In this document: positions 1 to 49,912 of the stretch, in pieces
Layout: the number at the start of each line of letters is the position of its first letter
Position numbering within the stretch: position 1 is the first letter of the stretch
Sequence record: OZ335956.1
Direction: 5' to 3' (one strand)
DNA: 49,912 bases
From: a phage
Notes under the pieces: generated by a model
What the model was told of the DNA's origin: nothing
Database searches by the model: none
The model's input: the letters and a program-made list of their open reading frames with translations, nothing else
Position numbers and translations under genes: made by a program

Positions 1-1569
1 ATGATTCAATGGGAAGAACTCGACGCAACTCAGAAGTTGGCGATCAAGAAAATGAGCGAGGCCAATTTCGAAAAAATGATTCGGATCTGGTTCCAGCTTA
101 TGCAGGCTCAGCAGTTCCAGCCTAACTGGCATCACCTTTACCTATGTCACGAAGTGGAGGAAATTATTGCAGGCCGACGCGGGAACACTATCTTTAACGT
201 CACTCCAGGCTCCGGTAAAACTGAGGTATTCTCAATTCACCTTCCTGTATACGCGATGCTCAAGTGTAAGAAGGTGCGAAACCTTAACGTGTCGTTTGCC
301 GACAGTCTGGTGAAGCGTAACAGTAAGCGCGTGCGTGAGATTATCAGCAGCAACGAGTTCCAGGAGCTATGGCCTTGCAAGTTTGGCACATCGAAAGACG
401 AAGAGATGCAAGTGCTTAATGACGATGGAAAGGTTTGGTTTGAGTTAATCTCCGCTGCGGCTGGCGGTCGTATTACTGGTTCGCGTGGTGGCTACATGAT
501 GCCGGGATTTTCCGGGATGGTAATGCTCGACGATATCGACAAGCCTGATGATATGTTCTCAAAGGTTAAGCGTGAGCGTACGCATATGCTATTGAAGAAC
601 ACCATTCGATCCCGTCGTATGCATAACGAAACTCCAATTATCGCAATACAGCAGCGACTACACGCACAAGATTCGACGTGGTTCATGATGAATGGCGGCA
701 TGGGTATTGAGTTCGATCAGATCTCAATTCCGGCACTAGTAACTGAAGAGTACGGCAAGACGCTTCCTGACTGGTTACAGCCTTACTTTGAGCGCGACGT
801 TTTGTCGTCTGAATATGTAGAGTTGGATGGAGTTAAGCATTACTCATTCTGGCCCAGCAAGGAAAGCGTTCACGACCTGTTAGCGCTTCGAGAAGCGGAC
901 CAGTATACCTTTGACTCTCAGTATCAGCAGAAGCCGATCGCGCTTGGTGGCTCCGTGTTTAACTCTGAGTGGTGGACTTATTACGGTAGCAGCCTTGACG
1001 CTGACGAGCCAGATCCGGGTAAATATGATTACCGTTTTATCACTGCCGATACCGCTCAGAAGACAGGCGAGCTAAACGACTACACGGTCTTTTGTTTGTG
1101 GGGCAAGAAAAACGATAAGGTTTACTTTATTGACGGCATTCGCGGTAAGTGGGAAGCGCCTGATATGGAGAAACAATTTACCGCATTCGTTAATCAGGCG
1201 TGGAGACACAATAAATCAATGGGTGTGCTTCGCAAAATTTACGTGGAAGATAAAGCGAGCGGTACGGGGCTGATCCAGAATCTCAGGAAAAAGACCCCGA
1301 TCTCTATCACTCCATTGCAGCGTAACAAAGACAAAGTTACCCGCGCGATGGATGCTCAGCCAGTCATCAAGGCTGGGCGCGTAGTTCTTCCAGAAGAGCA
1401 CCCTATGCTCGCGGAAATTATCGCAGAACATAGCGCGTTCACTTACGATGACACGCATCCGCACGACGATATTGTCGATAACTTCATGGACGCTGCAAAC
1501 ATTGAGCTACTGACAATTGACGATCCTATCGAGCGAATGAAGCGACTCGCCGGGATGGTTAAGCGGTAA
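1..1569 (+). CDS. terminase large subunit
   Basis: 522-aa ORF starting at window base 1 with RBS GGAGA at window end (49901-49905); ATPase-like N-terminal region (GSGKTEV) and nuclease-like C-terminal half; directly downstream of putative small terminase when window is circularised. Confidence 0.8.
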   Translation: MIQWEELDATQKLAIKKMSEANFEKMIRIWFQLMQAQQFQPNWHHLYLCHEVEEIIAGRRGNTIFNVTPGSGKTEVFSIHLPVYAMLKCKKVRNLNVSFADSLVKRNSKRVREIISSNEFQELWPCKFGTSKDEEMQVLNDDGKVWFELISAAAGGRITGSRGGYMMPGFSGMVMLDDIDKPDDMFSKVKRERTHMLLKNTIRSRRMHNETPIIAIQQRLHAQDSTWFMMNGGMGIEFDQISIPALVTEEYGKTLPDWLQPYFERDVLSSEYVELDGVKHYSFWPSKESVHDLLALREADQYTFDSQYQQKPIALGGSVFNSEWWTYYGSSLDADEPDPGKYDYRFITADTAQKTGELNDYTVFCLWGKKNDKVYFIDGIRGKWEAPDMEKQFTAFVNQAWRHNKSMGVLRKIYVEDKASGTGLIQNLRKKTPISITPLQRNKDKVTRAMDAQPVIKAGRVVLPEEHPMLAEIIAEHSAFTYDDTHPHDDIVDNFMDAANIELLTIDDPIERMKRLAGMVKR

Positions 1570-1587
1570 TAAATGAGATATAATCAA

Positions 1588-1612
1588 GGCTGTCAATTGA
1601 CGGCCTTTTTTA
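1588..1612 (+). terminator. hairpin (GGCTGTCAA/TTGACGGCC) plus T-run between terminase and portal; possible attenuator
   Basis: inverted repeat followed by TTTTTTATT seen directly in sequence. Confidence 0.3.
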
Positions 1613-1623
1613 TTGGAGGAAAC

Positions 1624-2907
1624 ATGAAAATTGTTAAGCATGATGGATATAACGATATCTTTAACGGCGGTGCGGACGGTTCACCTAAGCCATTTTTTAT
1701 GTCAGATGCATCATATCACGTAGGATCTTTCTACAATGACAATGCCACGGCAAAGCGTATTGTAGATGTGATTCCTGAAGAGATGGTGACGGCTGGGTTT
1801 AAAATATCAGGCGTTAAGGATGAGAAAGAATTCAAATCTCTGTGGGATAGTTACAAAATTGATCCTAGCTTGGTTGACGTTCTTTGCTGGGCGCGCCTAT
1901 ACGGTGGAGCGGCTATTGTAGCGATCATTAATGACAACAGAATGCTAACCAGTCCAGTTAAGCCTGGAGCTAAACTTGAAGGTGTGCGTGTTTACGATAG
2001 GTTCGCAATTACAATCGAAAAAAGAGTAACCAATGCGCGATCGCCTCGCTATGGTGAGCCTGAGATCTATAAGGTGTCTCCTGGTGACAATATTCAACCT
2101 TACTTAATCCACCACACGAGAATTTTCATTACTGATGGTGAGAGAGTTACCCCTCAGATGCGGAAGCAGAATCAGGGGTGGGGCGCTTCAGTTTTGAATA
2201 AGTCACTGATTGATGCAATCTGCGACTACGACTATTGCGAATCACTTGCGACTCAGATCCTGCGGCGTAAGCAACAGGCGGTATGGAAGGTCAAAGGTCT
2301 TGCCGAAATGTGCGATGATGACGATGCTCAGTATGCGGCGCGTCTGCGACTTGCTCAGGTTGATGATAACTCAGGCGTAGGCCGCGCGATCGGTATCGAT
2401 GCTGAGACGGAAGAATACGATGTTCTAAACTCTGATATCAGCGGAGTACCTGAGTTCTTGTCAAGCAAGATGGATCGTATTGTTTCCCTTTCCGGGATTC
2501 ATGAGATTATCATCAAAAATAAGAACGTAGGCGGCGTATCAGCGAGCCAAAACACAGCGCTTGAGACTTTCTATAAGTTGGTAGATCGTAAGCGTGAGGA
2601 AGATTATAGACCGCTTCTTGAGTTCTTGTTGCCGTTCATTGTTGACGAGGAAGAGTGGTCGATCGAGTTCGAGCCGTTGTCGGTCCCGAGCAAGAAAGAA
2701 GAATCCGAGATTACGAAGAACAATGTTGAGTCTGTGACGAAAGCTATCACTGAGCAAATCATCGATCTGGAAGAGGCTCGCGATACGTTGCGCTCTATCG
2801 CTCCTGAGTTTAAACTCAAGGACGGTAATAACATTAACATTCGCGAACCAGAAGAAACAACCGAGCCGGAACCGGGATTAGGGGAGAAGTTAGAAGATGA
2901 AAATTAA
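1624..2907 (+). CDS. portal protein
   Basis: ATG at 1624 preceded by GGAGGA; ~427 aa; position after large terminase; acidic C-terminus typical of portals. Confidence 0.75.
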   Translation: MKIVKHDGYNDIFNGGADGSPKPFFMSDASYHVGSFYNDNATAKRIVDVIPEEMVTAGFKISGVKDEKEFKSLWDSYKIDPSLVDVLCWARLYGGAAIVAIINDNRMLTSPVKPGAKLEGVRVYDRFAITIEKRVTNARSPRYGEPEIYKVSPGDNIQPYLIHHTRIFITDGERVTPQMRKQNQGWGASVLNKSLIDAICDYDYCESLATQILRRKQQAVWKVKGLAEMCDDDDAQYAARLRLAQVDDNSGVGRAIGIDAETEEYDVLNSDISGVPEFLSSKMDRIVSLSGIHEIIIKNKNVGGVSASQNTALETFYKLVDRKREEDYRPLLEFLLPFIVDEEEWSIEFEPLSVPSKKEESEITKNNVESVTKAITEQIIDLEEARDTLRSIAPEFKLKDGNNINIREPEETTEPEPGLGEKLEDEN

Positions 2908-3658
2908 TGGCGTTGCTACTCAGTGGCGCTATCCTGAAATGAGTGAGCGTGCAATGTCGCGCTCCCTACAGGATGTAGCAGCCAAACTAACTGAAAAAAT
3001 GCGTAACGAATTAAAGCCGATGAAATTTGATGCTACCGACGAAGAGATAGATCAGGCAGAAAGGTCATTGCTTGATTACGTTGAATCGCTCATCGCGCCG
3101 ATTATCGGATCTCTATCATCCGTTGCGCTCACGATCTATAAATTCAACTCTAAGCAGTGGCTGCGCATCGCTCGCAATGCTGGAGGTAAGAAGAATCAAG
3201 CTGTTATGCTACTTGCCCTGATTGGTCCCACCGCTGCCGAAAGCTGGTACTCAGGACAATATAATCTGTGGCGATCGCAGGTGACTACTTCTATCAGGAA
3301 ATTTGCTGCCAACATGGTTACTGATTTCACTGATAAACTTCGTGCAGCATCCGGTCAGGGTAAAAGCAAGGATTTCGTGGCTGAACTGGTTAAGGAGCGA
3401 TTTGGCATTTACCGAAATTGGGCCAAAAACAGAGCGTCGGGAATCGTCGGAACGTGGAACAGTAGACTGATGCGGCAACGCATAAAAGACGCTGGAGTAT
3501 CTTGCTACTTCTGGCGCGGGGTGATGGATTTACGCGAACGTGAAAAACATGTAAGATGGGAAGGTAAGCGCATAGCGGTAGATTCTGATCATGTATTCCC
3601 TGGTGAAGAATACAATTGCCGTTGTTGGGCTGTTCCAGACTTTTCTACAGGAGATTAA
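2897..3658 (+). CDS. head morphogenesis / minor capsid protein (putative)
   Basis: 253-aa ORF overlapping portal stop; position between portal and scaffold-like gene. Confidence 0.5.
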   Translation: MKINGVATQWRYPEMSERAMSRSLQDVAAKLTEKMRNELKPMKFDATDEEIDQAERSLLDYVESLIAPIIGSLSSVALTIYKFNSKQWLRIARNAGGKKNQAVMLLALIGPTAAESWYSGQYNLWRSQVTTSIRKFAANMVTDFTDKLRAASGQGKSKDFVAELVKERFGIYRNWAKNRASGIVGTWNSRLMRQRIKDAGVSCYFWRGVMDLREREKHVRWEGKRIAVDSDHVFPGEEYNCRCWAVPDFSTGD

Positions 3659-3660
3659 AA

Positions 3661-4773
3661 ATGAAGGCAAAGCAAAGATTCGATTCGGTAAAAATCAAGG
3701 CGCATTTTGATGATAATGGTTTTTTGGTTGACCGTCCCATCGTAGCGCGAATCGGTGCTCAGGTTTACAAAACGCCACACGGAGATCGCGTTGAGTTTCG
3801 TCCTGCGTCCGAAGTGTTCAAACAAGACTCATTGCAAAGTTTTGCAGGCAAGCCGATTACAGTCGGGCACGTAACGGTGACGCCAAAAAATGCTAAGGAT
3901 GTTGTTGTCGGATCGTGTGCTGGTGCTGGTATTGCTTCAGGGGTTGGTGTTGAAGTTCCTTTGAGTATTTACAGTGAATACGCGATCGGTAAGGCAAAAG
4001 CGAAGGAGGCCGGGGAATTGTCAGTTGGCTACACGTCAGTTGATATTGATAAACCTGGTTGGGGTTCAAACGAAACTGGAGAATATATCTTCGAAGAGGA
4101 TATGAAACAGGATGAAGCGCCGCCTGAAGGATGGGTGAAGTTCGACGCGGTACAGACCAATATTAAGGTCAATCATATCGCCCTGGTCTTCAAAGGTCGT
4201 GCGGGAATTGCTAAATTAAACCTTGATGCCGAACAGGAATTTCCGTATGATAATAACGTTCAATCAACCAACGAGGACAAGCAAATGAAAAAAATTAAGA
4301 TCGATTCAGTTGATGTGGAAGTAACCGAAGACGTTGCGAACCATATCGAAAAGTTAACCGCACAGATCGCTACCATTCAGGGCAAAGCTGATGGTTTCGA
4401 AGCAGAACGCGACGCGCTCAAGGTCAAGGTTGACTCTCTACCGGAACTGGTAAAAGCAGAAGTGGAGAAGCAGAAAGCTGACGCAGCCGCACGCGCAGAA
4501 GTCACGGCAGTAGCAGAAACCGCAGGCGTTAAGCATGACGGCCTTGAAATCAAAGACGTTAAGGTGGCGGTTGTGAAAGCAATGCTGAACAAAGACGTTA
4601 GCGAAAAATCTGATGCATACATCGACGCCATGTTTGATGTTGCTAAGGATTCTGATATTATGGCTATTCAGCGTAAAGCGGTAAAAGGCGACTCTATCGA
4701 AGACGGCAAGCCGGAAGAGAAAAACGACGCCGCGCCTGTTACGCCAAATTCACGTTTAAGTAAAGTAATGTAA
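3661..4773 (+). CDS. prohead scaffolding / protease-like protein (putative)
   Basis: ATG 3661 with RBS CAGGAG; C-terminal A/E/K-rich coiled-coil-like region (KAEVEKQKADAAARAE); position upstream of capsid genes. Confidence 0.45.
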   Translation: MKAKQRFDSVKIKAHFDDNGFLVDRPIVARIGAQVYKTPHGDRVEFRPASEVFKQDSLQSFAGKPITVGHVTVTPKNAKDVVVGSCAGAGIASGVGVEVPLSIYSEYAIGKAKAKEAGELSVGYTSVDIDKPGWGSNETGEYIFEEDMKQDEAPPEGWVKFDAVQTNIKVNHIALVFKGRAGIAKLNLDAEQEFPYDNNVQSTNEDKQMKKIKIDSVDVEVTEDVANHIEKLTAQIATIQGKADGFEAERDALKVKVDSLPELVKAEVEKQKADAAARAEVTAVAETAGVKHDGLEIKDVKVAVVKAMLNKDVSEKSDAYIDAMFDVAKDSDIMAIQRKAVKGDSIEDGKPEEKNDAAPVTPNSRLSKVM

Positions 4774-4784
4774 GGAGAAAAATT

Positions 4785-5261
4785 ATGGCACAGATTAACG
4801 CATCTTATCAGCGCGACATGGCGATCGCCCTTCCGGGTATGGTTGCTGACACTTCCAAATACAACATCGACGGCGCTTGTGTCGTTAACGAAGGTGATGT
4901 TTTTGTTGGTGCTGCTGTTCAGGTTGTCCAAGCTCAGGCTGTTGATGGTCATAAACTGGTTAAGGCTATGGAAGCGTCTAAAGTACCGTACGGCGTAGCG
5001 ATTCGTTCTCACTGGCAGACTGTCAACGCTCAAAACCAGATGGTTTATGAAGAAGGTGGCGCAATCAACGTAATGACCTCCGGGCGAGTCTGGATGCTTT
5101 CAAAATCAGAAGAAGCACCAACTTTCGGAACTGCTGTTAAGTTAGATGTTGATGGTCAGGAAAAATCTGATGGCACGATCGAAACTACCTGGACTTACGC
5201 TGGCGGCTGGACTAAATACAAAGACATTCAGCTTGTAGAAGTTCAGTTGCATCAACTGTAA
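4785..5261 (+). CDS. capsid decoration-like protein (paralog A)
   Basis: strong RBS AAGGAGAAA; N-terminus (SKYNIDGACVVNEGD) paralogous to next ORF. Confidence 0.45.
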   Translation: MAQINASYQRDMAIALPGMVADTSKYNIDGACVVNEGDVFVGAAVQVVQAQAVDGHKLVKAMEASKVPYGVAIRSHWQTVNAQNQMVYEEGGAINVMTSGRVWMLSKSEEAPTFGTAVKLDVDGQEKSDGTIETTWTYAGGWTKYKDIQLVEVQLHQL

Positions 5262-5321
5262 TTAGCGTTTAATATGGGGACTATCCTTTTTGGATGGTCC
5301 TTTTTTTATGGAGAAATAATT

Positions 5322-6086
5322 ATGGCTTACGAAAATTTAATGTTGCGCCCGGCGTGTCCTGGAAATCTTTCCGATACTTCAACCTACAATATTGATGGTG
5401 CTTGCGTTGCGCAGGGTGATATTGAGTTCGGCTCGGCGGTACAGGTTATCGGGATCGTTGATGGTGTTAAAGTCGTTACGGCGCTTACTGATGGTGGAAC
5501 TCCTTACGGTATAGCTTTCCGTTCCCAATATGAACACCTGAGCGGTAAAATCTTAGACGGCGAAGTGTGCAACGTAGTTTCTTACGGTCGAATGTGGACG
5601 CTTACTTCTCTTGATGAGGCTCCCGGCTTATTCTCAAAGTTGCAATTTGGATCTGGTGGCGTTGTTACTGGTGGATCTGGTTCCGTAGGTTGGACCTTCG
5701 CGGGTGGATTTGTTAAGCATGAAGACGGCTACATCATTGAGGTTCAGGTGAAACAAAATGCTTTCATCGTCCCACCGCCGCCTCCAGTTGTTCTTGTTGA
5801 ATCAGCTACGATCACTACCGACAAGGAAAGTCCTCAGCCTAACAACGTTACGATTCAGTGCGTAGCTAATGTTCTTCCTGTGAACGCTGATGATAAAACT
5901 GGCAAGTGGTCAATTGACGCCACCAACATTGCTACTGTGGATCCGGACTCAGGTTTGGTTACTCCTGTAGGTGGAGAAGTCGTCGGTAACTTCAATATCA
6001 CATGGACGGCTAACGACGCCAGCAAGACGAAGGCAACTATTGCCTATCGCGTAGAAGCGGCTCCAACTCCAGAAGGTGAGTCATAA
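5322..6086 (+). CDS. capsid decoration-like protein with Ig-like C-terminal domain (paralog B)
   Basis: ATG 5322 with RBS GGAGAAA; N-terminus (STYNIDGACVAQGD) paralogous to 4785..5261; PPPPP linker then beta-rich Ig-like region. Confidence 0.45.
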   Translation: MAYENLMLRPACPGNLSDTSTYNIDGACVAQGDIEFGSAVQVIGIVDGVKVVTALTDGGTPYGIAFRSQYEHLSGKILDGEVCNVVSYGRMWTLTSLDEAPGLFSKLQFGSGGVVTGGSGSVGWTFAGGFVKHEDGYIIEVQVKQNAFIVPPPPPVVLVESATITTDKESPQPNNVTIQCVANVLPVNADDKTGKWSIDATNIATVDPDSGLVTPVGGEVVGNFNITWTANDASKTKATIAYRVEAAPTPEGES

Positions 6087-6107
6087 CACAAAAATGCTTT
6101 GACGCTT

Positions 6108-6122
6108 TAACAAAAAGTGCTA
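6108..6122. promoter_or_regulatory. palindromic motif site TAACA-N5-TGCTA
   Basis: ttaacaaaaagtgcta; a weaker copy lies at 6084-6098. Confidence 0.5.
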
Positions 6123-6130
6123 TTATTGAA

Positions 6131-6157
6131 GCCGTGAACATAATCACGGCTTTTTTA
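6131..6157 (+). terminator. rho-independent terminator
   Basis: GCCGTGAACATAATCACGGC hairpin followed by TTTTTT. Confidence 0.6.
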
Positions 6158-6177
6158 TTAACTAAGGAGAAATAATT

Positions 6178-7137
6178 ATGGCTACTAAAAAATTTGATGA
6201 AGCAGACAAAAGCAATGTCGAAATGTATCTGATCCAGGCTGGCGTAAAGCAGGATGCAGCAGCAACTATGGGTATCTGGACCGCTCAGGAACTACACCGC
6301 ATCAAAAACCAGTCTTACGAAGAAGATTACCCTGTCGGCTCCGCGCTGCGAGTATTCCCGGTTACTACCGATCTTTCTCCGACTGACAAGACTTTCGAAT
6401 ACATGACCTTTGATAAGGTTGGCACGGCTCAGATTATCGCGGACTACACCGACGACCTGCCGCTTGTTGATGCCCTGGGCACTTCTGAGTTCGGTAAAGT
6501 GTTCCGTTTGGGTAACGCGTATCTGATCTCAATCGACGAAATCAAAGCGGGTCAGGCAACTGGTCGCCCACTGTCAACTCGTAAGGCAAGTGCATGTCAG
6601 TTAGCGCATGACCAACTGGTTAACCGTCTGGTGTTCAAAGGTTCCGTGCCGCACAAGATCGTGTCCGTGTTCAATCATCCGAACATCACCAAAATTACCT
6701 CCGGTAAGTGGATGGATGGCGCAACTCAGAAACCGGAAACAGCAGAAGCTGAATTGACTCAGGCAATCGAAACCATCGAGACGATTACTCGCGGTCAGCA
6801 TCGTGCAACCAACATTCTGATCCCGCCGTCCATGCGTAAGGTATTGGCTATTCGTATGCCTGAGACTACCATGTCTTATCTGGACTACTTCAAGTCTCAG
6901 AATGCTGGTATCGAGATCGACTCTATCGCAGAGCTTGAAGATATCGACGGCGCGGGTACTAAAGGTGTGCTGGTTTACGAAAAGAATCCGATGAACATGT
7001 CCATCGAGATCCCGGAAGCATTCAACATGCTGCCAGCACAGCCGAAAGACTTGCACTTTAAAGTGCCTTGCACCTCTAAGTGTACTGGTCTTACAATTTA
7101 TCGCCCGATGACTATTGTCTTAATCACTGGCGTGTAA
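6178..7137 (+). CDS. major capsid protein (putative)
   Basis: 319-aa ORF with strong RBS AAGGAGAAA, flanked by terminators on both sides; position in head module. Confidence 0.6.
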   Translation: MATKKFDEADKSNVEMYLIQAGVKQDAAATMGIWTAQELHRIKNQSYEEDYPVGSALRVFPVTTDLSPTDKTFEYMTFDKVGTAQIIADYTDDLPLVDALGTSEFGKVFRLGNAYLISIDEIKAGQATGRPLSTRKASACQLAHDQLVNRLVFKGSVPHKIVSVFNHPNITKITSGKWMDGATQKPETAEAELTQAIETIETITRGQHRATNILIPPSMRKVLAIRMPETTMSYLDYFKSQNAGIEIDSIAELEDIDGAGTKGVLVYEKNPMNMSIEIPEAFNMLPAQPKDLHFKVPCTSKCTGLTIYRPMTIVLITGV

Positions 7138-7144
7138 TATCATA

Positions 7145-7175
7145 GGGGCTAACTTAGTTAGTCCCTTTTTTTTTA
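7145..7175 (+). terminator. rho-independent terminator
   Basis: GGGGCTAAC..GTTAGTCCC hairpin followed by T10. Confidence 0.65.
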
Positions 7176-7189
7176 TTGGAGAAATCAAA

Positions 7190-7477
7190 ATGGCTAAAGA
7201 AAAAACTGTTGTTATCGTAAACGTTGGTGTAGCTCTTCAAATGTTCCGTCTTGAAGATGGTTCATTTGCTAAAGTTCTTCCAGATGAAGAGGTCACGCTT
7301 CCGGCGTCCGTTCTTGATTTACCTGGCCTGCGTTGCTTAATTGCTCGCGAAGAAATCGAAGTTAAAGACGATAGTGCAACCAACCGCAAAATCCGCGATG
7401 AAATGGCAAAGATCACGAAGCCAGATCCGTGGGATAGCAAAAGCGTTAAAGAGCTTGAGGACGGCGGCGAATATTAA
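7190..7477 (+). CDS. hypothetical protein
   Basis: 95-aa ORF with RBS GGAGAAA between two terminators. Confidence 0.5.
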   Translation: MAKEKTVVIVNVGVALQMFRLEDGSFAKVLPDEEVTLPASVLDLPGLRCLIAREEIEVKDDSATNRKIRDEMAKITKPDPWDSKSVKELEDGGEY

Positions 7478-7483
7478 TCATCA

Positions 7484-7509
7484 AGGCGCTCATGTAGCGC
7501 CTTTTTTTA
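7484..7509 (+). terminator. rho-independent terminator
   Basis: AGGCGC..GCGCCT hairpin followed by T7. Confidence 0.6.
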
Positions 7510-7521
7510 TGGAGGTAAATT

Positions 7522-7932
7522 ATGAATCAAGAAACTTTAATTGCAGTTGTTGAGCAGATGCGAAAGCTGGTTCCGGCACTTCGTAAGGTTCCAGATGAAA
7601 CGCTTTATGCATGGGTAGAAATGGCTGAGCTATTCGTCTGCCATAAGACCTTCAAAGATGCATACGTCAAAGCGCTTGCTCTTTATGCATTGCATCTTGC
7701 CTTCCTTGATGGCGCGCTAAAAGGTGAAGATGAAGATCTGGAGTCTTACTCACGACGCGTTACGTCATTCTCCCTGAGTGGTGAATTTAGCCAGACTTTC
7801 GGAGAGGTTACGAAGAACCAGTCAGGGAACGTGATGCTTTCAACGCCGTGGGGTAAGATGTTTGAACAGCTTAAAGCGCGCCGCCGTGGTCGATTTGCAT
7901 TAATGACCGGACTCCGTGGAGGATGCCACTAA
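7522..7932 (+). CDS. head-tail connector / head completion protein (putative)
   Basis: 136-aa ORF with RBS GGAGGT; gene order. Confidence 0.4.
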   Translation: MNQETLIAVVEQMRKLVPALRKVPDETLYAWVEMAELFVCHKTFKDAYVKALALYALHLAFLDGALKGEDEDLESYSRRVTSFSLSGEFSQTFGEVTKNQSGNVMLSTPWGKMFEQLKARRRGRFALMTGLRGGCH

Positions 7933-8303
7933 TGAACTACTCACAAATTGAACGAATGGCCCGGAAGGGTGTAGCTTTCTTCACCGACCCATCCAGGCCA
8001 ATGAACCTGATAAAAAAAGGTGAATATGGTTACGACGAGAACGGATTCGAGATCCCACCGATGGAACAGGTTATTCCAATATCTGGAGCAACTCGCAGGC
8101 CAAAGGCTCGGGAGATTGACGGGGAAACAATCCGTGCCTCAGACCTTTTGGGGATCTTCAATAATGACCATGAGATAAAAGAAGGCGACTATATAGAAAT
8201 TGATGGTGTGCGTCATGTTGTCGTTGACGCTCGTCCGGTGCAGGCATCATTAGAGCCTGTTGCCTATCGTCCAGTATTGCGGAGGATATCAGTCGGTGGC
8301 TAA
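7932..8303 (+). CDS. head-tail adaptor-like structural protein (putative)
   Basis: ATG 7932 preceded by GGAGGA at good spacing; track start 7923 lacks RBS spacing. Confidence 0.4.
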   Translation: MNYSQIERMARKGVAFFTDPSRPMNLIKKGEYGYDENGFEIPPMEQVIPISGATRRPKAREIDGETIRASDLLGIFNNDHEIKEGDYIEIDGVRHVVVDARPVQASLEPVAYRPVLRRISVGG

Positions 8304-8739
8304 CTATCAGATTCGCAGGTTTCAAGGTGAGATTGATGCGTGGATTAAGGCTGCTGAGAGCACACTAGAGCACGCCATAGAGATATTCGTCAGAGATGTG
8401 CATAGCGCTCTCGTTAGCCGCTCTCCGGTCGATACGGGTCGCTTTAAGGGTAACTGGCAGATAACTTTTAACGAAATCCCCAACTACGCATTAAACCGAT
8501 ACGATAAAACTGGCGGCGTCGTCCGTTGGGAAGAGCAAGCCAAAACTTATGGCATGTTCAGCCGTGGCGGCGCTATAACATCCGTTCACTTCTCAAACAT
8601 GTTGATTTATGCAAACGCACTTGAATACGGTCACTCGCAACAAGCACCAAGCGGCGTCGTAGGTCTGGTGGCGCTAAGGCTGAGATCGTATATGGCAGAC
8701 GCAATCAAACAAGCAAGGAGACAACAAAATGCACTATGA
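8296..8739 (+). CDS. tail completion / neck protein (HK97 gp10-like, putative)
   Basis: GTG 8296 preceded by GGAGGA; motif SPVDTGRFKGNWQ resembles the gp10 family. Confidence 0.45.
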   Translation: MANYQIRRFQGEIDAWIKAAESTLEHAIEIFVRDVHSALVSRSPVDTGRFKGNWQITFNEIPNYALNRYDKTGGVVRWEEQAKTYGMFSRGGAITSVHFSNMLIYANALEYGHSQQAPSGVVGLVALRLRSYMADAIKQARRQQNAL

Positions 8740-9127
8740 GTTATCAGCGGCGGCACGCGCCGCCTTTCTTTCAAAATACAGGGACTTTCCTCACTACATG
8801 GAAAACCGTAACTTTACACCTCCGAAGGACGGCGGTGTGTGGCTGAGGTTCAACTACATTGAAGGCGACACGCTTTATCTATCCATTGATAGAAAATGCA
8901 AGTCTTACATTGCGATCGTGCAAGTCGGTGTAGTGTTTCCACCAGGCTCCGGCGTTGATGAAGCAAGATTGAAAGCAAAAGAGATTGCCGATTTTTTCAA
9001 AGATGGTAAAATGCTTAACGTTGGTTATATTTTCGAGGGTGCAATCGTGCATCAAATTGTTAAACACGAAAGCGGTTGGGTGATTCCAGTTCGCTTTACA
9101 GTACGAGTAGACACAAAGGAGACTTAA
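8729..9127 (+). CDS. tail structural protein (putative)
   Basis: 132-aa ORF with RBS AAGGAGA; gene order. Confidence 0.4.
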   Translation: MHYELSAAARAAFLSKYRDFPHYMENRNFTPPKDGGVWLRFNYIEGDTLYLSIDRKCKSYIAIVQVGVVFPPGSGVDEARLKAKEIADFFKDGKMLNVGYIFEGAIVHQIVKHESGWVIPVRFTVRVDTKET

Positions 9128-9129
9128 TT

Positions 9130-9798
9130 ATGCACTTACCAAATGGCGCACAAATTTTCGTAGAAACCTCTCGCGGCGATGAGATTGATGCTTCTGCGGT
9201 TAGCAATGCTGAGCGACCCGTTGCAACGGTAGCATCTAAGGGTGATTTAGCTAAAGGTGATTACGTTATTGTAACTCAGTCAACTTGGGCTAAAATTGTT
9301 AGCCGAGTCCTTATTGTGACCGACGCTCAAGAAACAGAAATTACACTGGCTGGAATTGACACATCTGATACTCTTGTTTTCCCGTCTGGCGGCACAATGA
9401 GTTTTGCAAAAATTACTGGTTGGACTGAGATTCCATGCGTGCAGGAGATTGGTCAGGACGGTGGCGAGCAGCAGTATTACACGTATCAGTGTTTGTCTGA
9501 CGACAAAGAGCAGCAGATCCCGACTTTTAAATCTGCGATCTCGCTAACTTATACTTTTGCTCACGAATTTGATAACCCGATCTACCCGATTCTGCGCAAG
9601 CTGGATGCATCTGGTCAGGTAACTGCGGTTCGAATGTATGTACCTAAAGCAAGTGAGATGCGTATGTGGGCTGGCATCTTATCGTTTAACGACATTCCAT
9701 CCACGCAGGTTAACGAGATGGAAACGGTTGAATTATCCGTATCCCTGAAAGGTGACTTTACTTTCGTATCTTCCACTCTAGCATCGCCTGGTGCTTAA
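9130..9798 (+). CDS. major tail protein (putative)
   Basis: ATG 9130 with RBS AAGGAGA; 222 aa; immediately upstream of chaperone frameshift pair. Confidence 0.55.
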   Translation: MHLPNGAQIFVETSRGDEIDASAVSNAERPVATVASKGDLAKGDYVIVTQSTWAKIVSRVLIVTDAQETEITLAGIDTSDTLVFPSGGTMSFAKITGWTEIPCVQEIGQDGGEQQYYTYQCLSDDKEQQIPTFKSAISLTYTFAHEFDNPIYPILRKLDASGQVTAVRMYVPKASEMRMWAGILSFNDIPSTQVNEMETVELSVSLKGDFTFVSSTLASPGA

Positions 9799-9810
9799 AT
9801 CATATCCACA

Positions 9811-9838
9811 GGGGGCTTGCGCCCCCTTCTTCATTTCT
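9811..9838 (+). terminator. terminator-like hairpin
   Basis: GGGGGCTTGCGCCCCC followed by TTCTTCATTTCTG. Confidence 0.45.
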
Positions 9839-9874
9839 GTAAAATCATCGTATCAACTTTATTCACTTCGTTTT

Positions 9875-9889
9875 TAACAAAAAGTGCTA
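9875..9889. promoter_or_regulatory. palindromic motif site TAACA-N5-TGCTA
   Basis: taacaaaaagtgcta followed by aaccaatcaggagaaatatcATG. Confidence 0.5.
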
Positions 9890-9911
9890 TTAACCAATCA
9901 GGAGAAATATC

Positions 9912-10229
9912 ATGGCTAAATTCAATTTTGTGCTGGGCCAACTTCCAGACTTCAAACTTCCGGTAACTTTCACCATGCCAAACGGTGAAGATGCGACGAT
10001 TATTTTTACCGTTCGCCACCTTTCCAGCAAAGAAGTACAGGATATGTACGCAAAACAGGGTGAAATGAATGATAGCGATTTCATCACTAAGATCGCGTCA
10101 GGCTGGAACGTTGAAGAAGAATTTAACGAAGATAACGCACGCAAACTGGTACAGTATTACCCATCCGCAGCGTACAATCTTACAGCCACTTACATTAAGG
10201 CTCTTGCCGGACACCGCGCAAAAAACTAA
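9912..10229 (+). CDS. tail assembly chaperone (lambda G analogue)
   Basis: 105-aa ORF between major tail and tape measure genes; slippery heptamer at its 3' end. Confidence 0.6.
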   Translation: MAKFNFVLGQLPDFKLPVTFTMPNGEDATIIFTVRHLSSKEVQDMYAKQGEMNDSDFITKIASGWNVEEEFNEDNARKLVQYYPSAAYNLTATYIKALAGHRAKN

Positions 10230-10546
10230 AAAGGGCGGTCTATCTGTTATATCAGAAGCCGCCAACAGAAGAGCAACTACGATCGGTCGGCCTTAGTCTT
10301 TCTGACTATGAGGACGAAGAACCGGAGACGATAATCGGTGACGCTGAGATGGTGAAGGCGTGGAATGTTTTTACGTCAATGCTCACTCAGTGGAGAAGTT
10401 CAGGCGCTGGCGCTTATGGTCTTGACTATAATGTTTTGCCTATGTTGTTTAAAATCTATAAAATAGAAGATGAAGAACTGGCATTGCAGGACGTTAGAAT
10501 CATGGAAGCGAAAGCGCTTGAAATGATTGCTAAACAGAACAACTAA
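10220..10546 (+). CDS. -1 frameshift extension of tail assembly chaperone (GT-like product 9912..10546)
   Basis: slippery A_AAA_AAC at 10220-10226 three nt before the zero-frame stop; -1 frame open from 10220 to 10546. Confidence 0.5.
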
Positions 10547-10547
10547 G

Positions 10548-10567
10548 CCGCCGTTTGGCGGTTTTTT
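10548..10567 (+). terminator. terminator-like hairpin
   Basis: CCGCC gttt GGCGG followed by TTTTTT. Confidence 0.4.
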
Positions 10568-10584
10568 CGTATATAGGGGGTTAT

Positions 10585-13458
10585 ATGGTTGATAAGGTAG
10601 CAGGTCTTTCTCTTGACGTTGATGTGTCAACAGTACAGCGCGCCGTAAAGTCACTGAAAGAGTTTTCAAAGGCAAACGACCAAGCCGCTGACTCTATGGG
10701 GTCTTTAATCAATGAGGCAGAGGTTGCAAAGCAGAAGGCTAAGGAACACTCTGAACAACTCAAGCGACAGCGCAAAGAGTACGAAGCAGTAGAGAAAGCA
10801 ATCGATCCTACAGTCGCAAAAATGGAGAAGTTAAGGGTTGCATCTCAGCAACTTGATAAGCTCTGGCAGCAAGGCGTTGTTCCAGATGACACATTTTTCC
10901 GTTTGGGTGAAATGCTGGATCTGCAAAACTCAAAACTTGCTCGCAGCCGCGCTATGCTGACGGAAGAAGGCCAGGCGGCATTACAGGAAGCAAAAGCAAA
11001 AGAGCAGGCAGCAGCGCGAAACAAAGCATTCATGGATGCTCTGAACGGTCAAGTTAACGCGATCGGCAAGACTCATGCTGAATTGATGGAACTGAAAGCG
11101 GCTGAGCTTGGTTTATCGAAAGAAGCGGCGCCACTAATCGCAAAACTGAAAGATCAGGGTCGTGCAATGAATGCCGCAGGCATTAGCGCTGGGGAATATA
11201 AGCAGGCAATGAGGATGCTTCCGGCACAGATTACCGATGTTGTAACCTCTCTTGCTTCCGGTATGCCTGTGTGGATGGTTGCCATCCAGCAGGGGGGTCA
11301 GATCAAGGACTCGTTTGGCGGGATTGGCAATACGTTTAAGGTATTGCTCAGCTATATTAATCCAGTCACAGCAGGTGTTGGCGTTCTCGTGGGCTCATTA
11401 GGTCTTCTGGCGAAAGCTGGATATGACTCTTACAAGTCAATCACTGATATGCAAAACGCTCTCATTGAGACTGGCGGTTATGCAGGCGTTACGGCTGATG
11501 ACCTTGATTCAGTTGCTAAAAAGATTGCGCAGACGAGTAACTCAACCGTTGGAAGCATTCGTGATATTGTGACGGGGTTAGCAAGTTCTGGTAAGTACAC
11601 CCGCGATCAGATCAAGAGCATCACTAAAGCTACTGCGGAGTGGTCCGCAGCAACCGGAAAATCAGCAAGCCAAATCATTGCTGAGTTCGACAAAATCGCA
11701 AGCGATCCGGTAAAAGGCTTGGAGAAGTTAAACGAACAATACAACTTCCTTGAAAAAGGACAGCTTACCTATATCGACACGTTAAGCCGGACAAAGGGCG
11801 AAACTGAGGCCGTATCTGAAGCCACAAAATTATTCGCTGATGTGATGGAGCAGAGAATGAAGTCGATCGCGGATAATGCCACCCCACTTGAAAAGATGTG
11901 GAGCGATATTAAGCAATGGGCTTCTGACGCGTGGGGATGGGTTGGGGATCATACACTTGGTGCGCTGAACCTGATTATCGACGTTGTTCAGGGTACAGTG
12001 ATTCAGGTAAAAATGATTCTTGCGAAAGGTGACGAATACATCTCAAACTTTATCGCCTCCGCAATCAAGGCTACGCAGTCGCTGCCAGGTATGAGTAATT
12101 TTGGTGCTGATGTACTGAAGGAGCAGGAGAACATTGTAAAAAGCTCCCGAGACAACTACGACCAGTTGGCCTCCGAACTTGACGCTATCAATGCTCGTGT
12201 AGAAAAAGGTGAGATGGGCTACGTTGAAGCAATGAAGCAGCGACGCACTCTTGAAAAGCAGTACAGTGAGGAAACTAAGGAAGCAATAAGGAAAGAAGCG
12301 GAGGAAATCGAGAAGCGAAACCGAGAAAGAAATAAGCAGTCGAAAATTGTGCGCTCACCTACAGAGCAATTCGACAAGGAGTTAATTTCACTCAAAGCGC
12401 AGCTTAAGGTATTGCAGGAGCATAAGGAGATTGGTCAAAAACTTTCCGCACAGAGGAAGGCGTTGTTTACAACTGAGGCCACGATCGCTGTTCTTCGAGA
12501 GGCTAGTTCTAAACGTCAGTTATCTGCGGAAGAAAAAGCATTGCTGGCAAGTCAGGAGAAAGTTGTCGAACTTGCAAAACAGAAGGCTGAGATTGGCGAT
12601 CAGATTGTTAAGCAGCAGCAGTTAAACGAACTTACCGACAAGTCACTGAAGTTTGTCAATGAGATGACGGCGGCGACGGAGCAGCTAAACGCATCTCGCG
12701 GTATGAGTACCCGCGAAATGGAACGACAAGCGGAACTGGCTAAGATCACCACTGATTATATTAATGCAGGTGGCAGCGAAGGAGATGAAAAACTCCAGAA
12801 CATGATCAAGGCACAAAATGATTACTATGCTGCGGAAGATGCCAAGCGTGCTGACTGGTTAGCAGGTGCTGAAAGTGCATTTGCAGATTACGGCGATTCT
12901 GCAATGGATATGTACGGTAACGTGTATGATGTTGCGTCAAGTTCACTTAACGGAATGAGTGATATGATGACCCAATTTCTGACTACAGGTAAGGCAAACT
13001 TTGCTGATTTTGCGAAAAACATTATCAGCATGATTATCAAGATGATTGCTCAGATGGTTATATTCAATACGATCTCTGGCATGATGGGCGGTAAGACATG
13101 GAGTTTTGCAGGTGGATTGACTTCTGGCGCTTCTGTGGCACCACAGGCAACTCCTACGCCTGCCGCCTCTGGTTTTAGGTCTTTATCTTCAGGTGTCGCT
13201 GTTACCTCGCTTGCTGCCGCTGCGGGTAGTGTGGCAACATCTGGATTTAACGCATCTAAATCAGCGCCGAAGGCAGTAAACCAATCAGCAGGTGGGACGG
13301 TCGTTGACGTTAGGGGCATGGAGGTTAAAGTTGACAACGGTTCAGATCCGAAAGGCATTTCTCAGGGCGTAGAAATGATGTTCAAAAAAATGATTCGTGA
13401 ATCTTGTTCTCAAGGCGGCGAGGTTTACAATTACATTCAGGAAAAAACGGGAGGCTAA
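10585..13458 (+). CDS. tail tape measure protein
   Basis: ~957 aa, long coiled-coil-rich N-terminal half, hydrophobic segments, Gly/Ala-rich C-terminus; RBS GGGGG before ATG 10585. Confidence 0.85.
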
Positions 13459-13460
13459 TA

Positions 13461-13814
13461 ATGGCGACACTTGACACTTTCAGTTGGTGTACGCAGGTTC
13501 AAGGGGGCGGTGGCTCCCTTACCACTACCAACAATGACCGCTCCATACAGTTTGGTAACGGATACATGCAGCTTTCATCATCTGGATTTAACACCACGAG
13601 ACGAGAGTATTCAGTTGTCTATGCCGGGGAAGATTTCATGTCTGTTTACGACTTCTGCGATTCTCACCGCATTAAACCTTTCGCATGGACGCCGCCGGAC
13701 GGGAAGATCGGGATATGGGTTGTGAAGCCTAACAGCTTGGGCGCGAAGCCAGTATCACGCGACGTGATGGAAATTAACGTAACGTTTATGGAGCAGTTCA
13801 CATCTATGGAATAG
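13461..13814 (+). CDS. minor tail protein (lambda M-like)
   Basis: ATG 13461 with RBS GGAGG; ~117 aa immediately after tape measure. Confidence 0.5.
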   Translation: MATLDTFSWCTQVQGGGGSLTTTNNDRSIQFGNGYMQLSSSGFNTTRREYSVVYAGEDFMSVYDFCDSHRIKPFAWTPPDGKIGIWVVKPNSLGAKPVSRDVMEINVTFMEQFTSME

Positions 13815-13830
13815 CACCACATGACAAAAG

Positions 13831-13852
13831 CCCGCCTTGCGCGGGTTTTTTT
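13831..13852 (+). terminator. rho-independent terminator, followed by TGTAGAATGG -10-like element
   Basis: CCCGCCTTGCGCGGG hairpin followed by T7; same hairpin recurs at 16010. Confidence 0.6.
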
Positions 13853-13893
13853 GTGGCTGTAGAATGGTATCAACTAAACGAGAGGAAAAAGCA

Positions 13894-14676
13894 ATGAGTG
13901 AAAACAAAAAACTTTATGATGAAGAAAGCGGAAAGAGCCTGTTCCATAACTGTCTTCAATCACTGTATCCTGGAGAAATCATTACACTGATTGAGGTTGA
14001 CGGAAGCAAGTTCGGCGCTCAGGTGTACAGATTCCACGGAGAGAATATACAGTACACTCCAGAAGAAATCATGCAGGCACAGCAAACCGGAACGCTGCCG
14101 CCGAAAGAAATTACCTTCCGTGGTGAGCAGTACGGAGCGCGACCGTTCGGTATATCCGGGATCTCGTTCGACAGTTCCGGCAGAGCTACAAAGCCACAGT
14201 TGACAGTGGCAAACATTGATAGTCGCGTGTCTGCTATGATTCGTGCATATAACGGATTGATGCAGGCTAAGGTGACAATCTGGATAACTCAGCGTGAGCT
14301 TATCAATTCTGATGGTTCAATCGCTGATGGTGCTTATCGTAAGCTGGTATACTATATCGAACGCCCGAGCTATGTAGATAAGAGCGTAGCTCGGTTCGAT
14401 CTCACGTCGCCGTATGATATGGATGGCATCATGATCCCGTCCCGACTCACTCAAAGCGTTTGCTATTGGGCGCAGCGTGGCTGGTATAAAACCGGAAAAG
14501 GTTGCGGATACAACGGGCAAAATGGTTACTTTGACAAAGACAATAATCCGGTAGACGATCCCGCCCTGGATTTCTGCCCGGGAACGGTAACTGCCTGTCG
14601 CCTTCGGTTCGGTGCAAACAATGAATTGGATTTTGGCGGTTGCGCGGTTGCTTCACTACAGAGGAAAAATCAATGA
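13894..14676 (+). CDS. minor tail protein (lambda L-like)
   Basis: ATG 13894 with RBS GAGAGGAAAAA; ~260 aa with C-terminal Cys cluster; gene order. Confidence 0.5.
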   Translation: MSENKKLYDEESGKSLFHNCLQSLYPGEIITLIEVDGSKFGAQVYRFHGENIQYTPEEIMQAQQTGTLPPKEITFRGEQYGARPFGISGISFDSSGRATKPQLTVANIDSRVSAMIRAYNGLMQAKVTIWITQRELINSDGSIADGAYRKLVYYIERPSYVDKSVARFDLTSPYDMDGIMIPSRLTQSVCYWAQRGWYKTGKGCGYNGQNGYFDKDNNPVDDPALDFCPGTVTACRLRFGANNELDFGGCAVASLQRKNQ

Positions 14677-15407
14677 TTAGTGCAAAAATTAAACTTGAAA
14701 TTATGACTCACGCACAAGAAGAATACCCCCGCGAATGCTGCGGGATAGTTACCCAAAAGGGGCGAGTGCAAAAATACCACAGAGTCGATAATGTTCATCG
14801 TGATCCTGAAAATCATTTCATGATGGATGCTGTACAGTACGCCTGCATTGAGGATGACGCGGAATCAACCACGATCGCAATTGTTCATAGTCACACAGGT
14901 GATGGGGCTACAACTCTCCCCAGCGCGCACGACACGTGCATGTGCAACGAAATGGAGGTTACATGGATTATTGTTAGCGTACCGGAAGGGGATATGCGAT
15001 TCGTGAAGCCTGAGAAATTACCTCTGATTGGTCGTCCGTGGTCGTTAGGTTCATTCGACTGTTACGGCCTGGTGATGGCATGGCACAAAGAGCACGGAGT
15101 AGAGTTACGAGATCGCCGATTGAATTTTGAATGGTGGAAACCTGAGTACGGAATTAATCTCTATCAGGACTATTACAAGCAAGATGGATTTGTTGAGATT
15201 CCAGATCAGAACAATCCTTCATTTGGTGATATGGTAATCATGCAGATAGGGCAAAACGTTACTGTATGGAATCACGCAGGGATTTACTTGGGCGATAATC
15301 AGATCTTGCATCACGCCTTCGGTAAGTTGTCGCGACGTGATATCTATTCCGGCTGGTATCAGGAACACACAGTTTTAATTGTTCGCCATAAGGATCTAAA
15401 GCTATGA
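14673..15407 (+). CDS. tail assembly protein (lambda K-like; MPN/JAMM plus NlpC/P60-like domains)
   Basis: JAMM-like HSHTGDGATTLPSAHD motif and downstream Cys/His pair; gene order between L-like and I-like. Confidence 0.65.
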   Translation: MISAKIKLEIMTHAQEEYPRECCGIVTQKGRVQKYHRVDNVHRDPENHFMMDAVQYACIEDDAESTTIAIVHSHTGDGATTLPSAHDTCMCNEMEVTWIIVSVPEGDMRFVKPEKLPLIGRPWSLGSFDCYGLVMAWHKEHGVELRDRRLNFEWWKPEYGINLYQDYYKQDGFVEIPDQNNPSFGDMVIMQIGQNVTVWNHAGIYLGDNQILHHAFGKLSRRDIYSGWYQEHTVLIVRHKDLKL

Positions 15408-16003
15408 ATGATGTGAAAGTAATCAAATTATCCGGTTCACTTGGAAGACGCTTCGGTGTCTTTCACAGATTCGCTGTTGACTCTTACCCGGAAGCTATCC
15501 GGGCGCTATCCAGTCAGGTAGATGGATTTAAAGAATACATGCAAAGCGAGGTGGGATCTCGTAGCAAGTTTGCAATATTCGTGGACGGCGTTAACGTTGG
15601 TCACCACGAAGAGGAAAAATTCAAATGCGCTAAAGAGATAAGAATAATCCCGATCCCGACTGGCTCTAAGTCTGGAGGTCTATTCCAGGTCGTATTGGGC
15701 GCGGCAATAATGGTTGCTGCATTCTATACCGGGGGCGCATCTCTGGCGTTAATGGGAACAATGTCCTCGTCTCTGTTTATGATGGGCGGCGCTATGGTGC
15801 TGGGAGGTGTGATGCAGATGATCTCACCGCAGCCGGGAGGTGCAAACTTCGAAGTTCAATCAAGCAAGAATAAGCCTTCATACGCGTTCGGCGGCGCTGT
15901 TAATACAACGGCGGCGGGATATCCACTTCCGGTCCCGTATGGCTATCGCGCCGGAGGTGGCGCAACGTTCTCAGCAGGTTCTTACGCTGAGGATATGAGT
16001 TAA
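15404..16003 (+). CDS. tail assembly protein (lambda I-like)
   Basis: 199 aa with Gly/Ala/Met-rich hydrophobic C-terminal half; immediately before J-like gene. Confidence 0.5.
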   Translation: MNDVKVIKLSGSLGRRFGVFHRFAVDSYPEAIRALSSQVDGFKEYMQSEVGSRSKFAIFVDGVNVGHHEEEKFKCAKEIRIIPIPTGSKSGGLFQVVLGAAIMVAAFYTGGASLALMGTMSSSLFMMGGAMVLGGVMQMISPQPGGANFEVQSSKNKPSYAFGGAVNTTAAGYPLPVPYGYRAGGGATFSAGSYAEDMS

Positions 16004-16009
16004 AACCAA

Positions 16010-16032
16010 CCCGCCTTGCGCGGGTTTTTTTT
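16010..16032 (+). terminator. rho-independent terminator, followed by TGTATAATGG -10-like element
   Basis: CCCGCCTTGCGCGGG hairpin followed by T8. Confidence 0.6.
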
Positions 16033-16080
16033 CGCCTGTATAATGGGTTCACCGATAAATAGCACAAAAAGGTAAACATC

Positions 16081-19000
16081 ATGATTCAAAAAGTGATAAG
16101 CGGATCTAAGGGCGGCTCGTCTAAGCCTCATAATCCAGTTGAAATGGAAGATAACCTGATCTCAATTAACAAGATCAAGATCCTGTTAGCTATATCTGAC
16201 GGCGAGATTGACGAAACATTCAGCCTCAAGCAACTGATGTTTAACTCGGTCCCGGTGCAAAACGAGGATGGATCATTCAACTTCGAAGGGGTAAAGGCAG
16301 AGTTCAGGCCGGGCACGCAGACTCAGGAATACATCAAAGGCATGGAAGATAGCGCCAGTGAGGTAACTGTAAACCGTGAGGTTACGACCGATAATCCGTA
16401 CACGATCGCAGTAACCAATAAAACTCTGTCGGCAATCCGTATAAAAATGTTCATGCCTCGCGGAGTACGCATTGAAAACAATGGCGATAAAAACGGCGTT
16501 AGAGTTGAGTACGAAGTGCAGCAAGCGGTTGATGGGGGTTCGTTTGAGACGGTGCTCACTGACGTAATCGAAGGCAAAACAATGTCAGGTTACGACAGAA
16601 GTCGTCGCGTAAACCTGCCGAACTTCAATAATCAGGTGATATTCAGAGTCGTTCGCAAAACTCCAGACTCTAACGATTCGAACGTTGTCGATGCAATCCA
16701 GGTGAGAAGCTATGCCGAGGTAATTGATGCCAAATTCCGTTACCCTCTGACTGGTCTTCTTTTTGTTGAGTTTGATTCGAAGATGTTCCCGAGCCAGTTA
16801 CCTACGATCTCAATTCGTAAGCGATGGAAGATTGTAAACGTTCCGTCTAACTATGATCCAGAATCACGAACCTATAACGGGAATTGGGATGGAACTTTTA
16901 AGAAGGCGTGGACGAATAACCCTGCCTGGGTGCTTTATGACCTGATGATTAATCAGCGCTATGGACTGGATCAGAAAGAGCTTGGAATCTCCGTAGATAA
17001 ATGGGCGCTATATGAGGCCGCGCAATATTGCGATCAGATGGTCCCTGACGGGAAAGGCGGTACTGAGCCTCGGTATCTTTGCGACGTGATAATCCAGTCA
17101 CAGACTGATGCTTACAAAGTTATTCGAGATATTTGCTCAATCTTCCGTGGCATGAGTTTTTGGAATGGTGAGAGCATTTCTGTAATCATCGACAGACCGC
17201 GTGAGCCTGCGTACATCTTCACGAACGACAACGTTGTTAATGGTGACTTCTCCTATACTTTCGCAAGCGAAAAGAGTATGTACACGACGTGTAACGTGAT
17301 GTTTGATGACGAACAAAACATGTATCAACAGGATGTTGAGCCAGTATTCGATCGTGAGGCGACTCTACGGTTCGGTAACAACGTAACGAGCATTACAGCG
17401 ATCGGATGCACTCGACGCAGTGAGGCTAACCGTCGCGGTAGGTGGATTCTGAAAACCAACCTACGCAGCACCACGGTAAACTTCGCTACCGGGCTGGAGG
17501 GAATGATTCCGACCATCGGGGATGTTGTAGCAATAGCTGACAACTTCTGGTCAAGTAACTTGACTATGAACCTATCAGGGCGATTGCTCGAAGTGTCTGG
17601 AAGTCAGATTTTCTTGCCGTTCCGTGTGGATGCTCGCGCAGGTGACTTTATTATCGTAAATAAGCCTGATGGCAAGCCCGTGAAGCGCACAATCTCAAGT
17701 GTTAGTGCGGATGGAAAGACCATAGAGATTAACATCGGCTTCGGCTTTCCTGTGAAGCCTAACACGGTGTTTGCAATTGACCGTACCGACCTTGCGTTAC
17801 AGCAGTACGTCGTGACTAAAATCGACAAGGGTGATGACGATGAGGAATTTACCTACAAAATCACTGCGGTCGAGTACGATCCTAACAAGTACGATGAGAT
17901 TGATTATGGCGTGAACATCGATGATAGACCTACAAGCATCGTTGAGCCTGACCAGATACCTAAACCGGAAAACGTGCAGGTGTCCTCAGAGTCGAGAATC
18001 GTCCAGGGGATGAGCGTAGAAACGATGATTGTTAGCTGGGATAAAGTGCCGTACGCAGTTTTCTATGACGTCCAGTGGCGAAAGGATAACGGCAACTGGC
18101 AGAACGTTCCGCAGACGGCAAACAAAGAGGTTTACGTTGAAGGGATTTACGCTGGTAACTATCAGGTTCGCGTTCGATCTGTGGCTGGCTCCGGTACGAC
18201 TTCAGGTTGGTCAAATATCGTAGCGGCGACGTTGACAGGTAAGCAAGGTGAACCGGGTCGACCGATTAACCTTACGGCTACGGATGATGTTGTTTTTGGT
18301 ATCCGTACAAAATGGGGGTTCTCTGAAGGTTCAGGCGATACTGCCTATACAGAGTTGCAACAGTCACCGGATGGAACGGTTGACAATGCAAGTTTACTCT
18401 CTCTGGTTCCGTATCCGCAGCATGAGTATTATCACTCACCAATGCCGGGCGGGAATATCGTGTGGTATCGGGTAAGGACGGTTGACAGGATCGGTAACGT
18501 GTCGCAGTGGACTGATTTTGTCAGAGGCATGGCATCAACGAACGTAGACGATATTATCGGTGATATTTCTGTTGATATCGAAAACTCGCCAGGTTACGAA
18601 TGGCTTGTTGATAATGCAACCGACAACGCAGCGCAGAACGCAGCGAACGCTGAAGCATCAATTGAAAACGCACTCGCTAACGATAGAGACGCGATCCACA
18701 TGAAGAAGGAGAACGGTAAACGAAAAGCCGAGTACACCAAATCTCTTAAACTGATTGCTGACGAGACAGAGGCGCGCGTGACGGCTGTTGAGCAATTGAA
18801 AGCTAGTTTTGGAGATCAGATTAGCGCGAGCAATAGCGAATTGCGTGAGGTTATCGCAACTGAGACAGGTGCGCTATCTCGCGAGATTGACCAACTCAAG
18901 GCAGAGATTGGTGATGATATTCAGGCAAGTTTGACCGATATCCGTGAAGCCATCGCGAACGAGACTGAGGCAAGAACGCAAGCTGACTTAACGTTAAGCG

Positions 19001-19530
19001 CGCGACTTGGGGATAATGAGGCGGCACTTTCTCAAAAACTTGACTCGTGGAGTAACGCGGATTCGACTGGCGCAATGTACGGCGTCAAGCTGGGACTTAA
19101 GTATAATGGTCAGGAATACAGCGCAGGCATGGCTATGTCTCTGATTGGTTCTGGCGCGGTTGTTAAGGCTCAGATTCTTTTTGAGGCGTCACGATTTGCC
19201 ATCATGACAGGAATGAATGGTCAGACTCAGTATCCTTTCGTGGTTGAGAATGGTCAAGTTATCCTGAGTAGCGCAATCATCAAGGATGGATTTATTACTA
19301 ACGCAATGATTGGTAACGCAATTCAGTCTAACAATTGGGATGGATATCAAGGGTGGCATATTAACAAGAATGGTGCAGCTTACTTTATGAACGCAACAGT
19401 AAGGGGTGCTTTGTATGCAGATAACGGATCGTTTGCATTCAACGGAACAAACAACACGGTTCAGATAAACAATAACGGGATCACGGTTAACCTACCTAAC
19501 GGGGGCCGAGTGGTTGTTGGTGTCTGGTAA
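16081..19530 (+). CDS. central tail fiber / host specificity protein (lambda J-like)
   Basis: 1149 aa, largest ORF after tape measure; fibronectin-III-like and coiled-coil segments; gene order. Confidence 0.8.
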   Translation: MIQKVISGSKGGSSKPHNPVEMEDNLISINKIKILLAISDGEIDETFSLKQLMFNSVPVQNEDGSFNFEGVKAEFRPGTQTQEYIKGMEDSASEVTVNREVTTDNPYTIAVTNKTLSAIRIKMFMPRGVRIENNGDKNGVRVEYEVQQAVDGGSFETVLTDVIEGKTMSGYDRSRRVNLPNFNNQVIFRVVRKTPDSNDSNVVDAIQVRSYAEVIDAKFRYPLTGLLFVEFDSKMFPSQLPTISIRKRWKIVNVPSNYDPESRTYNGNWDGTFKKAWTNNPAWVLYDLMINQRYGLDQKELGISVDKWALYEAAQYCDQMVPDGKGGTEPRYLCDVIIQSQTDAYKVIRDICSIFRGMSFWNGESISVIIDRPREPAYIFTNDNVVNGDFSYTFASEKSMYTTCNVMFDDEQNMYQQDVEPVFDREATLRFGNNVTSITAIGCTRRSEANRRGRWILKTNLRSTTVNFATGLEGMIPTIGDVVAIADNFWSSNLTMNLSGRLLEVSGSQIFLPFRVDARAGDFIIVNKPDGKPVKRTISSVSADGKTIEINIGFGFPVKPNTVFAIDRTDLALQQYVVTKIDKGDDDEEFTYKITAVEYDPNKYDEIDYGVNIDDRPTSIVEPDQIPKPENVQVSSESRIVQGMSVETMIVSWDKVPYAVFYDVQWRKDNGNWQNVPQTANKEVYVEGIYAGNYQVRVRSVAGSGTTSGWSNIVAATLTGKQGEPGRPINLTATDDVVFGIRTKWGFSEGSGDTAYTELQQSPDGTVDNASLLSLVPYPQHEYYHSPMPGGNIVWYRVRTVDRIGNVSQWTDFVRGMASTNVDDIIGDISVDIENSPGYEWLVDNATDNAAQNAANAEASIENALANDRDAIHMKKENGKRKAEYTKSLKLIADETEARVTAVEQLKASFGDQISASNSELREVIATETGALSREIDQLKAEIGDDIQASLTDIREAIANETEARTQADLTLSARLGDNEAALSQKLDSWSNADSTGAMYGVKLGLKYNGQEYSAGMAMSLIGSGAVVKAQILFEASRFAIMTGMNGQTQYPFVVENGQVILSSAIIKDGFITNAMIGNAIQSNNWDGYQGWHINKNGAAYFMNATVRGALYADNGSFAFNGTNNTVQINNNGITVNLPNGGRVVVGVW

Positions 19531-19536
19531 CAGAAA

Positions 19537-19559
19537 GGGGCCGATTGGCCCCTTTTTTT
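19537..19559. terminator. bidirectional terminator
   Basis: GGGGCCGATTGGCCCC flanked by A-run upstream and T7 downstream; lies between convergent genes. Confidence 0.6.
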
Positions 19560-20591
19560 AATACATGTTTGGAGTGAAAGGAATTGGCATTGAAATGTTT
19601 ATGTTGAATGGGAATTGAGCGCCGCTCTGAGTAGAATAGTTACCTACCATCGTTCCTGGTGCGCTTCTAACGTTACCTCCGCTCATGCACACGCCCTTGT
19701 ATCGGATGTTATTATATCCACCTGTAACCCTGCATATTGTGCCAGTTCTCAGTATTGGGAAAAATCCACCGCACCACTGCCAGCCGTCATTTATCGCCAT
19801 AGTCCCGCCGAGAACGAAGGGGCGTCTAACGCTTGAGAAAACGATCTGACCAGCGGGATTGCTCATAGTAATTCCCGGTCCTGGAGGTGGTGGAGTGTTA
19901 TTAAATATTACGAGTTGCACGTATACGCTCGCGCCAACGTCATCAATCCCGTTATAGTTTGCATCCCTACACCATATAGTATTTCCGTCAGATTCAAGTG
20001 TTACGTTTGGGTTATCCCACATACCGAAAGGAACGCCCTGGACTGGCAATTGAGCCTGACCGTTAACCTGGATGCCTCCAACAAATGCGGCACTCATCAA
20101 CCTTGCGTTATTCGGTATCGCTGCGAAGTTGGTTGAATCGTTGACAAGTATCCCCTGATTTCCTGCCTGAGCGGGGAGAATTTCGTAACAGTTGCCATAA
20201 AATCTCATCCTTCTTCCACCGTGACCGTTAAAATTCCCTACCGTTATTCGCCCGGTTGAATCATTAACCTTCTGAAAGCTGGTTAAATAATACACCTCAG
20301 GAATATAATATTCCCTACCGTTATTCGCCCGGTTGAATCATTAACCTTCTGAAAGCTGGTTAAATAATACACCTCAGGAATATAATTCATGTCGTCTATG
20401 TAGATGGACTGAGATGGAAGGCAAAAAGCAGTAGATCCAGGACTCATTTGCAGACCAAAATCAAAAACCGATCCCGATGAGTCAACGCCGTCCGCTTGTA
20501 TTGGTCCGCACCATGACGGTGCGCGAAGCCCCGAGGTTATCTCCATTGCCGGACGACCGTCATTTAAGTTTATGTATATTCCTTGTCCCAT
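19558..20591 (-). pseudogene. putative receptor-binding protein gene, frameshifted by a 77-bp tandem duplication
   Basis: two - strand ORFs (20283..20600 and 19558..20295) both contain YYLTSFQKVNDSTGRITVGN; removing one 77-bp copy restores a single 966-nt (321-aa) Gly/Asn-rich ORF. Confidence 0.55.
20233..20386. repeat. perfect tandem duplication, 2 x 77 bp
   Basis: 20233-20309 and 20310-20386 are identical on direct comparison; 77 is not a multiple of 3. Confidence 0.9.
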
Positions 20592-20593
20592 AA

Positions 20594-20824
20594 TTACCAC
20601 TCTTTAGTTTTGATTGACACCTTGCCGCTAAAGTTTCCCTGGTCGTCGTCTGATGACAGACCTTTGAATCGCATGTCGATTTCTCCAGCGGGAACATTCT
20701 GCCCGTCAACGAATCGCATCATGCAAGAACCGTACGCGTAAGTAACACAGTCGCCATTTTTAAGATTCTGAGCGCAACCAGTCAGGATGAATGCAGAAGC
20801 GATAATGGTGATTAATTTTTTCAT
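20594..20824 (-). CDS. small lipoprotein, superinfection-exclusion-like (Llp/Cor-type candidate)
   Basis: 76 aa; signal peptide with lipobox ILTGC; sits directly upstream of the putative receptor-binding protein gene on the same strand. Confidence 0.55.
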   Translation of the reverse strand: MKKLITIIASAFILTGCAQNLKNGDCVTYAYGSCMMRFVDGQNVPAGEIDMRFKGLSSDDDQGNFSGKVSIKTKEW

Positions 20825-20879
20825 TTGTATGTCCTCGTCGTTAGTGTGATTGCATTGTATGTCGCATTTACTTTTATTG

Positions 20880-21290
20880 CAATAGCTCGATTACAATTTT
20901 TTCGTGTAACAGGTGTCTATTTTTGTAACCGGAATAGGTGTTACAAAATCGACCCCATCCGACCGCAGGGAGATATGATAAAAACTCTATATAATATATA
21001 TAGATAGATAATATTTAATTTTAGCTTTATATATATAATTATTGTTGTGTAACAGTTGTCTATCGTGTAACAGGTGATTTGATTGATTCGTCAAATTTCT
21101 ATCATATATGTTCAAAATTTAATCAATAGGGATTCCATTTATGGATATCTATGTATTTCTAAGAAAAAGCGGTTACAAGTGTTACGCAATAGACAGCACA
21201 CAAAAACTGACTCAAGTTATTGATTCAGTTGATGCTGGTTGTAACTTGAGCAATATAGACACGCAATTACACACCAATTACATGTATTCG
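20880..21290. promoter_or_regulatory. AT-rich divergent control region with repeated words
   Basis: non-coding; GTGTAACAG(G/T)TGTCTAT at 20904 and 21048, inverted copy near 21169-21195, AT-rich tract 20980-21050. Confidence 0.45.
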
Positions 21291-21291
21291 A

Positions 21292-21319
21292 TTGACTAAA
21301 TGCTGTTAATGGCTATAAT
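21292..21319 (+). promoter_or_regulatory. sigma70-like promoter for recombination operon
   Basis: TTGACT, 16-nt spacer, TATAAT, about 30 nt upstream of ATG 21351. Confidence 0.55.
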
Positions 21320-21350
21320 GGATTCATCGTAAACGAAGGAGATAAACGCA

Positions 21351-22415
21351 ATGTTTAAAGTATTCACATCAAGCCAGCTTTCTAATGACGAGTATCATAG
21401 CAATGAAGGTTGGGCGGCAGAGTATGTAAGCGGATCTAGCCTTGCTGAAATCTATCAGACTTGTCCGGCTAACTGGAGATTCAAGAAGAACGAAACGACT
21501 AAAGCGCTGGAGTTCGGTACTCAGTCGCATACAAACTTTGAGAGTAGCGATCTGTTTACTGCAACGTATGCGCGTTGTCCGTCTCCGGCAGAGTTCAAAG
21601 ATCTGATTACGTCACAAGCCGCGCTGGCTGCAAAATTAAAATCTTTCGGCCTGAAAGGTACATCCGGTAAGCAGTACCCGGACCTCATCAAAATGATGGT
21701 TGATTGCGGTGAAGATCTCAATGTTCAATATCTGATTGAACTGATTGCTGAAGCTGAGGCGCGTGCTGAAGGAAAGCAACTGGTTGACGCTGATAAATAT
21801 GATGCCTGTATGAAGATGAGAGCCATCCTTGAGCAAAATCCCGATCATGAAGCGTGCATCAATAGCGAGACGGCCCAGCGTGAGATCTCAATCTTCGGTG
21901 AGATATCCGGCGTAAAGGTTAAAGTTCGACTTGACCATTTGGACTATAAAGAGAATGTTCCAGGTCGTGTGCTGACTGGTTACGATGAGAATGGCGATCC
22001 GGTATTCGAAGACGTGATTTTTCCTGAAGCACTGATTATCACCGACTTCAAAACAACTATGAGCGCTAACCCGTTAGAGTTCCCGAGACTGGCATACAAT
22101 CACGGCTATTACCTGAAAATGGCATTGCAGCACGACCTGCTGCGACGTGCAATCCAGGCTGGCGCTTTTGAGGGTAACTTCCCGGAAGATATCCCGATCG
22201 TAGTTCGATTACTGGCGCAGGAGAAAAAAGAGCCTTACATCGCCCTTGCTTACCGCATGACTATGGAGCAAATCAGGATCGGGCGTAGTCAGTATGTTAG
22301 CGTTGTCCACACCTACAAGGCTTGTTCTGAGATGGACGTTTGGCCCGGATACGCTGGCGACGCAAGCGAGATCGAACTTGAAACGCCGTCATGGGTACGC
22401 TATCAAAACAAGTAA
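21351..22415 (+). CDS. PD-(D/E)XK-type recombination exonuclease (putative)
   Basis: 354 aa; motifs VRLDHLD ... ITDFKT ... YYLKMALQ consistent with a D/ExK nuclease core; followed by annealing protein and SSB. Confidence 0.55.
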   Translation: MFKVFTSSQLSNDEYHSNEGWAAEYVSGSSLAEIYQTCPANWRFKKNETTKALEFGTQSHTNFESSDLFTATYARCPSPAEFKDLITSQAALAAKLKSFGLKGTSGKQYPDLIKMMVDCGEDLNVQYLIELIAEAEARAEGKQLVDADKYDACMKMRAILEQNPDHEACINSETAQREISIFGEISGVKVKVRLDHLDYKENVPGRVLTGYDENGDPVFEDVIFPEALIITDFKTTMSANPLEFPRLAYNHGYYLKMALQHDLLRRAIQAGAFEGNFPEDIPIVVRLLAQEKKEPYIALAYRMTMEQIRIGRSQYVSVVHTYKACSEMDVWPGYAGDASEIELETPSWVRYQNK

Positions 22416-22489
22416 ACGGCACAAATAGCTAAACAAGTAATTAATGAGGTGTTATAATGCACCTCGTACACCAATCAGGAGAAGTTAAG

Positions 22490-23137
22490 ATGCAATTATC
22501 ACCAGAAACCAACGAAATCCTTCCTGCACTGTTTAACGCTCGCAACAAATTCGCTAAAGCAAAGAAGGATGCTAAAAACAATCACCTGAAAAATTCATAC
22601 GCAACGCTTGATGCAATGATGGCGGCAGTAAGTCCTGCGTTAACCGACAACGATATCATGATTCTGCAATCAATGCTGGACACCAGTACAGAAACGACAT
22701 TCCATCTTGAGACTATGCTGATTCACAAATCAGGGCAGTGGGCCAAATTCTTCATGATGATGCCGATTGCAAAACGAGATCCGCAAGGCGTAGGTTCTGC
22801 AATGACGTATGCGCGACGTTACTCTCTCGCGGCGGCGCTTGGAATTAGCCAGAGTGATGACGACGCGCAGCTTGCGGTGAAATCTGTCAAGGATTGGAAA
22901 AAAGAACTTGATTCGTGTGAAGATATCGAATCACTGAAAGAGGTATGGGCTAACGCTTACCGCCAGACGGACACGGCAAGCAAGTCAATCATTCAGGATC
23001 ACTACAACGCACTGAAGGCTAAGTTTGAGATCGGAAAGGCTCGCGGCATTCGCCCGGCGCAACCGGAACAGAAAAAACAGGTTGAAGCAACAAGCGCGAA
23101 ACCTGTACAATCTCAATCAATCACCAATTTCGAATAA
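22490..23137 (+). CDS. single-strand annealing protein, ERF family (putative)
   Basis: ATG 22490 with RBS CAGGAG; segment TYARRYSLAAALGISQSDDDA resembles the conserved ERF core. Confidence 0.65.
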   Translation: MQLSPETNEILPALFNARNKFAKAKKDAKNNHLKNSYATLDAMMAAVSPALTDNDIMILQSMLDTSTETTFHLETMLIHKSGQWAKFFMMMPIAKRDPQGVGSAMTYARRYSLAAALGISQSDDDAQLAVKSVKDWKKELDSCEDIESLKEVWANAYRQTDTASKSIIQDHYNALKAKFEIGKARGIRPAQPEQKKQVEATSAKPVQSQSITNFE

Positions 23138-23184
23138 TCATTCCGGGCGGCTTCGGTCGCCCATAAATTTTAGGAGAGAAAATC

Positions 23185-23598
23185 ATGCATATTATCACTG
23201 GCGAGATCCGAAAAGAACCTAAGATTCTTGAACGTAACGGAGGCAATACTTATATTATTGAACTGGCAGAGAGTTACAAGCCGCGTGATGGCGATCGAGA
23301 ATACACCAACTATACATTCTTTTTCAGCGATGGTGGGAAGCCCGGACTTGCTGATTGGTATCGTGAAGCGTTCCAGGTTGGTCGCGTCGTATCAGTATCG
23401 TGCGAGACGTTGAAGATCTCATCCCGCGAGCACAACGGAACGGTTTACAATTCATTGCAGGCGGCTGATTTTCCTAAGTTGATATTCAGCCAACGAGGAC
23501 AAAGCAACCAACAACGAGCGCCACAGCAACAACAGCGAACGCAATCACATCAACAGCCAAATCCTCAATCAACTTTCGACGATGATATCCCGTTCTAA
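23185..23598 (+). CDS. ssb: single-stranded DNA-binding protein
   Basis: 137 aa; Q/P-rich linker and C-terminal DDDIPF, the hallmark acidic SSB tail. Confidence 0.8.
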   Translation: MHIITGEIRKEPKILERNGGNTYIIELAESYKPRDGDREYTNYTFFFSDGGKPGLADWYREAFQVGRVVSVSCETLKISSREHNGTVYNSLQAADFPKLIFSQRGQSNQQRAPQQQQRTQSHQQPNPQSTFDDDIPF

Positions 23599-23605
23599 CA
23601 AAAAT

Positions 23606-23627
23606 CCCCGCATTGCGGGGATTTTAT
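23606..23627. terminator. bidirectional terminator
   Basis: CCCCGCATTGCGGGG flanked by A-run and ATTTTAT, between convergent genes. Confidence 0.55.
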
Positions 23628-25411
23628 CATTTGGACTTCAATGTTTTTATCTCTTCTTGTAACTCTTCAACTTTCTTCATTGTATCCTGCAAAGCTCTCA
23701 TAGTGTCAAGCAATAAAGGAGTTGTATCAAGCTCAAGCCTTTCAACTTTTGGCCCGTTTAGCTCGTGGCTCTCATAAACCCTTCTCTTAACATATAGATT
23801 GTCGATCTCTTCTATCTCCTGAGCTATAACACCTCGCCTTACCCTTTCTTGCTCATCATCGTTAAATATAAAGTTCCTAAATCTCATTGATTTTATGTTG
23901 TTGTATGCAATGCTTGATTCATCATCCTTTATGCTGTGCTTTATATTTCTGTCAGATGCCGGAATCTGTTGGAAACTTCCAGCCCCTTGCGGTCCAGCGT
24001 AAGATATTTGCCCTGAAGCCATAAACCTGAAATGCATTTGCAGACCAATATTGCCTGCTCCATCCCTATCTTGAGCGCCTACTGATATTTGTGCCCTGGG
24101 CCATTCAGGATTACCCGTAGTCATCATGCCAAATGCTACGCCGCCAACGTATCCCTGACCTCTGGTGTCGCACGATCCAGCAATAAGTGATTGATAGTTT
24201 TCAGCGCCACTATCGGCGGTGTAAGCACCAGCCTGAAAACACGTCTCAGACCACATCTGGTTGTAACCCATATTTCCTTTATTACATAAAAGCTGAGAAG
24301 CCCTGAATCTATTATTAGTCTCGAAGTAGTTTGAACCCTCATAAAACAATAAAGTTCCAGCATAACCATCACTTCCATTACCTTTTCTGACGTAAAGCCC
24401 TGGCACAGAAAGTCCATCCGGTGAAATAATCATAAGTGATGAAAGTATGGACTGACTACCCCAGCTAGAACCGTCCCACGAGTTCCTTCCTGCACCTATA
24501 GGACCCGTGGTGTTAATAGTAAGAAAGTTAACAGCATCATTTTCACCTAACCCAATATTTTTTCTTGACTCTTTTTTATCCTCAAGGCCAGCTAGATTGC
24601 CATCCTTAGTTAAAAGATTTTCAGCATTGATGCTATTGGCTGCGTCTTTCGCTTCTTGAGCGCTCACCGCTGCCGCATCTTTTGAGCTAACAGCATCGTC
24701 ACGCGCTGCCTGAGCGTCGTTTTTTGCAGAGGTCGCCGTTTGTGCTGCCGTTTGAGCGTCATTAACGTAACCTGACAGATCGCCTTTTGCGTCATTAATT
24801 GCCTGAATCGCCGCCGCTTCTTCTGAGTCAATGTGAGAAATGACAGATGATTCCTTTGATCCTATATCAGTTATGGCCTGATCCTTCGCCGCATTGATGC
24901 TACCGACAGCACCGTCAACAATCTGCTGTGTCTGATTCTTGATTGAGTTAGTTTCATCACGTGCGGCGTTAGCTGCGTCACGAGCTAATTCAGCCTGGTT
25001 TTGTGCGGCTTGAGAGTCTGATTTAGCCTGGTTCACCTCAGCAACTATTTGCTCAAGTTTATTCATATCAAGCTGATTTATCAGGTCTATAGCTGCTGCG
25101 ATCTCAGTCTCCTTGCTTTGATAGTATCTAAGCGTCTCAGCAACGTTTTGAGCCAAGCCGTTAACAGTCAACGAATCGTTAAGCAGGATCACATACTTAC
25201 CGTCAGCGGCAGTCTGACCATCTGTAGAGATAGCCTTTAACTCAGTATCGCTCACGATATCGCTAATTACAGCCAGCTTAATCGGTTGCTCCAGAAATAC
25301 GATGGTTGCACCGACTCGAATAAGAGCAAGCTGGTCTTTCCATTTTGTATCGGTTCCGCGAACCGTACCGTCTGCATCCATTGATGCTGTGCCGCGTCTA
25401 TATAAAGCCAT
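23627..25411 (-). CDS. lateral tail fiber with C-terminal intramolecular chaperone domain
   Basis: 594 aa; A/Q/D-rich coiled-coil shaft; C-terminal NIKHSIKDDES...DDEQERVRRGVIAQEIEEI...LQEEIKTLKSK resembles the self-cleaving chaperone of fibers and tailspikes; RBS AAGGAG. Confidence 0.7.
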   Translation of the reverse strand: MALYRRGTASMDADGTVRGTDTKWKDQLALIRVGATIVFLEQPIKLAVISDIVSDTELKAISTDGQTAADGKYVILLNDSLTVNGLAQNVAETLRYYQSKETEIAAAIDLINQLDMNKLEQIVAEVNQAKSDSQAAQNQAELARDAANAARDETNSIKNQTQQIVDGAVGSINAAKDQAITDIGSKESSVISHIDSEEAAAIQAINDAKGDLSGYVNDAQTAAQTATSAKNDAQAARDDAVSSKDAAAVSAQEAKDAANSINAENLLTKDGNLAGLEDKKESRKNIGLGENDAVNFLTINTTGPIGAGRNSWDGSSWGSQSILSSLMIISPDGLSVPGLYVRKGNGSDGYAGTLLFYEGSNYFETNNRFRASQLLCNKGNMGYNQMWSETCFQAGAYTADSGAENYQSLIAGSCDTRGQGYVGGVAFGMMTTGNPEWPRAQISVGAQDRDGAGNIGLQMHFRFMASGQISYAGPQGAGSFQQIPASDRNIKHSIKDDESSIAYNNIKSMRFRNFIFNDDEQERVRRGVIAQEIEEIDNLYVKRRVYESHELNGPKVERLELDTTPLLLDTMRALQDTMKKVEELQEEIKTLKSK

Positions 25412-25432
25412 AGTATAAACTCCTTAAGTAAA

Positions 25433-25447
25433 TAGCATGAATTGCTA
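25433..25447. promoter_or_regulatory. palindromic motif site TAGCA-N5-TGCTA, beside a - strand sigma70-like promoter
   Basis: tagcatgaattgcta; on the - strand TTGCAA, 17-nt spacer, TAAAAT lies at about 25450-25478 upstream of the fiber gene. Confidence 0.5.
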
Positions 25448-25491
25448 AACACTGATTTTATCATTGCGCTAATGGTCTTGCAACGGGCAAT

Positions 25492-25511
25492 AAAAAACCG
25501 CCCGAAGGCGG
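25492..25511 (-). terminator. rho-independent terminator for primase transcript
   Basis: on the - strand CCGCCTTCGGGCGG followed by TTTTTT. Confidence 0.5.
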
Positions 25512-26447
25512 TTAGAGTAGGTCACTTGCTGAGAATAATTTGGCTTGCATTCCTGAACGGTATCCTCCAGGGTTAGGGATGATTATTTTTAACTGCCTGT
25601 CGTCTGCCATATACAAAGTTTCTTTGTCAGATGGTTCGCACGCCACCCTTACCTCCCGATCCCCTTTGTATCTGTACGCAACCATTTCTAGGTTTTCAGG
25701 AGTAAAGCAGGCCCATACCTCTTGCTTTGTATGAAATGCAATATGTTGAGCATCAATCCAGTTTAGACACAAGTAGATCGCCTTCTCAGTTTTACCAGTC
25801 ACGGCAACCGAGCAACTTGTGTATTTCTTCGCGTAAAATGATTCCCTTCCCTCTTCATCAATAATCAAAATATTGCAAAACTCGTCATCAAGCCCATCGT
25901 CATGCACAAGTTGACACGGGATAGTGTGAAATACTGACTCACCGCCATCCTCGCGACGTTTTACGCCTACGTCGAATGATTCAGTGGGTAGTGACTCAAA
26001 CATACTTAGAGGCGTGTTTACGCGCTTCTCTGTGCGCTCCATAACTTTCATCACTGCATCATGGTCTGCCATCATAACATTTACGCCAGCTACCGGAGTG
26101 CGGCGTGCTTTTTTGTTTGCCTTGACAATGTACTCCTGCGGAACCTTACCGAGAAATCTCCCCAGGATGTTTATGCATTCACTGTACGGCATACCAGTTA
26201 ATTTCATCAACCAGCCGATCCCGGAGTCGTTGCCGCATGAGTTGCAGATCGCGCCGCCGTCGCCCGGAGTATTCAAGTTATCAGTCCAACGAAAACGGTC
26301 CTTGCCGCCGCAGTTAGGGCAAGGTTGGTGCTTCTTGTTGAAAACCTCGTTAGGCAATCCGCAAACAGACTGGAATGCATCACGCCATAACCCCTTCATA
26401 TACGGCAATACGTCCTCTTTCTGAAACATCATAAATTCTTCGTTCAC
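25512..26447 (-). CDS. DNA primase (zinc-ribbon type, putative)
   Basis: CPNCGG...CNSCG zinc-binding motif near the N-terminus; adjacent to helicase. Confidence 0.55.
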   Translation of the reverse strand: MNEEFMMFQKEDVLPYMKGLWRDAFQSVCGLPNEVFNKKHQPCPNCGGKDRFRWTDNLNTPGDGGAICNSCGNDSGIGWLMKLTGMPYSECINILGRFLGKVPQEYIVKANKKARRTPVAGVNVMMADHDAVMKVMERTEKRVNTPLSMFESLPTESFDVGVKRREDGGESVFHTIPCQLVHDDGLDDEFCNILIIDEEGRESFYAKKYTSCSVAVTGKTEKAIYLCLNWIDAQHIAFHTKQEVWACFTPENLEMVAYRYKGDREVRVACEPSDKETLYMADDRQLKIIIPNPGGYRSGMQAKLFSASDLL

Positions 26448-26506
26448 TTCCAGATCTCCAAATAAAAACGCGTAGAAGGATGTTACCCCGCTACGCGTCG
26501 TTTGTT

Positions 26507-26959
26507 TTAACTAAAAATGCTATTGGTCGTTCCGATATCTTCCTTCTTCACCACTCGCATAAACTTCTTGTTCTTGCATCGCTTCTCAAGGCACTTGCCG
26601 TTACCGTCAAACTTGAGGTCGAATCGCAACCATGCCGCGCGGTATCCTTTACACCCCTGGCGACGGTAAGCGCGATGTGCAGCTTCAGCACCTTGCCACG
26701 AAATCATATTGCGCTCTTTCCAGCCTTGCACGGTCTGATTACTAACTTTCAGAGCCTTTGCGCAGGCCGCCGGGCCACCATAATATTCGATAAGAGCATC
26801 AAGTCGCGCTCGCAGTCCGGCGCGTGTTTCTTCTTTATGGATATAGAATCCGCAGCGTTGGCGAGGCTTTTTATCTTTACCGCGTCGGGTTCCATTGTTA
26901 CCATTGATGTGACGTTTATCGATTTCACCAGTTGACTCGGCAATTCGTTGCATATTCAT
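26507..26959 (-). CDS. HTH-containing DNA-binding protein (putative)
   Basis: 150 aa; segment GGPAACAKALKVSNQTVQGWK resembles a Cro/YdaS-type helix-turn-helix; basic, Cys-containing flanks. Confidence 0.45.
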   Translation of the reverse strand: MNMQRIAESTGEIDKRHINGNNGTRRGKDKKPRQRCGFYIHKEETRAGLRARLDALIEYYGGPAACAKALKVSNQTVQGWKERNMISWQGAEAAHRAYRRQGCKGYRAAWLRFDLKFDGNGKCLEKRCKNKKFMRVVKKEDIGTTNSIFS

Positions 26960-26972
26960 CTTGATTCTCCTG

Positions 26973-26987
26973 TAGCACTTTTTGCTA
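26973..26987. promoter_or_regulatory. palindromic motif site TAGCA-N5-TGCTA
   Basis: tagcactttttgcta upstream of helicase gene. Confidence 0.55.
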
Positions 26988-27058
26988 AAAACGTTTACTG
27001 TATGCCGTGTATTATAGCGTAAACGTTACAACGATTCAAAGGATTAATAGCCGTGACA

Positions 27059-29071
27059 ATGAACATCAAAAAGCAGATTGCATTACTTGGCGAGGACTAC
27101 ATAAAACGCACTCAGGAGCGATTCACTGTTGGTGAGGTCGTTCCGTATCCGTATCAGGTTGTTGCTTATGCTGAGATAGCGAAGCGCCTGTCAAATTATG
27201 ATCATCCATTCTTCGTTAAAGCGTCAGTATCTGCGGGTAAGACAATCATTTTTGCTATGGTTGCAAAACAGTGTCAGAAAATGGGGTTAAAAATGCTTGT
27301 GCTGGCACGCCAGGGTGAGATTGTCGATCAGGATAGCGAAGAGATCGACAACTTCGGTGTGACTAACTCTATCTTCTCAGCGTCACTTGGAATAAAATCT
27401 TGCTACTTCCCGATCGTGGTTGGCTCTGAGGGTACTGTTGCAAACGGCCTCAATAATGAGTTGGCTGATTTTGTCCCGCATGTAATAGGGATCGACGAAT
27501 GTCACCAGGTGGATTGGGAAGACCTCGCGCAAGCAATCGAAGGAAAGGAAACGATTGAGCAGATGAGGGGGGAGAAAGGGAAAGTTATCATGGAAGGGGA
27601 GATTCCTCTGATTGGTAATGATGGTAAGCCTCTTCTCGGAACTAAGCGAAGCCAGTACACGATCGTTATCATGGAGATGATGCGTCGCTGTAAAGAGGTT
27701 CACGGGCATGACCTAAGAATATTTGGTATGACGGGATCTGAATTTCGCGGCGTTGTTCCTATTCTTGTTGAGAACCCAAAGGCGTTAGGATTCTGGCGTG
27801 AGCGCGTTACTGATATTGACACAAACTACCTCATTGAGTTTGGTTCTGTCGTTCCGACGATATTCGGTTCAACTGACGGGGTTCATTACGATCTGGATAA
27901 GTTCAAGGCGTCGAGCGAGGACGGCGTGCAGGACTTTACAGAGAAAGATATGAAGGCGATGGAAGATGAAATCCTTCATGACAAATCTCTGACTCAGCGA
28001 ATCATGCAAATGGTCGCCAAAAAGGCTGAAGAACGCAACGCTGTTTTGATTACATGTGCCGGGGTTCGTCACTGTAAAGAGGCGGCGGCGGCACTTCCTC
28101 CGGGAAGCACCTATGCAATCATCACTGGAGATACAGACACCAAAACTCGCAAGAAGATTCTGGACGATGTGAGGGCCGGGAAGATTAAATACACCTTTCA
28201 GGTAATGGCTCTCACGACTGGCGTTAACGTTCCAAATTGGGATTTCAGCGTCATACTTCGTAAGATAGGATCACTCACGCTGTTGATTCAACTTTTGGGT
28301 AGGGGTATGCGACTGCTTAAATCATGGCAGGTAGCTGAAGGAATGGTCAAGCAAGATCATCTTGTATGGGATTTCGCTGGCACCATGGATGAGTTAGGCC
28401 AACTTTATTTCGATCCGATACTTGAGCAGGCTCAATTCCAGAAGCGTTTTGAAAACGGCAAAGACCCGAAAACGTGTCCGAAGTGTGGTTGCGTAAATAG
28501 CTTCTACGCTCGCCGATGCGTTAACGTTATCGACGGTGAGCGTTGTGATCATTTCTGGACTTCTCAGATTTGCGAGGACCAGGTGGATGAGCGTACCGGG
28601 AAAATCATTGTTAAAGGATGTGGTGCAGAGAATGACGTTGTTGCTCGCGTCTGCCGTTGCTGCGATGTTTCGCTTGTCGATCCTAACCTGAAGTTGTCAG
28701 GTAAAGCGTACACCAAGAATGACTGGTACGAGGTCAAGAATTTTGAGGTAACTCTAACCAAAAACCAAAAGGGCGTTATATACAAATACACACTGATTAA
28801 CGATGATGGCGATGAGTTCAAGGCGTATGAAAAATTCTTCCCTGAGTCCGACTCTAAGATTTGCGGTACGCTATGGAAAACGAAGGGTGTATTGCCTCAT
28901 GTGTCAGATCCTAAAATGCGTCGCTACTTTATCGGAATGAAGAACGCCATCAAGATCGTGCAGTACTCGCATCATATCGCTCATCCGGTACGTGTCACAC
29001 ACCGACGCAACCAGAAGAAGGAAGATATTATTTCACGTAAAGATTTCGGTATGGAGGATATCCCACAATGA
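27059..29071 (+). CDS. ATP-dependent helicase (superfamily 2)
   Basis: Walker A SAGKT, DEAH-like GIDECH, C-terminal Cys-rich zinc ribbons. Confidence 0.75.
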   Translation: MNIKKQIALLGEDYIKRTQERFTVGEVVPYPYQVVAYAEIAKRLSNYDHPFFVKASVSAGKTIIFAMVAKQCQKMGLKMLVLARQGEIVDQDSEEIDNFGVTNSIFSASLGIKSCYFPIVVGSEGTVANGLNNELADFVPHVIGIDECHQVDWEDLAQAIEGKETIEQMRGEKGKVIMEGEIPLIGNDGKPLLGTKRSQYTIVIMEMMRRCKEVHGHDLRIFGMTGSEFRGVVPILVENPKALGFWRERVTDIDTNYLIEFGSVVPTIFGSTDGVHYDLDKFKASSEDGVQDFTEKDMKAMEDEILHDKSLTQRIMQMVAKKAEERNAVLITCAGVRHCKEAAAALPPGSTYAIITGDTDTKTRKKILDDVRAGKIKYTFQVMALTTGVNVPNWDFSVILRKIGSLTLLIQLLGRGMRLLKSWQVAEGMVKQDHLVWDFAGTMDELGQLYFDPILEQAQFQKRFENGKDPKTCPKCGCVNSFYARRCVNVIDGERCDHFWTSQICEDQVDERTGKIIVKGCGAENDVVARVCRCCDVSLVDPNLKLSGKAYTKNDWYEVKNFEVTLTKNQKGVIYKYTLINDDGDEFKAYEKFFPESDSKICGTLWKTKGVLPHVSDPKMRRYFIGMKNAIKIVQYSHHIAHPVRVTHRRNQKKEDIISRKDFGMEDIPQ

Positions 29072-29484
29072 TTACAGACAAAGGTGATTATTTAGAGTTT
29101 TACGAACGAGATCCCAGCGACACACGAAAGGAGGACGCGCACCAGGTAGATTGCGTGTCCTGGCTGAAATACAATTTCCCACATCTTCTATTTTGGCACA
29201 CTGTAAATGAAGGTGAAAAAACAATCACCTCGGCGCTCAGGGATGAGCAGGCTGGGTTACTTAAAGGAGTGTCAGACTTCGTTATCCTGATTGGTGTAAA
29301 CTCACGCTACCCGTTCGCAGCTATCGAACTCAAGCGGGTTAATAAGTCCGGCAAGGGAAAGGCGTCACCAGTCAGCGATAAGCAAAAGGAATTTCTCCGC
29401 AATGTTCGTCAACGAGGTGGATTTGCTGCGGTTGCATATGGATTGGAGCAATTCAAGATCGCAATTTACGAAATGATGAAATAG
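29068..29484 (+). CDS. VRR-NUC domain nuclease (putative)
   Basis: 138 aa; GVSDFVIL...AIELKR matches the D..ExK core of VRR-NUC; RBS GGAGGA. Confidence 0.65.
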   Translation: MITDKGDYLEFYERDPSDTRKEDAHQVDCVSWLKYNFPHLLFWHTVNEGEKTITSALRDEQAGLLKGVSDFVILIGVNSRYPFAAIELKRVNKSGKGKASPVSDKQKEFLRNVRQRGGFAAVAYGLEQFKIAIYEMMK

Positions 29485-29496
29485 CACTTTTTGTTA
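29482..29496. promoter_or_regulatory. palindromic motif site TAGCA-N5-TGTTA
   Basis: tagcactttttgtta; includes stop codon of preceding gene. Confidence 0.55.
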
Positions 29497-29551
29497 AAAC
29501 TGCCGGAATGGAATCTGGCATTATTACCTCACCGAAACGAGAGGACTAAAA

Positions 29552-30265
29552 ATGAAAGACTTTAATGACATTGAAACTATCGACTTTGCAGAAACTGGTT
29601 GCTCATTCACTCGCGAAGCAATAGCATCAGGCGGTTATTATCAGGCATTGAAAACGCCAACCTGTAAAGAAATCTCCGGTCGTCGATATAAGGGAACAAA
29701 TACGCCTGACGCAGTTCGTGATTTATGGTCTACCCCACGAGAGGTTATTGCATACCTTGAGGGTCGTTACGGAAAATACGATCTCGATGCTGCGGCAAGC
29801 GAAGAAAATAAAGTTTGCGAGAAGTTTTATTCTCAGGAAACAAACTGCTTAAAACGTTGGTGGGGTAAGAGCAAGCACGTTTGGTTAAATCCTCCTTACA
29901 GCCGCCCTGATATATTCGTCAAAAAGGCGATTGAGCAAATGGAGCACAACAATCAGATCGATATGTTGTTACCTGCCGATAATTCGACGGCGTGGTTTAC
30001 TGAGGCTCGACAGCACGCGGCTGAAATTATCTGGATTGAAGCGGATTTGACTGAAGATATCGACGGTAACGAGTATGCTCGATCCGGTCGCCTGGCCTTC
30101 ATATCCGGTGAAACTGGAAAGGCGGTTGACGGTAATAACAAAGGTTCGGTAATTTTCATTATGCGCGAACTGAAAGAAGGTGAGGTTCAACAGACCCACT
30201 ACATTCCAATCACAAGCATTTGCCCTTCGGTGAAGAACAAACGAGCAAAAGTGAGGAAAGTATGA
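29552..30265 (+). CDS. dam: DNA N6-adenine methyltransferase (Dam-like)
   Basis: catalytic NPPY motif in WLNPPYS; size and layout of phage Dam-type enzymes. Confidence 0.75.
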   Translation: MKDFNDIETIDFAETGCSFTREAIASGGYYQALKTPTCKEISGRRYKGTNTPDAVRDLWSTPREVIAYLEGRYGKYDLDAAASEENKVCEKFYSQETNCLKRWWGKSKHVWLNPPYSRPDIFVKKAIEQMEHNNQIDMLLPADNSTAWFTEARQHAAEIIWIEADLTEDIDGNEYARSGRLAFISGETGKAVDGNNKGSVIFIMRELKEGEVQQTHYIPITSICPSVKNKRAKVRKV

Positions 30266-30513
30266 TGAACGAAAAAATGATTCCGGTTAAGTTAACTGAG
30301 CAAGGCTTATGGCTTCTTTATCGCGCTACGTGCTGCGAAATCATGGAACAAAACGGATTGACGAAAGATGTTATTGGTTGCGACTTATGGGAGTTTACCA
30401 GTTCTCTTGATATGTCATTCGACGAGATAAAGAATGAACACATTGATTATTGGCCTTCGCTCATACAAAGAGACGTAGAAGAATTTAAATCTGATACGAT
30501 CGCACAGCACTAA
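30262..30513 (+). CDS. hypothetical protein
   Basis: ATG 30262 with RBS GAGGAAAG; ends at motif site. Confidence 0.5.
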   Translation: MMNEKMIPVKLTEQGLWLLYRATCCEIMEQNGLTKDVIGCDLWEFTSSLDMSFDEIKNEHIDYWPSLIQRDVEEFKSDTIAQH

Positions 30514-30519
30514 TTGCTA
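30505..30519. promoter_or_regulatory. palindromic motif site CAGCA-N5-TGCTA
   Basis: cagcactaattgcta followed by hairpin CCCGGC..GTCGGG and TATAGT. Confidence 0.5.
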
Positions 30520-30579
30520 AAACTACCCGGCGAAAGTCGGGTATAGTTATTTCATCGAAACGAAATGAGGAATCAGAAG

Positions 30580-30789
30580 ATGGCACGCATTAACGCAAAC
30601 TTTTTCAATATCGCCCAGCAGTCTGCAAAAATGGCCGTTCATATTACGAGTAAGCAAGGTGGCAACTTCGATTGGGATATTGCTATGAACTTCCTTAAAA
30701 TGTCTTATTACCGTTGCTCGGTTGAAGAAGTCGAATGCTTCATCTCTGACGTGGAGAAATTAACTAATGCTGATAAAAAAGCAAGGTAA
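30580..30789 (+). CDS. hypothetical protein
   Basis: ATG 30580 with RBS GAGGAA; 69 aa. Confidence 0.5.
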   Translation: MARINANFFNIAQQSAKMAVHITSKQGGNFDWDIAMNFLKMSYYRCSVEEVECFISDVEKLTNADKKAR

Positions 30790-31039
30790 GCGCGAAGTGT
30801 GGGAGCATGCAAAGGAATGCGGGATCTCAGGCGATATAGCACTAATCGCTAAATACTTCGATATAAAGGATGTTAGCATTATTTCAAACGGCAAGATTTC
30901 ATTTATGGAAGATATGCCGAGAAAAATGCATAGAGTACCAGCTACTCCATCGCTTGAGTTTTACCGTGAAGAAGGAAAGAGAATTGAACGAGAACGAAAA
31001 GCAGCAAAAAACATCAAGTCTTCCCGGCTTAAATATTAA
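30767..31039 (+). CDS. hypothetical protein (one of two overlapping frames)
   Basis: 90-aa ORF; overlaps 30870..31271 by 170 nt in another frame. Confidence 0.3.
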   Translation: MLIKKQGKREVWEHAKECGISGDIALIAKYFDIKDVSIISNGKISFMEDMPRKMHRVPATPSLEFYREEGKRIERERKAAKNIKSSRLKY

Positions 31040-31271
31040 TGCTGACGACTACCAGACAATATGGATCGGGAAAAAGCAGGTCAAGCAAATCCCCTTCTCT
31101 GATTGGTTGCCTCCTGACTTCGTTAACGTGCTTTGCACTATCGGGAACGATCAGGAATTGCACATTGGATATTATTCGCCAGGAAGAAACAGAATGATGC
31201 TTGAGGTTGACGGAAAGCTGGTTGAGTTCAAATCATCAGATCTAGGTTTCTGGTTAAAGGCTGTAGCGTGA
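30870..31271 (+). CDS. hypothetical protein (one of two overlapping frames)
   Basis: 133-aa ORF with AAGGA before ATG 30870. Confidence 0.35.
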   Translation: MLALFQTARFHLWKICREKCIEYQLLHRLSFTVKKERELNENEKQQKTSSLPGLNINADDYQTIWIGKKQVKQIPFSDWLPPDFVNVLCTIGNDQELHIGYYSPGRNRMMLEVDGKLVEFKSSDLGFWLKAVA

Positions 31272-31349
31272 AACTTTATTTTGCTGTAGTATTAACACCG
31301 CTAATTTCATTTTCAGTAATGTATTTCATTATCATGTAAGGGTTAAAAT

Positions 31350-32501
31350 ATGTCACAAGCTAAAATCACTACCGAGCAACTAATCGAAGAGCGCATGAAC
31401 GGCCTAACGCTTCGCGAGATCGCGGAAAAGTACGGTATGCATATCCGCACGGTTGAAGCGCGTCACGCCAAACTTGCAAAAGAAGGCCACTTTCACGGTA
31501 ACGAGCATGTTGCTAAAAACGTTCCAGAAGGCTTCATGGTTAAAGGTACATCAACGATGATTCGAGGTGATGGGACCGAAGTGGTCCGCTGGGTTAAGAC
31601 AGATCAGGATCGTGAGAAGATTGCCGCAATGATGGAAGCGGCTCGTATTGCATTCTGCGAAGACCTGCCGCGAGCAAAGCCAACCGAGCTACTCACCTCG
31701 CAAGGACTTACAACCGCGATCGGTAAGCTGGCGCTCTATCCGGTATTCGACCTTCACATCGGCGCGCTTGCTCACAAGCATGAGTGCGGAGAGAACTACT
31801 CTACCGACGTAGCTGAAAAAGTGCTGGGCGACTTCTTCAATTATGCGATCGATATCGCGCCAAATGCAGAGAAAGCCGTTCTGTTAATCGGCGGTGACTT
31901 CCTTCACTCTGACGGCCTTGACGCTGTAACCCCGGCAAGCGGTCACGTTCTGGATCAGGATTCACGATACGCTAAGTTGGTGCATGTAGCGATTCGATCG
32001 GTGCGACGAGCTATCGACAAAATGCTGACGAAACACAAAGAAGTCGAAGTCCAGGTCATTGAAGGAAACCACGACCAATCAGGAATGATTTGGCTGCGCG
32101 CTGCAATGGCTGCATACTATGAAGACGAGCCGCGAGTATTCGTTGACGTGAGTCCTATGATTCTGCATAAGACTCGCTGGGGCAATACCTTGCTGGGATA
32201 CACTCACGGTCACACGATGAAAAAGGCCGACATTCGACTTGCAGCAATGGCGGCAGACTTCCGCGCAGACTTCGGTGAAAGCAAATACGTGTACACGCAC
32301 AGCGGACACTGGCATCATCAGACAATCACTGAACACTCGTTAGGAATTGATGAGGTTCACGGGCAGTTAGGAGCGAAGGATGCATACGCCGCGCGAGGCG
32401 GGTGGCGCTCATATCGCCAAGCGGCGGTAATCGTTTACGACAAGCAATTTGGTGAGATAGGTCGATTCATCTATCGTCCAGAAATGACAGGATCGCACTA
32501 A
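31350..32501 (+). CDS. metallophosphoesterase with N-terminal HTH
   Basis: calcineurin-like motifs DLHIG, GGDFLH, GNHD, GHTH, GHWH; N-terminal LTLREIAEKYGMHIRTV resembles an HTH. Confidence 0.65.
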   Translation: MSQAKITTEQLIEERMNGLTLREIAEKYGMHIRTVEARHAKLAKEGHFHGNEHVAKNVPEGFMVKGTSTMIRGDGTEVVRWVKTDQDREKIAAMMEAARIAFCEDLPRAKPTELLTSQGLTTAIGKLALYPVFDLHIGALAHKHECGENYSTDVAEKVLGDFFNYAIDIAPNAEKAVLLIGGDFLHSDGLDAVTPASGHVLDQDSRYAKLVHVAIRSVRRAIDKMLTKHKEVEVQVIEGNHDQSGMIWLRAAMAAYYEDEPRVFVDVSPMILHKTRWGNTLLGYTHGHTMKKADIRLAAMAADFRADFGESKYVYTHSGHWHHQTITEHSLGIDEVHGQLGAKDAYAARGGWRSYRQAAVIVYDKQFGEIGRFIYRPEMTGSH

Positions 32502-32507
32502 TTGCTA
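32493..32507. promoter_or_regulatory. palindromic motif site (degenerate left half) TCGCA-N5-TGCTA
   Basis: tcgcactaattgcta followed by hairpin CCCGAA..TTCGGG and CATAGT. Confidence 0.45.
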
Positions 32508-32565
32508 AAAACGCCCGAAGGGATTCGGGCATAGTAACCACATCGAAAACAAATAGGTAATATCA

Positions 32566-32742
32566 TGAAACGTGTTAAATGCATCCGAAATGATTCCAAA
32601 ACTCTTCCATTCCGCGTAAATCAGATCTATAGTGTGGGTTATGATTTCGGTGGTGGATTATTTGAGATTTACGACGGTCGAGGCTCTTCAATCCAAGCAC
32701 CTCTGAACGGTCACTACCTGGAATTTATTGCAATAGATTAAC
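32566..32742 (+). CDS. small hypothetical protein (58 aa, below track cutoff)
   Basis: ATG 32566 downstream of a complete motif-hairpin module; open to TAA 32740-32742. Confidence 0.45.
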
Positions 32743-32763
32743 AATATCATTCATCAACTTACT

Positions 32764-32795
32764 GGCTGGCATGGTTTACATGCTGGCCTTTTGTC
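32764..32795 (+). terminator. terminator-like hairpin
   Basis: GGCUGGCAUG..CAUGCUGGCC with two G-U pairs, followed by TTTTG. Confidence 0.3.
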
Positions 32796-32859
32796 GTTGT
32801 ATCAAATAAATTTGAAGGTTAAAATCGACTCACTTGTTCAAAAAATATATGGTGAGATT

Positions 32860-33075
32860 ATGAAAGAATTTTTAACCGCAGCGACGTCAAGCACGGGCGG
32901 CGCTTCTCTTGTCGGGGCAGCTACCGGGCAACTTTACATTGCTGGCGCTACATTCATTTGCTTTCTGCTTTTTGGTGTGTGGGGAGCGTACTGGAAGTAT
33001 CGTGATAGCAAGGCGATTCAGGAAGCGTTAAACGATGGCGATCTAAATAAGGCACTTAAGATCAGGGGGAGATAA
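32860..33075 (+). CDS. holin (putative, 71 aa)
   Basis: ATG 32860 with RBS GGTGAG; hydrophobic core with charged C-terminus; immediately upstream of and overlapping endolysin start. Confidence 0.6.
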
Positions 33076-33563
33076 TGAGCTTAAAAAATAACGTTATAGG
33101 CGCATCGATCGGGGCTGCTTTGACGTTGACGCCTACCCTGCTGGAACGAATCGAAGGGATAGAATACGAGGTGTATTACGATATCGCCGGAGTCCCTACC
33201 GTATGCAGCGGAATAACCGGGCCGGACGTCATACCTGGTAAGAAATACACTAAGCGAGAATGCGATGCATTACTGATAAAACATATCGGCGTCGCTCAGC
33301 GATACGTTGACAAAAAGGTGAATGTTGATATTCCGGTAACGATGCGCGCGTCACTGTACAGCTTCACTTTCAACGTTGGTACTGGCGCGTTCGGATCTTC
33401 TACAATGCTTAAGCTAATAAATCAGAGTAAGCACAAGGAAGCGTGCAATCAGTTATGGCGATGGGTATACTACCACAACCCAAAAACAAAAAAGCGAGAA
33501 GTGTCTAGAGGACTTAAGAACCGACGCGCTGAAGAATACGCGTATTGCGTTAAGGAATTATGA
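33075..33563 (+). CDS. endolysin (lysozyme-like)
   Basis: 162 aa; N-terminal E...D...T-type catalytic region ([23 protein letters not shown]) typical of phage lysozymes. Confidence 0.75.
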
Positions 33564-33964
33564 TGAAACTGAAGAAAACGTGCATTGCGATTGCATTGGC
33601 TTTTGGTGTTATTTCCCTATCCGGTTGCTCGACGGCATCTGCCCTGAGCGGTTTAATCGGATCTAAACCGGAAGTTACAGCACAAATCGGAGAGGAGAAC
33701 ACAAAGCAATTAGCAGGAGTAACCGCAAAATCCGAAGATAAGCGAGATGTTAAAGTTGATAAGTCCAATGTAGGAAAGATTGACTCTTCCTTGAAGAAGT
33801 CAATTGAAGTGTCAACCATTAAGGCTAACACGGTTAACGCTGAAAGCATCACAGTAACAAAACCGGAAAACTGGTACGATGCTATCGTTGGCTGGATTCT
33901 CGTTTTTATCGGTCTATTGCTGGTTTATTTTTCACTTCGTAAGGACGAAAAAAAGGAGGCTTAG
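33560..33964 (+). CDS. unimolecular spanin (lipoprotein with C-terminal transmembrane anchor)
   Basis: signal peptide with lipobox LSGC plus C-terminal transmembrane helix ([13 protein letters not shown]); same architecture and position as the T1 gp11 u-spanin. Confidence 0.65.
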
Positions 33965-33976
33965 CCTCCTTTGTTA
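33953..33976. terminator. bidirectional terminator between convergent lysis and leftward early genes
   Basis: GGAGGCTTAGCCTCC flanked by A-run and TTTGTTATTTG. Confidence 0.5.
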
Positions 33977-34085
33977 TTTGTACCTTTTGACGTGGAGTAG
34001 CAACTCACCTTCCTGATCGCAAAGATTGTGCTCACTGTCGTTGTTGGCCCTCATTGAAGTGAGCAACAGACTCAACAACCCTTGC

Positions 34086-34493
34086 TCAAATTCTTCTTTC
34101 GTAAGCTGGAGCCTTGCGCACAATTCGACGTTCCGATCTATCAACGTTTCTACGTTCGCTAAACAAGTCTTCATCACTCATTTCTCCAATGTGCATCATT
34201 TCCCATGTATATCGATTGTTGTAGCCATCAATACACATCAGCTTCATCATTACCGGGCGCTTAATCTTTCCCTTGCACCAGTAAAATCCATCTTTGCAAT
34301 CAAGATAACCCTCAGTTACACAGCGTGAGCAAAACTCCTTAGATAGCGCGCTTGTAAATTCACGGCGAGTCATCCCGGCGGCCTTAGCGAATCGCTCACT
34401 TTCCTTGTGGGCGTATATAAATTTCGCTATGTGCTGTCGGGTGTATTTGTCGTATCCTTCGCAGAACCGGAACAGATCTAAAAGAAGAAGCAT
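34086..34493 (-). CDS. hypothetical Cys-rich protein
   Basis: 135-aa ORF translationally coupled to upstream gene. Confidence 0.5.
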   Translation of the reverse strand: MLLLLDLFRFCEGYDKYTRQHIAKFIYAHKESERFAKAAGMTRREFTSALSKEFCSRCVTEGYLDCKDGFYWCKGKIKRPVMMKLMCIDGYNNRYTWEMMHIGEMSDEDLFSERRNVDRSERRIVRKAPAYERRI

Positions 34494-34497
34494 ATAA

Positions 34498-36066
34498 TTA
34501 ACCCATCAGTCGAGGATTGATGAAAACAATATCATCAATGCGGCAAGTGTAGTTCATCTCTTCGAGCGTGATCAGCAGACTGTCGATTCGCTCAGCTACC
34601 TTCTGCTGACCGTTGAACGGAGTAACGTTCCGACACTTCGCTACAATGCTATGAATCGGTGCGCGGCCTTTGTTCTTCTTCGCGATCTCAGTGATAACAT
34701 CAATCAGTTTACGGGATTCAGCCTCATCACCAGCATATCCGGCAGCACTGGCAGAAGAAAGATAAGTCCTGGAAAGCTCATTGAAAATCATAATCGCTTC
34801 CTGCATTGTTTCGAGATCAATCTCACGATTAGCTCGGTTCGGTGATTCACCCTCCCAATTCTTGATCGTGTGAAGAACTGAGGCGATACGCAGAGCGTGC
34901 TTATCGAACTTTCCGAGATGACCGCGCAGCATTGAGTGAGAGTATTTCCCCCCGGCGGCGAAATCCGGTTCCATAGCCTGACGCGCCAGGTTTAATTCAC
35001 GCATAGCATTACGGCTTACAGAGAGAACAACGTTTTCCTCCTTCATGATGTTATGCACGAGTCGATAATATTTGCTAACCAGTCCGCGATCGACTTCCTT
35101 ATACAGTGCATCACCATTTTCATCGCACAGAATACGAGTACCTAAAAGCGGTTCCTCACGAACTAACAAGAAGCGCTCAGATACACCGATACCTCGTTGG
35201 CCTGCGTCCATGATACCCTTGATTGTTTCATCCTGAGCAATTACGCAGATCGAACCTACCGGGCACAGGGACAAGTTATTGTCCTGGTTGGATCGAGCGA
35301 CCTCCATGTGGTTTTTATCCCACGCCTTAAGGATAAGTTCACTGTTGGATTTCTTATCTGAACCTCCATACGTCAGTCCAAGCAATGTATTGATTGCCGT
35401 TGCTTCATCAGAGATTACGGAGAAGTGACCTTGAACAGCCGCCACTTTCGCCAGACCTTCGGGTGTAGGATCTGATACCGCGAAAACAATATCAGCCATC
35501 TTCTTGATCTTCTCTTCCAGTTTCTCTTTGTCTTCGTACAGAGCCGCAGTCGTGTTACCCTTCTGGTCGTTCTTGATTTCCTTCTCAACCTGACGTAGCT
35601 GACTGGTTAAACGGATACGCTCCTTTTTGCGTTCTTCATTCAGTCGCTGAATCTCCGCGCGCATAGGAGTAATTGCCGCTGAGTTAATCGCTGATTTACC
35701 CGTTGACGGCGGCTGACTGATTACCATATAAAGCGCGGTCGGTTGTTCTTCGCCGTGATATTGCACCCAAAACTTCCCGAGCATCGCGGCTGAGATGCAA
35801 CCGATGAAATGAGCGTACGCAGACGAAACCGGGAACTGAACTGACTCAGCCTTCGCCTTTGCATATTCGAATACCAGGTTATCGCCACCTAACGAAATCA
35901 GCGGGAACTTATCGTTGCCGCTATTGATATCGATCGGGTCTTGCCAAAACGAAACTGAATCCCCATAACTGTTTTCACGAATTGCGATCGCCACCGGATT
36001 AACTCCAGTGCTATTGGCGATCTCAATAATCTGTTGGTAATTAAGTTTTGGCTTAATATTAAACAT
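34498..36066 (-). CDS. P-loop NTPase-like protein (putative replication or recombination ATPase)
   Basis: start MFNIKPK with RBS AAGGAG; Walker-A-like QPPSTGKSA; ~522 aa. Confidence 0.5.
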   Translation of the reverse strand: MFNIKPKLNYQQIIEIANSTGVNPVAIAIRENSYGDSVSFWQDPIDINSGNDKFPLISLGGDNLVFEYAKAKAESVQFPVSSAYAHFIGCISAAMLGKFWVQYHGEEQPTALYMVISQPPSTGKSAINSAAITPMRAEIQRLNEERKKERIRLTSQLRQVEKEIKNDQKGNTTAALYEDKEKLEEKIKKMADIVFAVSDPTPEGLAKVAAVQGHFSVISDEATAINTLLGLTYGGSDKKSNSELILKAWDKNHMEVARSNQDNNLSLCPVGSICVIAQDETIKGIMDAGQRGIGVSERFLLVREEPLLGTRILCDENGDALYKEVDRGLVSKYYRLVHNIMKEENVVLSVSRNAMRELNLARQAMEPDFAAGGKYSHSMLRGHLGKFDKHALRIASVLHTIKNWEGESPNRANREIDLETMQEAIMIFNELSRTYLSSASAAGYAGDEAESRKLIDVITEIAKKNKGRAPIHSIVAKCRNVTPFNGQQKVAERIDSLLITLEEMNYTCRIDDIVFINPRLMG

Positions 36067-36123
36067 CACAATGAACTCCTTAGTTGACGGTGTAAATGAT
36101 ACACCGCCAATGGTACACGCGTT

Positions 36124-36138
36124 TTGCAAAAAGTGCTA
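36124..36138. promoter_or_regulatory. palindromic motif site
   Basis: ttgcaaaaagtgcta (- strand reads atagcactttttgcaa). Confidence 0.5.
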
Positions 36139-36142
36139 TTAG

Positions 36143-36559
36143 TTATAAGTATTTGGCCTCAAAGGTTGTGCCGTCCGCGATGCTGAATCCAACCTCTTCG
36201 CGAAACAGCGTCCAGCGATATCCATCCTCATCAAAGATGTAGCCAGCCACTCCACCAAGCGCACGACCGCTTTCCACCTGGTAGCGCTTTCCAACCTTGA
36301 ATGATTTTTTCATGGGGTTGCGATGTTCAAGCCCGGTGCACTTTAGCGTCTTGGTTTTAAGTTCAGTGAACTTCGCGAAGTAGATTTCATCAGATCCGTG
36401 AATCTGTAATTCATCGTGTTTCTCAAGTTTTAAATACTTTCCGCATTTTAATTTAATTTCGCGAGTTCCGTCGTAACGCTCACGACCTTTATACAGATTG
36501 TTTACTTCGAAGCCTGTGATTTTTTCTGCGGAAGTGCATTTCAGTTTGATGGATTTCAT
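36143..36559 (-). CDS. hypothetical protein
   Basis: start MKSIKLK with leader accaatcaggag; 138 aa. Confidence 0.5.
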   Translation of the reverse strand: MKSIKLKCTSAEKITGFEVNNLYKGRERYDGTREIKLKCGKYLKLEKHDELQIHGSDEIYFAKFTELKTKTLKCTGLEHRNPMKKSFKVGKRYQVESGRALGGVAGYIFDEDGYRWTLFREEVGFSIADGTTFEAKYL

Positions 36560-36623
36560 TGCGCTCACTCCTGATTGGTTTTCTTGAATAAGGCCACTTT
36601 ATCAAATGACCTTACGGCAATAT

Positions 36624-36638
36624 TAACAAATCGTGCTA
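36624..36638. promoter_or_regulatory. palindromic motif site
   Basis: taacaaatcgtgcta; - strand module homologous to the one at 44093. Confidence 0.55.
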
Positions 36639-36639
36639 T

Positions 36640-36849
36640 TTACCAGGGAATATAATCTTCGTCGTCCTCATGAGTATCATCACCAGGTAACTCAAAATTG
36701 GGATCGTATTCGCTTTCGGCATCCATATCCATATTTCCCAAAGCCTCGTCAAGCGTAATTTCTTTATATGCAACCTTGATACACCATTCAGCACCAAGCC
36801 CGGCATCAAGAGCGGCAAAATAACGAGTCCAGAAATTATCCTGTTCCAT
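36640..36849 (-). CDS. small acidic protein with SSB-tail-like C-terminus
   Basis: 69 aa; ends GDDTHEDDEDYIPW. Confidence 0.5.
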   Translation of the reverse strand: MEQDNFWTRYFAALDAGLGAEWCIKVAYKEITLDEALGNMDMDAESEYDPNFELPGDDTHEDDEDYIPW

Positions 36850-36853
36850 TAAA

Positions 36854-37078
36854 TTAACTCCATGAATTAATGTAAATTGAGTTAGCCTCAAGCGTTGCGC
36901 GGACGTCGGCATCTGTTGCATTTACTAAGCGCGAGCCTGGCGTGCTGCCAATAACGTTATTACCGTTGCGAGTTTTAGTTACCGTCATTGAAATAAAACC
37001 GGAAGACTTATCCATTTTAATAACTACACGACCTTTAGCGTTCAGGTGCTTGATGATATTCTCAACTTTAATGCTCAT
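36854..37078 (-). CDS. hypothetical protein
   Basis: start MSIKVEN with RBS AAGGAA; 74 aa. Confidence 0.5.
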   Translation of the reverse strand: MSIKVENIIKHLNAKGRVVIKMDKSSGFISMTVTKTRNGNNVIGSTPGSRLVNATDADVRATLEANSIYINSWS

Positions 37079-37140
37079 TTCTAATTCCTTTGTTTCGTTT
37101 GGTGTGGGAGTAATATATATCACTCCCGATTGTATGTCTT

Positions 37141-37155
37141 TAGCAATTCGTGCTA
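37141..37155. promoter_or_regulatory. palindromic motif site, perfect TAGCA-N5-TGCTA
   Basis: tagcaattcgtgcta. Confidence 0.55.
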
Positions 37156-37295
37156 TCAGTACTCAGAAATTACTTTGCACTCTTTGATTGTTCCACCCAA
37201 AACTACTTTCTGCATCATTGCTTTTTGGTGGCTATCGTAAACGCGAACATTTTTTACGCTATTAAATTTACCCGTATAGAAGGTGTGAATATAAA

Positions 37296-37616
37296 TCATT
37301 TTTTACCGTCCCACGTTTGATATGCTGTAACCAGGTTGATGCTATGGTCGAACTCGTCAATGCTCAGCGATCCGATTCGAACCAGTTCTTTGTCATGCTT
37401 AATATCAATCATCCGGCTATATGGATGACCTGGCACATATTTAAATAGTCTCTTGCTGTCGGCAATATCAGCGTTGATTCCATAGAATCGGCCTACTGCC
37501 GCCTTCACGCGTTCCATGATGTTTTTTTCGTGGATTGCAGCCGCGTTATTCAATGCCGCGACAGTGCTCCCGTTAATCTTCGGTGACTTGGTTGTGATCT
37601 TGTAAGTGTGGTTCAT
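37296..37616 (-). CDS. hypothetical protein
   Basis: start MNHTYKI with RBS AGGGGG; 106 aa. Confidence 0.5.
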   Translation of the reverse strand: MNHTYKITTKSPKINGSTVAALNNAAAIHEKNIMERVKAAVGRFYGINADIADSKRLFKYVPGHPYSRMIDIKHDKELVRIGSLSIDEFDHSINLVTAYQTWDGKK

Positions 37617-37632
37617 TATTCCCCCTAACCGT

Positions 37633-37833
37633 TCAGGATAGCTTTTGTGCTTCGTAAATGATAACAGGTTCAAGACGTTCAAGTCGAACGCGGAACGTGT
37701 TCATGAATCCTTCGTTGTTCTTCAGCGATTCGAAGGCGTCTGTAGCTTCGATTGCGCTATCCCCCATGTAGGCAACTACGCTCTTTTGCGTCTCTCGCGA
37801 GATCGCAACAACTCGGTAGATATAATCACTCAT
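37633..37833 (-). CDS. hypothetical protein
   Basis: start MSDYIYR with RBS AAGGAGG; 66 aa. Confidence 0.5.
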   Translation of the reverse strand: MSDYIYRVVAISRETQKSVVAYMGDSAIEATDAFESLKNNEGFMNTFRVRLERLEPVIIYEAQKLS

Positions 37834-38197
37834 ACAATGCCTCCTTAACACGATCCGCAATGCAGGAGTTTACGGTGATTGAGTAGTTCGCCACTCCCCA
37901 CAGTGCAATATTTCCTAACTCAGTGCGCATAGATGGATTGTTAAGCTGAATGATTGTTTCTCCAGTATCGTTATCGACGAAGCGAGATACTCCTAAATGG
38001 TCCACCACGCGCGTTACTCTGTTCACACACTCCATTGCATCACTTACACCATAATAGGCGCTCAGAGCGGCTCTCACAGCCTTCTCTTGCTTGTTGTAAA
38101 TCTTGCGCGCGATGTTATCGATCGCTACGTGCTCTTTCTCGTCAGTCTGGATTGCCGTGCTTGCTGTGAAGTCCAGGTCAGTGAACTGCTTAAACAT
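37826..38197 (-). CDS. hypothetical protein
   Basis: start MFKQFTD with RBS GAGGAAA; 123 aa. Confidence 0.5.
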   Translation of the reverse strand: MFKQFTDLDFTASTAIQTDEKEHVAIDNIARKIYNKQEKAVRAALSAYYGVSDAMECVNRVTRVVDHLGVSRFVDNDTGETIIQLNNPSMRTELGNIALWGVANYSITVNSCIADRVKEALYE

Positions 38198-38255
38198 GAT
38201 TCTTTCCTCATTTGCTGTTGATGGGATGACTATACCAGCCATCCCGGATGCGCGT

Positions 38256-38270
38256 TTAGCAATTCGTGCT
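38256..38270. promoter_or_regulatory. palindromic motif site, perfect TAGCA-N5-TGCTA
   Basis: tagcaattcgtgcta. Confidence 0.55.
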
Positions 38271-38271
38271 A

Positions 38272-38607
38272 TTAAGCAATATCGAACTCAGCGGCATATG
38301 CTTCCTTGAAGCCAGCTTCACGCATGGTGCGCTTGCTGATTTTGCGCTGGAATTTGTACTGGCTGTTAGGCATAACCCACCAGAAGCAGGCAGTTTCACG
38401 AACGATTTCATATTTACCGTAACGGGTGAAGGTGTCGCGTTCCATATCCGGCTGATTTACACAGGTCAGGAATTTAGCTGCCTTGTCTTCAGTTTTGATT
38501 TCTTCCCACACGAAGGAATCCATACCGTTAACCTTGCAAGCTACCATGATGTACTCAACGCCGTTTTCGATTTTGATGATTTCGTTACCGCGATTTTCGT
38601 ATTTCAT
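38272..38607 (-). CDS. hypothetical protein
   Basis: 111 aa with leader caggaacaggaaaATG. Confidence 0.5.
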   Translation of the reverse strand: MKYENRGNEIIKIENGVEYIMVACKVNGMDSFVWEEIKTEDKAAKFLTCVNQPDMERDTFTRYGKYEIVRETACFWWVMPNSQYKFQRKISKRTMREAGFKEAYAAEFDIA

Positions 38608-38672
38608 TTTCCTGTTCCTGATGTGTATCTCGTTTCGATGAGGTAATTATGCCAAATCACACCGATCGAGTT

Positions 38673-39377
38673 TTAACAAAAAGTGCTATTTGCGATCGCT
38701 TTGAAAAATCCCCTGGGTGATAGCGATCGTATCAGCTTGGTCTTTGCAGACTTGCCGCCCAGCTTGTTCTGCTGCGCAGAGTACCCGTCAGGCAGATTTA
38801 CTGGTTTTCTCTCCGGCATGACAAAGTCATCCGAGGTCCACAGGCACGTCTTCTTCGGGTAAGCATCGCGCGGCGCAATATACATCGGGAACCAGGGGTG
38901 TACGTCATTCTCCGGTAGATAGCCGCCATACTCCCAGGGGTCGAAAGTGTGGTCAGCTTTACGCCAGGCAGATGAAAGAACGCTCACCGGATTCTCAATG
39001 ATGTAAGTCACGCCCAGGCTATCGCCAATGTTCGCAGCAATCCGGGCGGTGGCAACAGCTTTCTCCTGGAATAGCGGATCACGTTCACGCTTGCTGGCAA
39101 AATGACGAGCGCCGCTAACAGCCAGGTCAGTGCACGGCGGGAATGCCATAATGAAATCCGGCTTGCCATACACACCCGCGATCGCATCTCGCTCGAACTT
39201 CTCACCAATGAAGACGTTCACATACTCAATATTCGGATGCTCCACCCGGGCATTGTGCTTTGCATAATCTCCGTGATCGGCTCCGTCAAAGTTGAAGCAC
39301 ATCACCTTATAGCCTTGCTTTGCCAGTTCATGACCAGCCAGGCCGGAACCGTCGAATAGTGACCAGATTAATTTCAT
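38673..39377 (-). CDS. compact DNA (cytosine-5)-methyltransferase-like protein (putative)
   Basis: 234 aa; motif I-like LFDGSGLAG, motif IV-like FPPCTDLAVSG, motif VI-like IENPVS. Confidence 0.45.
   Translation of the reverse strand: MKLIWSLFDGSGLAGHELAKQGYKVMCFNFDGADHGDYAKHNARVEHPNIEYVNVFIGEKFERDAIAGVYGKPDFIMAFPPCTDLAVSGARHFASKRERDPLFQEKAVATARIAANIGDSLGVTYIIENPVSVLSSAWRKADHTFDPWEYGGYLPENDVHPWFPMYIAPRDAYPKKTCLWTSDDFVMPERKPVNLPDGYSAQQNKLGGKSAKTKLIRSLSPRGFFKAIANSTFC
38674..38688. promoter_or_regulatory. palindromic motif site
   Basis: taacaaaaagtgcta. Confidence 0.55.
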
Positions 39378-39413
39378 TTGTTGCATTCTCCTGATTAACC
39401 TTATCGCTTACCC

Positions 39414-39539
39414 TTATCGCTTACCCTGACCGTTGCAAGCCGGACACGTGATTCGCTGCATTGTCCAGACTCCAGTGAATAAAGGAACCAGGGTAAATCC
39501 ACGACCAGCGCACTGACTACAAACCTGTTTAACTTTCAT
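39414..39539 (-). CDS. zinc-ribbon mini-protein (41 aa)
   Basis: CSQC...CPAC pairs; leader caaccaatcagaagaggaag matches the module leader. Confidence 0.4.
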   Translation of the reverse strand: MKVKQVCSQCAGRGFTLVPLFTGVWTMQRITCPACNGQGKR

Positions 39540-39602
39540 TGCTGCTTCCTCTTCTGATTGGTTGATGTGATGAATCATACCCTGCCAACCTGGTCCAGTC
39601 GT

Positions 39603-39617
39603 TAGCAAAAAATGCTA
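39603..39617. promoter_or_regulatory. palindromic motif site, perfect TAGCA-N5-TGCTA
   Basis: tagcaaaaaatgcta. Confidence 0.55.
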
Positions 39618-40226
39618 TTCCAATAATTGCTTATTATTCCATCAATGCTGGAATAGGTGGAATAATTTTGATTCCGATTGATTGCAAATGATGAAACATG
39701 ATTATTGCATGGTGTGCAACAGTTGGTTGATTTATTGCTGAGATTACAATGATTGTGAGAGGGAGGATCTAGTGTTACCCGGTTCGCCTGGTAGTCATCT
39801 CCATTTTTAGCAAAAAGTGCTACCGATTACACTTTAACTTGTCACTGCTGTAATATTTGTCTAGAATCACACTTGTGACAAAATTACGCACTGTGACACC
39901 TCACAATATACATATAGATATATGTATCTATATAATATATATAGTATTTTTTTTATTTATATATATAGATAATTATATTGTAATAATTGTGTATAGTTGT
40001 CTTACATTGTCTAGCGTACTGTTGGCATATTTCTATCTGCATGTTTATATATACAGTACTTTTTTGAGAGCTATATATTTCTATATGGACTCTAGACAGC
40101 TAGACAAATGTTACACGGCTTAAAATCGGCTTGCAGGCATTGACAACTCTACGTCGCGCTGTCACAATGGCAATTGTTGACACGTTATGACGCCATTTAC
40201 ACGCAAATAGACAAAGAGGATATATT
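39618..40226. promoter_or_regulatory. AT-rich divergent control region (candidate origin or early promoter cluster)
   Basis: non-coding; five GGAAT/ATTCC repeats at 39617-39675; sigma70-like TTGTCA-17-TAGAAT at 39839-39867; palindrome ATAGATA-tatg-TATCTAT; imperfect palindrome TGTCACAAT..ATTGTTGACA near 40160-40185. Confidence 0.5.
39808..39822. promoter_or_regulatory. palindromic motif site, perfect TAGCA-N5-TGCTA
   Basis: tagcaaaaagtgcta. Confidence 0.55.
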
Positions 40227-40742
40227 ATGAGCAATACCAATCAGGAATTAAAAATCACCGATATGATTCGCCTAACCTGCGATGCAATGTACCGCGACAA
40301 AGGCATGAAAGAGTTCTCTTTCGTGGCTGATGATATGGCGAGAGAGGCGGTAAAATTTTACTTCCGAGATCAGGATATTTCAGATGATGAGGTGGAGCGC
40401 GGAGCTACCGGGTGGGTGAACCAGAACCAGGGCGAGGTGGAGAAGCGATTCAAGTCGGCTTTCATCACCCCGATCATTACCCGACACTTCTGCAAGTATG
40501 GCAAGGTGGCAAAGGTTAAGGTAGGCAGGAATGACGCAGCAATCACTATGATAACCGTTACCGTTACCGACGAAGAGGCTCCGGTGAAGAAGCGCCGCAG
40601 CCGGAAGAAAGTTAGCCTGGCTGATTGCCTGGACTCGTTTGTGGTGGATGTGCGTAAGTTGGCTGATAGCGAGCTAATGACACGTGATGTGAATGAGATC
40701 GTGCGCCAGATGAAAGAGCATATTGAAAAGTGTGGACTGTAA
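40227..40742 (+). CDS. hypothetical early protein
   Basis: 171-aa ORF, first gene of rightward early block; RBS AAGAGGA. Confidence 0.55.
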   Translation: MSNTNQELKITDMIRLTCDAMYRDKGMKEFSFVADDMAREAVKFYFRDQDISDDEVERGATGWVNQNQGEVEKRFKSAFITPIITRHFCKYGKVAKVKVGRNDAAITMITVTVTDEEAPVKKRRSRKKVSLADCLDSFVVDVRKLADSELMTRDVNEIVRQMKEHIEKCGL

Positions 40743-40754
40743 GGAGAGATGACT

Positions 40755-41015
40755 ATGAGCAAGATTAAGCATGACGCCCTGAAAGGTATTTTGATGCGAC
40801 TGGAGCCGGGCGAGGCATTCCAGCTTAACCCCGAAACGTTCGGATTCGTAGGCTTCTATCGGCTTGGCCTACAGATGAGTTCTCCAGCCGATGAGCTTGT
40901 CCGGTATGTGCGCAAGCAATTCGGTGTCGAGATGATTAGTCTGGGCAAAGTGCAAGGCATCCAGCTATTTATCTTCAAGCCAAATAAGATTCGTTGCTTC
41001 ACCCTGATGAAATAG
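40755..41015 (+). CDS. hypothetical early protein
   Basis: ATG 40755 with RBS AAGGAGAG; ends in motif site. Confidence 0.5.
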   Translation: MSKIKHDALKGILMRLEPGEAFQLNPETFGFVGFYRLGLQMSSPADELVRYVRKQFGVEMISLGKVQGIQLFIFKPNKIRCFTLMK

Positions 41016-41027
41016 CACTTTTTGTTA
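41013..41027. promoter_or_regulatory. palindromic motif site heading an early module
   Basis: tagcactttttgtta then hairpin GGGATAAC..GTTATCCC enclosing TGGTATAGT. Confidence 0.55.
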
Positions 41028-41086
41028 AAACCGGATCGGGATAACCTGGTATAGTTATCCCATCAACAACGAATGAGGAAGCGAAT

Positions 41087-41281
41087 ATGGAAACGCAAAT
41101 TGACGTAGTGGTTGTTCAGCGTGACTCTACTCATGAAAAGGGTCTGTTCAAGAAGGGAGTCGAAATCACGATAGATCTTGAGGATATGGTTGCATATCAC
41201 TCGGGCCTCACCTGGAACGTGGTGCGCGTGGGTAGCGACTACAAACTCAAAGGATTTAACACTTACTTCGCGGAGGCTTAA
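41087..41281 (+). CDS. hypothetical early protein
   Basis: 64 aa, RBS GAGGAAG. Confidence 0.5.
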   Translation: METQIDVVVVQRDSTHEKGLFKKGVEITIDLEDMVAYHSGLTWNVVRVGSDYKLKGFNTYFAEA

Positions 41282-41283
41282 TC

Positions 41284-41754
41284 ATGACAACAATCACTGT
41301 ATTCTTGGCGAAAGACGAACTGGACGACGAAATGTCATTCTTCGCGTTTGAGCACAGAACCGGATCGCACTGGCACACTTACAGCCACTACACGGTTATC
41401 TCAATCGAAGCGTACGACGGGGATTTGCTCACTGACAAGCTGAGTGATTTTATTGAAACTGTTAAGACTAGCGAAGGTTGCGAGTGGAAAGAAGATCATG
41501 AAGTTATGCGAATGTACGAGATGATTAATCCGGTTCGCCTTGAGTCGTTCGAGCTTGATCCTGATGTGACTATTAAGGTGAGAAAGCCTGGTGAGTTGTT
41601 GCCAGGGATGCGTGTGCTGACTGGTTGCACAGGCCGTAAGGTGTGGCGCACGGTATCGAAGGTTCGCCAGCGTTCAGAAACATGCTATAGCTTATTCTTT
41701 GAAGATGGTTGGAATGAGATGGCTGGTAGCGAAGTGAAGTACCTCACCAAATAG
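41284..41754 (+). CDS. hypothetical early protein
   Basis: 156 aa, RBS GGAGG. Confidence 0.55.
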   Translation: MTTITVFLAKDELDDEMSFFAFEHRTGSHWHTYSHYTVISIEAYDGDLLTDKLSDFIETVKTSEGCEWKEDHEVMRMYEMINPVRLESFELDPDVTIKVRKPGELLPGMRVLTGCTGRKVWRTVSKVRQRSETCYSLFFEDGWNEMAGSEVKYLTK

Positions 41755-41766
41755 CACGAATTGTTA
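41752..41766. promoter_or_regulatory. palindromic motif site heading an early module
   Basis: tagcacgaattgtta then hairpin GGGGTA..TACCCC enclosing TGATATAGT. Confidence 0.55.
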
Positions 41767-41832
41767 AAACCGGATCGGGGTATCTTGATATAGTTACCCC
41801 ATCGAAACGAGATACCAATCAGAGGAATCACC

Positions 41833-42096
41833 ATGTCAATCGTCAAGAATCGCAAAGCAATCGAAGCTACCCGTCACAACAAGCAACACGCGATTTTCAT
41901 CTCTCGCTACTGCTCAAATATCAATGATGGCGCACAGTATCGACGCTATGCAGTTATTGAGCTTTCCCCGTACATTTACAAGGAGTATCTCGAGGATAAC
42001 GGCAAATGGATTGAGACTGAAGGCATGACGAGCTTCTTGATCTGGAATGGTGAATTTCAGGGTTATGACGATATCAGCACTTTAATTGAGGAATAA
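41833..42096 (+). CDS. hypothetical early protein
   Basis: 87 aa, leader ccaatcagaggaatcacc. Confidence 0.55.
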   Translation: MSIVKNRKAIEATRHNKQHAIFISRYCSNINDGAQYRRYAVIELSPYIYKEYLEDNGKWIETEGMTSFLIWNGEFQGYDDISTLIEE

Positions 42097-42102
42097 ATAA
42101 TT

Positions 42103-42330
42103 ATGCCGCGTTACAGCAATCTAACTCAACTAACCCGCGTCAACGGGCACATGATCCCGGCTAAATCTACTCACTGCGCGAAAGGCGCAAAGCACGGATT
42201 ATATTTCAAGTGGCGCGGTCAATGGAACTTCACGGCGGTGAGCAATTTTTACATGCGCGTTCCTGGTGATGACCCGCAATCGGTAGTAGAAAACTCAATC
42301 GGCGACAACAAGATCGAGGTACTAAAATGA
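42103..42330 (+). CDS. hypothetical early protein
   Basis: 75 aa, RBS GAGGAA. Confidence 0.5.
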   Translation: MPRYSNLTQLTRVNGHMIPAKSTHCAKGAKHGLYFKWRGQWNFTAVSNFYMRVPGDDPQSVVENSIGDNKIEVLK

Positions 42331-42437
42331 ACTTTAATACAGTAGCGCTATGGTCTGCCGTCTGGTTCTTCTGCATGGGTCACGTTATGGTCGGCATTGT
42401 GGTAATGCTTCTCCTGTGTGCGGGGGCGTTCGAATGA
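42327..42437 (+). CDS. small hydrophobic peptide (36 aa, below track cutoff)
   Basis: ATG 42327 overlapping upstream stop (ATGA), RBS GAGGT; single predicted transmembrane segment. Confidence 0.35.
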   Translation: MNFNTVALWSAVWFFCMGHVMVGIVVMLLLCAGAFE

Positions 42438-42607
42438 TGCGAATATTGATTTTCATGATGGCGGCGGTCGCCATGGCTATCCTGATAGTGTCAGGATGCG
42501 GAGAGGTCAGAGATAGCTGTCATAAGACCGGGAACCAGGTTACTACGTTTGTGATGGTTGGCAACGTTCTGCTACCAATCACATCAAATGAAATCACTTG
42601 CGAATAG
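42434..42607 (+). CDS. small lipoprotein (57 aa, putative)
   Basis: ATG 42434 overlapping upstream stop; signal peptide with lipobox IVSGC. Confidence 0.45.
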   Translation: MMRILIFMMAAVAMAILIVSGCGEVRDSCHKTGNQVTTFVMVGNVLLPITSNEITCE

Positions 42608-42616
42608 GATTTAACA

Positions 42617-42808
42617 ATGGCTGATTTTATGCACCAAATGATTGCAGTATTCAAAGGCAGCGATGACCAGGAAGTGAAAGAGTGCTTTACCGTTGACAAG
42701 CCTTATAGTGCGTCGCTTACCAGCTTCGGGAACATCTCATTGCTTGATGATAATGGAGATCCCTGGATATTCGACGAAGATACTGATTGCTTCGAAATTA
42801 AAGAATAG
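42617..42808 (+). CDS. hypothetical early protein
   Basis: 63 aa, acidic; ends in motif site. Confidence 0.5.
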   Translation: MADFMHQMIAVFKGSDDQEVKECFTVDKPYSASLTSFGNISLLDDNGDPWIFDEDTDCFEIKE

Positions 42809-42820
42809 CACTTTTTGTTA
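42806..42820. promoter_or_regulatory. palindromic motif site heading an early module
   Basis: tagcactttttgtta then hairpin GGGGTT..AACCCC enclosing GCGCTATAGT. Confidence 0.55.
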
Positions 42821-42879
42821 AAACTCAATATAGGGGTTGCGCTATAGTAACCCCATCGACAACGAGCGAGGACGATAGC

Positions 42880-43368
42880 ATGAAAATCAAATTACTTTGC
42901 ACTGGCGGTTATAAAGGCTTTACCCGAGATCTGGAAGCAGACCCTATCGTGGTTGATGCGGTGAAGTGTGATGATAGCCTCGGCGGCTACCGCGTGAAGT
43001 TTGACGACCTGGTTAAAGCTGGTGTGTACGATCTGGATTATGGACTTTCGGTTAGCCCGGTAGTCGGCCCGGCAGATTTCAACGAGAAGGACGGAACGAT
43101 GTTCTTTTTTGAATGGGAAGTGCAATCAAACATCAAGCCGCGCAAGGTTCGTCTTCTCAGCAATGGCGGCTACCCTATGCGCCCAGGTTATGAGAATCGC
43201 ACGTTCCCGGTTATCGTTGACTTTGAAGAAATCACCGCACACTTAGCTTATATCAACGGTGAACAGCTTAATGCTGTTGGATTCGTGGGAGGTATGAATC
43301 AAGAGGCGCTATGCTTCTTCCATTGTAAAGCCGAGCCGTTCGATATTGAGTGCGAATTGGTTTACTAA
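42880..43368 (+). CDS. hypothetical early protein
   Basis: 162 aa, RBS GAGGA. Confidence 0.55.
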   Translation: MKIKLLCTGGYKGFTRDLEADPIVVDAVKCDDSLGGYRVKFDDLVKAGVYDLDYGLSVSPVVGPADFNEKDGTMFFFEWEVQSNIKPRKVRLLSNGGYPMRPGYENRTFPVIVDFEEITAHLAYINGEQLNAVGFVGGMNQEALCFFHCKAEPFDIECELVY

Positions 43369-43381
43369 GCACGAATTGTTA
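43367..43381. promoter_or_regulatory. palindromic motif site heading an early module
   Basis: aagcacgaattgtta followed by extended -10 TGGTATAAT. Confidence 0.55.
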
Positions 43382-43439
43382 AAAGTGGATTTGGCCTGAC
43401 TGGTATAATCCCCACATCAACCACTAAGAGGAAATCATT

Positions 43440-43946
43440 ATGTTGAAATTAGAAGATGTTAAATTCCCGATCAAATTTATCAGCATTGGCTGCGGTGAAA
43501 TTACGTTCACCAATGAAGATAAGGGCACCTGGGCCACTGAGGAAGTGTCTCAGCTTAAGTTGGAGTGGTTTATTGCACGGCATAACGAAGTAAACAAGGA
43601 AAATTCACCAAATAAGGACTACCACTACATTATGAGTGACGCTCAGGATTCGTACAGCGTGTATGATAATTGGAAGTTGGAAGGTTCCATATTCAACGGT
43701 GTAAAACCAGAAATCAAGCCGACGCTACAATGCACTCAGATCGAGAACATGCCATTGAGCGCCACACTAAAAGGTGTCCAGCTTGATAGCAAATCCTGGA
43801 TTGAAATTACCGCCACACCGAAAACCATTGAGGTGCACAACGATATCATCACGCTGTTGCTGCATCACGGTGGATTCAAGCATAAGACGGTATCGGGTGA
43901 AATCAGCATCAAGCGCGGAACGCTTGTCCGCTACGAGGTGAAATAA
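43440..43946 (+). CDS. hypothetical early protein
   Basis: 168 aa, RBS AAGAGGAAA. Confidence 0.55.
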   Translation: MLKLEDVKFPIKFISIGCGEITFTNEDKGTWATEEVSQLKLEWFIARHNEVNKENSPNKDYHYIMSDAQDSYSVYDNWKLEGSIFNGVKPEIKPTLQCTQIENMPLSATLKGVQLDSKSWIEITATPKTIEVHNDIITLLLHHGGFKHKTVSGEISIKRGTLVRYEVK

Positions 43947-44095
43947 TGGTTACCTGGGTTTTGATTATCCTGATGAGCAATGGACCGGATCACGTATATA
44001 TGAACAGCCAGCATTCATGCAATGAGGCTCGGGCAGTCATTGCAGATAACAAGCCGTTCGGATACGAAGTAAAAACTATGTGCGTTAAACGATAG
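43946..44095 (+). CDS. small hypothetical protein (49 aa, below track cutoff)
   Basis: ATG overlapping upstream stop (TAATG); hydrophobic N-terminus; its stop TAG is the first triplet of motif site 44093. Confidence 0.4.
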   Translation: MVTWVLIILMSNGPDHVYMNSQHSCNEARAVIADNKPFGYEVKTMCVKR

Positions 44096-44107
44096 CACGA
44101 ATTGCTA
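44093..44107. promoter_or_regulatory. palindromic motif site, perfect, heading an early module
   Basis: tagcacgaattgcta then hairpin GGCCA..TGGCC enclosing TGATATAGT. Confidence 0.55.
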
Positions 44108-44175
44108 AACCTTCCGCAAGGCCATTTGATATAGTGGCCTTATTGAAGCAGGGCAACCAATCAGAGGAATCAGCT

Positions 44176-44382
44176 ATGGCTACACGACTCACTCAGTGGC
44201 AGATTTACGACAAGGCATCACGCCTACGTGAATCACTTCGCGGACTGACACCGAACGACCGCATGGAGATTATCGGGCACGCATTGCACGAACTCACGCC
44301 GCCGGACGTAACCTATCATTCATGCGGCAATAAATTCTGGAACGTAACATTCGAGGTGAAGAAACATGAGCAAGCGTCATAA
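44176..44382 (+). CDS. hypothetical early protein
   Basis: 68 aa, leader caaccaatcagaggaatcagct. Confidence 0.5.
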   Translation: MATRLTQWQIYDKASRLRESLRGLTPNDRMEIIGHALHELTPPDVTYHSCGNKFWNVTFEVKKHEQAS

Positions 44383-44653
44383 GTTAAAAATCGCTCCGGT
44401 ACATTTCATCGGGGTAATGAACGGAACCAAAACGGCTGAGTTCCGAGTCAATGACCGCAACTTCCAGCCCGGCGATATCCTGGAGCTATGCGAGTTCGAG
44501 CGCGATGAGTTTACCGGGTGGGAGGTTCACGCCAGGGTATCCGATGTTACCGATGTGACGCCATACATCAATCGCGGGTATGACGAGCAAGAATGCGACT
44601 TCACGCAATACGTGATGTTATCAATCAAGCCTTACAGGAAGATTAGGCCATGA
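44366..44653 (+). CDS. ASCH/PUA-like small protein (DUF3850-like, putative)
   Basis: 95 aa; N-terminal HKLKIAPVHFIGVMNGTKTAEFRVNDRNFQPGDILEL resembles the DUF3850/ASCH pattern. Confidence 0.45.
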   Translation: MSKRHKLKIAPVHFIGVMNGTKTAEFRVNDRNFQPGDILELCEFERDEFTGWEVHARVSDVTDVTPYINRGYDEQECDFTQYVMLSIKPYRKIRP

Positions 44654-45306
44654 AATTTGAATGCGTATCTAGTAGCGGATCTGGTTTCAAGTATGGAAAA
44701 ACTTACGAAGGTGTTCGCGTAAATGATGACAGTTTTATCATTACAGCTGAGAACGGTTGCAATGTGAACGTTGTTCGACGTAACGAATACCAGGAAATTT
44801 TCCTGCCGTATGGCGGTAGCTCAAAATATATCTTCCATCGAATCGTAGATGGTGTTAAATTTAAAGACGTAATTGAAGCAATCAACCAACTACATAATAA
44901 AGAGGTAAAAACTATGAAATTCGAATGTATCAGCGATAACACCAAAAAATTTACCGTTGGCAAAATCTACGACGCGCCGACTGAGAACGCAAAGCACACT
45001 GTAGCGCTAACCGATGACACGGGCCGCCACCGCATTGCAACCGTGACGCATAATGGCGAAGGTCTTCGCTGGAATAGCGGCGGCACTAAGTTTGCAACGT
45101 TCGGCAAGAAGAAGCGGAAATTTAATACCAGTCGAATCAAGGGCGATTTCCGCATCGAACATGGTAAGATTCACAGCGTTAAGCCAAGCGAAGTTGATGG
45201 TAAAGTCAAGCCTAAGCTGACCAACAAGGACATTGATAATCTGGCGAATCTGGCTATGGCTACCGTGCTTCTTATTTCTCTTATCGTGCTGTTTTTCGTA
45301 GTTTAA
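44650..45306 (+). CDS. tandem-repeat membrane-anchored protein
   Basis: 218 aa; two homologous domains each starting MKFEC(V/I)S, second preceded by internal RBS AAAGAGG; C-terminal hydrophobic anchor. Confidence 0.55.
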   Translation: MKFECVSSSGSGFKYGKTYEGVRVNDDSFIITAENGCNVNVVRRNEYQEIFLPYGGSSKYIFHRIVDGVKFKDVIEAINQLHNKEVKTMKFECISDNTKKFTVGKIYDAPTENAKHTVALTDDTGRHRIATVTHNGEGLRWNSGGTKFATFGKKKRKFNTSRIKGDFRIEHGKIHSVKPSEVDGKVKPKLTNKDIDNLANLAMATVLLISLIVLFFVV

Positions 45307-45312
45307 CTTAAA

Positions 45313-45350
45313 ATGGGAATCGTTCCTGAGCGGTTCCCTATTTTTATGAG
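45313..45350 (+). terminator. terminator-like hairpin
   Basis: GGGAATCG..CGGTTCCC followed by TATTTTTAT. Confidence 0.4.
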
Positions 45351-45356
45351 GTGAAT

Positions 45357-45479
45357 ATGAATAGCTTTATGCCTGATTTTAAGAACTGGAAAAACGAACC
45401 TCCATCATTTCATGAGTTGTTATTCTGCCTCCTGTTTCTGACTCTATCTCTTAAGGGTGTTTTATGGCTACTATCATGA
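45357..45479 (+). CDS. small hydrophobic peptide (40 aa, below track cutoff)
   Basis: ATG 45357 with RBS GAGGTG; predicted transmembrane segment. Confidence 0.3.
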   Translation: MNSFMPDFKNWKNEPPSFHELLFCLLFLTLSLKGVLWLLS

Positions 45480-45682
45480 CAGCAGAAGATGCAGCACGCG
45501 ACGCAGTGGAAGGAATGCGCCCAAATAGCTCCAGAATCGCCCACTACTACAAATCTGAGGTGTCGGCAGTGCAATTGACCCACGAAATTTTAAGGCTCCC
45601 ACAGGTCGATTCAGCGCGCGTAGTGACGTGCTTAAAAAATTATTTTTGCATTGCTATTAAAACGAATAGCACGAATTGCTAA
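45464..45682 (+). CDS. hypothetical early protein
   Basis: 72-aa ORF ending in motif site 45667. Confidence 0.4.
   Translation: MATIMTAEDAARDAVEGMRPNSSRIAHYYKSEVSAVQLTHEILRLPQVDSARVVTCLKNYFCIAIKTNSTNC
45667..45681. promoter_or_regulatory. palindromic motif site, perfect, heading an early module
   Basis: tagcacgaattgcta then hairpin GGGGAAT..ATTCCCC enclosing GCGCTATGAT. Confidence 0.55.
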
Positions 45683-45739
45683 AACCTATCAAGGGGAATG
45701 CGCTATGATTCCCCTACACCAACAAGCGAGGAAACACAC

Positions 45740-46186
45740 ATGAAACACTTAATCTGTATTGAAGCACCTAACGATGAATACACTCTTCACGGCATTGGTA
45801 TGTTCAAAGGTCACTATATGACCGCAAGCATTTACGACGCGCATCGAGGTGACGGCGATCTAATGATTAAGTCAAAAGAGGTTAATCCGTACATCATGCA
45901 GAATCTTGGTAATAACGAATATATGGCCTACGGATGCAATGCGGTTTACAAGCACATCAAGATCCGCAAGCGTGTAGTGCGTGCATTCAAGAAAATTGCA
46001 ATGAAGCACTGGAAGATGAGCAAGAAGGACGCCGGACGCTGGGCGCGCAATGTTGCTGACTCATACTTCTACCGTAACGGTGAGTCCTGCTACTTCCTTA
46101 TCGATGAACTTATGGAAAACTGCGGAGGCGACTTCAGCCAGATTAGCTTTGACGATTGGGCTAACTATGAGATTAGTTGCTGGTAA
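45740..46186 (+). CDS. hypothetical early protein
   Basis: 148 aa, RBS GAGGAAA. Confidence 0.55.
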   Translation: MKHLICIEAPNDEYTLHGIGMFKGHYMTASIYDAHRGDGDLMIKSKEVNPYIMQNLGNNEYMAYGCNAVYKHIKIRKRVVRAFKKIAMKHWKMSKKDAGRWARNVADSYFYRNGESCYFLIDELMENCGGDFSQISFDDWANYEISCW

Positions 46187-46201
46187 TGGCACGAATTGCT
46201 A
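46187..46201. promoter_or_regulatory. palindromic motif site heading an early module
   Basis: tggcacgaattgcta then hairpin AAGGGTA..TGCCCTT enclosing TGATAGAAT. Confidence 0.5.
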
Positions 46202-46269
46202 AAACTTGCTCAAGGGTATTTGATAGAATGCCCTTCGTTGAGTTAAGCAACCAATCAGAGGAATAAATC

Positions 46270-46803
46270 ATGGATAAAATTACAATTTGGGGTCAGACTA
46301 TCAACCTGTTTCTCGGCACGCGTCGAGTTGCAATCTTTGACTTCGACGGAACACTGAGCGACGGATCTGGTAGACTTCACCTGCTACCGACAAAGGATTT
46401 GCACTTGACTGAAAGCTGGTCCGAGTTTAACCGCGCGGCAATATTTGACAACCCTATCCAAAGCACGATCGATGTGATGAACTCTATGTTTGCAGCTGGT
46501 TATCATGTGATCATTTTAACCGGGCGAAGCGATGAGGTGCGTTACGCATCTGAGTTATGGCTTAAGCATCACGGCGCTCGATATGATTACTTAGTCATGC
46601 GACCGCACACTGACAACCGCAAAGACACGGTAATGAAAGAAGAGGCGGTGCGCGCGATCGGTATTGATAATATTCTGGCGGCCTGGGATGACTCACCTCA
46701 AATTATTCCATTACTCCGTTCGCTTGGAATAACCACTTACGCTGTAGTTGATTATGGCGATAAAGTTCACGATCATTTAAAATCTCACGGGGTAGATGAA
46801 TGA
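46270..46803 (+). CDS. HAD-family phosphatase (polynucleotide 3'-phosphatase-like)
   Basis: N-terminal DxDGT motif in FDFDGTLSDG; leader caaccaatcagaggaataaatc. Confidence 0.6.
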   Translation: MDKITIWGQTINLFLGTRRVAIFDFDGTLSDGSGRLHLLPTKDLHLTESWSEFNRAAIFDNPIQSTIDVMNSMFAAGYHVIILTGRSDEVRYASELWLKHHGARYDYLVMRPHTDNRKDTVMKEEAVRAIGIDNILAAWDDSPQIIPLLRSLGITTYAVVDYGDKVHDHLKSHGVDE

Positions 46804-46910
46804 ACCTATACGAATTTATTGCAGCACATCCGGTATTGACGGTTATCATCCTGTTAATCATCAATCACACTATCATCAATGTGGCAAAATTATTTTTAGG
46901 GAGATACTAG
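46800..46910 (+). CDS. small hydrophobic peptide (36 aa, below track cutoff)
   Basis: ATG 46800 overlapping phosphatase stop; predicted transmembrane segment. Confidence 0.25.
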   Translation: MNLYEFIAAHPVLTVIILLIINHTIINVAKLFLGRY

Positions 46911-46911
46911 C

Positions 46912-47484
46912 ATGAAAACAGCTATCATTTTAAACGGCGCGCCGGGCGCTGGTAAGGACACTATCGGCGCAATCCTGGCTGACATTTACGATCACGTAGC
47001 TTTGCGCAGCTTCAAAGAGCCGATGTTTGAGATTGCTCGGGCAATACTTGGTGAAACTAACTACGAGTATTTCATGTTCTTGTATGAGGACCGTCGATAC
47101 AAAGAAGAGCCAGCATCTATCCTGAACGGTAAAAGCCCACGCCAGTTTATGATCTGGATTAGCGAAGAGGTAATCAAGCCACAGTTCGGCAATCGCTTCT
47201 TCGGTATGCGAGCGGAAAGTAAGGTGAAAGAGTCGTACTCCCTTTCGGTATTTACTGACGGTGGATTCAAAGATGAGATCTTGCAAATGATTGAAGGCGA
47301 TATCCAGGTAAAGCTATGTCGAATCCATCGCAACGGTTGCAACTTCGATAATGACAGTCGCGATTATATCTACCTGGATGATATGATCGGGGTCAACGGT
47401 TATCAGGAATGTGATTTCTTCTCTGTTGAGGGTCATCCTGAAATTACCGCTCAGCACATAGCCGCCACATTCATCAATAAATAG
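46912..47484 (+). CDS. P-loop nucleotide or polynucleotide kinase (putative)
   Basis: Walker A GAPGAGKDT near the N-terminus; RBS GGGAG. Confidence 0.6.
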   Translation: MKTAIILNGAPGAGKDTIGAILADIYDHVALRSFKEPMFEIARAILGETNYEYFMFLYEDRRYKEEPASILNGKSPRQFMIWISEEVIKPQFGNRFFGMRAESKVKESYSLSVFTDGGFKDEILQMIEGDIQVKLCRIHRNGCNFDNDSRDYIYLDDMIGVNGYQECDFFSVEGHPEITAQHIAATFINK

Positions 47485-47496
47485 CACGAATTGCTA
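47482..47496. promoter_or_regulatory. palindromic motif site, perfect, heading an early module
   Basis: tagcacgaattgcta followed by TGATATAGT. Confidence 0.55.
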
Positions 47497-47556
47497 AAGC
47501 GTCGGTGGGGTGATTTGATATAGTTACCTCATCGACAACGAAGAGAGAAAATCGAA

Positions 47557-47766
47557 ATGATGGTATCAACTGATAAGCTTTTCACTTGCACTAAAACTTC
47601 TGAAGTATTCGAACTTATCCATACTGATGATGGCGATTTCATGTATGACGGTTGCGACGCTTTCATTGAAGTGAAAGAAAGTGACTATGACGAAGGCGTT
47701 TATTATAATCCGGCAGTGAGCACTCAGTTTTTTACACCGATCGAAGAAGAAGGAGAAGGGGCATGA
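47557..47766 (+). CDS. hypothetical early protein
   Basis: 69 aa, acidic. Confidence 0.5.
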   Translation: MMVSTDKLFTCTKTSEVFELIHTDDGDFMYDGCDAFIEVKESDYDEGVYYNPAVSTQFFTPIEEEGEGA

Positions 47767-48110
47767 TTACGATTAACCTGTCAGAGAAGCAAGCTCGTGA
47801 AATACTTGATGCTATTGGCGATCAATTACACGTAAAGGGTGCTGCGGCTGAATTGCTAAACCAGATCGACAAACAACTAACTCCAATATCGACGAATCAA
47901 GCTGAGTTTGCAGTCTGGAAAAGTGAGCGAATCTTGCCAAATATTATCAAGGCGTGGAAGCGCAAGCATAAAAAGCAGGTTAACGTAGAGGAATTATTTA
48001 CCGATGAATTAAGTCCTGCTAAGGTTGCTCAGTACCAGTTGCGATACATGGAGTCGGTTTGTAATCAGGTTTTAGGTTTGGATATAAAAATGGTAAAAGG
48101 TGATAAATAA
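47763..48110 (+). CDS. hypothetical early protein
   Basis: 115 aa, RBS GAAGGAGAAGG. Confidence 0.5.
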   Translation: MITINLSEKQAREILDAIGDQLHVKGAAAELLNQIDKQLTPISTNQAEFAVWKSERILPNIIKAWKRKHKKQVNVEELFTDELSPAKVAQYQLRYMESVCNQVLGLDIKMVKGDK

Positions 48111-48340
48111 TGTTCGGTTTAAGTGAAGCGGAATGGAATGTAGTAAAGCGTGCGGCTAAAGAACTAAATAAATTCGTCAGTGGCATGAAGAAAGAAGACC
48201 GTAAAAACGACAAGATCATGATTGACGTGATTTCTACTCATCACAAAAAGGTCGAGCTACTAATTGACCGTTACAAGTTTGTATGGACCGCCGGGTATAT
48301 TGCCGGGCGCGTAGGCAACAAAGAAGGGGATTACGAGTAA
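48110..48340 (+). CDS. hypothetical early protein
   Basis: 76 aa, RBS AAGGTGA. Confidence 0.5.
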   Translation: MFGLSEAEWNVVKRAAKELNKFVSGMKKEDRKNDKIMIDVISTHHKKVELLIDRYKFVWTAGYIAGRVGNKEGDYE

Positions 48341-48543
48341 TGGATAATTTACCAAAGAAAGGCAATCAGGTTCGATGCATCACTTCACGCAATGGTGATG
48401 CTTTCTCGGCGGGATGTTTGTACGACGTTGAAAAAGTCAGTAAAGCTAAGAGACTCGTATATGTGTACGGAGATGATGGAAACATGCATGAGATTGATTA
48501 CCCGCAGGATATGAGTAAGGGTCAGTTTGAAATTAATGATTGA
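48340..48543 (+). CDS. hypothetical early protein
   Basis: ATG 48340 with RBS GAAGGGGA; 67 aa. Confidence 0.5.
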   Translation: MDNLPKKGNQVRCITSRNGDAFSAGCLYDVEKVSKAKRLVYVYGDDGNMHEIDYPQDMSKGQFEIND

Positions 48544-48569
48544 CCTACATCCCTGAGCGGTGATAGTAT
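48540..48569 (+). promoter_or_regulatory. sigma70-like promoter
   Basis: TTGACC, 18-nt spacer, TAGTAT; -35 overlaps the stop of the preceding ORF. Confidence 0.45.
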
Positions 48570-48707
48570 TAATCCCGTAGACAGACGAGGCGCAACGAAG
48601 CGCAACGCGTGAGACGATTCTCACTCTTCCAGCTAACAAGCTCGGTTGCATAGTGGTTAAGCAACGCCGCAGACCCGTAAGCGGCAACAATTCAAGAGGA
48701 TTGCATA

Positions 48708-48869
48708 ATGCAAAACACTAAAGACGAATCAGTCAAAATTGAAATTAAAGTAACTCGCAACGGCAAAACCACTCGTTATAAGAAACGTTTGAATCCGGGC
48801 GAGGCTGTTATTGGTCGCATTTCTGGCGTTATGATTAAGGCGCAGGAAGATGAAGCGATTCAAAGTTAA
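48708..48869 (+). CDS. small hypothetical protein (53 aa, below track cutoff)
   Basis: ATG 48708 with RBS AAGAGGA downstream of a structured ~140-nt leader. Confidence 0.4.
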   Translation: MQNTKDESVKIEIKVTRNGKTTRYKKRLNPGEAVIGRISGVMIKAQEDEAIQS

Positions 48870-49035
48870 ATTAATCATTCGAAAGATGGGGATGTTTTGC
48901 CAGTCGTGCAAGCAATCTTTCGAAACTGAATTATCAGCAACCAGTCAGGAAGAGGCCATCACGAAAGCTAAGAAACTTTCTGGAGCCAATCTTGACACTC
49001 ACAAAATAAACATTGAATTAATAAAGGAGATTTAA
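48850..49035 (+). CDS. hypothetical protein (start uncertain)
   Basis: 61-aa ORF overlapping previous small ORF; contains CxxC pair; alternative ATG at 48886. Confidence 0.35.
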   Translation: MKRFKVKLIIRKMGMFCQSCKQSFETELSATSQEEAITKAKKLSGANLDTHKINIELIKEI

Positions 49036-49036
49036 T

Positions 49037-49264
49037 ATGACCATTTTTTTATCGATTCTTGCTGGTGTCGTTATTTTTGGTGCTGGTTTGTTTGCTGGCT
49101 TCGCACTTGTTGCGGCCGCAATTGCGATGGACGCGAAGGATAAGACTGGCGTATGGCTGACCTACTCACCTAAGAAGGACCAATGGGAAATGTTTGGCGA
49201 CTTTGCTCACTGCTACTCTAAAGCTCAGACCCACCCTAAAGGAATTAAGCGACGATTGTCGTGA
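49037..49264 (+). CDS. small membrane protein
   Basis: RBS AAGGAGA; N-terminal transmembrane helix (IFLSILAGVVIFGAGLFAGFALVAAAIA). Confidence 0.5.
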   Translation: MTIFLSILAGVVIFGAGLFAGFALVAAAIAMDAKDKTGVWLTYSPKKDQWEMFGDFAHCYSKAQTHPKGIKRRLS

Positions 49265-49271
49265 TAAACAC

Positions 49272-49297
49272 TAACCCGCTTCGGCGGGTTTTTTTAT
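49272..49297 (+). terminator. rho-independent terminator
   Basis: CCCGCTTCGGCGGG hairpin followed by T8. Confidence 0.65.
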
Positions 49298-49315
49298 GCC
49301 TGCAATATGGTAAAA

Positions 49316-49330
49316 TAGCACTAAATGTTA
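49316..49330. promoter_or_regulatory. palindromic motif site
   Basis: tagcactaaatgtta directly upstream of terminase small subunit RBS. Confidence 0.5.
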
Positions 49331-49348
49331 AACAAAGAGGATGTATTT

Positions 49349-49873
49349 ATGAGTGAACCTAAGAATGCTCCCGTAGTCCAGGGAGGTAATTTCAAAGAGC
49401 TATACAAGAAAAAGTTCGGCACTGTTCTTGCGAAGAACCGGGCAATGACGCCTGAGCAATTATTCGATCTATCAGTGAAGTACTTTGAATGGGCCGAAGA
49501 TAATGCGATTAAGGCGTCTGAGTCTGCCAGCTTCCAGGGTGGCGTTTACGAGTCACTTGTTCATAAACCTCGCGTCTTCACCTGGACCGGATACCGACTA
49601 TTCATCGGCGCAAGCGAGGCCGCGATCATTAAATGGAAGCGCGAGGAGGAATACAGTGAGGTTATGGAGTTCGTGGAATCCGTAATCAACGAGCAAAAAT
49701 TCCAACTTGCCGCCAACGGTGTTATTAACGCCTCCTTTATCGGTAAGGATTTAGGGATCGATAAGCCAGCTTCAATCAATATCGAAAACTCGGCAGCTTC
49801 CGCGTCGACCGCCGTCGCCACTACTGAGGACGCAATGAAAGAGGCAGTAAACAGCATTCTTGATATGCTTTAA
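49349..49873 (+). CDS. terminase small subunit (putative)
   Basis: ATG 49349 with RBS AAAGAGGA; 174 aa; immediately upstream of large terminase when the window is circularised. Confidence 0.55.
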   Translation: MSEPKNAPVVQGGNFKELYKKKFGTVLAKNRAMTPEQLFDLSVKYFEWAEDNAIKASESASFQGGVYESLVHKPRVFTWTGYRLFIGASEAAIIKWKREEEYSEVMEFVESVINEQKFQLAANGVINASFIGKDLGIDKPASINIENSAASASTAVATTEDAMKEAVNSILDML

Positions 49874-49912
49874 CGTTACGGGCGTGCAAGCGCCCATACA
49901 GGAGACTTGATT

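What the first reader, a model, noticed from the sequence alone, without database searches (positions are those of the whole stretch)
6084..49330. Genome-wide palindromic operator-like motif TAGCA-N5-TGCTA (about 23 copies)
A 15-bp inverted repeat, often extended to ATAGCAC(G/T)AATTGCTAAAAC, occurs about 23 times. All copies are intergenic and occur in both orientations, in early and late regions alike. The stop codon of the upstream gene (TAG or TAA) is frequently the first triplet of the motif. Two-fold symmetry with a 5-bp spacer is what a dimeric DNA-binding protein would recognise, so this looks like a regulon of one phage or host regulator. An RNA hairpin or processing site is an alternative reading. 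The closest analogy is an activator box such as the T4 MotA box, not a plain -35 element.
Basis: seen in the sequence. Interest (0 to 1): 0.6.

Follow-up and report, generated by a model that had tools for sequence, protein, structure and literature searches.

The report
Host stress-activator boxes drive T1-like phage promoters
The repeated "palindrome" in this T1-like coliphage is the upstream half of about 20 phage promoters, and it matches, in sequence, orientation and spacing, the binding site ("marbox") of the host's MarA/SoxS/Rob stress activators, which would answer an open question about how T1-type phages are transcribed.

Summary
The motif is real: 9 exact and 24 near-exact TAGCA-N5-TGCTA copies against 0.04 and 1.5 expected. 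It is not a symmetric operator. It is an oriented, asymmetric box of about 20 bp, AATAGCAC-nnn-TTGyTAAAA. The window is a T1-like phage (UP30, Drexlerviridae). The box was already published as a "21-nt direct repeat" of unknown function in TLS, T1, Rtp and Rogue1. New here: in about 19 copies the box lies exactly 22 nt upstream of an extended -10 with no -35, it points towards the downstream gene, and a variable stem-loop is embedded between box and start site. T4-type PeSL cassettes have this layout. The design is conserved in T1, TLS, Rtp, KLPN1 and Vc1. The box matches the published marbox consensus (GCAHWWWWTGYYAAA) at 14-15 of 15 positions, in the forward orientation. Its distance to the -10 (35 nt) equals that at the E. 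coli class II promoters micF and nfo. Five or six further copies overlap σ70 promoters of late genes in repressor positions. The phage's Cro-like regulator has a variable recognition helix while the box is invariant, and no MarA homologue is encoded. Best reading (about 0.6): class II marbox promoters read by host MarA/SoxS/Rob/RamA. This is untested experimentally.

The parts
26971..27022 (+). Class-1 cassette ahead of the RadD-type helicase gene (27053): perfect marbox 26975-26989, -10 TATTAT 27010-27015, predicted TSS about 27022
   Evidence: The -10 overlaps, face to face, the -10 of the regulator's own promoter.
27011..27039 (-). Canonical σ70 promoter of the regulator gene (TTGAAT-17-TATAAT). 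The box lies in its leader, centred at about +22.
   Evidence: The same design occurs in KLPN1 (TTGTCA-16-TATAAT; read from the sequence).
26507..26959 (-). Cro-fold 'transcriptional regulator' (phrog_2856), a Drexlerviridae core gene. Invariant N-terminal arm, variable recognition helix.
29480..29531 (+). Class-1 cassette ahead of the Dam methylase gene (29552): perfect marbox 29484-29498, -10 CATTAT 29519-29524. TAG of the box is the stop of ORF 29068-29484.
   Evidence: 77g, 87, 101
30503..30554 (+). Class-1 cassette: perfect marbox 30507-30521, GAAA-tetraloop hairpin in the spacer, -10 TATAGT 30542-30547
32491..32542 (+). Class-1 cassette: perfect marbox 32495-32509, hairpin, -10 CATAGT 32530-32535, ahead of ORF 32565
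36089..36140 (-). Class-1 cassette ahead of the DUF3987-type helicase gene: marbox 36122-36136 (1 mismatch), -10 TATCAT 36096-36101
36589..36640 (-). Class-1 cassette: marbox 36622-36636 (2 mismatches), -10 TAAAGT 36596-36601, ahead of ORF starting at 36559
37105..37157 (-). Class-1 cassette: marbox 37139-37153, -10 TATATT 37112-37117 (spacing +1)
38222..38273 (-). Class-1 cassette: marbox 38255-38269, -10 TATAGT 38229-38234
38639..38690 (-). Class-1 cassette: perfect marbox 38672-38686, -10 CATAAT 38646-38651, ahead of ORF starting at 38607
39567..39619 (-). Class-1 cassette at the head of the leftward early operon: marbox 39601-39615, -10 TATGAT 39574-39579 (spacing +1). No significant hairpin.
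41011..41062 (+). First class-1 cassette of the rightward early operon: perfect marbox 41015-41029, hairpin GGGATAAC/GTTATCCC around -10 TATAGT 41050-41055
41750..41801 (+). Class-1 cassette: marbox 41754-41768, -10 TATAGT 41789-41794
42804..42855 (+). Class-1 cassette: perfect marbox 42808-42822, -10 TATAGT 42843-42848
43365..43416 (+). Class-1 cassette: marbox 43369-43383, -10 TATAAT 43404-43409
44091..44142 (+). Class-1 cassette: marbox 44095-44109, hairpin GGCCA/TGGCC, -10 TATAGT 44130-44135. The whole cassette is 89-98% conserved in many Klebsiella Webervirus phages although the flanks are not.
45665..45716 (+). Class-1 cassette: marbox 45669-45683, -10 TATGAT 45704-45709
46185..46236 (+). 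Class-1 cassette ahead of the polynucleotide kinase gene (46270): marbox 46189-46203, -10 TAGAAT 46224-46229
47480..47531 (+). Class-1 cassette: marbox 47484-47498, 15-bp hairpin with G-U pairs, -10 TATAGT 47519-47524
26473..26524 (-). Box after the regulator's stop codon and ahead of the primase gene: marbox 26506-26520 (1 mismatch), followed by a true terminator hairpin with a U-run. Only a weak -10-like TAACAT, so promoter status is uncertain.
6099..6126 (+). Late major-capsid promoter TTGACG-16-TATTAT (TGn) with a perfect reverse-oriented marbox (6106-6120) inside its spacer, a repressor-type position
   Evidence: The same layout occurs in T1 and TLS. Precedent: pbpG.
16039..16076 (+). Late tail-tip (J) module: -10 TATAAT 16039-16044 after terminator 16008-16026. 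Box 16062-16076 lies at about +12 to +26 and abuts the RBS of gene 16081.
   Evidence: TLS has a copy ahead of tspJ.
25435..25483 (-). Late tail-fibre promoter TTGCAA-17-TAAAAT (TGn) with the box (25435-25449, reversed relative to the gene) at about +1 to +15
49307..49332 (+). TerS module: extended -10 TGgTAAAAT (49307-49315) overlapping a perfect forward marbox 49318-49332 (about -4 to +11), 16 nt before the TerS start
9873..9887 (-). Perfect marbox, reversed, between terminator 9810-9827 and the RBS of the tail-chaperone gene (9912). No clear promoter assigned.
39806..39820 (-). Perfect marbox in the 39.6-40.2 kb control region with no -10 at 35 nt. It lies about 59 bp upstream of the TSS of the rightward canonical promoter TTGTCA-17-TAGAAT (39839-39867), in reverse orientation (a class-I-like position).

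Best explanation
The motif is the upstream recognition box of a promoter type specific to the Drexlerviridae, and that box is a consensus marbox. Each of about 19 cassettes contains, in order: the stop codon of the upstream gene (often the TAG of the box); the oriented 20-bp box AATAGCAC-nnn-TTGyTAAAA at -51 to -32; an 18-20-nt free spacer that usually carries the left arm of a site-specific stem-loop; an extended -10 (G at -14, TAnnnT); a CA start; a conserved leader (ATCGAAAC...); then the RBS and ATG. There is no -35 hexamer. The box matches the binding site of the monomeric, two-HTH AraC-family activators MarA, SoxS and Rob (RamA in Klebsiella and Salmonella). [quoted passage not shown] The most likely mechanism is therefore that a host MarA-family activator binds the box at about -40, contacts σ70 region 4 and αCTD, and recruits host RNA polymerase to the phage's early and DNA-metabolism promoters. 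In the Tunavirus/Tlsvirus lineages, extra copies lie inside or just downstream of σ70 promoters of late genes (capsid, J, tail fibre, TerS) and of the phage regulator gene, where the same protein would hinder RNA polymerase. The embedded stem-loops most likely act on read-through RNA as attenuators or 3'-end stabilisers, as shown for T4-type PeSLs. Shown here: the statistics, the anatomy, the family-wide conservation, the consensus match and the geometry match. Inferred: the actual TSS, protein binding, activation and repression in vivo, and which paralogue (Rob, MarA, SoxS or RamA) matters.
For: Fixed geometry: 20 of 27 sites have a -10-like hexamer 22 (±1) nt after TTGYTA, and random positions rarely score as high. 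G at -14 carries 1.38 bits and the start is CA. The canonical -35 position is no better than random. Orientation follows the downstream gene. Conservation: box + 22 nt + TANNNT gives 20, 20 and 17 hits in T1, TLS and Rtp (0.08-0.21 expected), 12 of 15 in KLPN1 and 7 each in Vc1 and L007. Marbox identity: the published consensuses are gcannwwntgnnaaa (PMC12052159), GCAHWWWWTGYYAAA (PMC6900184) and CACN-7X-AAA (PMC8811837). The window has 25 hits at <=1 mismatch, 11 of them perfect, against 1.67 expected. The other genomes have 15-22 hits with 9-12 perfect, against 0-1 in shuffles. Class II is defined as forward orientation overlapping the -35, centred between -36 and -55; the phage box is forward and centred at about -40. 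Benchmarks: at micF (TSS annotated) the G of the marbox is 35 nt from the -10, and the same holds at nfo and in the phage, where 13-18 sites per genome sit at exactly 35. The nominal -35 is AAAACA in micF and AAAAC(C/T) in the phage. Invariant reader: the box is identical across subfamilies, while the only phage HTH protein has a variable recognition helix and the immediate-early proteins are not conserved. No MarA, SoxS or Rob homologue is encoded and there is no other DNA-binding domain among about 40 proteins scanned. The marbox and its readers are conserved in enteric bacteria. [quoted passage not shown] All late copies are centred between about -20 and +22. Stem-loops: mean z is -3.7 in the window and -3.5 in KLPN1 (77e).
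Against: There is no experimental evidence. No TSS map or transcriptome for any T1-like phage was found, and no paper links marboxes to phage promoters. In unstressed cells MarA is low, SoxS is not induced and Rob is mostly sequestered, yet T1-type phages grow vigorously on laboratory strains. So the boxes may only modulate promoters that work through their extended -10, or the phage may mobilise Rob by an unknown route. To my knowledge, classical T1-resistant mutants map to fhuA and tonB, not to mar, sox or rob, though three-fold redundancy would hide these. The box is more conserved than a marbox needs to be (T-49, A-48, T-40, T-39), so an additional or different reader is possible. Two of the four E. 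coli geometry benchmarks (lpxC, fumC) were ambiguous. KLPN1 has no late-region copies, so the repressive role is not universal. One relative is labelled a Vibrio phage, and I did not check which MarA-family proteins that host has.
Confidence: 0.6

Rival explanations
1. A phage-encoded factor reads the box as a class-II-type activator and operator. This is closest to the first reader's view. The factor could be the Cro-fold regulator (26507-26959) acting through its invariant N-terminal basic arm rather than its HTH, or an unrecognised early protein.
For: The regulator is a Drexlerviridae core gene with a Cro fold. In all genomes one box lies between it and the divergent helicase gene, in the regulator's leader. 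Its N-terminal 35 residues are almost invariant, as expected for a partner of something invariant. Box positions (-51 to -32) resemble those of phage activators such as Mu Mor/C (my knowledge).
Against: The residues of the recognition helix that normally contact bases differ between subfamilies (SNQTVQGW, NLKTVWGW, TPQAVEEW, SIQVVQQW, VCRLTNAY), yet the box is identical in all of them, including the Vc1 branch. The box is asymmetric, unlike Cro operators. The arm is predicted to be disordered. The immediate-early proteins are not conserved. No other DNA-binding domain was found. The perfect match to the marbox would then be a coincidence of about 22 bits plus geometry.
Confidence: 0.14
2. The box is an intrinsic promoter element read directly by host σ70 RNA polymerase (a displaced -35 or UP-like element of strong early promoters), with no accessory factor, as in T4-type PeSL early promoters.
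For: The layout is the same as in PeSLs, whose promoters work with host RNAP alone. The box is invariant across hosts. TTGyTA resembles a -35, and the centre is A/T-rich at the position of the proximal UP subsite. The extended -10 could suffice for basal activity. The TLS authors proposed a UP-like role.
Against: TTGyTA is 22 bp from the -10, 5 bp beyond what σ70 region 4 can span. The best-conserved positions are G/C (GCAC, TG), unlike UP elements. Copies without a -10 are conserved inside late promoters in T1, TLS and UP30, which implies a factor that binds the box on its own. This rival also gives no reason for the 15/15 marbox match.
Confidence: 0.12
3. The box is a repressor-only site (a 'stoperator' or early shut-off operator) that silences early promoters and blocks read-through, as in mycobacteriophage L5. 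The TLS authors offered this option.
For: Oriented repeats lie between genes. Several copies overlap core promoters or leaders.
Against: Strict selection on the 22-nt distance to the -10, despite completely different spacer sequences, implies stereospecific cooperation with RNAP. The promoters lack a -35, so they need help rather than silencing. No conserved repressor candidate was found.
Confidence: 0.05
4. Host Lrp binds the palindromic core. The Lrp consensus is yAGhAwATTwTdCTr.
For: The arms TAGCA/TGCTA satisfy yAGhA/TdCTr: 13/15 for the TTT subtype and 11/15 for the GAA subtype (consensus verified in PMC5554404). Lrp is conserved in enterics.
Against: The centre fits poorly. This rival does not explain the asymmetry, the orientation, the conserved C-44 and TAAAA, or the fixed class II spacing. 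The match is much weaker than the marbox match.
Confidence: 0.03
5. The element works as RNA: a 5-bp hairpin that acts as a processing, antitermination or protein-binding site.
For: The box is transcribed in read-through RNA. The C/T alternation at position 13 keeps a G-C or G-U pair on the sense strand.
Against: There are no compensatory double changes in 47 copies, and single changes break pairs. The stem is only -1.3 to -3.7 kcal/mol. The loop varies. There is no Rfam hit. The strict distance to a DNA-level -10 is unexplained.
Confidence: 0.03

Closest known systems
Class II marbox promoters of the E. coli/enteric mar-sox-rob(-ram) regulon (micF, nfo, lpxC P2, lpxL P1, rfaY P1)
   Same: The box matches the consensus at 14-15 of 15 positions. 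It is asymmetric, in the forward orientation, overlaps or replaces the -35, is centred at about -40, and its G is 35 nt from the -10, as at micF and nfo. Copies that overlap core promoters correspond to the repressive arrangement at pbpG.
   Different: The boxes lie on a virulent phage genome, about 20 per 50 kb, and are near-perfect and almost identical to each other, whereas host marboxes are degenerate. Extra positions are conserved (AAT upstream, TT before the G, a fourth A). A stem-loop is embedded in the spacer. The promoters have an extended -10 and no -35 at all. Protein binding has not been tested.
PeSL (promoter-early stem-loop) cassettes of T4-type phages (PMC2839356, PMC4122927)
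   Same: Both are composite intergenic cassettes with the same order of parts: upstream stop codon, promoter, stem-loop (with G-T pairs) between or over the promoter boxes, SD and ATG. Both are repeated between small early ORFs. In Rtp, cassettes accompany inserted genes (HNH endonucleases, rtp22, rtp34).
   Different: PeSL promoters are σ70-consensus promoters with a normal -35 and an AT-rich upstream region, and they need no activator. There is no sequence homology. A role in recombination or shuffling was not tested here.
The '21-nt direct repeat' aaATAGCACnnnTTGnTAAAA of phage TLS (PMC11447400)
   Same: It is the same element: same consensus, same subtypes (TTT, GAA, AAA), same direction as transcription, about 76 nt before start codons. 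It was also noted in T1, Rtp and Rogue1.
   Different: That paper left the function open (stoperator, enhancer site or UP element). It did not report the fixed distance to a -10, the stem-loop, the late-promoter copies or the marbox match.
Phage activator boxes that replace the -35 (T4 MotA box; Mu Mor/C sites)
   Same: Both are σ70 -10-only promoters that depend on a box upstream of the -10.
   Different: The MotA box (TGCTT-type) is centred at -30 and needs phage MotA and AsiA. Mor and C are phage dimers at dyad sites centred at -43.5. No homologues are present here, and the box fits a host monomeric activator instead. The details of MotA, Mor and C are from my own knowledge.

Membership tests
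Marbox (MarA/SoxS/Rob/RamA binding site) | Sequence match to the published consensus 5'-GCAHWWWWTGYYAAA-3' / gcannwwntgnnaaa / CACN-7X-AAA | tested here: met
   25 hits at <=1 mismatch (11 perfect) against 1.67 expected. 15-22 hits per genome in T1, TLS, Rtp and KLPN1 against 0-1 in shuffles. Consensuses.
Marbox (MarA/SoxS/Rob/RamA binding site) | Non-palindromic, with a defined orientation | tested here: met
   Asymmetric conservation from -51 to -32. Orientation follows the downstream gene at about 19 sites.
Class II marbox promoter | Forward orientation, overlapping the -35 region, centred between -36 and -55, with the same distance to the -10 as validated class II promoters | tested here: met
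   Forward, centred at about -40. The G is 35 nt from the -10 at 13-18 sites per genome, as at micF and nfo. lpxC and fumC were ambiguous. The TSS is predicted, not measured.
Class II marbox promoter | Bound and activated by MarA, SoxS, Rob or RamA | not testable with these tools
   Needs EMSA or footprinting, in vitro transcription, and infection of ΔmarA ΔsoxS Δrob hosts.
Repressive marbox | Marbox centred between -35 and +25 of a σ70 promoter, in either orientation | tested here: met
   Centres: capsid about -20, TerS about +3, tail fibre about +6, J about +18, regulator about +22. Criterion and the pbpG precedent. Repression itself was not tested.
PeSL-type composite promoter/stem-loop cassette | Stable stem-loop embedded between or over the promoter boxes, flanked by the upstream stop codon and the downstream SD and ATG | tested here: met
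   17 of 19 cassettes have MFE far below shuffles (mean z -3.7). KLPN1 gives mean z -3.5 (call 77e). Stop-codon overlap is in call 77g.
PeSL-type composite promoter/stem-loop cassette | σ70-consensus promoter with a canonical -35 at 16-18 bp | tested here: not met
   The best match to TTGACA at 16-18 bp is 1-4 of 6, the same as at random positions.
PeSL-type composite promoter/stem-loop cassette | Mediates modular shuffling of flanked ORFans | tested here: inconclusive
   Rtp-specific inserted genes (rtp20, rtp22, rtp34, rtp40) each carry a box about 71-76 nt upstream. One cassette is conserved across genera with unrelated flanks. Breakpoints were not analysed.
Palindromic operator of a dimeric HTH protein | Two-fold symmetry of the conserved positions, orientation independence, and co-variation with the regulator's reading head | tested here: not met
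   The flanks and inner positions are asymmetric. The box is orientation-dependent. The recognition helix varies while the box is invariant.
UP element (αCTD site) | A/T-tract sequence from -59 to -38 with no conserved G/C | tested here: not met
   The most informative positions are G-47, C-46, C-44 and G-38, at up to 2 bits each.
σ54 (-24/-12) promoter | GG-N10-GC spacing (TGGCAC-N5-TTGCW); consensus from my own knowledge | tested here: not met
   The box is TAGCAC-N3-TTGC, 2 bp too short, with AG instead of GG. A σ70-type -10 is present at a fixed distance.
T4 MotA box | TGCTT-type box centred at -30, with phage MotA and AsiA (my own knowledge) | tested here: not met
   The box is centred at about -40. 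Pfam finds no MotA or AsiA-like domain in about 40 phage proteins.
Lrp binding site | yAGhAwATTwTdCTr | tested here: inconclusive
   The arms fit and the centre does not: 11-13 of 15 (consensus). This does not explain the asymmetry or the spacing.
Known structured RNA family | Rfam covariance-model match, or covariation in the stem | tested here: not met
   0 Rfam matches. No compensatory changes in the palindrome arms.

The most novel reading that the evidence does not exclude
T1-like phages (Drexlerviridae) have wired essentially their whole early and middle transcription programme to the host's MarA/SoxS/Rob/RamA stress activators, and in some lineages they use the same proteins to hold late promoters off. 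The early-to-late switch would then be set by loss or titration of host activators, through short-lived MarA and SoxS after host shut-off, or through about 25 high-affinity boxes on each replicating genome soaking up Rob. Phage gene expression would also be tuned by bile salts, salicylate, antibiotics, oxidants and iron limitation, the same signals that raise receptors such as TolC.
Probability: 0.3. Interest if true: 0.85.

Novelty: new variant of a known kind. Interest (0 to 1): 0.75.

Why it matters
[quoted passage not shown] Reading the repeat as a class II marbox supplies the missing promoters and a concrete, cheaply testable mechanism.

If the reading is right, a large and practically important phage family would depend on, or be modulated by, the regulators that drive multidrug resistance in Enterobacteriaceae. 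This family includes T1 contamination of laboratories and fermenters, and many Klebsiella, E. coli and Shigella therapy candidates. That would predict interactions between antibiotics, salicylate, bile or oxidative stress and phage gene expression, which could be synergy or antagonism in therapy. It would also give a host-range determinant at the level of transcription, and provide compact, strong, activator-responsive promoter/terminator cassettes for engineering.

Tried and rejected
1. TTGyTA as a -35: rejected because the spacer is 22 bp.
2. σ54 promoter look-alike (TGGCAC-N5-TTGC): rejected because the spacing is 2 bp short and the box has AG instead of GG.
3. The Cro-like regulator as reader: weakened, because its recognition helix varies while the box is invariant.
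4. Immediate-early proteins as reader: rejected, since they are only 16-21% identical across the family.
5. Other DNA-binding proteins: none were found by Pfam or PHROGs in about 40 proteins.
6. A phage MarA homologue: none by tblastn.
7. Lrp: only a partial match.
8. By eye and from memory I also compared the box with the CRP, FNR, Fis, IHF, DnaA, ArcA, OmpR, OxyR/LTTR and λ CII sites. None fitted.
9. RNA hairpin for the palindrome: no covariation and a weak stem, and no Rfam family.
10. GATC/Dam sites in the spacers: not enriched.
11. Scan of 185,579 bacterial genomes for box + -10: chance-level scattered hits and none in enterobacterial chromosomes, so this exact design is phage-specific.
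12. A consensus-structure covariation test for the stem-loops was not attempted, because the register of the left arm varies between cassettes. Per-site shuffles were used instead (77e).
13. Literature searches for T1-family TSS or transcriptome data found nothing.
14. Two geometry benchmarks (lpxC, fumC) stayed ambiguous because the papers' figures and TSS positions were not available.
15. The 20-bp Martin consensus (AYnGCACnnWnnRYYAAAYn, with 18-19 bp to the -10) is from memory. The exact string was not found in the library.

Full report
**Observation.**

TAGCA-N5-TGCTA occurs 9 times exactly in the window (0.04 expected) and 24 times with one mismatch (1.5 expected). The extended form ATAGCACKAATTGCTAAAAC occurs 15 times with up to 3 mismatches (0 expected). 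The motif is therefore real and far above chance.

When all copies are extracted with their flanks, the element turns out to be oriented and asymmetric, TAGCAC-N3-TTGYTAAAA. A conservation profile over 44 copies from several genomes shows one contiguous box from -51 to -32, AATAGCAC-nnn-TTGyTAAAA, of about 28 bits.

**Identity and prior knowledge.**

The first 20 kb of the window are 100% identical to Escherichia phage UP30 (Tunavirus, Drexlerviridae), and the rest maps collinearly onto that record. The window is a circular permutation of the record and carries a 77-nt tandem duplication that the record lacks.

The motif has already been published. The 2024 re-annotation of phage TLS describes 18 intergenic copies of a 21-nt direct repeat, aaATAGCACnnnTTGnTAAAA. 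The copies run in the direction of transcription, lie about 76 nt before start codons, and are also seen in T1, Rtp and Rogue1. The authors list its function as an open question: stoperator, enhancer site or UP element (PMC11447400). They found only three σ70-like promoters in TLS. I found no TSS map or transcriptome for any T1-like phage.

**Anatomy.**

- **Fixed spacing.** Twenty of the 27 oriented sites have a -10-like hexamer exactly 22 (±1) nt after TTGYTA. The hexamers are TATAGT, TATAAT, TATGAT, TAGAAT, CATAAT and similar, always with A at position 2 and T at position 6. Random positions reach such scores 1-5% of the time. Of these 20, I count about 19 as promoter cassettes: the 18 listed as class-1 parts plus, with reservations, the box ahead of the primase gene. 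I excluded the intragenic copy at 30839 and the 3-mismatch match at 29873.
- **Extended -10 and start.** G at -14 is strongly conserved, which marks an extended -10, and the predicted start is a CA dinucleotide.
- **No -35.** At the canonical -35 position the match to TTGACA is no better than random. TTGyTA itself lies 5 bp too far upstream to serve as a -35.
- **Orientation.** The box always points towards the downstream gene.
- **Stem-loop.** Between box and start site, 17 of 19 cassettes carry a hairpin much more stable than shuffled sequence. Mean z is -3.7, and this is replicated in KLPN1 with mean z -3.5 (call 77e). The stems differ in sequence from site to site, use G-U pairs, and sometimes have C(GAAA)G tetraloops. 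The -10 sits in the loop or the right arm. The T1 record annotates several of these hairpins as terminators.
- **Leader.** A conserved leader (ATCGAAAC...) and the RBS follow.
- **Stop codon.** The TAG of the box is the upstream gene's stop codon at 7 of 24 sites, and a stop lies within 8 nt at 6 more (call 77g).

**Conservation.**

Box + 22 nt + TANNNT gives 20, 20 and 17 hits in T1, TLS and Rtp, against 0.08-0.21 expected. It gives 12 of 15 sites in Klebsiella phage KLPN1 and 7 hits each in 16-20 kb of two more distant relatives. It is therefore the standard promoter design of the whole family.

A scan of 185,579 bacterial genomes found only chance-level scattered hits and none in enterobacterial chromosomes.

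**Who reads the box?**

The only recognisable phage DNA-binding protein is the 150-aa "transcriptional regulator" at 26507-26959. It belongs to phrog_2856, has a sub-threshold P22-Cro/YdaS HTH match, and its predicted fold is closest to the all-α Cro proteins of Xfaso 1 and N15. It is a core gene found only in Drexlerviridae.

Its recognition helix is the variable part of the protein: SNQTVQGW, NLKTVWGW, TPQAVEEW, SIQVVQQW and, in one branch, VCRLTNAY with an insertion. An N-terminal arm is nearly invariant. Phages of the most divergent branch still carry exactly the same box at the same spacing.

Other candidates also fail:
- The immediate-early genes, the only early genes with canonical promoters and no box, are barely conserved.
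- About 40 phage proteins show no other DNA-binding domain.

An invariant box with no invariant phage reading head points to a host component.

**Marbox.**

The box matches the binding site of the monomeric AraC-family activators MarA, SoxS and Rob (RamA in Klebsiella and Salmonella). Three published forms of the consensus are:
- 5'-gcannwwntgnnaaa-3' (PMC12052159);
- 5'-GCAHWWWWTGYYAAA-3' (PMC6900184);
- CACN-7X-AAA, with MarA helix 3 on the GCAC element and helix 6 on AAA (PMC8811837).

The phage variants GCACTTTTTG(C/T)TAAA and GCACTAATTGCTAAA match 15 of 15 positions, and GCACGAATTGCTAAA matches 14 of 15. The three "subtypes" noted in TLS all satisfy the W positions.

The strict consensus carries about 22 bits. 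It gives 25 hits at ≤1 mismatch in the window, 11 of them perfect, against 1.67 expected. The other genomes give 15-22 hits, 9-12 of them perfect, against 0-1 in shuffles.

The literature defines class II promoters as those with a forward marbox overlapping the -35, centred between -36 and -55. RamA at micF is centred at about -41. The phage box is forward and centred at about -40.

Geometry benchmarks in E. coli K-12:
- **micF** (TSS annotated): the marbox GCACTGAATGTCAAA and the -10 TAGAAT put the marbox G 35 nt from the -10.
- **nfo**: also 35 nt, from GCATAAACCACTACA to TATCAT.
- **Phage**: exactly 35 nt at 13-18 sites per genome.
- **lpxC and fumC**: compatible but ambiguous.

Even the nominal -35 sequence is alike, AAAACA in micF and AAAAC(C/T) in the phage. 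No MarA, SoxS or Rob homologue is encoded by this phage or by T1, TLS, Rtp or KLPN1.

**Late-gene copies.**

Five or six copies lack a -10 at 35 nt. At five of them a σ70 promoter with its own -35 or a good -10 overlaps the box or lies just upstream of it:

| Promoter | Elements and coordinates | Position of the box |
|---|---|---|
| Major capsid | TTGACG-16-TATTAT (6099-6126) | Reverse box inside the spacer |
| Tail-tip J | TATAAT at 16039-16044 | About +12 to +26 |
| Tail fibre | TTGCAA-17-TAAAAT | About +1 to +15 |
| TerS | TGgTAAAAT | Across the start site |
| Regulator's own | TTGAAT-17-TATAAT | In its leader; the -10 overlaps, face to face, the -10 of the box-dependent helicase promoter |

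All the box centres fall between about -20 and +22. [quoted passage not shown]

The capsid arrangement is shared by T1 and TLS. KLPN1 has no late copies, so this layer is lineage-specific.

**Closest architecture.**

T4-type PeSLs are composite promoter/terminator cassettes with the same order of parts. Their stem-loops lie between or over the promoter boxes, and both promoter and attenuator activities have been shown experimentally (PMC2839356, PMC4122927).

The T1-family cassette differs in one respect: a marbox replaces the -35 and AT-rich upstream region. As with PeSLs, boxes accompany inserted genes in the Rtp late region (rtp20, rtp22, rtp34, rtp40). One cassette is 89-98% conserved across genera although its flanks are not.

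**Mechanism, and what is inferred.**

Shown here:
- the enrichment, orientation and fixed geometry;
- the missing -35;
- the stem-loops;
- family-wide invariance;
- the consensus match and the geometry match to class II marbox promoters;
- the lack of a conserved phage reader.

Inferred:
- a host MarA-family activator binds the box and recruits σ70 RNA polymerase to about 19 early and middle promoters;
- the same protein hinders late promoters;
- the stem-loops attenuate or stabilise read-through RNA.

More speculative is the idea that decay or titration of the host activators times the early-to-late switch.

**Main weaknesses.**
- There is no experimental evidence.
- In unstressed cells MarA is low and Rob is largely sequestered, so the boxes may only modulate promoters that work through their extended -10.
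- The box is more conserved than a marbox requires.

I put about 0.6 on host MarA/SoxS/Rob/RamA being the functional reader, and about 0.9 on the weaker claim that the box is the upstream element of these promoters.

**Rivals.**
- A phage factor, for example the regulator's invariant arm: 0.14.
- An RNAP-intrinsic promoter element: 0.12.
- A repressor-only "stoperator": 0.05.
- Lrp, whose arms match yAGhA/TdCTr: 0.03.
- An RNA hairpin, which shows no covariation, a weak stem and no Rfam hit: 0.03.

**Novelty.**

The repeat itself is known. No paper in the searched library links marboxes to phage promoters. The following are new here relative to that literature and are directly testable: the class II marbox reading, the fixed geometry, the embedded stem-loops and the late-promoter copies.

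Noticed in passing
window 20229-20386: A 77-nt tandem duplication (2.1 copies, 98% identical) inside the membrane-protein gene on the - strand (one ORF, 29244-30200, in the UP30 record). It splits the ORF in the window (19558-20295 and 20283-20600) and explains why the window is 78 nt longer than OX638287.1. It could be a real variant or an assembly artefact.
   Followed up: partly
window 26507-26959 (-), residues 5-35 of the product: The regulator's N-terminal arm (RIAxSTGEIDKRxxNGNNGTRRGKDKKxR) is almost invariant across the family but is predicted to be disordered, while its Cro-type recognition helix is variable. This suggests the arm binds a highly conserved partner such as RNAP, DNA or a host factor. 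Its function is unknown.
   Followed up: partly
window 26990-27040; KLPN1 L002:35615-35670: The regulator promoter (canonical -35) and the box-dependent helicase promoter are divergent and have overlapping -10 hexamers, so RNA polymerase can occupy only one at a time. This looks like a built-in switch and is conserved between Tunavirus and Webervirus. In UP30 and T1 a 9-bp inverted repeat, AACGTTTAC...GTAAACGTT, brackets the shared -10, and other phages carry different repeats there. These may be the regulator's own, phage-specific operator.
   Followed up: partly
window 39880-40070: A non-coding stretch of about 200 bp, extremely AT-rich and full of TATATA/TATAGATA-like runs, lies between the two divergent early operons and next to three canonical σ70-like promoters (39839, 39907, 40140). 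TRF found no tandem array. It could be immediate-early promoters, a pac site or an origin region.
   Followed up: partly
window 41801-41833, 44142-44176, 46236-46270, 36559-36589 (-), 9890-9911: A recurrent RBS module, (A)CCAATCAG(A/G)GGA(A/G), precedes several start codons, both in cassettes and ahead of the late tail-chaperone gene. It also occurs in KLPN1. This may be shared cassette ancestry or a translation signal.
   Followed up: no
window 41087-41281: A small early protein matches Pfam PF25180, 'phage antiviral trigger protein Gp54' (E = 9e-36), a known trigger of a bacterial defence system. It sits directly behind the first box promoter.
   Followed up: no
L024 and L033 (NZ_VSMK01000220.1, 46,669-bp contig of 'Nitratidesulfovibrio liaohensis' XJ01): This was the only contig among the bacterial genomes with two exact box-plus--10 matches. 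Its size equals a Drexlerviridae genome, so it is probably a T1-like phage contaminant in that assembly.
   Followed up: no
L006 (MT360682.2, 'Vibrio phage Vc1'): This is a Drexlerviridae genome labelled as a Vibrio phage, with the same marbox promoters and the most divergent regulator branch. If the host assignment is right, it tests whether the box reader exists outside the Enterobacteriaceae.
   Followed up: no
Rtp L005: 6317, 8426, 16304, 21394: Genes that lie within the Rtp late region (two HNH endonucleases, rtp22 and rtp34) each carry their own box promoter about 71-76 nt upstream. The cassette appears to travel with, or be acquired by, such inserted 'moron' genes.
   Followed up: partly
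window 22419-22433: A marbox-like sequence with one mismatch (GCACAAATAGCTAAA) lies between the exonuclease VIII and Erf genes, with TATAAT 34 nt downstream. That hexamer overlaps the Erf start codon, so function is doubtful.
   Followed up: no

What the first reader, a model, noticed from the sequence alone, without database searches (positions are those of the whole stretch)
19558..20824. Receptor-binding locus opposite the J-like gene with a superinfection-exclusion-like lipoprotein
Convergent with the J-like gene, a 76-aa lipoprotein gene (lipobox ILTGC) directly precedes a Gly/Asn-rich gene of about 321 aa on the - strand. This matches the arrangement in which a dedicated receptor-binding protein is paired with a small lipoprotein (Llp of T5, Cor of phi80/N15) that blocks the receptor after infection.
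Basis: partly seen in the sequence, partly recalled or inferred. Interest (0 to 1): 0.45.

Follow-up and report, generated by a model that had tools for sequence, protein, structure and literature searches.

The report
LptD-type phage receptor-binding and exclusion module
This is the already-described two-gene host-recognition cassette of T1-like phages, a receptor-binding protein for the outer-membrane LPS exporter LptD plus a small lipoprotein that blocks that receptor after infection; here the receptor-binding gene is broken by an exact 77-base repeat that is most likely an assembly artefact.

Summary
The window is a complete Tunavirus (T1-like) genome. It is almost identical to Escherichia phage UP30 and is rotated to start at terL.

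The 76-aa lipoprotein gene (20594-20824, -) is real. It is 66% identical to the Oekolampad exclusion lipoprotein and 35% identical to Rtp45, whose structure on LptDE is solved. The gene after it belongs to DUF6453. It is 42% identical over its full length to the Oekolampad receptor-binding protein (RBP) solved on LptDE (PDB 9RPT), and 39% identical to Rtp44.

- The family is Rtp44/Rtp45-type, not Llp or Cor.
- The receptor is LptD, not FhuA.
- SH6, whose RBP is 98% identical, is already listed in the literature as a predicted LptD binder.

There is no intact ~321-aa ORF in the window. A perfect 77-bp tandem duplication (20233-20309 = 20310-20386) splits the gene into 102/105-aa and 245-aa ORFs. 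The following point to an untrimmed SPAdes k=77 circularisation overlap rather than biology:
- The length is exactly 77 bp.
- There is no microhomology at the boundaries.
- A unique SNP directly abuts the repeat.
- The genome was rotated to terL.
- The repeat is absent from UP30 and its reads, and from the seven other Tunavirus loci fetched.

Two unique nonsynonymous changes (D69N, R289M) are the only mildly new biology.

The parts
16081..19530 (+). gpJ-like central tail fibre / tail tip protein (1149 aa). It is the presumed docking platform for the RBP.
   Evidence: Pfam FNIII-A_GpJ, Phage-tail_3 and Phage_Tail_Tip. 91.8% identical to T1 gp33 over residues 1-1131 and 60% identical to Rtp43.
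19335..19530 (+). C-terminal tip of gpJ (last ~65 codons). It belongs to the exchangeable specificity cassette.
   Evidence: DNA homology to T1 stops at window 19334. The last 70 aa are 35.6% identical to T1 J, 72.3% to Rtp43 and 55.9% to Oekolampad J. The preceding 200 aa are 82.6%, 63.2% and 31.0% identical respectively.
19535..19554 (.). Bidirectional intrinsic-terminator hairpin between the convergent gpJ and RBP genes.
   Evidence: Stem GGGGCC / GGCCCC extended by A-U pairs. Folding energy is -19.5 kcal/mol (+) and -17.9 kcal/mol (-), z about -4.2. Terminators are annotated on both strands at the same place in phage SA32RD.
19558..20295 (-). C-terminal fragment ORF of the LptD-type RBP gene (245 aa, residues 74-318 of the intact protein).
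   Evidence: Pfam DUF6453 profile positions 69-291, E 2.6e-95. Contains the unique R289M change at 19649.
20233..20309 (.). Copy 1 of the exact 77-bp tandem duplication.
   Evidence: Identical to 20310-20386. Reported by TRF with period 77. It is the only long perfect tandem repeat in the window. It is single-copy in UP30, in the Logan assembly of UP30's reads, and in seven other Tunavirus loci.
20310..20386 (.). Copy 2 of the 77-bp duplication. The SNP at 20387 (C->T, D69N) abuts it.
   Evidence: There is no microhomology at the boundaries: shifting the 77-nt frame by 1 nt either way destroys the identity.
20283..20591 (-). N-terminal fragment ORF of the RBP gene (102 aa from ATG 20591: residues 1-94 plus 8 out-of-frame residues).
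   Evidence: Pfam DUF6453 profile positions 1-90, E 7.6e-32. The ATG start agrees with the UP30, SA32RD, SH6 and Oekolampad annotations.
20594..20824 (-). Superinfection-exclusion lipoprotein of the Rtp45 / SE_Oeko family (76-aa precursor, 60-aa mature).
   Evidence: PF24052, E 1.2e-23. phrog_4281. 9RPS_D (Rtp45), E 4e-9. 65.8% identical to Oekolampad bas18_0026 and 34.7% identical to Rtp45. Cys26/Cys34 align with the Rtp45 disulphide Cys30/Cys38.
20774..20824 (-). Signal peptide plus lipobox Cys17. It is also the right-hand recombination joint of the cassette.
   Evidence: DNA homology to T1 resumes at 20774. The first 17 aa are identical between T1 Cor and the SH6-type lipoprotein, while the mature parts are unrelated.

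Best explanation
The locus is the LptD-specific allele of the host-recognition cassette that small siphophages (Drexlerviridae, Dhillonvirus, Queuovirinae) carry just downstream of gpJ.

The cassette runs from about window 19335 to 20773 and has three parts:
- the C-terminal tip of gpJ;
- a 318-aa DUF6453 receptor-binding protein (RBP);
- the mature part of a 60-residue outer-membrane lipoprotein.

Inferred mechanism, taken from the solved homologues:
- The RBP docks non-covalently on the gpJ tip. It inserts its loop-bearing end into the extracellular mouth of the LptDE lipopolysaccharide translocon, which commits the phage to DNA injection.
- The lipoprotein is made in the infected cell and is lipidated at Cys17. 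Ala at +2 directs it to the outer membrane.
- There it binds the periplasmic side of LptD and pushes extracellular loop 4 outward, so the RBPs of incoming or released phages can no longer bind.
- The two genes appear co-transcribed and translationally coupled (TAA-tt-ATG). They end at a terminator shared with gpJ.

The 77-bp tandem duplication that splits the RBP gene in this sequence is most likely not biological. It looks like the k=77 terminal overlap of a circular de Bruijn-graph contig. The contig was cut at the graph node just before a polymorphic site (20387), and the overlap was left in when the contig was rotated to begin at terL. On this reading the real phage has an intact 318-aa RBP.

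Shown here: homology, synteny, cassette boundaries, and the exact anatomy of the duplication.
Inferred: LptD binding, the exclusion phenotype, docking on gpJ, and the artefact origin.
For: Identity of the genome:
- The window equals phage UP30 (Tunavirus) rotated to the terL ATG. It differs by 3 SNPs, 1 extra base and the 77-bp duplication.

RBP:
- Pfam DUF6453 covers both fragments.
- The intact version matches PDB 9RPT/9RPW/9RQI chain C at E 1.7e-66 over residues 1-318. That chain is the Oekolampad RBP bound to LptDE.
- It is 41.8% identical to RBP_Oeko and 38.8% identical to Rtp44 over the full length. This meets the >30% identity / ~full coverage criterion used for the LptD RBP family in bioRxiv 10.64898/2026.04.02.716166.
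- SH6, whose RBP differs from the window's at 7 of 318 residues, is already modelled as a predicted LptD-RBP (PMC13035648).
- TheodorHerzl, experimentally LptD-dependent, and Bas83 fall in the same tblastn family.

Lipoprotein:
- PF24052.
- It matches Rtp45 (9RPS_D) at E 4e-9, with the disulphide cysteines conserved.
- It is 65.8% identical to the Oekolampad lipoprotein, which sits next to RBP_Oeko.

Synteny:
- The order gpJ -> | <- RBP <- lipoprotein | exoVIII, Erf, SSB, <- lateral fibre is the same in Rtp.

Selection:
- Relatives differ from the window at 63-78 synonymous but only 3-7 nonsynonymous RBP codons. The gene is therefore functional in the lineage.

Artefact reading of the duplication:
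- It is exactly 77 bp, perfect, and has no boundary microhomology.
- 77-bp identical contig ends produced by SPAdes on circularly permuted phage genomes are documented (PMC9409062).
- The unique SNP at 20387 is the 78th base from the inferred contig start. That is where a path that starts at the branching node before a bubble would place it.
- The genome starts exactly at terL.
- The junction is absent from 50,697 phage records and from IMG/VR.
- UP30's own reads assemble through this region as a single copy.
Against: - No experiment on this phage or on its near-identical relatives shows LptD dependence or exclusion. The receptor call rests on 39-42% identity to validated members.
- The artefact origin cannot be proven without the reads of this particular assembly, which I could not identify. 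The window's protein variants are not in the 15-billion-protein collection.
- A real duplication accompanied by an adjacent point mutation would also explain why the SNP sits next to the repeat.
- The timing of expression and the promoter are unknown. The promoter-like hits upstream are no more frequent than in shuffled sequence.
Confidence: 0.78

Rival explanations
1. The 77-bp tandem duplication is real. In that case this isolate carries a frameshifted RBP gene. It would be one of three things: a defective or minority genotype; a phage that survives through frequent precise reversion, helped by its own Erf/exonuclease recombination genes; or a phage that uses the two overlapping fragments (residues 1-94 and 74-318) or another adsorption route.
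For: - The duplication is present in the sequence as given.
- Three of the five differences from UP30 lie in this 957-bp gene, which is 1.9% of the genome. By my own binomial estimate, the chance of at least 3 of 5 falling there is about 7e-5. This suggests the gene is under unusual pressure in this stock.
- Both amino-acid changes are unique among nine Tunavirus sequences.
- The Logan assembly of UP30's reads also breaks inside this gene.
Against: - The length is exactly the SPAdes k-mer size of 77, and there is no microhomology at the boundaries.
- The gene is under strong purifying selection in all relatives, and it is the only terminal-receptor determinant known for this cassette type.
- gpJ here has no C-terminal extension that could replace the RBP. 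It is 1149 aa, and the gpJ CDS is also 3450 nt in UP30, SA32RD, SH6 and Shfl1.
- No other record carries the junction.
Confidence: 0.15
2. The pair is a FhuA-directed system of the T5 pb5/Llp or T1/phi80 Cor kind.
For: - The arrangement is the same in general terms: a small lipoprotein next to a host-specificity gene.
- There is a weak PHROG hit to the Cor family, E 1.9e-5.
- T1, of the same genus, uses FhuA and has cor at the same position.
Against: - The Cor hit covers residues 1-33 only. Against T1 Cor, BLAST aligns only residues 1-18 (16 of 18 identical), and the mature parts are unrelated.
- There is no alignment to T5 Llp at E<=100. The PDB search at E<=10 did not find Llp, although Llp is in the library.
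- There is no similarity to pb5.
- The T1 allele has a different gene content, with gp32 and gp31 co-oriented with J plus cor. Neither T1 protein resembles the window RBP.
Confidence: 0.02
3. The DUF6453 protein is a host-cell membrane protein or moron, as PHROG and RefSeq label it, and not a virion RBP.
For: - It is annotated 'membrane protein' in UP30 and RefSeq records.
- phrog_1265 is filed under 'moron, auxiliary metabolic gene and host takeover'.
Against: - The homologue from Oekolampad binds the extracellular face of LptDE in cryo-EM.
- LptD point mutations that give phage resistance abolish that binding in vitro.
- The family tracks receptor specificity across genera.
- The gpJ tip co-varies with it.
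Confidence: 0.03

Closest known systems
Oekolampad (Bas18, Dhillonvirus) RBP bas18_0025 and SE lipoprotein bas18_0026. PDB 9RPT/9RPW/9RQI.
   Same: - Same two genes in the same order and orientation next to the J-like gene.
- The RBP is 41.8% identical over its full length, and the lipoprotein is 65.8% identical.
- The gpJ tips are related: 55.9% identity in the last 70 aa.
   Different: - The phage genus and backbone are different.
- RBP sequence identity is only moderate, so the contact residues on LptD may differ.
- In Oekolampad the cassette is followed by the lateral tail fibre gene, not by the recombination module.
Phage Rtp (Rtpvirus, Drexlerviridae) Rtp44 / Rtp45. PDB 9RPS.
   Same: - The synteny is identical, including exoVIII, Erf, SSB and the lateral fibre downstream.
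- Rtp45 is the structurally characterised exclusion lipoprotein of the family. The disulphide cysteines, the VPAGE(I/V)D motif and the C-terminal KEW are conserved.
   Different: - The RBP is 38.8% identical and the lipoprotein 34.7% identical.
- Rtp45 has a longer signal peptide and a shorter C-terminal half.
Tunavirus SH6 gp49/gp50, with UP30, ISF002, DELF2, Shfl1 and others.
   Same: - Essentially the same genes. The RBP differs at 2-7 of 318 residues and the lipoprotein at 0-6 of 76.
- The SH6 RBP is already listed as a predicted LptD binder.
   Different: - The window alone has the 77-bp duplication and the D69N and R289M changes.
T5 pb5 (oad) / Llp
   Same: - The logic is the same: a dedicated RBP plus a small periplasm-facing outer-membrane lipoprotein that makes the receptor unable to bind the RBP.
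   Different: - There is no sequence similarity.
- The receptor is FhuA.
- Llp acts by long-range allostery, whereas Rtp45 physically displaces a loop.
- The T5 genes are divergent rather than in tandem.
Cor of T1 / phi80 / N15
   Same: - It occupies the same genomic slot in the same genus.
- The signal peptide and upstream region are the same as in T1 cor.
   Different: - The mature protein is unrelated.
- Cor is linked to FhuA.
- The T1 allele lacks a DUF6453 gene.

Membership tests
LptD-targeting RBP family of small siphophages (DUF6453; Rtp44 / RBP_Oeko) | [quoted passage not shown] | tested here: met
   41.8% to RBP_Oeko (1-318 vs 1-321, E 9e-78) and 38.8% to Rtp44. PDB 9RPT_C, E 1.7e-66.
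LptD-targeting RBP family of small siphophages (DUF6453; Rtp44 / RBP_Oeko) | Pfam DUF6453 (PF20051) above the gathering score | tested here: met
   111 and 319 bits for the two fragments against a cut-off of 25. Together they cover profile positions 1-291.
LptD-targeting RBP family of small siphophages (DUF6453; Rtp44 / RBP_Oeko) | Encoded immediately downstream of gpJ, convergent with it, and preceded by a small lipoprotein gene | tested here: met
   The layout is the same in Rtp, Oekolampad and SH6.
LptD-targeting RBP family of small siphophages (DUF6453; Rtp44 / RBP_Oeko) | Single intact ORF of 930-960 bp | tested here: not met
   In the window as given, the gene is split by the 77-bp duplication. 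Removing one copy gives 957 bp / 318 aa. I judge the failure to be an assembly artefact, not a property of the phage.
LptD-targeting RBP family of small siphophages (DUF6453; Rtp44 / RBP_Oeko) | A matching gpJ C-terminal tip that co-varies with the RBP type | tested here: met
   The last 70 aa of J are 72.3% identical to Rtp43 and 55.9% to Oekolampad J, against 35.6% to T1 J.
LptD-targeting RBP family of small siphophages (DUF6453; Rtp44 / RBP_Oeko) | Binds LptDE, and infection is abolished by lptD loop mutations | not testable with these tools
   Shown for Oekolampad, Bas01/02 and OzMSK only.
Rtp45-type superinfection-exclusion lipoprotein (PF24052) | Pfam PF24052 above the gathering score, and similarity to Rtp45 / SE_Oeko | tested here: met
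   83.3 bits against a cut-off of 27. 9RPS_D, E 4e-9. 65.8% identical to SE_Oeko and 34.7% to Rtp45.
Rtp45-type superinfection-exclusion lipoprotein (PF24052) | Sec/SPII signal peptide with a lipobox, and a non-Asp residue at +2 (outer-membrane sorting) | tested here: met
   MKKLITIIASAFILTG|C-A read directly from the sequence. The sorting rule is established E. coli knowledge and was not tested here.
Rtp45-type superinfection-exclusion lipoprotein (PF24052) | Conserved cysteine pair that forms the Rtp45 Cys30-Cys38 disulphide | tested here: met
   Window Cys26 and Cys34 align with Rtp45 Cys30 and Cys38.
Rtp45-type superinfection-exclusion lipoprotein (PF24052) | Binds periplasmic LptD and confers exclusion | not testable with these tools
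   Structure shown for Rtp45 only.
T5 Llp | Sequence similarity to Llp, and adjacency to a pb5-type RBP | tested here: not met
   No BLASTP alignment at E<=100. Llp (8a60_B, 7qjf_A) is in the PDB library but was not hit at E<=10. The pb5 comparison shows only chance-level matches.
Cor (T1 / phi80 / N15) | Similarity of the mature protein to Cor | tested here: not met
   The PHROG Cor hit is restricted to residues 1-33. Against T1 Cor, BLAST aligns only residues 1-18, and the mature parts score E 0.06 over 8 residues.

The most novel reading that the evidence does not exclude
The 77-bp duplication is a genuine mutation in a viable phage stock. If so, a Tunavirus can propagate with its LptD receptor-binding gene frameshifted. 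It might do this by rapid recombinational reversion of the tandem repeat (an on/off state of the RBP), by reassembly of two overlapping RBP fragments, or by an RBP-independent entry route. The clustered unique changes D69N and R289M would then mark ongoing selection on the LptD interface. R289M lies 7 residues before the position aligned with RBP_Oeko Gln299, which hydrogen-bonds LptD loop 4.
Probability: 0.1. Interest if true: 0.5.

Novelty: already known. Interest (0 to 1): 0.15.

Why it matters
- **Practical value.** UP30-like Tunavirus phages are still annotated 'membrane protein' and 'hypothetical protein' at this locus. They can be predicted to use the essential LptDE translocon rather than FhuA. 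This bears on host-range prediction, on choosing T1-resistant production strains (fhuA/tonA deletions would not protect), and on phage-steering ideas.
- **Sequence quality.** The 77-bp repeat is worth flagging as a probable assembly or re-orientation artefact. It turns the key host-range gene into an apparent pseudogene and would mislead automated receptor prediction.
- **New biology.** None is established here.

Tried and rejected
- **Search for the duplication junction elsewhere.** An 80-nt query across 20309|20310 against 50,697 phage records matched only as two halves. The exact 28-mer is absent from IMG/VR.
- **Exact look-up of the window's protein variants.** I looked up both fragments and the repaired N69/M289 protein among 15 billion proteins. 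None was present, so the source reads could not be located.
- **Literature search for UP30.** It gave only passing mentions.
- **Promoter and terminator scan.** Hits were no more frequent than in shuffled sequence. The scan missed the obvious J/RBP hairpin because its stem absorbs the T-run. I folded the hairpin directly instead.
- **NCBIfam.** No family for the RBP, and only a sub-threshold signal-peptide hit for the lipoprotein.
- **Cor membership.** Rejected, because the PHROG hit is explained by a signal peptide shared with T1 cor.
- **Are assembly breakpoints generally enriched in this gene?** Only 2-3 of the 60 listed records have the gene at a record end. That is close to chance, so I make no such claim.
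- **Not run.** I did not run the large homology search or structure prediction. A full-length match at E 1e-66 to a solved chain already settles the fold.
Full report
**What the window is.** The 49,912-nt window is a complete T1-like genome. It aligns end to end with Escherichia phage UP30 (OX638287.1; Drexlerviridae, Tunavirinae, Tunavirus), rotated so that window base 1 is the ATG of the large terminase gene. After correcting for an alignment-edge effect, the differences from UP30 are as follows:
- SNPs at 19649, 20387 and 48655;
- one extra T at 40226, which is the point where the UP30 record is linearised;
- a 77-bp tandem duplication.

**Checking the observation.**
- The lipoprotein gene is as described. 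ORF 20594..20824 (-) encodes 76 aa beginning MKKLITIIASAFILTG|C. It matches Pfam PF24052 'Phage lipoprotein family' at E 1.2e-23 and phrog_4281.
- Its stop codon is followed two bases later by the ATG (20591) of the next gene on the same strand.
- The gene pair is convergent with a 1149-aa J-like gene (16081..19530) that carries the FNIII-A_GpJ, Phage-tail_3 and Phage_Tail_Tip domains.
- The 27-nt spacer between the two stop codons forms a G+C-rich hairpin on both strands, z about -4.2. It is annotated as a bidirectional terminator in the relative SA32RD.
- The 'about 321 aa' gene does not exist as one ORF. The interval holds a 105-aa ORF (102 aa from the true ATG) and an overlapping 245-aa ORF. 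They match DUF6453 profile positions 1-90 and 69-291 respectively.
- The cause is an exact tandem duplication, 20233-20309 = 20310-20386. It is the only long perfect tandem repeat in the genome.
- Deleting one copy restores a 957-nt gene of 318 aa, or 321 aa from an upstream in-frame GTG. The protein is Gly- and Asn-rich (13.2% and 9.1%).

**What the two proteins are.**
- The repaired protein and its UP30 counterpart match one solved protein over their whole length: chain C of PDB 9RPT/9RPW/9RQI, E 1.7e-66.
- The lipoprotein matches chain D of 9RPS, E 4e-9.
- These entries come from Dunbar et al. (bioRxiv 10.1101/2025.07.07.663478). [quoted passage not shown] Chain D is Rtp45, the superinfection-exclusion lipoprotein of phage Rtp, bound to the periplasmic side of LptDE.
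- Pairwise, the window RBP is 41.8% identical to RBP_Oeko and 38.8% identical to Rtp44 over the full length.
- The lipoprotein is 65.8% identical to the Oekolampad lipoprotein bas18_0026 and 34.7% identical to Rtp45. Window Cys26/Cys34 align with the Rtp45 disulphide Cys30/Cys38.
- Gene order around the pair is the same in Rtp: J, then RBP and lipoprotein on the other strand, then exonuclease VIII, Erf, SSB and the lateral tail fibre. The pair has the same layout in Oekolampad.

**Fit with the published picture.**
- Maffei et al. (PMC8594841) showed that allelic variants of the locus downstream of gpJ match terminal-receptor specificity in small siphophages. They also showed that one variant goes with LptD.
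- A 2026 preprint defines four unrelated RBP families, for FhuA, BtuB, LptD and YncD, by >30% identity and >99% coverage. The window protein meets that criterion for the LptD family.
- The RBP of Tunavirus SH6 differs from the window protein at 7 of 318 residues. It is already listed and modelled as a predicted LptD binder in PMC13035648.
- tblastn finds the family in 339 phage records. These include TheodorHerzl, which is experimentally LptD-dependent, and Bas83.

- T5 Llp gives no BLASTP alignment at E<=100. It was not found in the PDB search at E<=10, although it is in that library as 8a60_B and 7qjf_A.
- T5 pb5 gives only chance-level matches.
- T1 carries a different allele at the same place. 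Two genes are co-oriented with J (gp32, gp31) and cor is on the other strand. Neither T1 protein resembles the window RBP.
- The weak PHROG 'Cor' hit covers residues 1-33 only. It is explained by a shared signal peptide. T1 Cor and the SH6-type lipoprotein have the same first 17 residues and unrelated mature parts.
- So the system works like Llp or Cor, but it is not a member of either family.

**Cassette boundaries.** Against T1, about 90% DNA identity runs to window 19334 and resumes at 20774. The exchangeable unit therefore comprises three parts:
- the last ~65 codons of gpJ;
- the RBP;
- the mature part of the lipoprotein.

Consistent with this, the last 70 residues of J are 35.6% identical to T1 but 72.3% to Rtp43 and 55.9% to Oekolampad J. 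The preceding 200 residues show the opposite ranking: 82.6%, 63.2% and 31.0%. This supports, but does not prove, docking of the RBP on the J tip.

**How it most likely works.** This is inferred from the homologues.
- The RBP sits on the J tip and inserts into the LptDE lumen, mainly contacting LptD loops EL3-5 and EL11.
- Resistance mutations in EL4 and EL11 abolish binding in vitro.
- The lipoprotein has Ala at +2 and is therefore expected in the outer membrane. It binds periplasmic LptD between LptE and LptM and displaces EL4 by up to 20 angstroms. This prevents RBP binding by steric displacement rather than by the allostery seen for Llp-FhuA.
- Among Tunavirus relatives the RBP shows 63-78 synonymous but only 3-7 nonsynonymous codon differences from the window. 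The gene is clearly maintained by selection.

**The duplication.** Several facts favour an assembly artefact.
- The repeat is perfect and is exactly 77 bp, the largest default SPAdes k for 150-nt reads. That default is my own knowledge of the software.
- PMC9409062 describes identical 77-bp sequences at both ends of SPAdes contigs of circularly permuted phage genomes, which must be trimmed.
- There is no microhomology at the boundaries.
- The genome was re-oriented to terL. That step would turn an untrimmed terminal overlap into an internal tandem repeat.
- The unique SNP at 20387 is the base immediately after copy 2. It is therefore base 78 of a contig starting at 20310. A circular path cut at the branching node in front of a polymorphic site would place the variant exactly there.
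- The repeat is single-copy in UP30, in seven other Tunavirus loci I fetched, and in the Logan assembly of UP30's own run ERR11523139.
- The junction occurs in no phage record or IMG/VR contig.
- A real frameshift would remove the only known terminal-receptor determinant from a phage whose J protein has no compensating extension.

I put the artefact reading at about 0.8 and a real mutation at about 0.15. Without the reads this stays an inference.

**Residual biology.**
- The two amino-acid changes relative to UP30, D69N (20387) and R289M (19649), are unique among nine Tunavirus sequences. Both lie in this one gene, while only two other differences exist in the remaining 49 kb.
- R289 lies seven residues before Q296. 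Q296 aligns with RBP_Oeko Gln299, a residue that hydrogen-bonds LptD EL4 Ser350.
- The Logan contig of UP30's reads also ends inside the RBP gene and leaves 31 nt (window 19773-19803) unassembled.
- Together these hint at within-stock polymorphism of the RBP. I could not test this.

**Verdict.**
The lipoprotein and the layout are correct, but the large ORF is broken.
- The system is already known, so interest is low.
- The useful outputs are a receptor prediction (LptD, not FhuA) for UP30-like phages and a warning about a probable untrimmed 77-bp overlap.

Noticed in passing
window 20774-20824; L005 (T1) 29800-29850: T1 Cor and the SH6-type Tunavirus LptD lipoprotein share an identical 17-aa signal peptide, MKKLITIIAAAFILTGC. 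The window has S10 in place of A10. The mature proteins are unrelated. The recombination joint of the specificity cassette therefore lies inside the signal-peptide coding region.
   Followed up: partly
L012 (StefiGeyer_Bas88) 3477-3803; also phages Paul, SGF2 and WFI101126: Homologues of the Rtp45-family lipoprotein occur in ~75-80 kb Gordonclarkvirinae podoviruses (31-38% identity, E 1e-5 to 5e-8). They sit in arrays of small genes, not next to an RBP. None of these phages appears among the 60 listed rows (of 339 records) of the DUF6453 search. This could be a stand-alone LptD-directed exclusion gene, or a hint that these phages touch LptD.
   Followed up: partly
window 19773-19803 (UP30 29459-29489): The Logan assembly of run ERR11523139 is 100% identical to UP30 over the two stretches fetched (3.4 kb and 5.2 kb, at the two ends of the contig). 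It gives one 49,804-nt contig whose two ends lie inside the RBP gene. Exactly 31 nt are left unassembled, at about codons 238-248. This may reflect read-level heterogeneity in the RBP. It is unexplained.
   Followed up: partly
window 29472-47550 (e.g. 41753-41803): Eleven or more copies of a ~50-nt element, AGCACGAATTGCTAAAAC-N-TATAGT. It has promoter-like hexamers and a variable inverted repeat between them. The copies lie in the small-gene half of the genome. They are probably the phage's repeated early/middle promoters.
   Followed up: no
window 13831-13872, 16010-16051, 49274-49315: Three copies of a composite element. Each is a G+C hairpin with a T-run, followed directly by TGTAGAATGG / TGTATAATGG, that is, a terminator followed by an extended -10-like promoter. 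One copy sits just upstream of gpJ.
   Followed up: no
window 40226: One extra T relative to the join of the two ends of the UP30 record. So the window is not a simple rotation of that record. Either UP30 lost a base at its linearisation point or the window gained one.
   Followed up: no
L011 (Shigella phage ISF001) 160-1349: The ISF001 record has the lipobox cysteine replaced by Phe (LTGF). It has 14 nonsynonymous lipoprotein codons and 18 nonsynonymous RBP codons relative to the window, including W181S and W245C. This looks like poor sequence quality or decay of the cassette in that record.
   Followed up: no
window 23627-25411 (-): Lateral tail fibre gene (594 aa) with a C-terminal Peptidase_S74 intramolecular chaperone domain. 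This is the second, glycan-directed host-recognition determinant. It lies downstream of the exoVIII-Erf-SSB module.
   Followed up: no

Follow-up and report, generated by a model that had tools for sequence, protein, structure and literature searches.

A probable untrimmed assembly overlap behind the 77-bp tandem repeat in the receptor-binding gene of a T1-like phage record

A perfect tandem repeat inside the receptor-binding gene of a phage raises the question of its origin. It may be a change in the phage DNA that breaks the gene, or a trace left by the assembly of the sequence. We studied this question in the phage record OZ335956.1, whose 49,912 nucleotides are the window of this work (the whole stretch of DNA that was analysed). 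The features that we discuss are listed in Table 1.

Table 1. Features of the window, with their positions and the evidence or remarks for each.
Feature	Position	Strand	Remarks
Terminase large subunit (terL) gene	1..1569	+	Base 1 is its ATG, equivalent to UP30 position 9687, where the terL CDS begins; PF17289
J-like tail tip (central fibre) protein, 1149 aa	16081..19530	+	PF24801, PF13550, PF09327; UP30 annotation
Bidirectional terminator hairpin that separates the convergent genes J and RBP	19532..19557		Folding; SA32RD annotation
Predicted LptD-type receptor-binding protein (RBP) gene, DUF6453	19558..20600	-	Annotated ATG at 20591; split into 20283..20600 and 19558..20295; 318 aa with one copy removed
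Substitution in the RBP gene versus UP30	19649		A here, C in UP30; R289M
Copy 1 of the 77-bp unit	20233..20309		Identical to 20310-20386; single copy in relatives; would have been the terminal k-mer (last 77 bases) of the linear contig before rotation
Copy 2 of the 77-bp unit	20310..20386		Would have opened the linear contig as its first 77 bases; 20309/20310 would be the rotation join
Variant base that directly follows copy 2	20387		T in the window; UP30, the Logan contig and 4 further relatives have C, and ISF001 has G; D69N in the RBP
76-aa lipoprotein, lipobox LTGC, Rtp45 homologue	20594..20824	-	PF24052, E = 1.2e-23; PDB 9RPS_D, E = 4.3e-9

The repeat and the divided reading frame

The comparison of the window with itself shows two exact copies of a 77-bp unit that directly abut each other. 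TRF reports the same interval (20233-20386) with a period of 77 and 2.1 copies. The identity extends 0 bases further to the left and 0 to the right, which leaves 0 bp of microhomology at either boundary. At the junction of the copies, GGAATATAAT is followed directly by ATTCCCTACC. The 77-mer starts with ATTCCCTACC and ends with GGAATATAAT. The same junction can also be written as ACACCTCAGGAATATAAT followed by ATTCCCTACCGTTATTCG. A repeat of this length is far beyond the chance expectation. No other exact repeat of at least 30 bp is found in the 49,912-bp window, and a chance origin of the pair is therefore excluded.

The repeat splits a minus-strand gene into two ORFs, of 105 aa (20283..20600) and 245 aa (19558..20295). 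Both of them contain YYLTSFQKVNDSTGRITVGN. If one copy is collapsed, a single frame results. It comprises 966 nt (321 aa) from an upstream GTG, or 957 nt (318 aa) from the ATG annotated in all the relatives. A preliminary description of this DNA had given the coordinates and the perfect identity of the copies, the two ORFs that share YYLTSFQKVNDSTGRITVGN and the restoration of a 966-nt frame. The comparison, TRF and the ORF list agree with it on all these points, the frame length being the one counted from the GTG. It had also proposed that the duplication frameshifts a putative receptor-binding gene, either as a very recent event or as an assembly artefact. If real, the phage would be a receptor-binding mutant or carry a reversible on/off switch.

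A split protein with re-initiation at the GTG of the 245-aa ORF was also considered. We looked for a plausible Shine-Dalgarno sequence, or another usable ribosome-binding site at the right spacing from this codon, and found none. The candidate was rejected.

The receptor-binding gene and its neighbours

The restored protein matches the Pfam family DUF6453 over its whole length (E = 2.9e-126) and phrog_1265. It is also a full-length homologue of chain C in the PDB entries 9RPT, 9RPW and 9RQI, with an E value of 1.7e-66 for 9RPT_C (residues 1-318 versus 1-321). The 9RPT chain C is the RBP of the phage Oekolampad, whose structure was determined in complex with the lipopolysaccharide translocon LptDE (bioRxiv 10.1101/2025.07.07.663478). 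Likewise, the homologue of TheodorHerzl shows 38.8% identity over 100% of the query, and hosts resistant to TheodorHerzl carry lptD mutations (PMC8594841). The LptD-specific RBP family has been delimited by more than 30% identity, at about full coverage, to the RBP of an LptD-dependent phage (10.64898/2026.04.02.716166), and the values for TheodorHerzl place the restored protein inside these limits. Judged by this homology, the gene is an LptD-type RBP gene, and the use of LptD as receptor is predicted. The preliminary assignment to a putative receptor-binding gene is thus well founded.

The protein resembles the LptD-binding RBPs of small siphophages, such as that of Oekolampad (Bas18; chain C of the three entries above) and the protein Rtp44. 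The likeness consists of the full-length homology, the position directly downstream of a J-like gene and the pairing with an Rtp45-like lipoprotein. On the other hand, the phage is a Tunavirus and not a Dhillonvirus or a Rogunavirus. The identity to TheodorHerzl is about 39%, and the receptor is predicted here from homology, unlike for the known LptD-binding RBPs.

The lipoprotein gene is located upstream of the RBP gene and has the same orientation. Rtp45, its homologue, is a superinfection-exclusion lipoprotein that binds LptDE and was solved on this complex (10.1101/2025.07.07.663478). The protein of the window is similar to the exclusion lipoproteins of the Rtp45, Llp and Cor types. It is small, carries the lipobox, lies beside the RBP gene, belongs to PF24052 and is homologous to the LptDE-bound Rtp45 (9RPS_D). 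Its function is predicted. It differs from the Cor family in that the profile match is weak and covers the signal peptide only (phrog_1119, E = 1.9e-5, residues 1-33).

The RBP locus is directly downstream of the J-like gene and convergent with it, in the order J(+), RBP(-), lipoprotein(-). The hairpin between J and RBP folds with -18.6 kcal/mol on the plus strand and -16.8 kcal/mol on the minus strand (z = -4.6 and -4.3). In SA32RD, a terminator is annotated on both strands at this hairpin. The consensus terminator scan missed it, and it was detected by folding. By the order and homology of its genes, this is a standard LptD-type RBP locus, as known from small siphophages, with a superinfection-exclusion lipoprotein; the functions are predicted.

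Other short elements are present in the window. A 17-bp motif, GTGTAACAG[G/T]TGTCTAT, occurs twice, at 20904-20920(+) and 21047-21063(+), in a divergent intergenic region that is AT-rich and lies upstream of the lipoprotein/RBP operon. It is found once more, with 3 mismatches, at 40100-40116(-), upstream of the early gene at 40227 (chance expectation, 0.10 matches). This motif is probably a regulatory operator or a promoter element. TRF also reports two short imperfect tandem arrays, at 23491-23538 (period 21, 2.3 copies) and 39395-39427 (period 13, 2.5 copies).

Single copies in the relatives and the source of the repeat

The window is a Tunavirus (T1-like) genome and is essentially identical to the Escherichia phage UP30 (OX638287.1, 49,834 bp), although rotated. 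It begins exactly at the ATG of terL, which indicates that the sequence was re-oriented after assembly. The base-by-base comparison with UP30 gives the extra 77 bp, three substitutions (19649, 20387 and 48655) and one extra T at 40226. Nothing else differs. In the UP30 record, the place of the extra T is exactly the junction of end and start, and the Logan contig ERR11523139_67 has this T too. Judging from these sequences, the UP30 GenBank record looks one T short at its own junction, as by a one-base trimming error. Since the T is common to the window and the Logan contig, the true genome has 49,835 bp, and the window has this length plus exactly 77.

UP30 has a single copy of the 77-bp unit. 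The Logan contig of the run ERR11523139 (49,804 bp) also has a single copy, followed by C. It is an independent contig built from raw reads, with an assembler and a k that differ from those proposed below for the window. About 30 relatives with full coverage match with 1523-1526 bp against a 1601-bp query from the window, and the 6 relatives aligned across the site all have one copy. The two-copy state appears in none of 69 related records. Among the 337 phage records with the RBP, 328 carry the protein as one full-length piece. In a collection of 15 billion proteins, the UP30 form is the only one present; both fragment proteins, a variant with an ATG start and the restored protein with N69 and M289 are absent from it. 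A scan of the IMG/VR viral contigs gave 0 matches for the copy-to-copy junction, and the control, the wild-type junction of the unit with its right flank, also gave 0.

At each of the three SNP sites, UP30 and the Logan contig differ from the window. They represent a near-identical sister consensus and not the library of the window itself, so that their single copy is not a strict proof of a single copy in the window.

T1 packages its DNA by a headful mechanism. The records show a genome that assembles circularly: the window and UP30 are one circle in two rotations, and the Logan contig crosses the junction of the UP30 record. The start point varies among the records of the relatives, and that of Shfl1 is labelled circular. 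When SPAdes assembles circularly permuted phages, its contigs have identical 77-bp ends that curators must remove (PMC9409062). The same terminal-overlap artefact is described with 127 bp (PMC5923482). Furthermore, Pharokka and Dnaapler re-orient phage genomes to the terminase large subunit (PMC13338908).

The repeat of the window resembles these overlaps. It is perfect, its length is that of an assembler word, and it is found in a genome that assembles as a circle. As in those cases, removing one copy restores the true sequence and rejoins a gene that would span the contig ends. The difference is in the location. The usual copies are at the two ends of the record, and here they are adjacent and internal, by a rotation to terL that would have preceded trimming. 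In this place they look like a frameshifting tandem duplication.

The 77-bp repeat is very probably such an untrimmed overlap of a k=77 contig, of the SPAdes type, and not a property of the phage DNA. This reading starts from what the records contain: the repeat, its length, the single copy elsewhere, the rotation and the position of the SNP. The assembler, the polymorphism in the reads and the order of the processing are the reconstructed steps. A de Bruijn assembler with k=77 (in SPAdes, the usual largest word for reads of about 150 nt) would have assembled the circularly permuted, T1-like genome as a loop. The loop would have been written as a linear contig whose first 77 bases and last 77 bases are the same k-mer. 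The cut would fall at the 77-mer directly before a polymorphic C/T at 20387, within the RBP gene, where this 77-mer would be a branch vertex of the graph. A rotation of the contig to the terL ATG, with the overlap left untrimmed, would then place both copies side by side inside the sequence, at 20309/20310.

Four features, independent of one another, lead to this mechanism: the length, the rotation, the absence of microhomology and the place of the SNP. When the vertices of a de Bruijn graph are 77-mers, a polymorphic site opens a bubble at the 77-mer whose last base directly precedes the site. The SNP at 20387, 1 of only 3 versus UP30, abuts copy 2, for which the chance is about 3 x 2/49,835 (roughly 1e-4). 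We simulated the k=77 graph for the circle with one copy, both alleles (C/T) being present at 20387. The sole out-branching vertex was the duplicated 77-mer. The loop contig from this vertex had 49,912 bp and identical ends and, rotated untrimmed to terL, was the window base for base. This reconstruction is partly true by construction, considering that any tandem repeat equals a cut circle with its overlap kept, and the only part that is non-trivial is the agreement of the vertex with the SNP.

The same artefact could have come by another route: a manual or tool-based circularisation, a contig merge that duplicated the overlap, or a different assembler, the 77 bp then being incidental. The single-copy evidence applies equally to this explanation, and the rotation to terL shows that the sequence was edited after assembly. 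However, it predicts neither the length nor the position of the repeat. In contrast, an overlap of specifically 77 is what has been reported when circularly permuted phages are assembled with SPAdes, and the SNP-adjacent site fits a k=77 vertex exactly. We consider these other routes very unlikely. That the repeat is an assembly artefact of one kind or another is almost certain.

A real, very recent tandem duplication, fixed or frequent in the lysate, would give a truncated LptD-binding RBP, and thus a receptor-binding mutant or an RBP in two pieces. The repeat is, after all, present in the sequence as given. D69N and R289M versus UP30 are in the same gene, which may be evolving quickly. These two non-synonymous SNPs could also be compatible with a lineage under real selection at the RBP, and this counts against an artefact. 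The Logan contig of a related read set is also broken in the RBP gene, hinting at heterogeneity. Nevertheless, a length that exactly equals an assembler k would be a coincidence, and the SNP at the end of the repeat would be a second one. Slippage-type duplications normally rely on short flanking repeats, and the lack of microhomology at the boundaries counts for an artefact and against slippage. The phage was evidently propagated, yet a repeat of 77 bp, a length that 3 does not divide, would destroy its RBP, which favours an artefact. A plaque-forming phage would lose its only dedicated RBP through the frameshift, and the absence of a plausible Shine-Dalgarno at the GTG of the 245-aa fragment stands against a two-piece protein. 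The duplication is also missing from the 69 related records, as are both fragments from the protein collection. So a real duplication is quite unlikely. There is an equally small chance that some or all phages of the population physically carry it. In that case, it would be a spontaneous knockout or split of the RBP, revertible by recombination, and the lysate would be a mixture of RBP-on and RBP-off phages.

The last explanation is a reversible switch, in which the gain or loss of one 77-bp copy toggles the expression of the RBP in the population. Recombination could in principle remove one copy of a perfect tandem repeat and so restore the frame. In this, the repeat is similar to the genuine frameshifting or phase-variable repeats of phage tail-fibre genes and bacterial surface genes, having two direct copies whose number sets the frame. 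Real repeat switches are built on short repeat tracts or microhomology and recur among relatives. Unlike them, the repeat of the window is a single 77-bp unit, without microhomology and in this one sequence only. The two-copy state recurs neither in the related records nor in the read-based Logan contig. Likewise, neither a repeat tract nor microhomology that would form the duplication again at this site is present in the sequence with one copy. A virion with the RBP off cannot infect, and the off state has no obvious benefit. We found no positive evidence for a reversible switch, which is extremely improbable.

Returning to the alternatives of the preliminary description, the artefact is strongly favoured over the recent event. 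The length of a standard assembler k, the rotation, the single copy in UP30, the Logan contig and the relatives, and the SNP at the boundary of the k-mer vertex all point to it. With this evidence, the frameshift as a biological event and the receptor-binding mutant lose their support. The same is true of the switch, for which no relative has the two-copy state and no sequence feature would regenerate it. The real phage most likely has a genome of 49,835 bp and an intact RBP gene of 318 aa.

Changes in the receptor-binding protein and the meaning of the record

Two of the three SNPs versus UP30 in the whole genome are non-synonymous changes in the RBP (D69N and R289M). N69 is also present in 3 of 13 close RBP homologues. 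Conversely, R289 is invariant in the 13 homologues and is replaced by M in the window. The two changes could be those of a host-range variant or consensus noise. The third substitution, at 48655 (G here, T in UP30 and the Logan contig), is intergenic and lies upstream of a 53-aa ORF at 48708-48869.

The Logan contig ends at 19772 and restarts at 19804. It covers all the circle except 31 bases (19773-19803) in the RBP gene, which encode the loop TMAINDGWQW. This gap may reflect read-level heterogeneity in a variable loop of the RBP, or merely the linearisation of a loop contig. Similarly, the 'partial genome' record of Sfin-2 (MK972831.1) is cut in the same gene near 19886 (about 19885-19888), at a poly-proline stretch, and has no terminal overlap. 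Together with the proposed contig ends of the window at 20309/20310, three assemblies break inside the 957-bp RBP gene, which is about 2% of the genome. These breaks hint at RBP heterogeneity within lysates, which would create branch points in the assembly graph.

The finding concerns the quality of the data and not the biology of the phage. Taken at face value, the record gives a genome that is 77 bp too long and an RBP gene in the form of two false ORFs. It could pass for a natural RBP knockout or a switch, and it would mislead receptor-prediction models trained on this locus. As a diagnostic, when a genome starts at terL and has a perfect internal tandem repeat with the length of an assembler k, the repeat should be presumed to be an untrimmed overlap until the reads contradict it. 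The record is to be corrected to 49,835 bp with one CDS of 318 aa, which gives a normal LptD-type RBP with its superinfection-exclusion module. The real biological residue is small. It consists of the two amino acid changes of the RBP versus UP30, and of the tendency of the assemblies of this group to break in the RBP gene.

Follow-up and report, generated by a model that had tools for sequence, protein, structure and literature searches.

A conserved AT-rich module between outward promoters, present twice in T1-like phages and a candidate replication origin

We tentatively propose that the core of the non-coding gap between cor and recE in a T1-like phage is an origin-type unwinding and binding module, set between sigma-70 promoters, and a candidate T1 origin. 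The anatomy of this gap (R1), its paralogy with a second region of the same genome (R2), its conservation in the family, the purifying selection on it, the melting propensity of its AT tract and the conservation of its promoters are observed directly; that opening of the duplex and protein assembly at R1 would lead to replication initiation is what we infer. A 2024 re-annotation found no origin or iterons in TLS or T1-like phages (PMC11447400). An earlier note on the sequence analysed here (OZ335956.1; 49,912 nucleotides, the whole stretch being called the window below) had likened the repeats in this gap to operator or iteron sites and suggested a regulatory switch or an origin. Since the 17-mers are near-invariant in Tunavirus and the layout is kept in Drexlerviridae, a functional cis element, be it operator or iteron and switch or origin, is a fair frame for R1. 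Our main results, the paralogous second copy and the family-wide conservation, were absent from that note.

The cor-recE gap, its promoters and its repeated words

R1 comprises 526 non-coding bp (20825-21350), bordered on the left by the start of a cor-like lipoprotein gene and on the right by the recE ATG at 21351; the non-coding character previously claimed for this region thus stands, with a size larger than the approximately 470 bp given then. The gene on the left (20594-20824, minus strand) is an ORF for a cor-like superinfection-exclusion lipoprotein (Pfam PF24052, Phage_lipoprotein, E 1e-23), and its T1 orthologue is annotated as Cor. Beyond cor, downstream of a J-like tail protein, is a receptor-binding locus; the leftward locus of this kind that had been placed beside R1 is consistent with the BASEL description, in which the RBP and cor loci sit downstream of gpJ (PMC8594841). 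The right flank is the plus-strand operon of recE (exonuclease VIII), erf and ssb (21351-23598), located behind the promoter P_recE. Over its 526 bases, R1 has 100% identity to Escherichia phage UP30 (OX638287) and 94% identity to phage T1, and all 68 phage records that match R1 are T1-like. In BLAST searches, R1 had no match among plasmids or in 5,426 E. coli genomes. The window is a Tunavirus sequence, near-identical to UP30 and rotated to begin at the terminase large-subunit ATG. It differs from UP30 by a substitution at 19649, by a 77-nt tandem duplication with two nearby substitutions, and by one extra base at the UP30 record junction.

The near-consensus promoter TTGACT-16-TATAAT that had been seen upstream of recE is borne out. 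P_recE (21292-21319, plus strand) matches the sigma-70 consensus at 11 of 12 positions, and its hexamers are invariant in the 15 Tunavirus sequences. The TTGACTAAATG...TATAAT arrangement recurs in SRT8, IME347, ESCO41, TLS and L020, and the T1 and SA32RD records carry a promoter annotation here. P_recE has the hexamer spacing, the placement before a gene and the conservation in relatives of a sigma-70 promoter, with a predicted start site, and is followed by a recE ribosome-binding site that we read from the sequence as AAGGAG (21336-21341, plus strand; an RBS is also annotated in T1). In the opposite direction, P_cor (TTGCAA-17-TACAAT, 20854-20882, minus strand) is a sigma-70-like promoter with 9 of 12 matches, both hexamers of which are invariant in the 15 Tunavirus sequences; SA32RD has a promoter annotation at this position as well. 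P_cor is a degenerate copy of the family's 21-nt ATAGCACnnnTTGnTAAAA element and aligns with the intact 21-nt element of R2. Intergenic 21-nt repeats, aaATAGCACnnnTTGnTAAAA, have been published for TLS and T1 (PMC11447400), and this family includes, or gave rise to, the leftward promoters of both R1 and R2. However, each of those repeats stands singly beside a promoter, and many genes have one upstream, whereas the R1/R2 module is a structure of approximately 450 bp that occurs exactly twice per genome. The P_recE annotation and the 21-nt promoter-associated repeats are already known from public records and from the literature, respectively.

Between these promoters, R1 is filled with repeated words. 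The 17-mer GTGTAACAG(G/T)TGTCTAT has exact plus-strand copies at 20904-20920 (GTGTAACAGGTGTCTAT, with its TGTAAC and TGTCTA words 9 nt apart) and at 21047-21063 (GTGTAACAGTTGTCTAT), 143 nt from each other. Both direct copies had been recognised in the earlier note, the second with a start at 21048 instead of 21047, but the inverted copy it listed at 21169-21195 does not exist: no inverted 17-mer occurs in the window even at up to 3 mismatches, and only a cluster of component words is present at 21170-21201. At up to 3 mismatches, the 17-mer has 3 matches in the whole window compared to 0.15 expected, and none of 100 shuffles reaches 3. The third match, at 40100-40116, is inside R2 and led to the discovery of this second module. 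Immediately right of copy 1, a repeat search found a perfect inverted repeat, TTTTGTAAC-N10-GTTACAAAA (20921-20948), with invariant arms and a variable spacer in the 15 Tunavirus sequences. The ACAAAAT block here is present in both R1 and R2 of the window, IME347 and T1. Right of copy 2, a truncated third direct copy GTGTAACAGGTGA, followed by TGATTTGATTGATT (21065-21092, plus strand), closes a top-strand array of TGT/TGA words with a spacing of approximately 9 nt.

The right arm contains 2 groups of words. The first (21170-21201, minus strand) consists of the inverted words GTTACA, GTTACG and TAGACA at 9-nt spacing, and its segment 21180-21195 is 88% complementary to the junction 21057-21072. 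The second (21238-21275) has a TGTAAC on the plus strand and then the inverted words ATAGACACGCAATTACAC, at 21255-21272. The outermost word sites have similar distances to the predicted transcription starts: 17-mer copy 1 is centred approximately 65 nt upstream of the cor start and the second right-arm group approximately 63 nt upstream of the recE start, and the corresponding site in R2 is at approximately -67 of the rightward promoter. Overall, R1 has two full 17-mers, a truncated third and many 6-nt TGT words, direct and inverted, at approximately 9-nt spacing, and no set of 4 or more full iterons. Together, R1 and R2 make up 2.3% of the genome, yet they contain 9 of the 14 TGTCTA words, 5 of 5 TGTAACA and 7 of 7 TATATATA, an enrichment far above chance expectation.

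The AT-rich tract, also noticed previously, is confirmed at approximately 20975-21040. It is bipartite (CTATATAATATATATAG ... TTTATATATATAAT) and is a candidate DNA-unwinding element. When duplex stability is scored by nearest-neighbour energies, it ranks second from the bottom in the genome in both 40- and 80-nt windows (z 4.8-5.6), and R1 has thereby one feature of an iteron origin, namely an AT-rich unwinding element of unusually low duplex stability. In our window as in TLS, SRT8 and IME347, no 40- or 80-nt stretch is less stable than those of the R1 and R2 tracts (z 4.4-6.5, with the next site at 3.9 at most), and the R1 tract ranks second in the latter 3 genomes too. Within the R1 tract, a perfectly conserved TATAAT block is followed approximately 30 nt later by a second AT block. 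We considered TATAAT as a promoter and rejected it, given that it has no usable -35 or extended -10.

A second copy of the module and its conservation in Drexlerviridae

R2 (39800-40226, plus strand) is a paralogue of R1, situated 19 kb from it in a 620-bp divergent gap (39609-40226). Its layout is that of R1: a leftward promoter of the 21-nt type stands at the left, then come TGT words, the AT tract and a TGT-word array in tandem; these are followed by inverted TAGACA words and by a rightward TTGACA promoter, after which the module leads into early genes. Its AT tract (39905-39985) is the least stable DNA of the genome and has TCTATATAATATATATAG in common with the R1 tract. No other part of the genome matches R1 as well as R2 does (local score 59 compared to 24 ± 3 in shuffles), and the two are mutual best matches, with local alignment z-scores of 11 in the window, 17 in TLS, 31 in SRT8 and 17 in IME347. 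Moreover, a profile HMM built from non-Tunavirus cores only has exactly two significant sites in the window, at 20903-21076 (E 3.8e-8) and 39837-40033 (E 2.4e-5). Matches of the R2 core to the phage collection at the DNA level are confined to Tunavirus; the Klebsiella-phage matches obtained with a wider R2 query are absent with the core query and are thus presumably in the flanks.

Within Tunavirus, R2 occurs as two arm alleles. The window type has TAGACA words in the right arm, and the T1 type, found in T1, ADB-2, ISF002 and Lg3, has three tandem GATTAACAC. These alleles travel with the adjacent first early gene, which is only 52% identical between T1 and the window, and not with the replication genes: the primase, both helicases, the Cro-like protein and a 135-aa protein are 96-99% identical between the two phages. 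That the R2 arms swap while the replication proteins stay nearly the same is awkward for a single sequence-specific initiator that reads the arms. A search for a DNA-binding signature in the first early gene beside R2 found none. In T1, both R1 17-mers have the same C-to-A change (TGTCTAT to TGTATAT), and T1 suggested that R1 and R2 might covary in TGTCTA versus TGTATA; Lg3, with TGTATA in R2 and TGTCTA in R1, shows that such covariation is not general.

To look beyond Tunavirus, we collected from viral contigs 46 loci that encode RecE relatives (42-98% identity), and added three complete genomes, those of TLS (Tempevirinae), SRT8 (Sertoctavirus) and IME347 (Badaguanvirus). Together with the window, whole genomes covered four Drexlerviridae lineages, and each of them has an R1/R2 pair. 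The least stable 60-nt window is upstream of recE in all 46 loci, at a distance of 328-387 nt in 45 of them and 162 nt in the remaining one (L050). In the next 90 nt after the AT tract, the top strand has 3-17 TGT and 0-2 ACA, again in 46 of 46 loci. While the layout is kept across Drexlerviridae, the repeated words differ by lineage and between R1 and R2 of one genome. The words are TGTAAC/TGTCTA in Tunavirus, TGTAAT in SRT8, TGTAAC plus ATATACGC in ESCO41, and TGTTCC/TGTTCAC in TLS-like phages, in the latter with inverted orientation across the AT tract. TLS has the complete module including the left arm, yet without a leftward gene or promoter, which shows that the left arm is not simply a promoter accessory.

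Comparison with related phages had been proposed as a check on the repeats, with a lack of conservation counting against them; the outcome does not refute them, given that hardly any variation occurs in the 17-mers, the AT tract or the promoter among the 15 distinct Tunavirus sequences from which we calculated divergence. Selection is strongest on a core of 150 bp (20976-21125) that lies within or adjoins the HMM match and has 13 variable sites and a mean divergence of 0.012, compared to 0.066 for R1 as a whole. The first and second 17-mer copies have values of 0.029 and 0.004. The GC-richer variable spacer (20949-20974; 0.146 over 20949-20975) is, together with the middle segment (21126-21169; 0.149), the least constrained part of R1, and the right arm (21170-21291) has a value of 0.119. 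For recE, the corresponding figures are 0.029 at first and 0.257 at third codon positions, so that the core evolves approximately 20 times slower than the latter. This constraint on the core is far above what AT-richness alone would need.

Candidate functions of the module

In the origin reading, the bipartite AT tract would be the place of duplex opening, and the TGT-type words at 20904-20948, 21047-21092 and, inverted, 21170-21275 would be landing sites for a phage-encoded DNA-binding or replication protein that assembles there. The outward P_cor and P_recE would bound the module and express cor and recE-erf-ssb early, and polymerases leaving them may add negative supercoiling behind them and so aid opening. 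An origin gives the best fit to 3 sets of observations. First, extreme melting is conserved, and the tract is flanked on either side by phased words, direct and inverted, that differ by lineage; such lineage specificity counts here because it is expected of binding sites for a phage-encoded protein. Second, the centre of constraint is 200-300 bp from either promoter, and TLS retains the full module. Third, the phage has its own primase and helicase and belongs to a group without a known origin (PMC11447400). Against an origin are the GC skew, which like the AT skew only mirrors the direction of transcription, the number of full 17-mers (two), the R2 arm alleles and the Lg3 sequence. A 963-nt stretch free of GATC spans R1, but two larger ones exist in the genome, which gives no sign of particular GATC avoidance. 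The presence of two or three long repeats only, short words that differ between the copies and R2 arms that can be swapped count against a textbook iteron origin.

As to the protein that would bind R1, none was identified by Pfam, PHROG, NCBIfam and PDB sequence searches, and no initiator gene is located next to R1. The phage encodes a primase (Zn_Ribbon_Prim) and a DUF3987 helicase, and the only signatures from Pfam, PHROG and NCBIfam were a Cro-like HTH in a 150-aa protein, DUF3987 in the helicase and the Zn ribbon in the primase. Candidate binders are the Zn-ribbon primase (25512-26447, minus strand) and the Cro-like HTH protein encoded beside it (26507-26959, minus strand), together with the DUF3987 helicase (34498-36066, minus strand) and its 135-aa partner (34086-34493, minus strand). 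PDB sequence searches were empty, single-sequence AlphaFold models (pLDDT approximately 41) were unusable for fold search, and none of the candidate proteins shows differences between T1 and the window that parallel the R2 arm alleles.

The main rival to an origin is a transcription-factor array. It is possible, although we consider it somewhat unlikely, that R1 is a transcription-control region in which the phased words are site arrays for a phage regulator, for example a Cro-like HTH protein or an early gene product, that would turn the two outward early promoters on or shut them down; in this case the AT tract would be bendable or curved DNA, or a supercoil-sensitive spacer that couples both promoters. 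The module is indeed located between divergent promoters in Tunavirinae, its outermost sites at approximately -65, -63 and -67 are at typical positions of upstream activators, and the invariant arms and variable spacer of the 20921-20948 inverted repeat resemble the site of a dimeric protein. In addition, the alleles of the R2 arms go together with the neighbouring early gene cassette and not with replication genes. On the other hand, constraint on R1 peaks in the central 150 bp, at a distance of 200-300 bp from either promoter, TLS keeps the left arm and the core without a leftward promoter, and an operator region need not be the least stable DNA of the genome in four lineages. Nor does any site cover a -35 or -10 hexamer, and neither gene beside R1 encodes a regulator. 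Against the more specific case of an operator switch like lambda OR stand these points: no site overlaps the promoter hexamers (centres at approximately -63 and -65), the flanking genes are cor and recE with no repressor gene adjacent, and TLS keeps the whole module without any leftward gene. Origin and transcription-control functions could also coexist at R1.

A structural role for R1, in which host nucleoid proteins (IHF, Fis, H-NS or HU) rather than a dedicated phage binder would occupy its phased AT-rich DNA to form an insulator or topological barrier between transcription units, is improbable. AT-richness and the phasing of the TGT words at approximately 9-10 nt would suit such a role, and there is one exact IHF consensus (WATCAANNNNTTR, 21213-21225, minus strand), which is 1 of 5 such matches in the genome. 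However, sites for host proteins should keep their words across coliphage lineages, whereas the R1 words change by lineage, and the near-invariance of 150 bp exceeds what degenerate nucleoid-protein sites need. Consensus scans for LexA and CRP found no sites in R1, and the host-factor scans as a whole (DnaA, LexA, CRP and IHF) show no cluster. DnaA boxes (TTATNCACA, up to 1 mismatch) are absent from R1 and occur once in R2, compared to 40 in the genome, which speaks against a DnaA-dependent oriC-type origin at R1.

It is more improbable still that R1 is a pac-like element, i.e., that R1 and R2 have a recognition site for the small terminase in common, with R1 as a secondary or vestigial pac. 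Two points count in favour of this idea: the repeated words that surround a central site in known pac sites (P1 and SPP1, for example), and the position of the chromosome end. Position 1 of the T1 record, the start of an annotated 2.8-kb terminal repeat, aligns to approximately 39705 of the window, i.e., approximately 100 nt left of the R2 module, and several other Tunavirus records begin within 39690-39792; the TLS pac site has been mapped to the equivalent place (PMC11447400). However, the pac-proximal stretch (39609-39800) has words of its own, TTATTCC/GGAATAA and TGATT, that have no counterpart in R1, which means that the shared module is not the pac site itself. Furthermore, one submolar pac fragment has been described in T1 and TLS (PMC11447400), and a second active pac would give a second series. 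With the T1 end beside R2 and the pac-proximal words absent from R1, we do not classify R1 as a pac site.

Finally, it is very improbable that R1 encodes a small protein or RNA, even though T1 CPTT1_049 (46 aa) and UP30 PFGHJN_00048 (52 aa) are both annotated in public records and the 46-aa ORF is open in the 15 Tunavirus sequences: the latter has 8, 15 and 13 variable sites at codon positions 1, 2 and 3, i.e., no third-position excess, with many radical changes, the 52-aa ORF has stop codons in the 14 other Tunavirus sequences and no match in a Pfam scan (performed for this ORF only), R1 has no Rfam match at E up to 1 with permissive thresholds, and folding of the core RNA gives no signal on either strand (z -0.05 to 0.57 compared to shuffled sequences). 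We therefore reject the small ORFs at 21083-21223 and 21141-21299 as genes, on codon-position pattern and stop codons.

Known replication origins and the meaning of the pair

Several phage origins offer analogies for R1 and R2. Bacillus phage SPP1 has two separated origin-type sites, oriL and oriR, that are bound by the origin-binding protein G38P. SPP1, a virulent siphovirus, would be comparable to the phages considered here in having two distant, related sites, non-coding or coding in part, with short repeated boxes beside an AT-rich region. In SPP1, however, the boxes are the same in both copies and their binder is known, while the words of R1 and R2 differ and neither module is inside a replication gene. 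In satellite phage P4, type I iterons for the alpha protein are present in direct and inverted orientation at two sites, ori and crr. The two-site arrangement, the short words in both orientations and the phage Zn-ribbon primase are arguably similar, and the TGTTCAC words of TLS-like phages seem to resemble the P4 octamer. Unlike P4 alpha, which is a single primase, helicase and DNA-binding protein, the primase and the DUF3987 helicase are encoded here by separate genes.

The origins of SaPI/PICI elements and of lambda have iterons beside or flanking an AT-rich tract, and the lambda origin needs transcriptional activation. R1 may be compared with them in having repeats on both sides of an easily melted tract and outward promoters nearby. 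These origins are, however, inside or directly after an initiator gene and contain at least 4 near-identical iterons, whereas R1 has 2-3 long repeats plus many 6-nt words and adjoins recombination genes. T4 oriF and oriG and the primary origin of T7 consist of a promoter followed by an AT-rich unwinding element and use R-loop priming. The TATAAT block of R1, with its second AT block approximately 30 nt further on, would be reminiscent of this arrangement, as would a virulent lifestyle with the phage's own primase and helicase; unlike in T4 and T7, the TATAAT block has no acceptable -35 or extended -10.

A more specific version of the origin reading, which we regard as doubtful, is that R1 and R2 are paired T1-type origins, in which the TGT array is read by a primase/helicase system and not by a classical iteron-binding initiator. 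The duplex would open at the AT tract, and the TGT words would be read on single-stranded or on phased double-stranded DNA. One copy would be in the terminal redundancy next to pac and the other before the recombination operon, and, if this is true, the positions of the two copies would tie initiation to packaging and also to concatemer formation that depends on recombination.

We found no description of paired R1/R2 modules in the searchable literature; the original T1 genome paper (PubMed 14972552) may mention them. One outcome for current records is that the two publicly annotated small ORFs in the cor-recE gap are not genes. T1 counts among the seven classical T phages, and members of Drexlerviridae are common in phage collections and among therapy candidates. 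If the modules are regulatory instead of origins, they still delimit the regions from which the family's two canonical sigma-70 early promoters are controlled. Two precisely delimited candidate sites of approximately 150-450 bp, conserved family-wide, make the question of the T1 origin directly testable.

Sequence change in the paired non-coding modules

Both T1 copies of the 17-mer in R1, the cor-recE gap, carry the same C-to-A change, TGTCTAT having become TGTATAT (T1 locus L001, 3056-3527, compared with window 20904-20920 and 21047-21063). The region is otherwise approximately 94-95% identical to the window, and a change shared in this way by both copies suggests that they changed in concert or underwent gene conversion.

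R2, the paralogous module, contains a box, CATGTTTATATATACAGTA (window 40039-40058), that has no counterpart in R1. The box is kept in R2 of T1, ADB-2, ISF002 and Lg3 and is largely conserved in that of IME347. The SRT8 equivalent, CTGTGTATATATACAG, is a perfect match to the CTGT-N8-ACAG LexA-box pattern; in the window copy, one base of the CTGT is mismatched. Comparison of window 39830-40226 with T1 (L070), ADB-2 (L072), ISF002 (L073) and Lg3 (L074) reveals two R2 alleles within Tunavirus, approximately 78% identical, which differ mainly in their word arrays (TAGACA words versus three tandem GATTAACAC). The first early gene likewise has two alleles, linked to those of R2; its 171-aa product in the window is 52% identical to the 191-aa protein of T1.

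The stretch to the left of R2 (39609-39800) has conserved words of its own, namely an inverted TTATTCC/GGAATAA and several TGATT/GATTG, which are also present in SRT8 and IME347. Because it contains the position (approximately 39705) to which base 1 of the T1 records aligns, the stretch is a likely pac or small-terminase recognition region.

A disrupted gene in the receptor-binding locus

The bona fide receptor-binding locus, a 318-aa gene located between those for the J-like tail protein and cor, is broken in the window by a 77-nt tandem duplication (20229-20382; copies 99% identical) that UP30 lacks. The resulting ORFs, 19558-20295 and 20283-20600, have YYLTSFQKVNDSTGRITVGN in common. Two further substitutions adjoin the duplication, and another lies at 19649.

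Promoter-associated repeats, hairpins and a helicase partner

An abundant repeat family, ATAGCACnnnTTG(C/T)TAAAA, occupies more than 20 sites in the window, always in the orientation of the downstream gene and followed after approximately 20 nt by TATAGT-like hexamers. Examples are found at 25432, 26973, 29482, 30504, 32492, 41013, 41751, 42806, 44092, 45666, 46186 and 47481 (+) and, read on the + strand, at 6106, 9873, 36122, 38255, 38672, 39601 and 39806. The family matches the 21-nt intergenic repeats reported for TLS and T1 (PMC11447400).

On the minus strand (34086-36066), a DUF3987 helicase gene (522 aa) is followed after 4 nt by that of a conserved 135-aa protein (phrog_2794), annotated as HTH in TLS and showing a helix-helix-helix-hairpin order in a low-confidence model. 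At its C-terminus (438-521) the helicase matches a different PHROG family, and this segment and the 135-aa protein are candidates for a putative DNA-binding specificity module.

The terminator-like hairpin CCCGCCTTGCGCGGGTTTTTTT is present in three copies (13831-13872, 16010-16051 and 49274-49315), each directly followed by a -10-like element, TGTAGAAT or TGTATAAT. These combinations resemble terminator-promoter junctions that separate one late transcription module from another.

Follow-up and report, generated by a model that had tools for sequence, protein, structure and literature searches.

Background

Repeated elements between genes have been described in several phages. In 2024 a 21-nt intergenic direct repeat, aaATAGCACnnnTTGnTAAAA, was reported from phage TLS; it runs with transcription ~76 nt before start codons, is present also in T1, Rtp and Rogue1, and its function was left open between a stoperator, an enhancer and an UP element (PMC11447400). 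In T4-like phages the PeSL and PmSL cassettes place a repeated stem-loop, an early promoter and an SD between small early ORFs, and in PmSL an activator box (for MotA) takes the place of the -35 (PMC2839356, PMC4122927). Promoter-coupled terminators let an end signal and the next promoter share DNA between tandem, functionally related genes, and in them the T-tract abuts the -10 while the stem serves as the -35 as well (Fletcher et al., bioRxiv 10.64898/2026.08.19.745784). For the host regulators MarA, SoxS and Rob the binding site, the marbox, has been defined as 5'-gcannwwntgnnaaa-3' (PMC12052159); forward-oriented marboxes cluster near -41, in class II promoters that lack a -35 (PMC10268841), and for the structurally solved class II promoter micF the cryo-EM of Rob-RNAP puts the marbox G at -47 and A at -45 (PMC9178005).

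We report that a T1-like coliphage (Drexlerviridae) carries a repeated module whose motif is the same element as the TLS repeat, and we describe a -10, a hairpin and a marbox match, none of which is given in the TLS paper (PMC11447400). The module resembles class II MarA/SoxS/Rob (RamA) promoters such as micF in its forward 20-bp marbox, whose recognition elements are GCAC and YAAA, its box centre near -41, its sigma70 -10 and its lack of a -35 hexamer. Unlike these host promoters it occurs in a virulent phage at ~20 copies per 50 kb, nearly always has a TG extension, encodes an RNA hairpin in its spacer and discriminator, and holds the stop codon of the upstream gene inside the box. It shares with PeSL and PmSL the combination of elements between small early ORFs, and with PmSL an apparent activator box in place of the -35; in contrast to PeSL, whose stem-loop immediately precedes a -35/-10 promoter, the stem-loop here lies between the putative activator box and the start site, the box differs from that of PmSL in being a host-type marbox, and the link to indel breakpoints is only about 2-fold. 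Compared with promoter-coupled terminators, end signal and promoter likewise share DNA, but the modules have no T-tract and their stem uses spacer and discriminator.

Results

The window (the whole 49,912-nt stretch of OZ335956.1) is 100% identical to Escherichia phage UP30. It contains 19 complete modules of ~75 nt and several partial copies, at 39806(-), 49318(+), 30839(+), 6106(-) and 9873(-); GCACnnnTTGYTAAA is found at 37 sites with at most two mismatches, against 9.5 expected. The first-pass annotation had noted at least 12 rightward and about 6 leftward units between 29478 and 47560, and the repeated early unit is confirmed with 11 and 6 complete copies (17 in total), two more lying beyond this range. 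Modules were found in T1, in TLS, in Rtp-sized contigs and across ~50-kb T1-like contigs generally. The suggestion that each early gene is a separate cassette also gains support, the unit being repeated, oriented and placed ahead of individual early genes. The complete rightward modules are as follows ("G" is the first base of GCAC; folding energies, kcal/mol, in brackets):

22416-22492 (+), beyond 29478-47560: degenerate marbox ACGGCACAAATAGCTAAACA, G 22419; TGTTATAAT displaced by 1 nt; hairpin 22444-22467; start codon 22490
26972-27055 (+), beyond that range, first of a rightward operon: marbox 26972-26991, G 26975; -10 27010-27015 (TATTAT); predicted +1 27022; hairpin 26990-27027 with 9-bp outer stem; start codon 27053
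29481-29554 (+): marbox 29481-29500, G 29484; extended -10 29516-29524 (TGGCATTAT); predicted +1 29531; hairpin inside the spacer, ~29501-29520; start codon 29552
30504-30582 (+): marbox 30504-30523, G 30507; -10 30542-30547 (TATAGT); predicted +1 30554; spacer hairpin 30524-30543 (-13.5); start codon 30580
32492-32567 (+): marbox 32492-32511, G 32495; -10 32530-32535 (CATAGT); predicted +1 32542; spacer hairpin 32513-32530 (-12.8); start codon 32565
41012-41089 (+): marbox 41012-41031 (ATAGCACTTTTTGTTAAAAC), G 41015; extended -10 41047-41055 (TGGTATAGT); predicted +1 41062; hairpin 41034-41064; start codon 41087
41751-41835 (+): marbox 41751-41770, G 41754; extended -10 41786-41794 (TGATATAGT); predicted +1 41801; hairpin 41773-41803 (-13.6); start codon 41833
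42805-42882 (+): marbox 42805-42824, G 42808; -10 42843-42848 (TATAGT); predicted +1 42855; hairpin from 42833, 8-bp stem GGGGTTGC/GTAACCCC (whole fold -15.5); start codon 42880
43366-43442 (+): marbox 43366-43385, G 43369; extended -10 43401-43409 (TGGTATAAT); predicted +1 43416; weak hairpin 43385-43413 (-8.6); start codon 43440
44092-44178 (+): marbox 44092-44111, G 44095; extended -10 44127-44135 (TGATATAGT); predicted +1 44142; hairpin 44111-44148 (-16.0); start codon 44176
45666-45742 (+): marbox 45666-45685, G 45669; -10 45704-45709 (TATGAT); predicted +1 45716; hairpin 45692-45715 (-12.9); start codon 45740
46186-46272 (+), before the polynucleotide kinase gene: marbox 46186-46205 (ATGGCAC...), G 46189; extended -10 46221-46229 (TGATAGAAT); predicted +1 46236; hairpin 46205-46247 with a U·G pair (-16.0); start codon 46270
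47481-47559 (+): marbox 47481-47500, G 47484; extended -10 47516-47524 (TGATATAGT); predicted +1 47531; hairpin 47501-47536 with G·U pairs (-22.4); start codon 47557

The complete leftward modules are:

36067-36139 (-), before the DNA helicase gene: marbox 36139-36120, G 36136; -10 36101-36096 (TATCAT); predicted +1 36089; hairpin 36110-36084 (-16.1); start codon 36069
36557-36639 (-): marbox 36639-36620, G 36636; extended -10 36604-36596 (TGATAAAGT); predicted +1 36589; hairpin 36620-36584 (-14.2); start codon 36559
37076-37156 (-): marbox 37156-37137, G 37153; -10 region 37121-37113; predicted +1 37106; hairpin 37127-37106 (-12.9); start codon 37078
38195-38272 (-): marbox 38272-38253, G 38269; extended -10 38237-38229 (TGGTATAGT); predicted +1 38222; hairpin 38253-38214 (-15.9); start codon 38197
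38605-38689 (-): marbox 38689-38670, G 38686; extended -10 38654-38646 (TGGCATAAT); predicted +1 38639; hairpin 38670-38629 (-11.0); start codon 38607
39537-39618 (-), first leftward: degenerate marbox ATAGCATTTTTTGCTAACGA, G 39615; -10 GTATGA/TATGAT; weak hairpin only (-6.8); start codon 39539

Promoter elements and the marbox match

The layout was derived from 632 unique copies from 74 T1-like sources, which align without gaps when the G of GCAC is set as position 0. An upstream stop codon is followed by the 20-nt motif (positions -4 to 16), 18 nt, an extended -10 of the TGnTATAGT type (G33 conserved at 89%; hexamer at 35-40, with A36 at 88% and T40 at 86%), a C-rich discriminator with CCCC at 43-46, the predicted start A47 (82%), a 25-nt leader and the RBS. 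The fusion of stop codon and motif noticed earlier holds for 343 of 555 unique copies, in which the TAG within the motif is the upstream stop, and so does the conserved leader, AUCGAAACGA followed by an ACCAATCAGAGGA-type RBS, with a predicted 5'UTR of median 25 nt. Conservation around the -10 peaks at the G of TG, A-11 and T-7, with a conserved CA 7 nt downstream; this signature, like that of a sigma70 extended -10, supports the earlier assignment of TATAGT as the -10. AAAACn occupies the -35 position, no -35 hexamer is present in the modules, and the module is very probably a sigma70 extended -10 promoter.

The motif had also been called palindromic, which does not hold, for the G at position 0 never varies, whereas position 10, with which it would pair in a palindrome, is C in 59% and T in 41% of copies. 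Judged by this composition the motif is functionally asymmetric, and it fits the asymmetric marbox. Exact gcannwwntgnnaaa matches number 21 in the window against 0.9 expected, and none of 100 shuffles reaches 21. The classical marbox pattern is AYnGCACnnWnnRYYAAAY, which with at most one mismatch occurs at 21 sites against 1.05 expected, and the variable positions of the motif are only those that are degenerate in the consensus (n/n/W at 4-6 and Y at 10). Moreover, 35 nt separate the G of GCAC from the first -10 base in the phage modules and in E. coli micF alike (G at 137 and TAGAAT at 172-177 of locus L074). The phage box is in forward orientation and centred at -40.5, and its G and A positions equal those in Rob-RNAP (-47/-45) if +1 is position 47. 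It is nearly invariant, conserved far more strictly than host marboxes and nearer to the consensus than micF and marRAB, the two host sites checked.

No MarA/SoxS/Rob homologue was found among six-frame ORFs of the window and 72 related loci (phmmer/hmmsearch E>0.6), no AraC-like relative by hhalign of 56 ORF alignments (probability at most 1.7%), and no HTH by Pfam in the 20 rightward early ORFs scanned. Since the phage has no AraC/XylS-type protein, the activator would be a host protein. MarA and SoxS (in Klebsiella and Salmonella, RamA) are produced in response to stress. Rob, in turn, is constitutive and abundant (PMC9178005). The marbox match of the TLS-type repeat is new here, and from it we infer that an activator binds; the box is probably used by proteins of the MarA/SoxS/Rob family.

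Hairpin placement and strand

Compensatory change between the hairpin arms, proposed in the first-pass annotation, is borne out by arm swapping: over 144 diverged representatives, native modules average an MFE of -10.75 kcal/mol and arm-swapped chimeras one of -7.03 kcal/mol (Mann-Whitney p=4e-19). Covariation counted at fixed register is only weakly above controls, because the hairpin register is not single. Pairing is confined to the interval from the marbox to position 47, where pairing probability falls. Among 81 representatives with hairpins of -8 kcal/mol or below, the -10 lies wholly or partly in the loop in 36 (~45%), as had been proposed for all copies; 29 hairpins (~36%) lie wholly upstream of or abut the -10, and 16 are otherwise placed.

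G·T pairs make up 63% of the tolerated internal mismatches in native hairpins vs 30% in chimeras (Fisher p=9e-6) and A·C is not enriched, the G·T vs A·C contrast alone not being significant against the chimera background in the de-replicated set (p=0.09). Folding is 1.1 kcal/mol more favourable for the sense than for the antisense strand, and the sense strand has the advantage in both placement classes. Hairpins are stronger where a co-directional ORF ends in the marbox (-13.7 vs -10.1 kcal/mol, p=1e-6); modules that lack an upstream ORF nonetheless have better folds than chimeras, and module 26975, first in its operon, has a strong hairpin though no co-directional gene reads in. Our data suggest that the hairpin quite probably acts as sense RNA, most likely folding in read-through transcripts.

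Discussion

A box bound by a phage-encoded protein, an immediate-early activator or a "stoperator" repressor, with coincidental or mimicked likeness to a marbox, would suit a motif stricter than host marboxes even at A-4, A-1, T7, T11 and C16, which are free in the consensus; such conservation could reflect a different, phage-specific ligand. The first rightward module is separated from the canonical promoters (39.8-40.2 kb) by two genes (40227-41015), most early proteins are without known function, and stoperators or enhancer sites were what the TLS authors proposed (PMC11447400). We nevertheless regard this as unlikely, since a perfect 18-bit match in the right orientation with exact micF spacing is improbable by chance, a monomer that has two helix-turn-helix motifs would call for just such an asymmetric box, and the searches above detected no AraC-like protein and no HTH. 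Stoperators, moreover, work inside transcribed regions together with a repressor, and we know of no repressor reported for these virulent phages. The TG extension can replace a -35, and the TG-extended -10 might work without an activator. The A/T-rich box centre (TTTTT, GAATT or TAATT) and the terminal AAAA would then provide an UP-element-like contact for the alpha C-terminal domain or an enhancer, and UP elements were suggested by the TLS authors (PMC11447400). This is highly improbable, as the invariant GCAC and TTGYT are foreign to UP elements, and an information content of ~25 bits, together with the strict register relative to the -10, indicates a protein that recognises a specific sequence.

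Regarding the hairpin, equivalent structures are annotated as rho-independent terminators in the SA12KD GenBank record, promoter-terminator overlap is widespread in bacteria (bioRxiv 10.64898/2026.08.19.745784), and spacer-class hairpins stop just before the -10. A role as terminators resembling promoter-coupled ones is quite improbable all the same: only 5% have at least 5 T in the 8 nt past the stem (mean 1.5 T), so that a U-tract terminator was rejected, the real terminators of the window (45315-45338 and 49273-49290) differ in look, and an antisense form (hairpin, then GUUUUA) is contradicted by the sense-strand bias. The inverted repeat might instead act on DNA as a cruciform or hairpin that hides or pre-melts the -10, as in phage N4 hairpin promoters, given that the arms flank the -10 in the commonest placement and that module 26975 has a perfect 9-bp repeat. 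The related proposal that the hairpin occludes the -10 until melted is not supported, about a third of hairpins excluding the -10. A cruciform requires both strands, and the tolerance of G·T and not of A·C together with the sense-strand bias argue against it; ~8-bp stems whose loops measure 5 to 12 nt are unlikely to extrude. We therefore consider action on DNA very unlikely, also because E. coli micF has no comparable repeat and, according to its authors, TLS has no RNA polymerase gene (PMC11447400). Nor did we find support for the hairpin as the 5' end of each mRNA, the predicted start at position 47 being at or beyond its 3' edge, so that the module's own transcript would be without it. A start further upstream could be served by TGYTAAAAC, which is like TGnTATAAT at four of six hexamer positions and would start ~7 nt downstream, on the 5' arm. 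T-7 is the most critical -10 base, and the last hexamer position is T in just 1% of copies; the downstream TATAGT has the exact sigma70 signature and a CA start at the right distance, which makes an upstream start extremely unlikely.

On balance we lean towards an intergenic cassette with two overlapping functions, a class II marbox promoter and a read-through RNA stem-loop. The forward, asymmetric 20-bp activator box at -50 to -31 would stand in for the -35 hexamer, with Rob (constitutive), MarA, SoxS, or RamA in Klebsiella/Salmonella as candidate host activators; transcription from the TGnTATAGT extended -10, 18 bp past the box, would begin at the conserved A and yield a 25-nt unstructured leader with its RBS. 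The 18-bp spacer and the discriminator, the promoter's only sequence-free stretches, may have been recruited to encode a stem-loop that would be present solely in transcripts reading through from the upstream gene. Hairpins without a U-tract have general precedents, from outside this phage, among processed and Rho-terminated 3' ends. By analogy the hairpin may both mark and protect the upstream gene's message at its 3' end, either as an obstacle to 3' exonucleases that lacks a U-tract or as a processing point; we put forward such 3'-end protection or punctuation only tentatively. For each small gene, termination (as stable RNA) and renewed initiation would thus both fall within ~75 nt. If true, the marbox-promoter reading would answer the published question of what TLS-type repeats do.

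Finally, marboxes also occur in other settings in the window:

6069-6123 (-): marbox and TGTTATGAC at the class II offset, antisense to late genes; downstream ORF absent
9839-9890 (-): marbox and TGATACGAT at the class II offset, antisense to late genes; without hairpin or ORF
49315-49334 (+): marbox with neither -10 nor hairpin, immediately ahead of the RBS of the gp3-like packaging gene
39804-39867 (+): class I-like arrangement, in which a canonical rightward promoter, TTGTCA-17-TAGAAT (39839-39867), has a reverse-oriented marbox (39804-39823) 15 nt ahead of its -35

In the marRAB counterpart of this last arrangement the gap from marbox to -35 is 16 nt.

Genome setting and comparison set

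In a megablast search the segment 39000-47600 matched 294 phage records, with Escherichia phage UP30 being 100% identical and many Tunavirus/Drexlerviridae phages (Escherichia, Shigella, Klebsiella, Citrobacter and Salmonella hosts) being 88-90% identical; the recorded hosts of these relatives are all Enterobacteriaceae. The window amounts to an essentially entire T1-like genome, with the structural genes at approximately 1-19.5 kb and the recombination and replication genes, together with many small early genes, at 21-49.9 kb. As comparison set we used 72 related loci around the polynucleotide kinase gene (55-98% protein identity), which provided 738 copies of the motif, 632 of them unique. 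A collection scan placed the multi-copy motif almost entirely on T1-like contigs of ≈50 kb.

Layout of the repeated module

The motif GCACnnnTTGYTAAA is present 37 times in the window at ≤2 mismatches (9.5 expected), and the 632 unique copies can be aligned without gaps. The copies printed with their flanks and this alignment confirm the ~80-bp unit that had been recognised in the first-pass annotation, and the view of each small early gene as a separately punctuated cassette was right, the cassette being repeated between small ORFs. The earlier counts, at least 12 rightward and about 6 leftward, are close: inside 29478-47560 there are 11 complete rightward and 6 leftward modules, and more complete or partial modules are located outside this interval.

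With the G of GCAC as position 0, the profile reads AATA (-4 to -1), GCAC (0-3), (T/G)(A/T)(A/T) (4-6), TTG (7-9), C or T (10) and TAAAAC (11-16), followed by a variable stretch (17-32), G at 33 (89%), TATART at 35-40 (A36 88%, T40 86%), CCCC at 43-46, A at 47 (82%) and an A-rich leader. In 343 of 555 unique copies the upstream gene uses the TAG within the motif as its stop codon. Conservation is maximal at bases read by sigma70, i.e. the G of the TG extension, A-11 and T-7, and there is a conserved C-A 7 nt downstream of the -10 hexamer. Together these elements make up the signature of a putative extended -10 promoter with a predicted +1 at position 47. The median length of the predicted 5'UTR is 25 nt (IQR 24-27); it spans positions 47-72, is very constant and starts with AUCGAAACGA. 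The RBS context ACCAATCAG(A)GGA is recurrent, also before late genes without a module and at 9893-9912 (+).

The true -35 position (12-17) is occupied by AAAACn, with at most 3/6 matches to TTGACA, and TTGYTA was rejected as a -35 since its constant distance to the -10 element, 22 nt, is too long. The early region shows no enrichment of canonical two-hexamer promoters, and the best of them are grouped in the non-coding stretch 39.8-40.2 kb. In the sigma54 consensus, TGGCAC-N5-TTGCW, GG and GC are 10 nt apart. A sigma54 promoter was rejected since GCAC and TTGC are 2 nt closer in the module than in this consensus, and also because the box has AG, not GG, in all copies but one. Sigma32 and MotA-box readings have the wrong spacing or position. 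A GATC (Dam) sequence at position 28 in 12/107 copies is not compelling as a fixed-position site.

The same element, aaATAGCACnnnTTGnTAAAA, is described in the 2024 re-annotation of phage TLS as 18 intergenic copies, oriented with transcription and situated ~76 nt upstream of start codons, and is present also in T1, Rtp and Rogue1; only three sigma70 promoters were found there, and the function of the repeat is listed as an open question, with stoperators, enhancer sites and UP elements as guesses (PMC11447400). Equivalents in an Rtp-like phage were named 'phage-specific promoters' in one genome report, and in the GenBank record of SA12KD the hairpins are annotated as rho-independent terminators. 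The literature searched contained neither transcription-start data for T1-like phages nor papers linking marboxes with these phages.

The motif as a marbox in class II position

The Grainger laboratory defines the marbox, the site bound by MarA, SoxS and Rob, as 5'-gcannwwntgnnaaa-3' (PMC12052159). Exact matches to this definition number 21 in the window (0.9 expected). The classical 20-mer marbox, reportedly due to Martin et al. in 1999, is AYnGCACnnWnnRYYAAAYn; this consensus, run as a 19-mer at ≤1 mismatch, gave 21 sites where 1.05 were expected. Over the 632 copies the motif varies only at degenerate consensus positions and, as far as its sequence goes, it is a perfect instance of the enterobacterial MarA/SoxS/Rob site. 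It had been called palindromic in the first-pass annotation. It is instead asymmetric: G is invariant at position 0, and the base at position 10 that would match it in a palindrome can be C or T; a symmetric-dimer site TAGCA-N5-TGCTA was therefore rejected. Marbox positions -2 to 12 contain a 5-bp inverted repeat, UAGCA/UGYUA, that is predicted to be folded in read-through RNA in 50-77% of the copies; the C/T change at position 10 retains G-C or G·U pairing in this repeat.

At class II promoters a forward marbox overlaps the -35 position (PMC12052159, PMC10268841). Salmonella ChIP-seq and cappable-seq data place forward sites near -41, at promoters without a -35 element, and reverse-oriented sites near -62 (PMC10268841). 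In all complete modules GCA..AAA reads toward the gene, and the centre of the box is at -40.5 relative to the predicted +1. The distance from GCAC to the -10 element is identical to that in micF of E. coli K-12, where the G of GCAC lies 35 nt before the TAGAAT hexamer. With +1 at position 47, the G and the A of the phage GCAC fall at -47 and -45, the positions given for them in the Rob-RNA polymerase cryo-EM paper (PMC9178005). Judged by sequence and geometry, the modules qualify as candidate class II mar/sox/rob promoters. This reading of the motif as a host-type marbox in class II position is the most important point; it had been overlooked in the first-pass annotation and was not found reported in the literature searched, and it offers a concrete and cheaply testable answer on the function of the repeat and would supply the missing promoters.

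A single marbox has a predicted class I arrangement:

39804-39823, reverse orientation: class I-like marbox, 15 nt upstream of the -35 element of TTGTCA-17-TAGAAT, centre at about -60.5

It is the one without a -10 element of its own, and its 15-nt gap to the -35 element compares with 16 nt between marbox and -35 in marRAB.

A hairpin under selection, probably in the sense strand

The modules carry an inverted repeat between the end of the marbox and the predicted start, with arms that vary between copies. This hairpin is real and under selection. Among 144 representatives differing at >8 of 34 positions, the mean fold of positions 15-55 was -10.75 kcal/mol compared to -7.03 kcal/mol (p=4e-19) for chimeras, in which the 5' and 3' halves came from different modules, with the position-specific composition kept; 65% of the natives and 36% of the chimeras have a helix of ≥6 Watson-Crick pairs. 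The advantage of native folds over these arm-swap controls bears out the earlier suggestion that compensatory arms reflect selection on the stem. In the main register, i+j=69, the arms lie at 23-28 and 41-46; a second class of hairpins is confined to the spacer, with its end at position 35. Of the check that had been proposed, the multiple alignment proved gapless, and covariation counted in a fixed register (112/144 representatives, copies without a -10 element being left out) was weakly above shuffled and slid controls because the register floats; the arm-swap comparison was used instead. Pairing probability is limited to the stretch from the marbox end to position 47. The orthologous set upstream of the kinase gene (17 loci, 14 unique sequences) has a few compensatory and wobble changes but is too small for statistics. 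No Rfam match at the gathering threshold was obtained over the whole window, and a tRNA scan of the window found nothing.

Among the tolerated internal helix mismatches G·T accounts for 63% (31/49) vs 30% in chimeras (Fisher p=9e-6), and A·C is not enriched (10% vs 12%). Moreover, the fold of the sense strand is better by 1.1 kcal/mol than that of the antisense strand (p=0.002), a bias seen in both placement classes and absent from the chimeras. The G·T tolerance and the strand bias therefore point to folding of the sense strand by itself, most simply as RNA, and argue against a cruciform, which makes it unlikely that the hairpin occludes the -10 element until melted, one of the two roles first considered. 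An N4-type hairpin promoter, which has a stem of 5-7 bp and a 3-nt loop, or a cruciform was likewise rejected on the median loop of 5 nt, the floating placement and the strand-specific wobble; such a reading needs a phage RNA polymerase, and no RNA polymerase gene is reported for TLS (PMC11447400). The sense-strand bias in both classes also led us to reject an antisense terminator (a reverse-strand hairpin followed by GUUUUA).

The other role first considered, a 5' stem-loop stabilising each mRNA, is unlikely since the module's own transcript, from its predicted start, begins at or after the 3' arm; the hairpin would therefore be present only in transcripts arriving from upstream. Where a co-directional ORF ends in the marbox the hairpins average -13.7 kcal/mol, and -10.1 kcal/mol otherwise (p=1e-6), with the first-in-operon module at 26975 being a counter-example to this link. 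Intrinsic termination was rejected, as the 8 nt after the stem have a mean of 1.5 T and ≥5 T in 5% of cases; none of the modules is among the terminator-like sites of the window, where real terminators look different. Because the hairpins are not intrinsic terminators, we propose that, once the upstream message has been processed or has undergone factor-dependent termination, they may mark its 3' end and protect it, this being the weakest step of the argument. The same 75-nt cassette must also hold the 20-bp activator box, the -10 element, the leader and the RBS, and the hairpin would most parsimoniously occupy the spacer and discriminator because these are its only unconstrained stretches. 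An embedded sense-strand hairpin would be a compact design in which spacer and discriminator DNA of the promoter double as an RNA signal and, if true, a new way to pack a message end inside the non-transcribed part of the next promoter.

The modules are similar to PeSL/PmSL of T4-like phages in being repeated stem-loop and early-promoter cassettes between small early ORFs (PMC2839356, PMC4122927), but in PeSL, a cassette type associated with indels, the stem-loop is just upstream of a -35/-10 promoter whereas here it is embedded and there is no -35 element. Promoter-coupled terminators (bioRxiv 10.64898/2026.08.19.745784) are also similar, but the phage modules have no T-tract. Homology breakpoints fall within modules in 16.8% of cases vs 8.2% expected (p=0.001); this enrichment is 2-fold only, and a recombination-cassette role was rejected.

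Candidate activators

A MarA-like phage protein was searched for in the six-frame ORFs of the window and the 72 loci, with nothing below E=0.6 (phmmer and a three-sequence profile), and by profile-profile comparison (hhalign) of 56 ORF families, with at most 1.7% probability. Rob is expressed constitutively at a high level (PMC9178005), and the MarA, SoxS and Rob genes are present in E. coli K-12. Given the lack of a phage MarA-like protein in these searches, the abundance of Rob and hosts that are all Enterobacteriaceae, we infer that the predicted module promoters are driven by a host activator, namely Rob, MarA or SoxS, or RamA where the host is Klebsiella or Salmonella. The main rival is a phage-encoded binder of another fold, which may read the same box; Pfam gave no HTH and no DNA-binding domain in the 20 rightward early ORFs scanned, and PHROGs gave no DNA-binding domain in 20 ORFs.

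With a host regulator, each genome would have about 20 class II sites and at least one class I site wired to it. The full proposal, that essentially all early and DNA-metabolism promoters of T1-like phages are wired to host MarA/SoxS/Rob/RamA, with titration and hairpin packing included, we put forward tentatively, as having slightly less than an even chance of being correct. If true, constitutive Rob would sustain infection, with a boost under stress (bile, oxidative or antibiotic) and in multidrug-resistant strains whose mar/ram is derepressed, and the dense array of consensus marboxes could titrate the regulators away from host defence and efflux genes. To our knowledge this would be the first virulent phage family with wholesale dependence on a host antibiotic/stress-response activator. 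Drexlerviridae, the Klebsiella weberviruses among them, serve in phage therapy and are notorious as contaminants of fermenters. Many multidrug-resistant isolates over-produce MarA, RamA and SoxS, and salicylate, bile and redox drugs induce these regulators; the wiring would, if true, have practical consequences in these settings.

Further sites in the window

Marboxes in other layouts:

6069-6123 (-): marbox and TGn-10 at the class II offset, antisense into late (structural) genes
9839-9890 (-): marbox and TGn-10 at the class II offset, antisense into late (structural) genes
26506-26520 (-): degenerate marbox at the end of ORF 26507-26959 (-)
49315-49334 (+): marbox without -10 or hairpin, directly upstream of the RBS of a gp3-like packaging gene (PF16677)

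No ORF follows the units at 6069-6123 and 9839-9890, which show little or no hairpin and may be antisense promoters. After the marbox at 26506-26520 come a canonical terminator hairpin with its T-run and, next, the RBS of 25512-26447 (-), a layout unlike that of the promoter modules. The one at 49315-49334 is positioned just after a bidirectional terminator (49273-49290), and this arrangement recurs in relatives.

Genes and a terminator of the small early region:

41087-41281 (+): small early gene, Pfam PF25180 'phage antiviral trigger protein Gp54' (E=9e-36)
42103-42330: gene near the former, DUF7274
44366-44653: DUF3850/ASCH protein, RNA-binding according to the RefSeq annotation
45315-45338 (+): canonical intrinsic terminator after gene 44650-45306, one of only two in the rightward early cluster

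The gene next after this terminator, 45464-45682, has no module in front. The stretch at 39900-40080 is extremely AT-rich and has (TATA)n-like repeats; the words TGTCAC/GTGACA and TAGACA recur on its flanks, and around it lie the early region's three best canonical sigma70 promoters (39839-39867, 39907-39936 and 40140-40168). This stretch could be an immediate-early control region or an origin.
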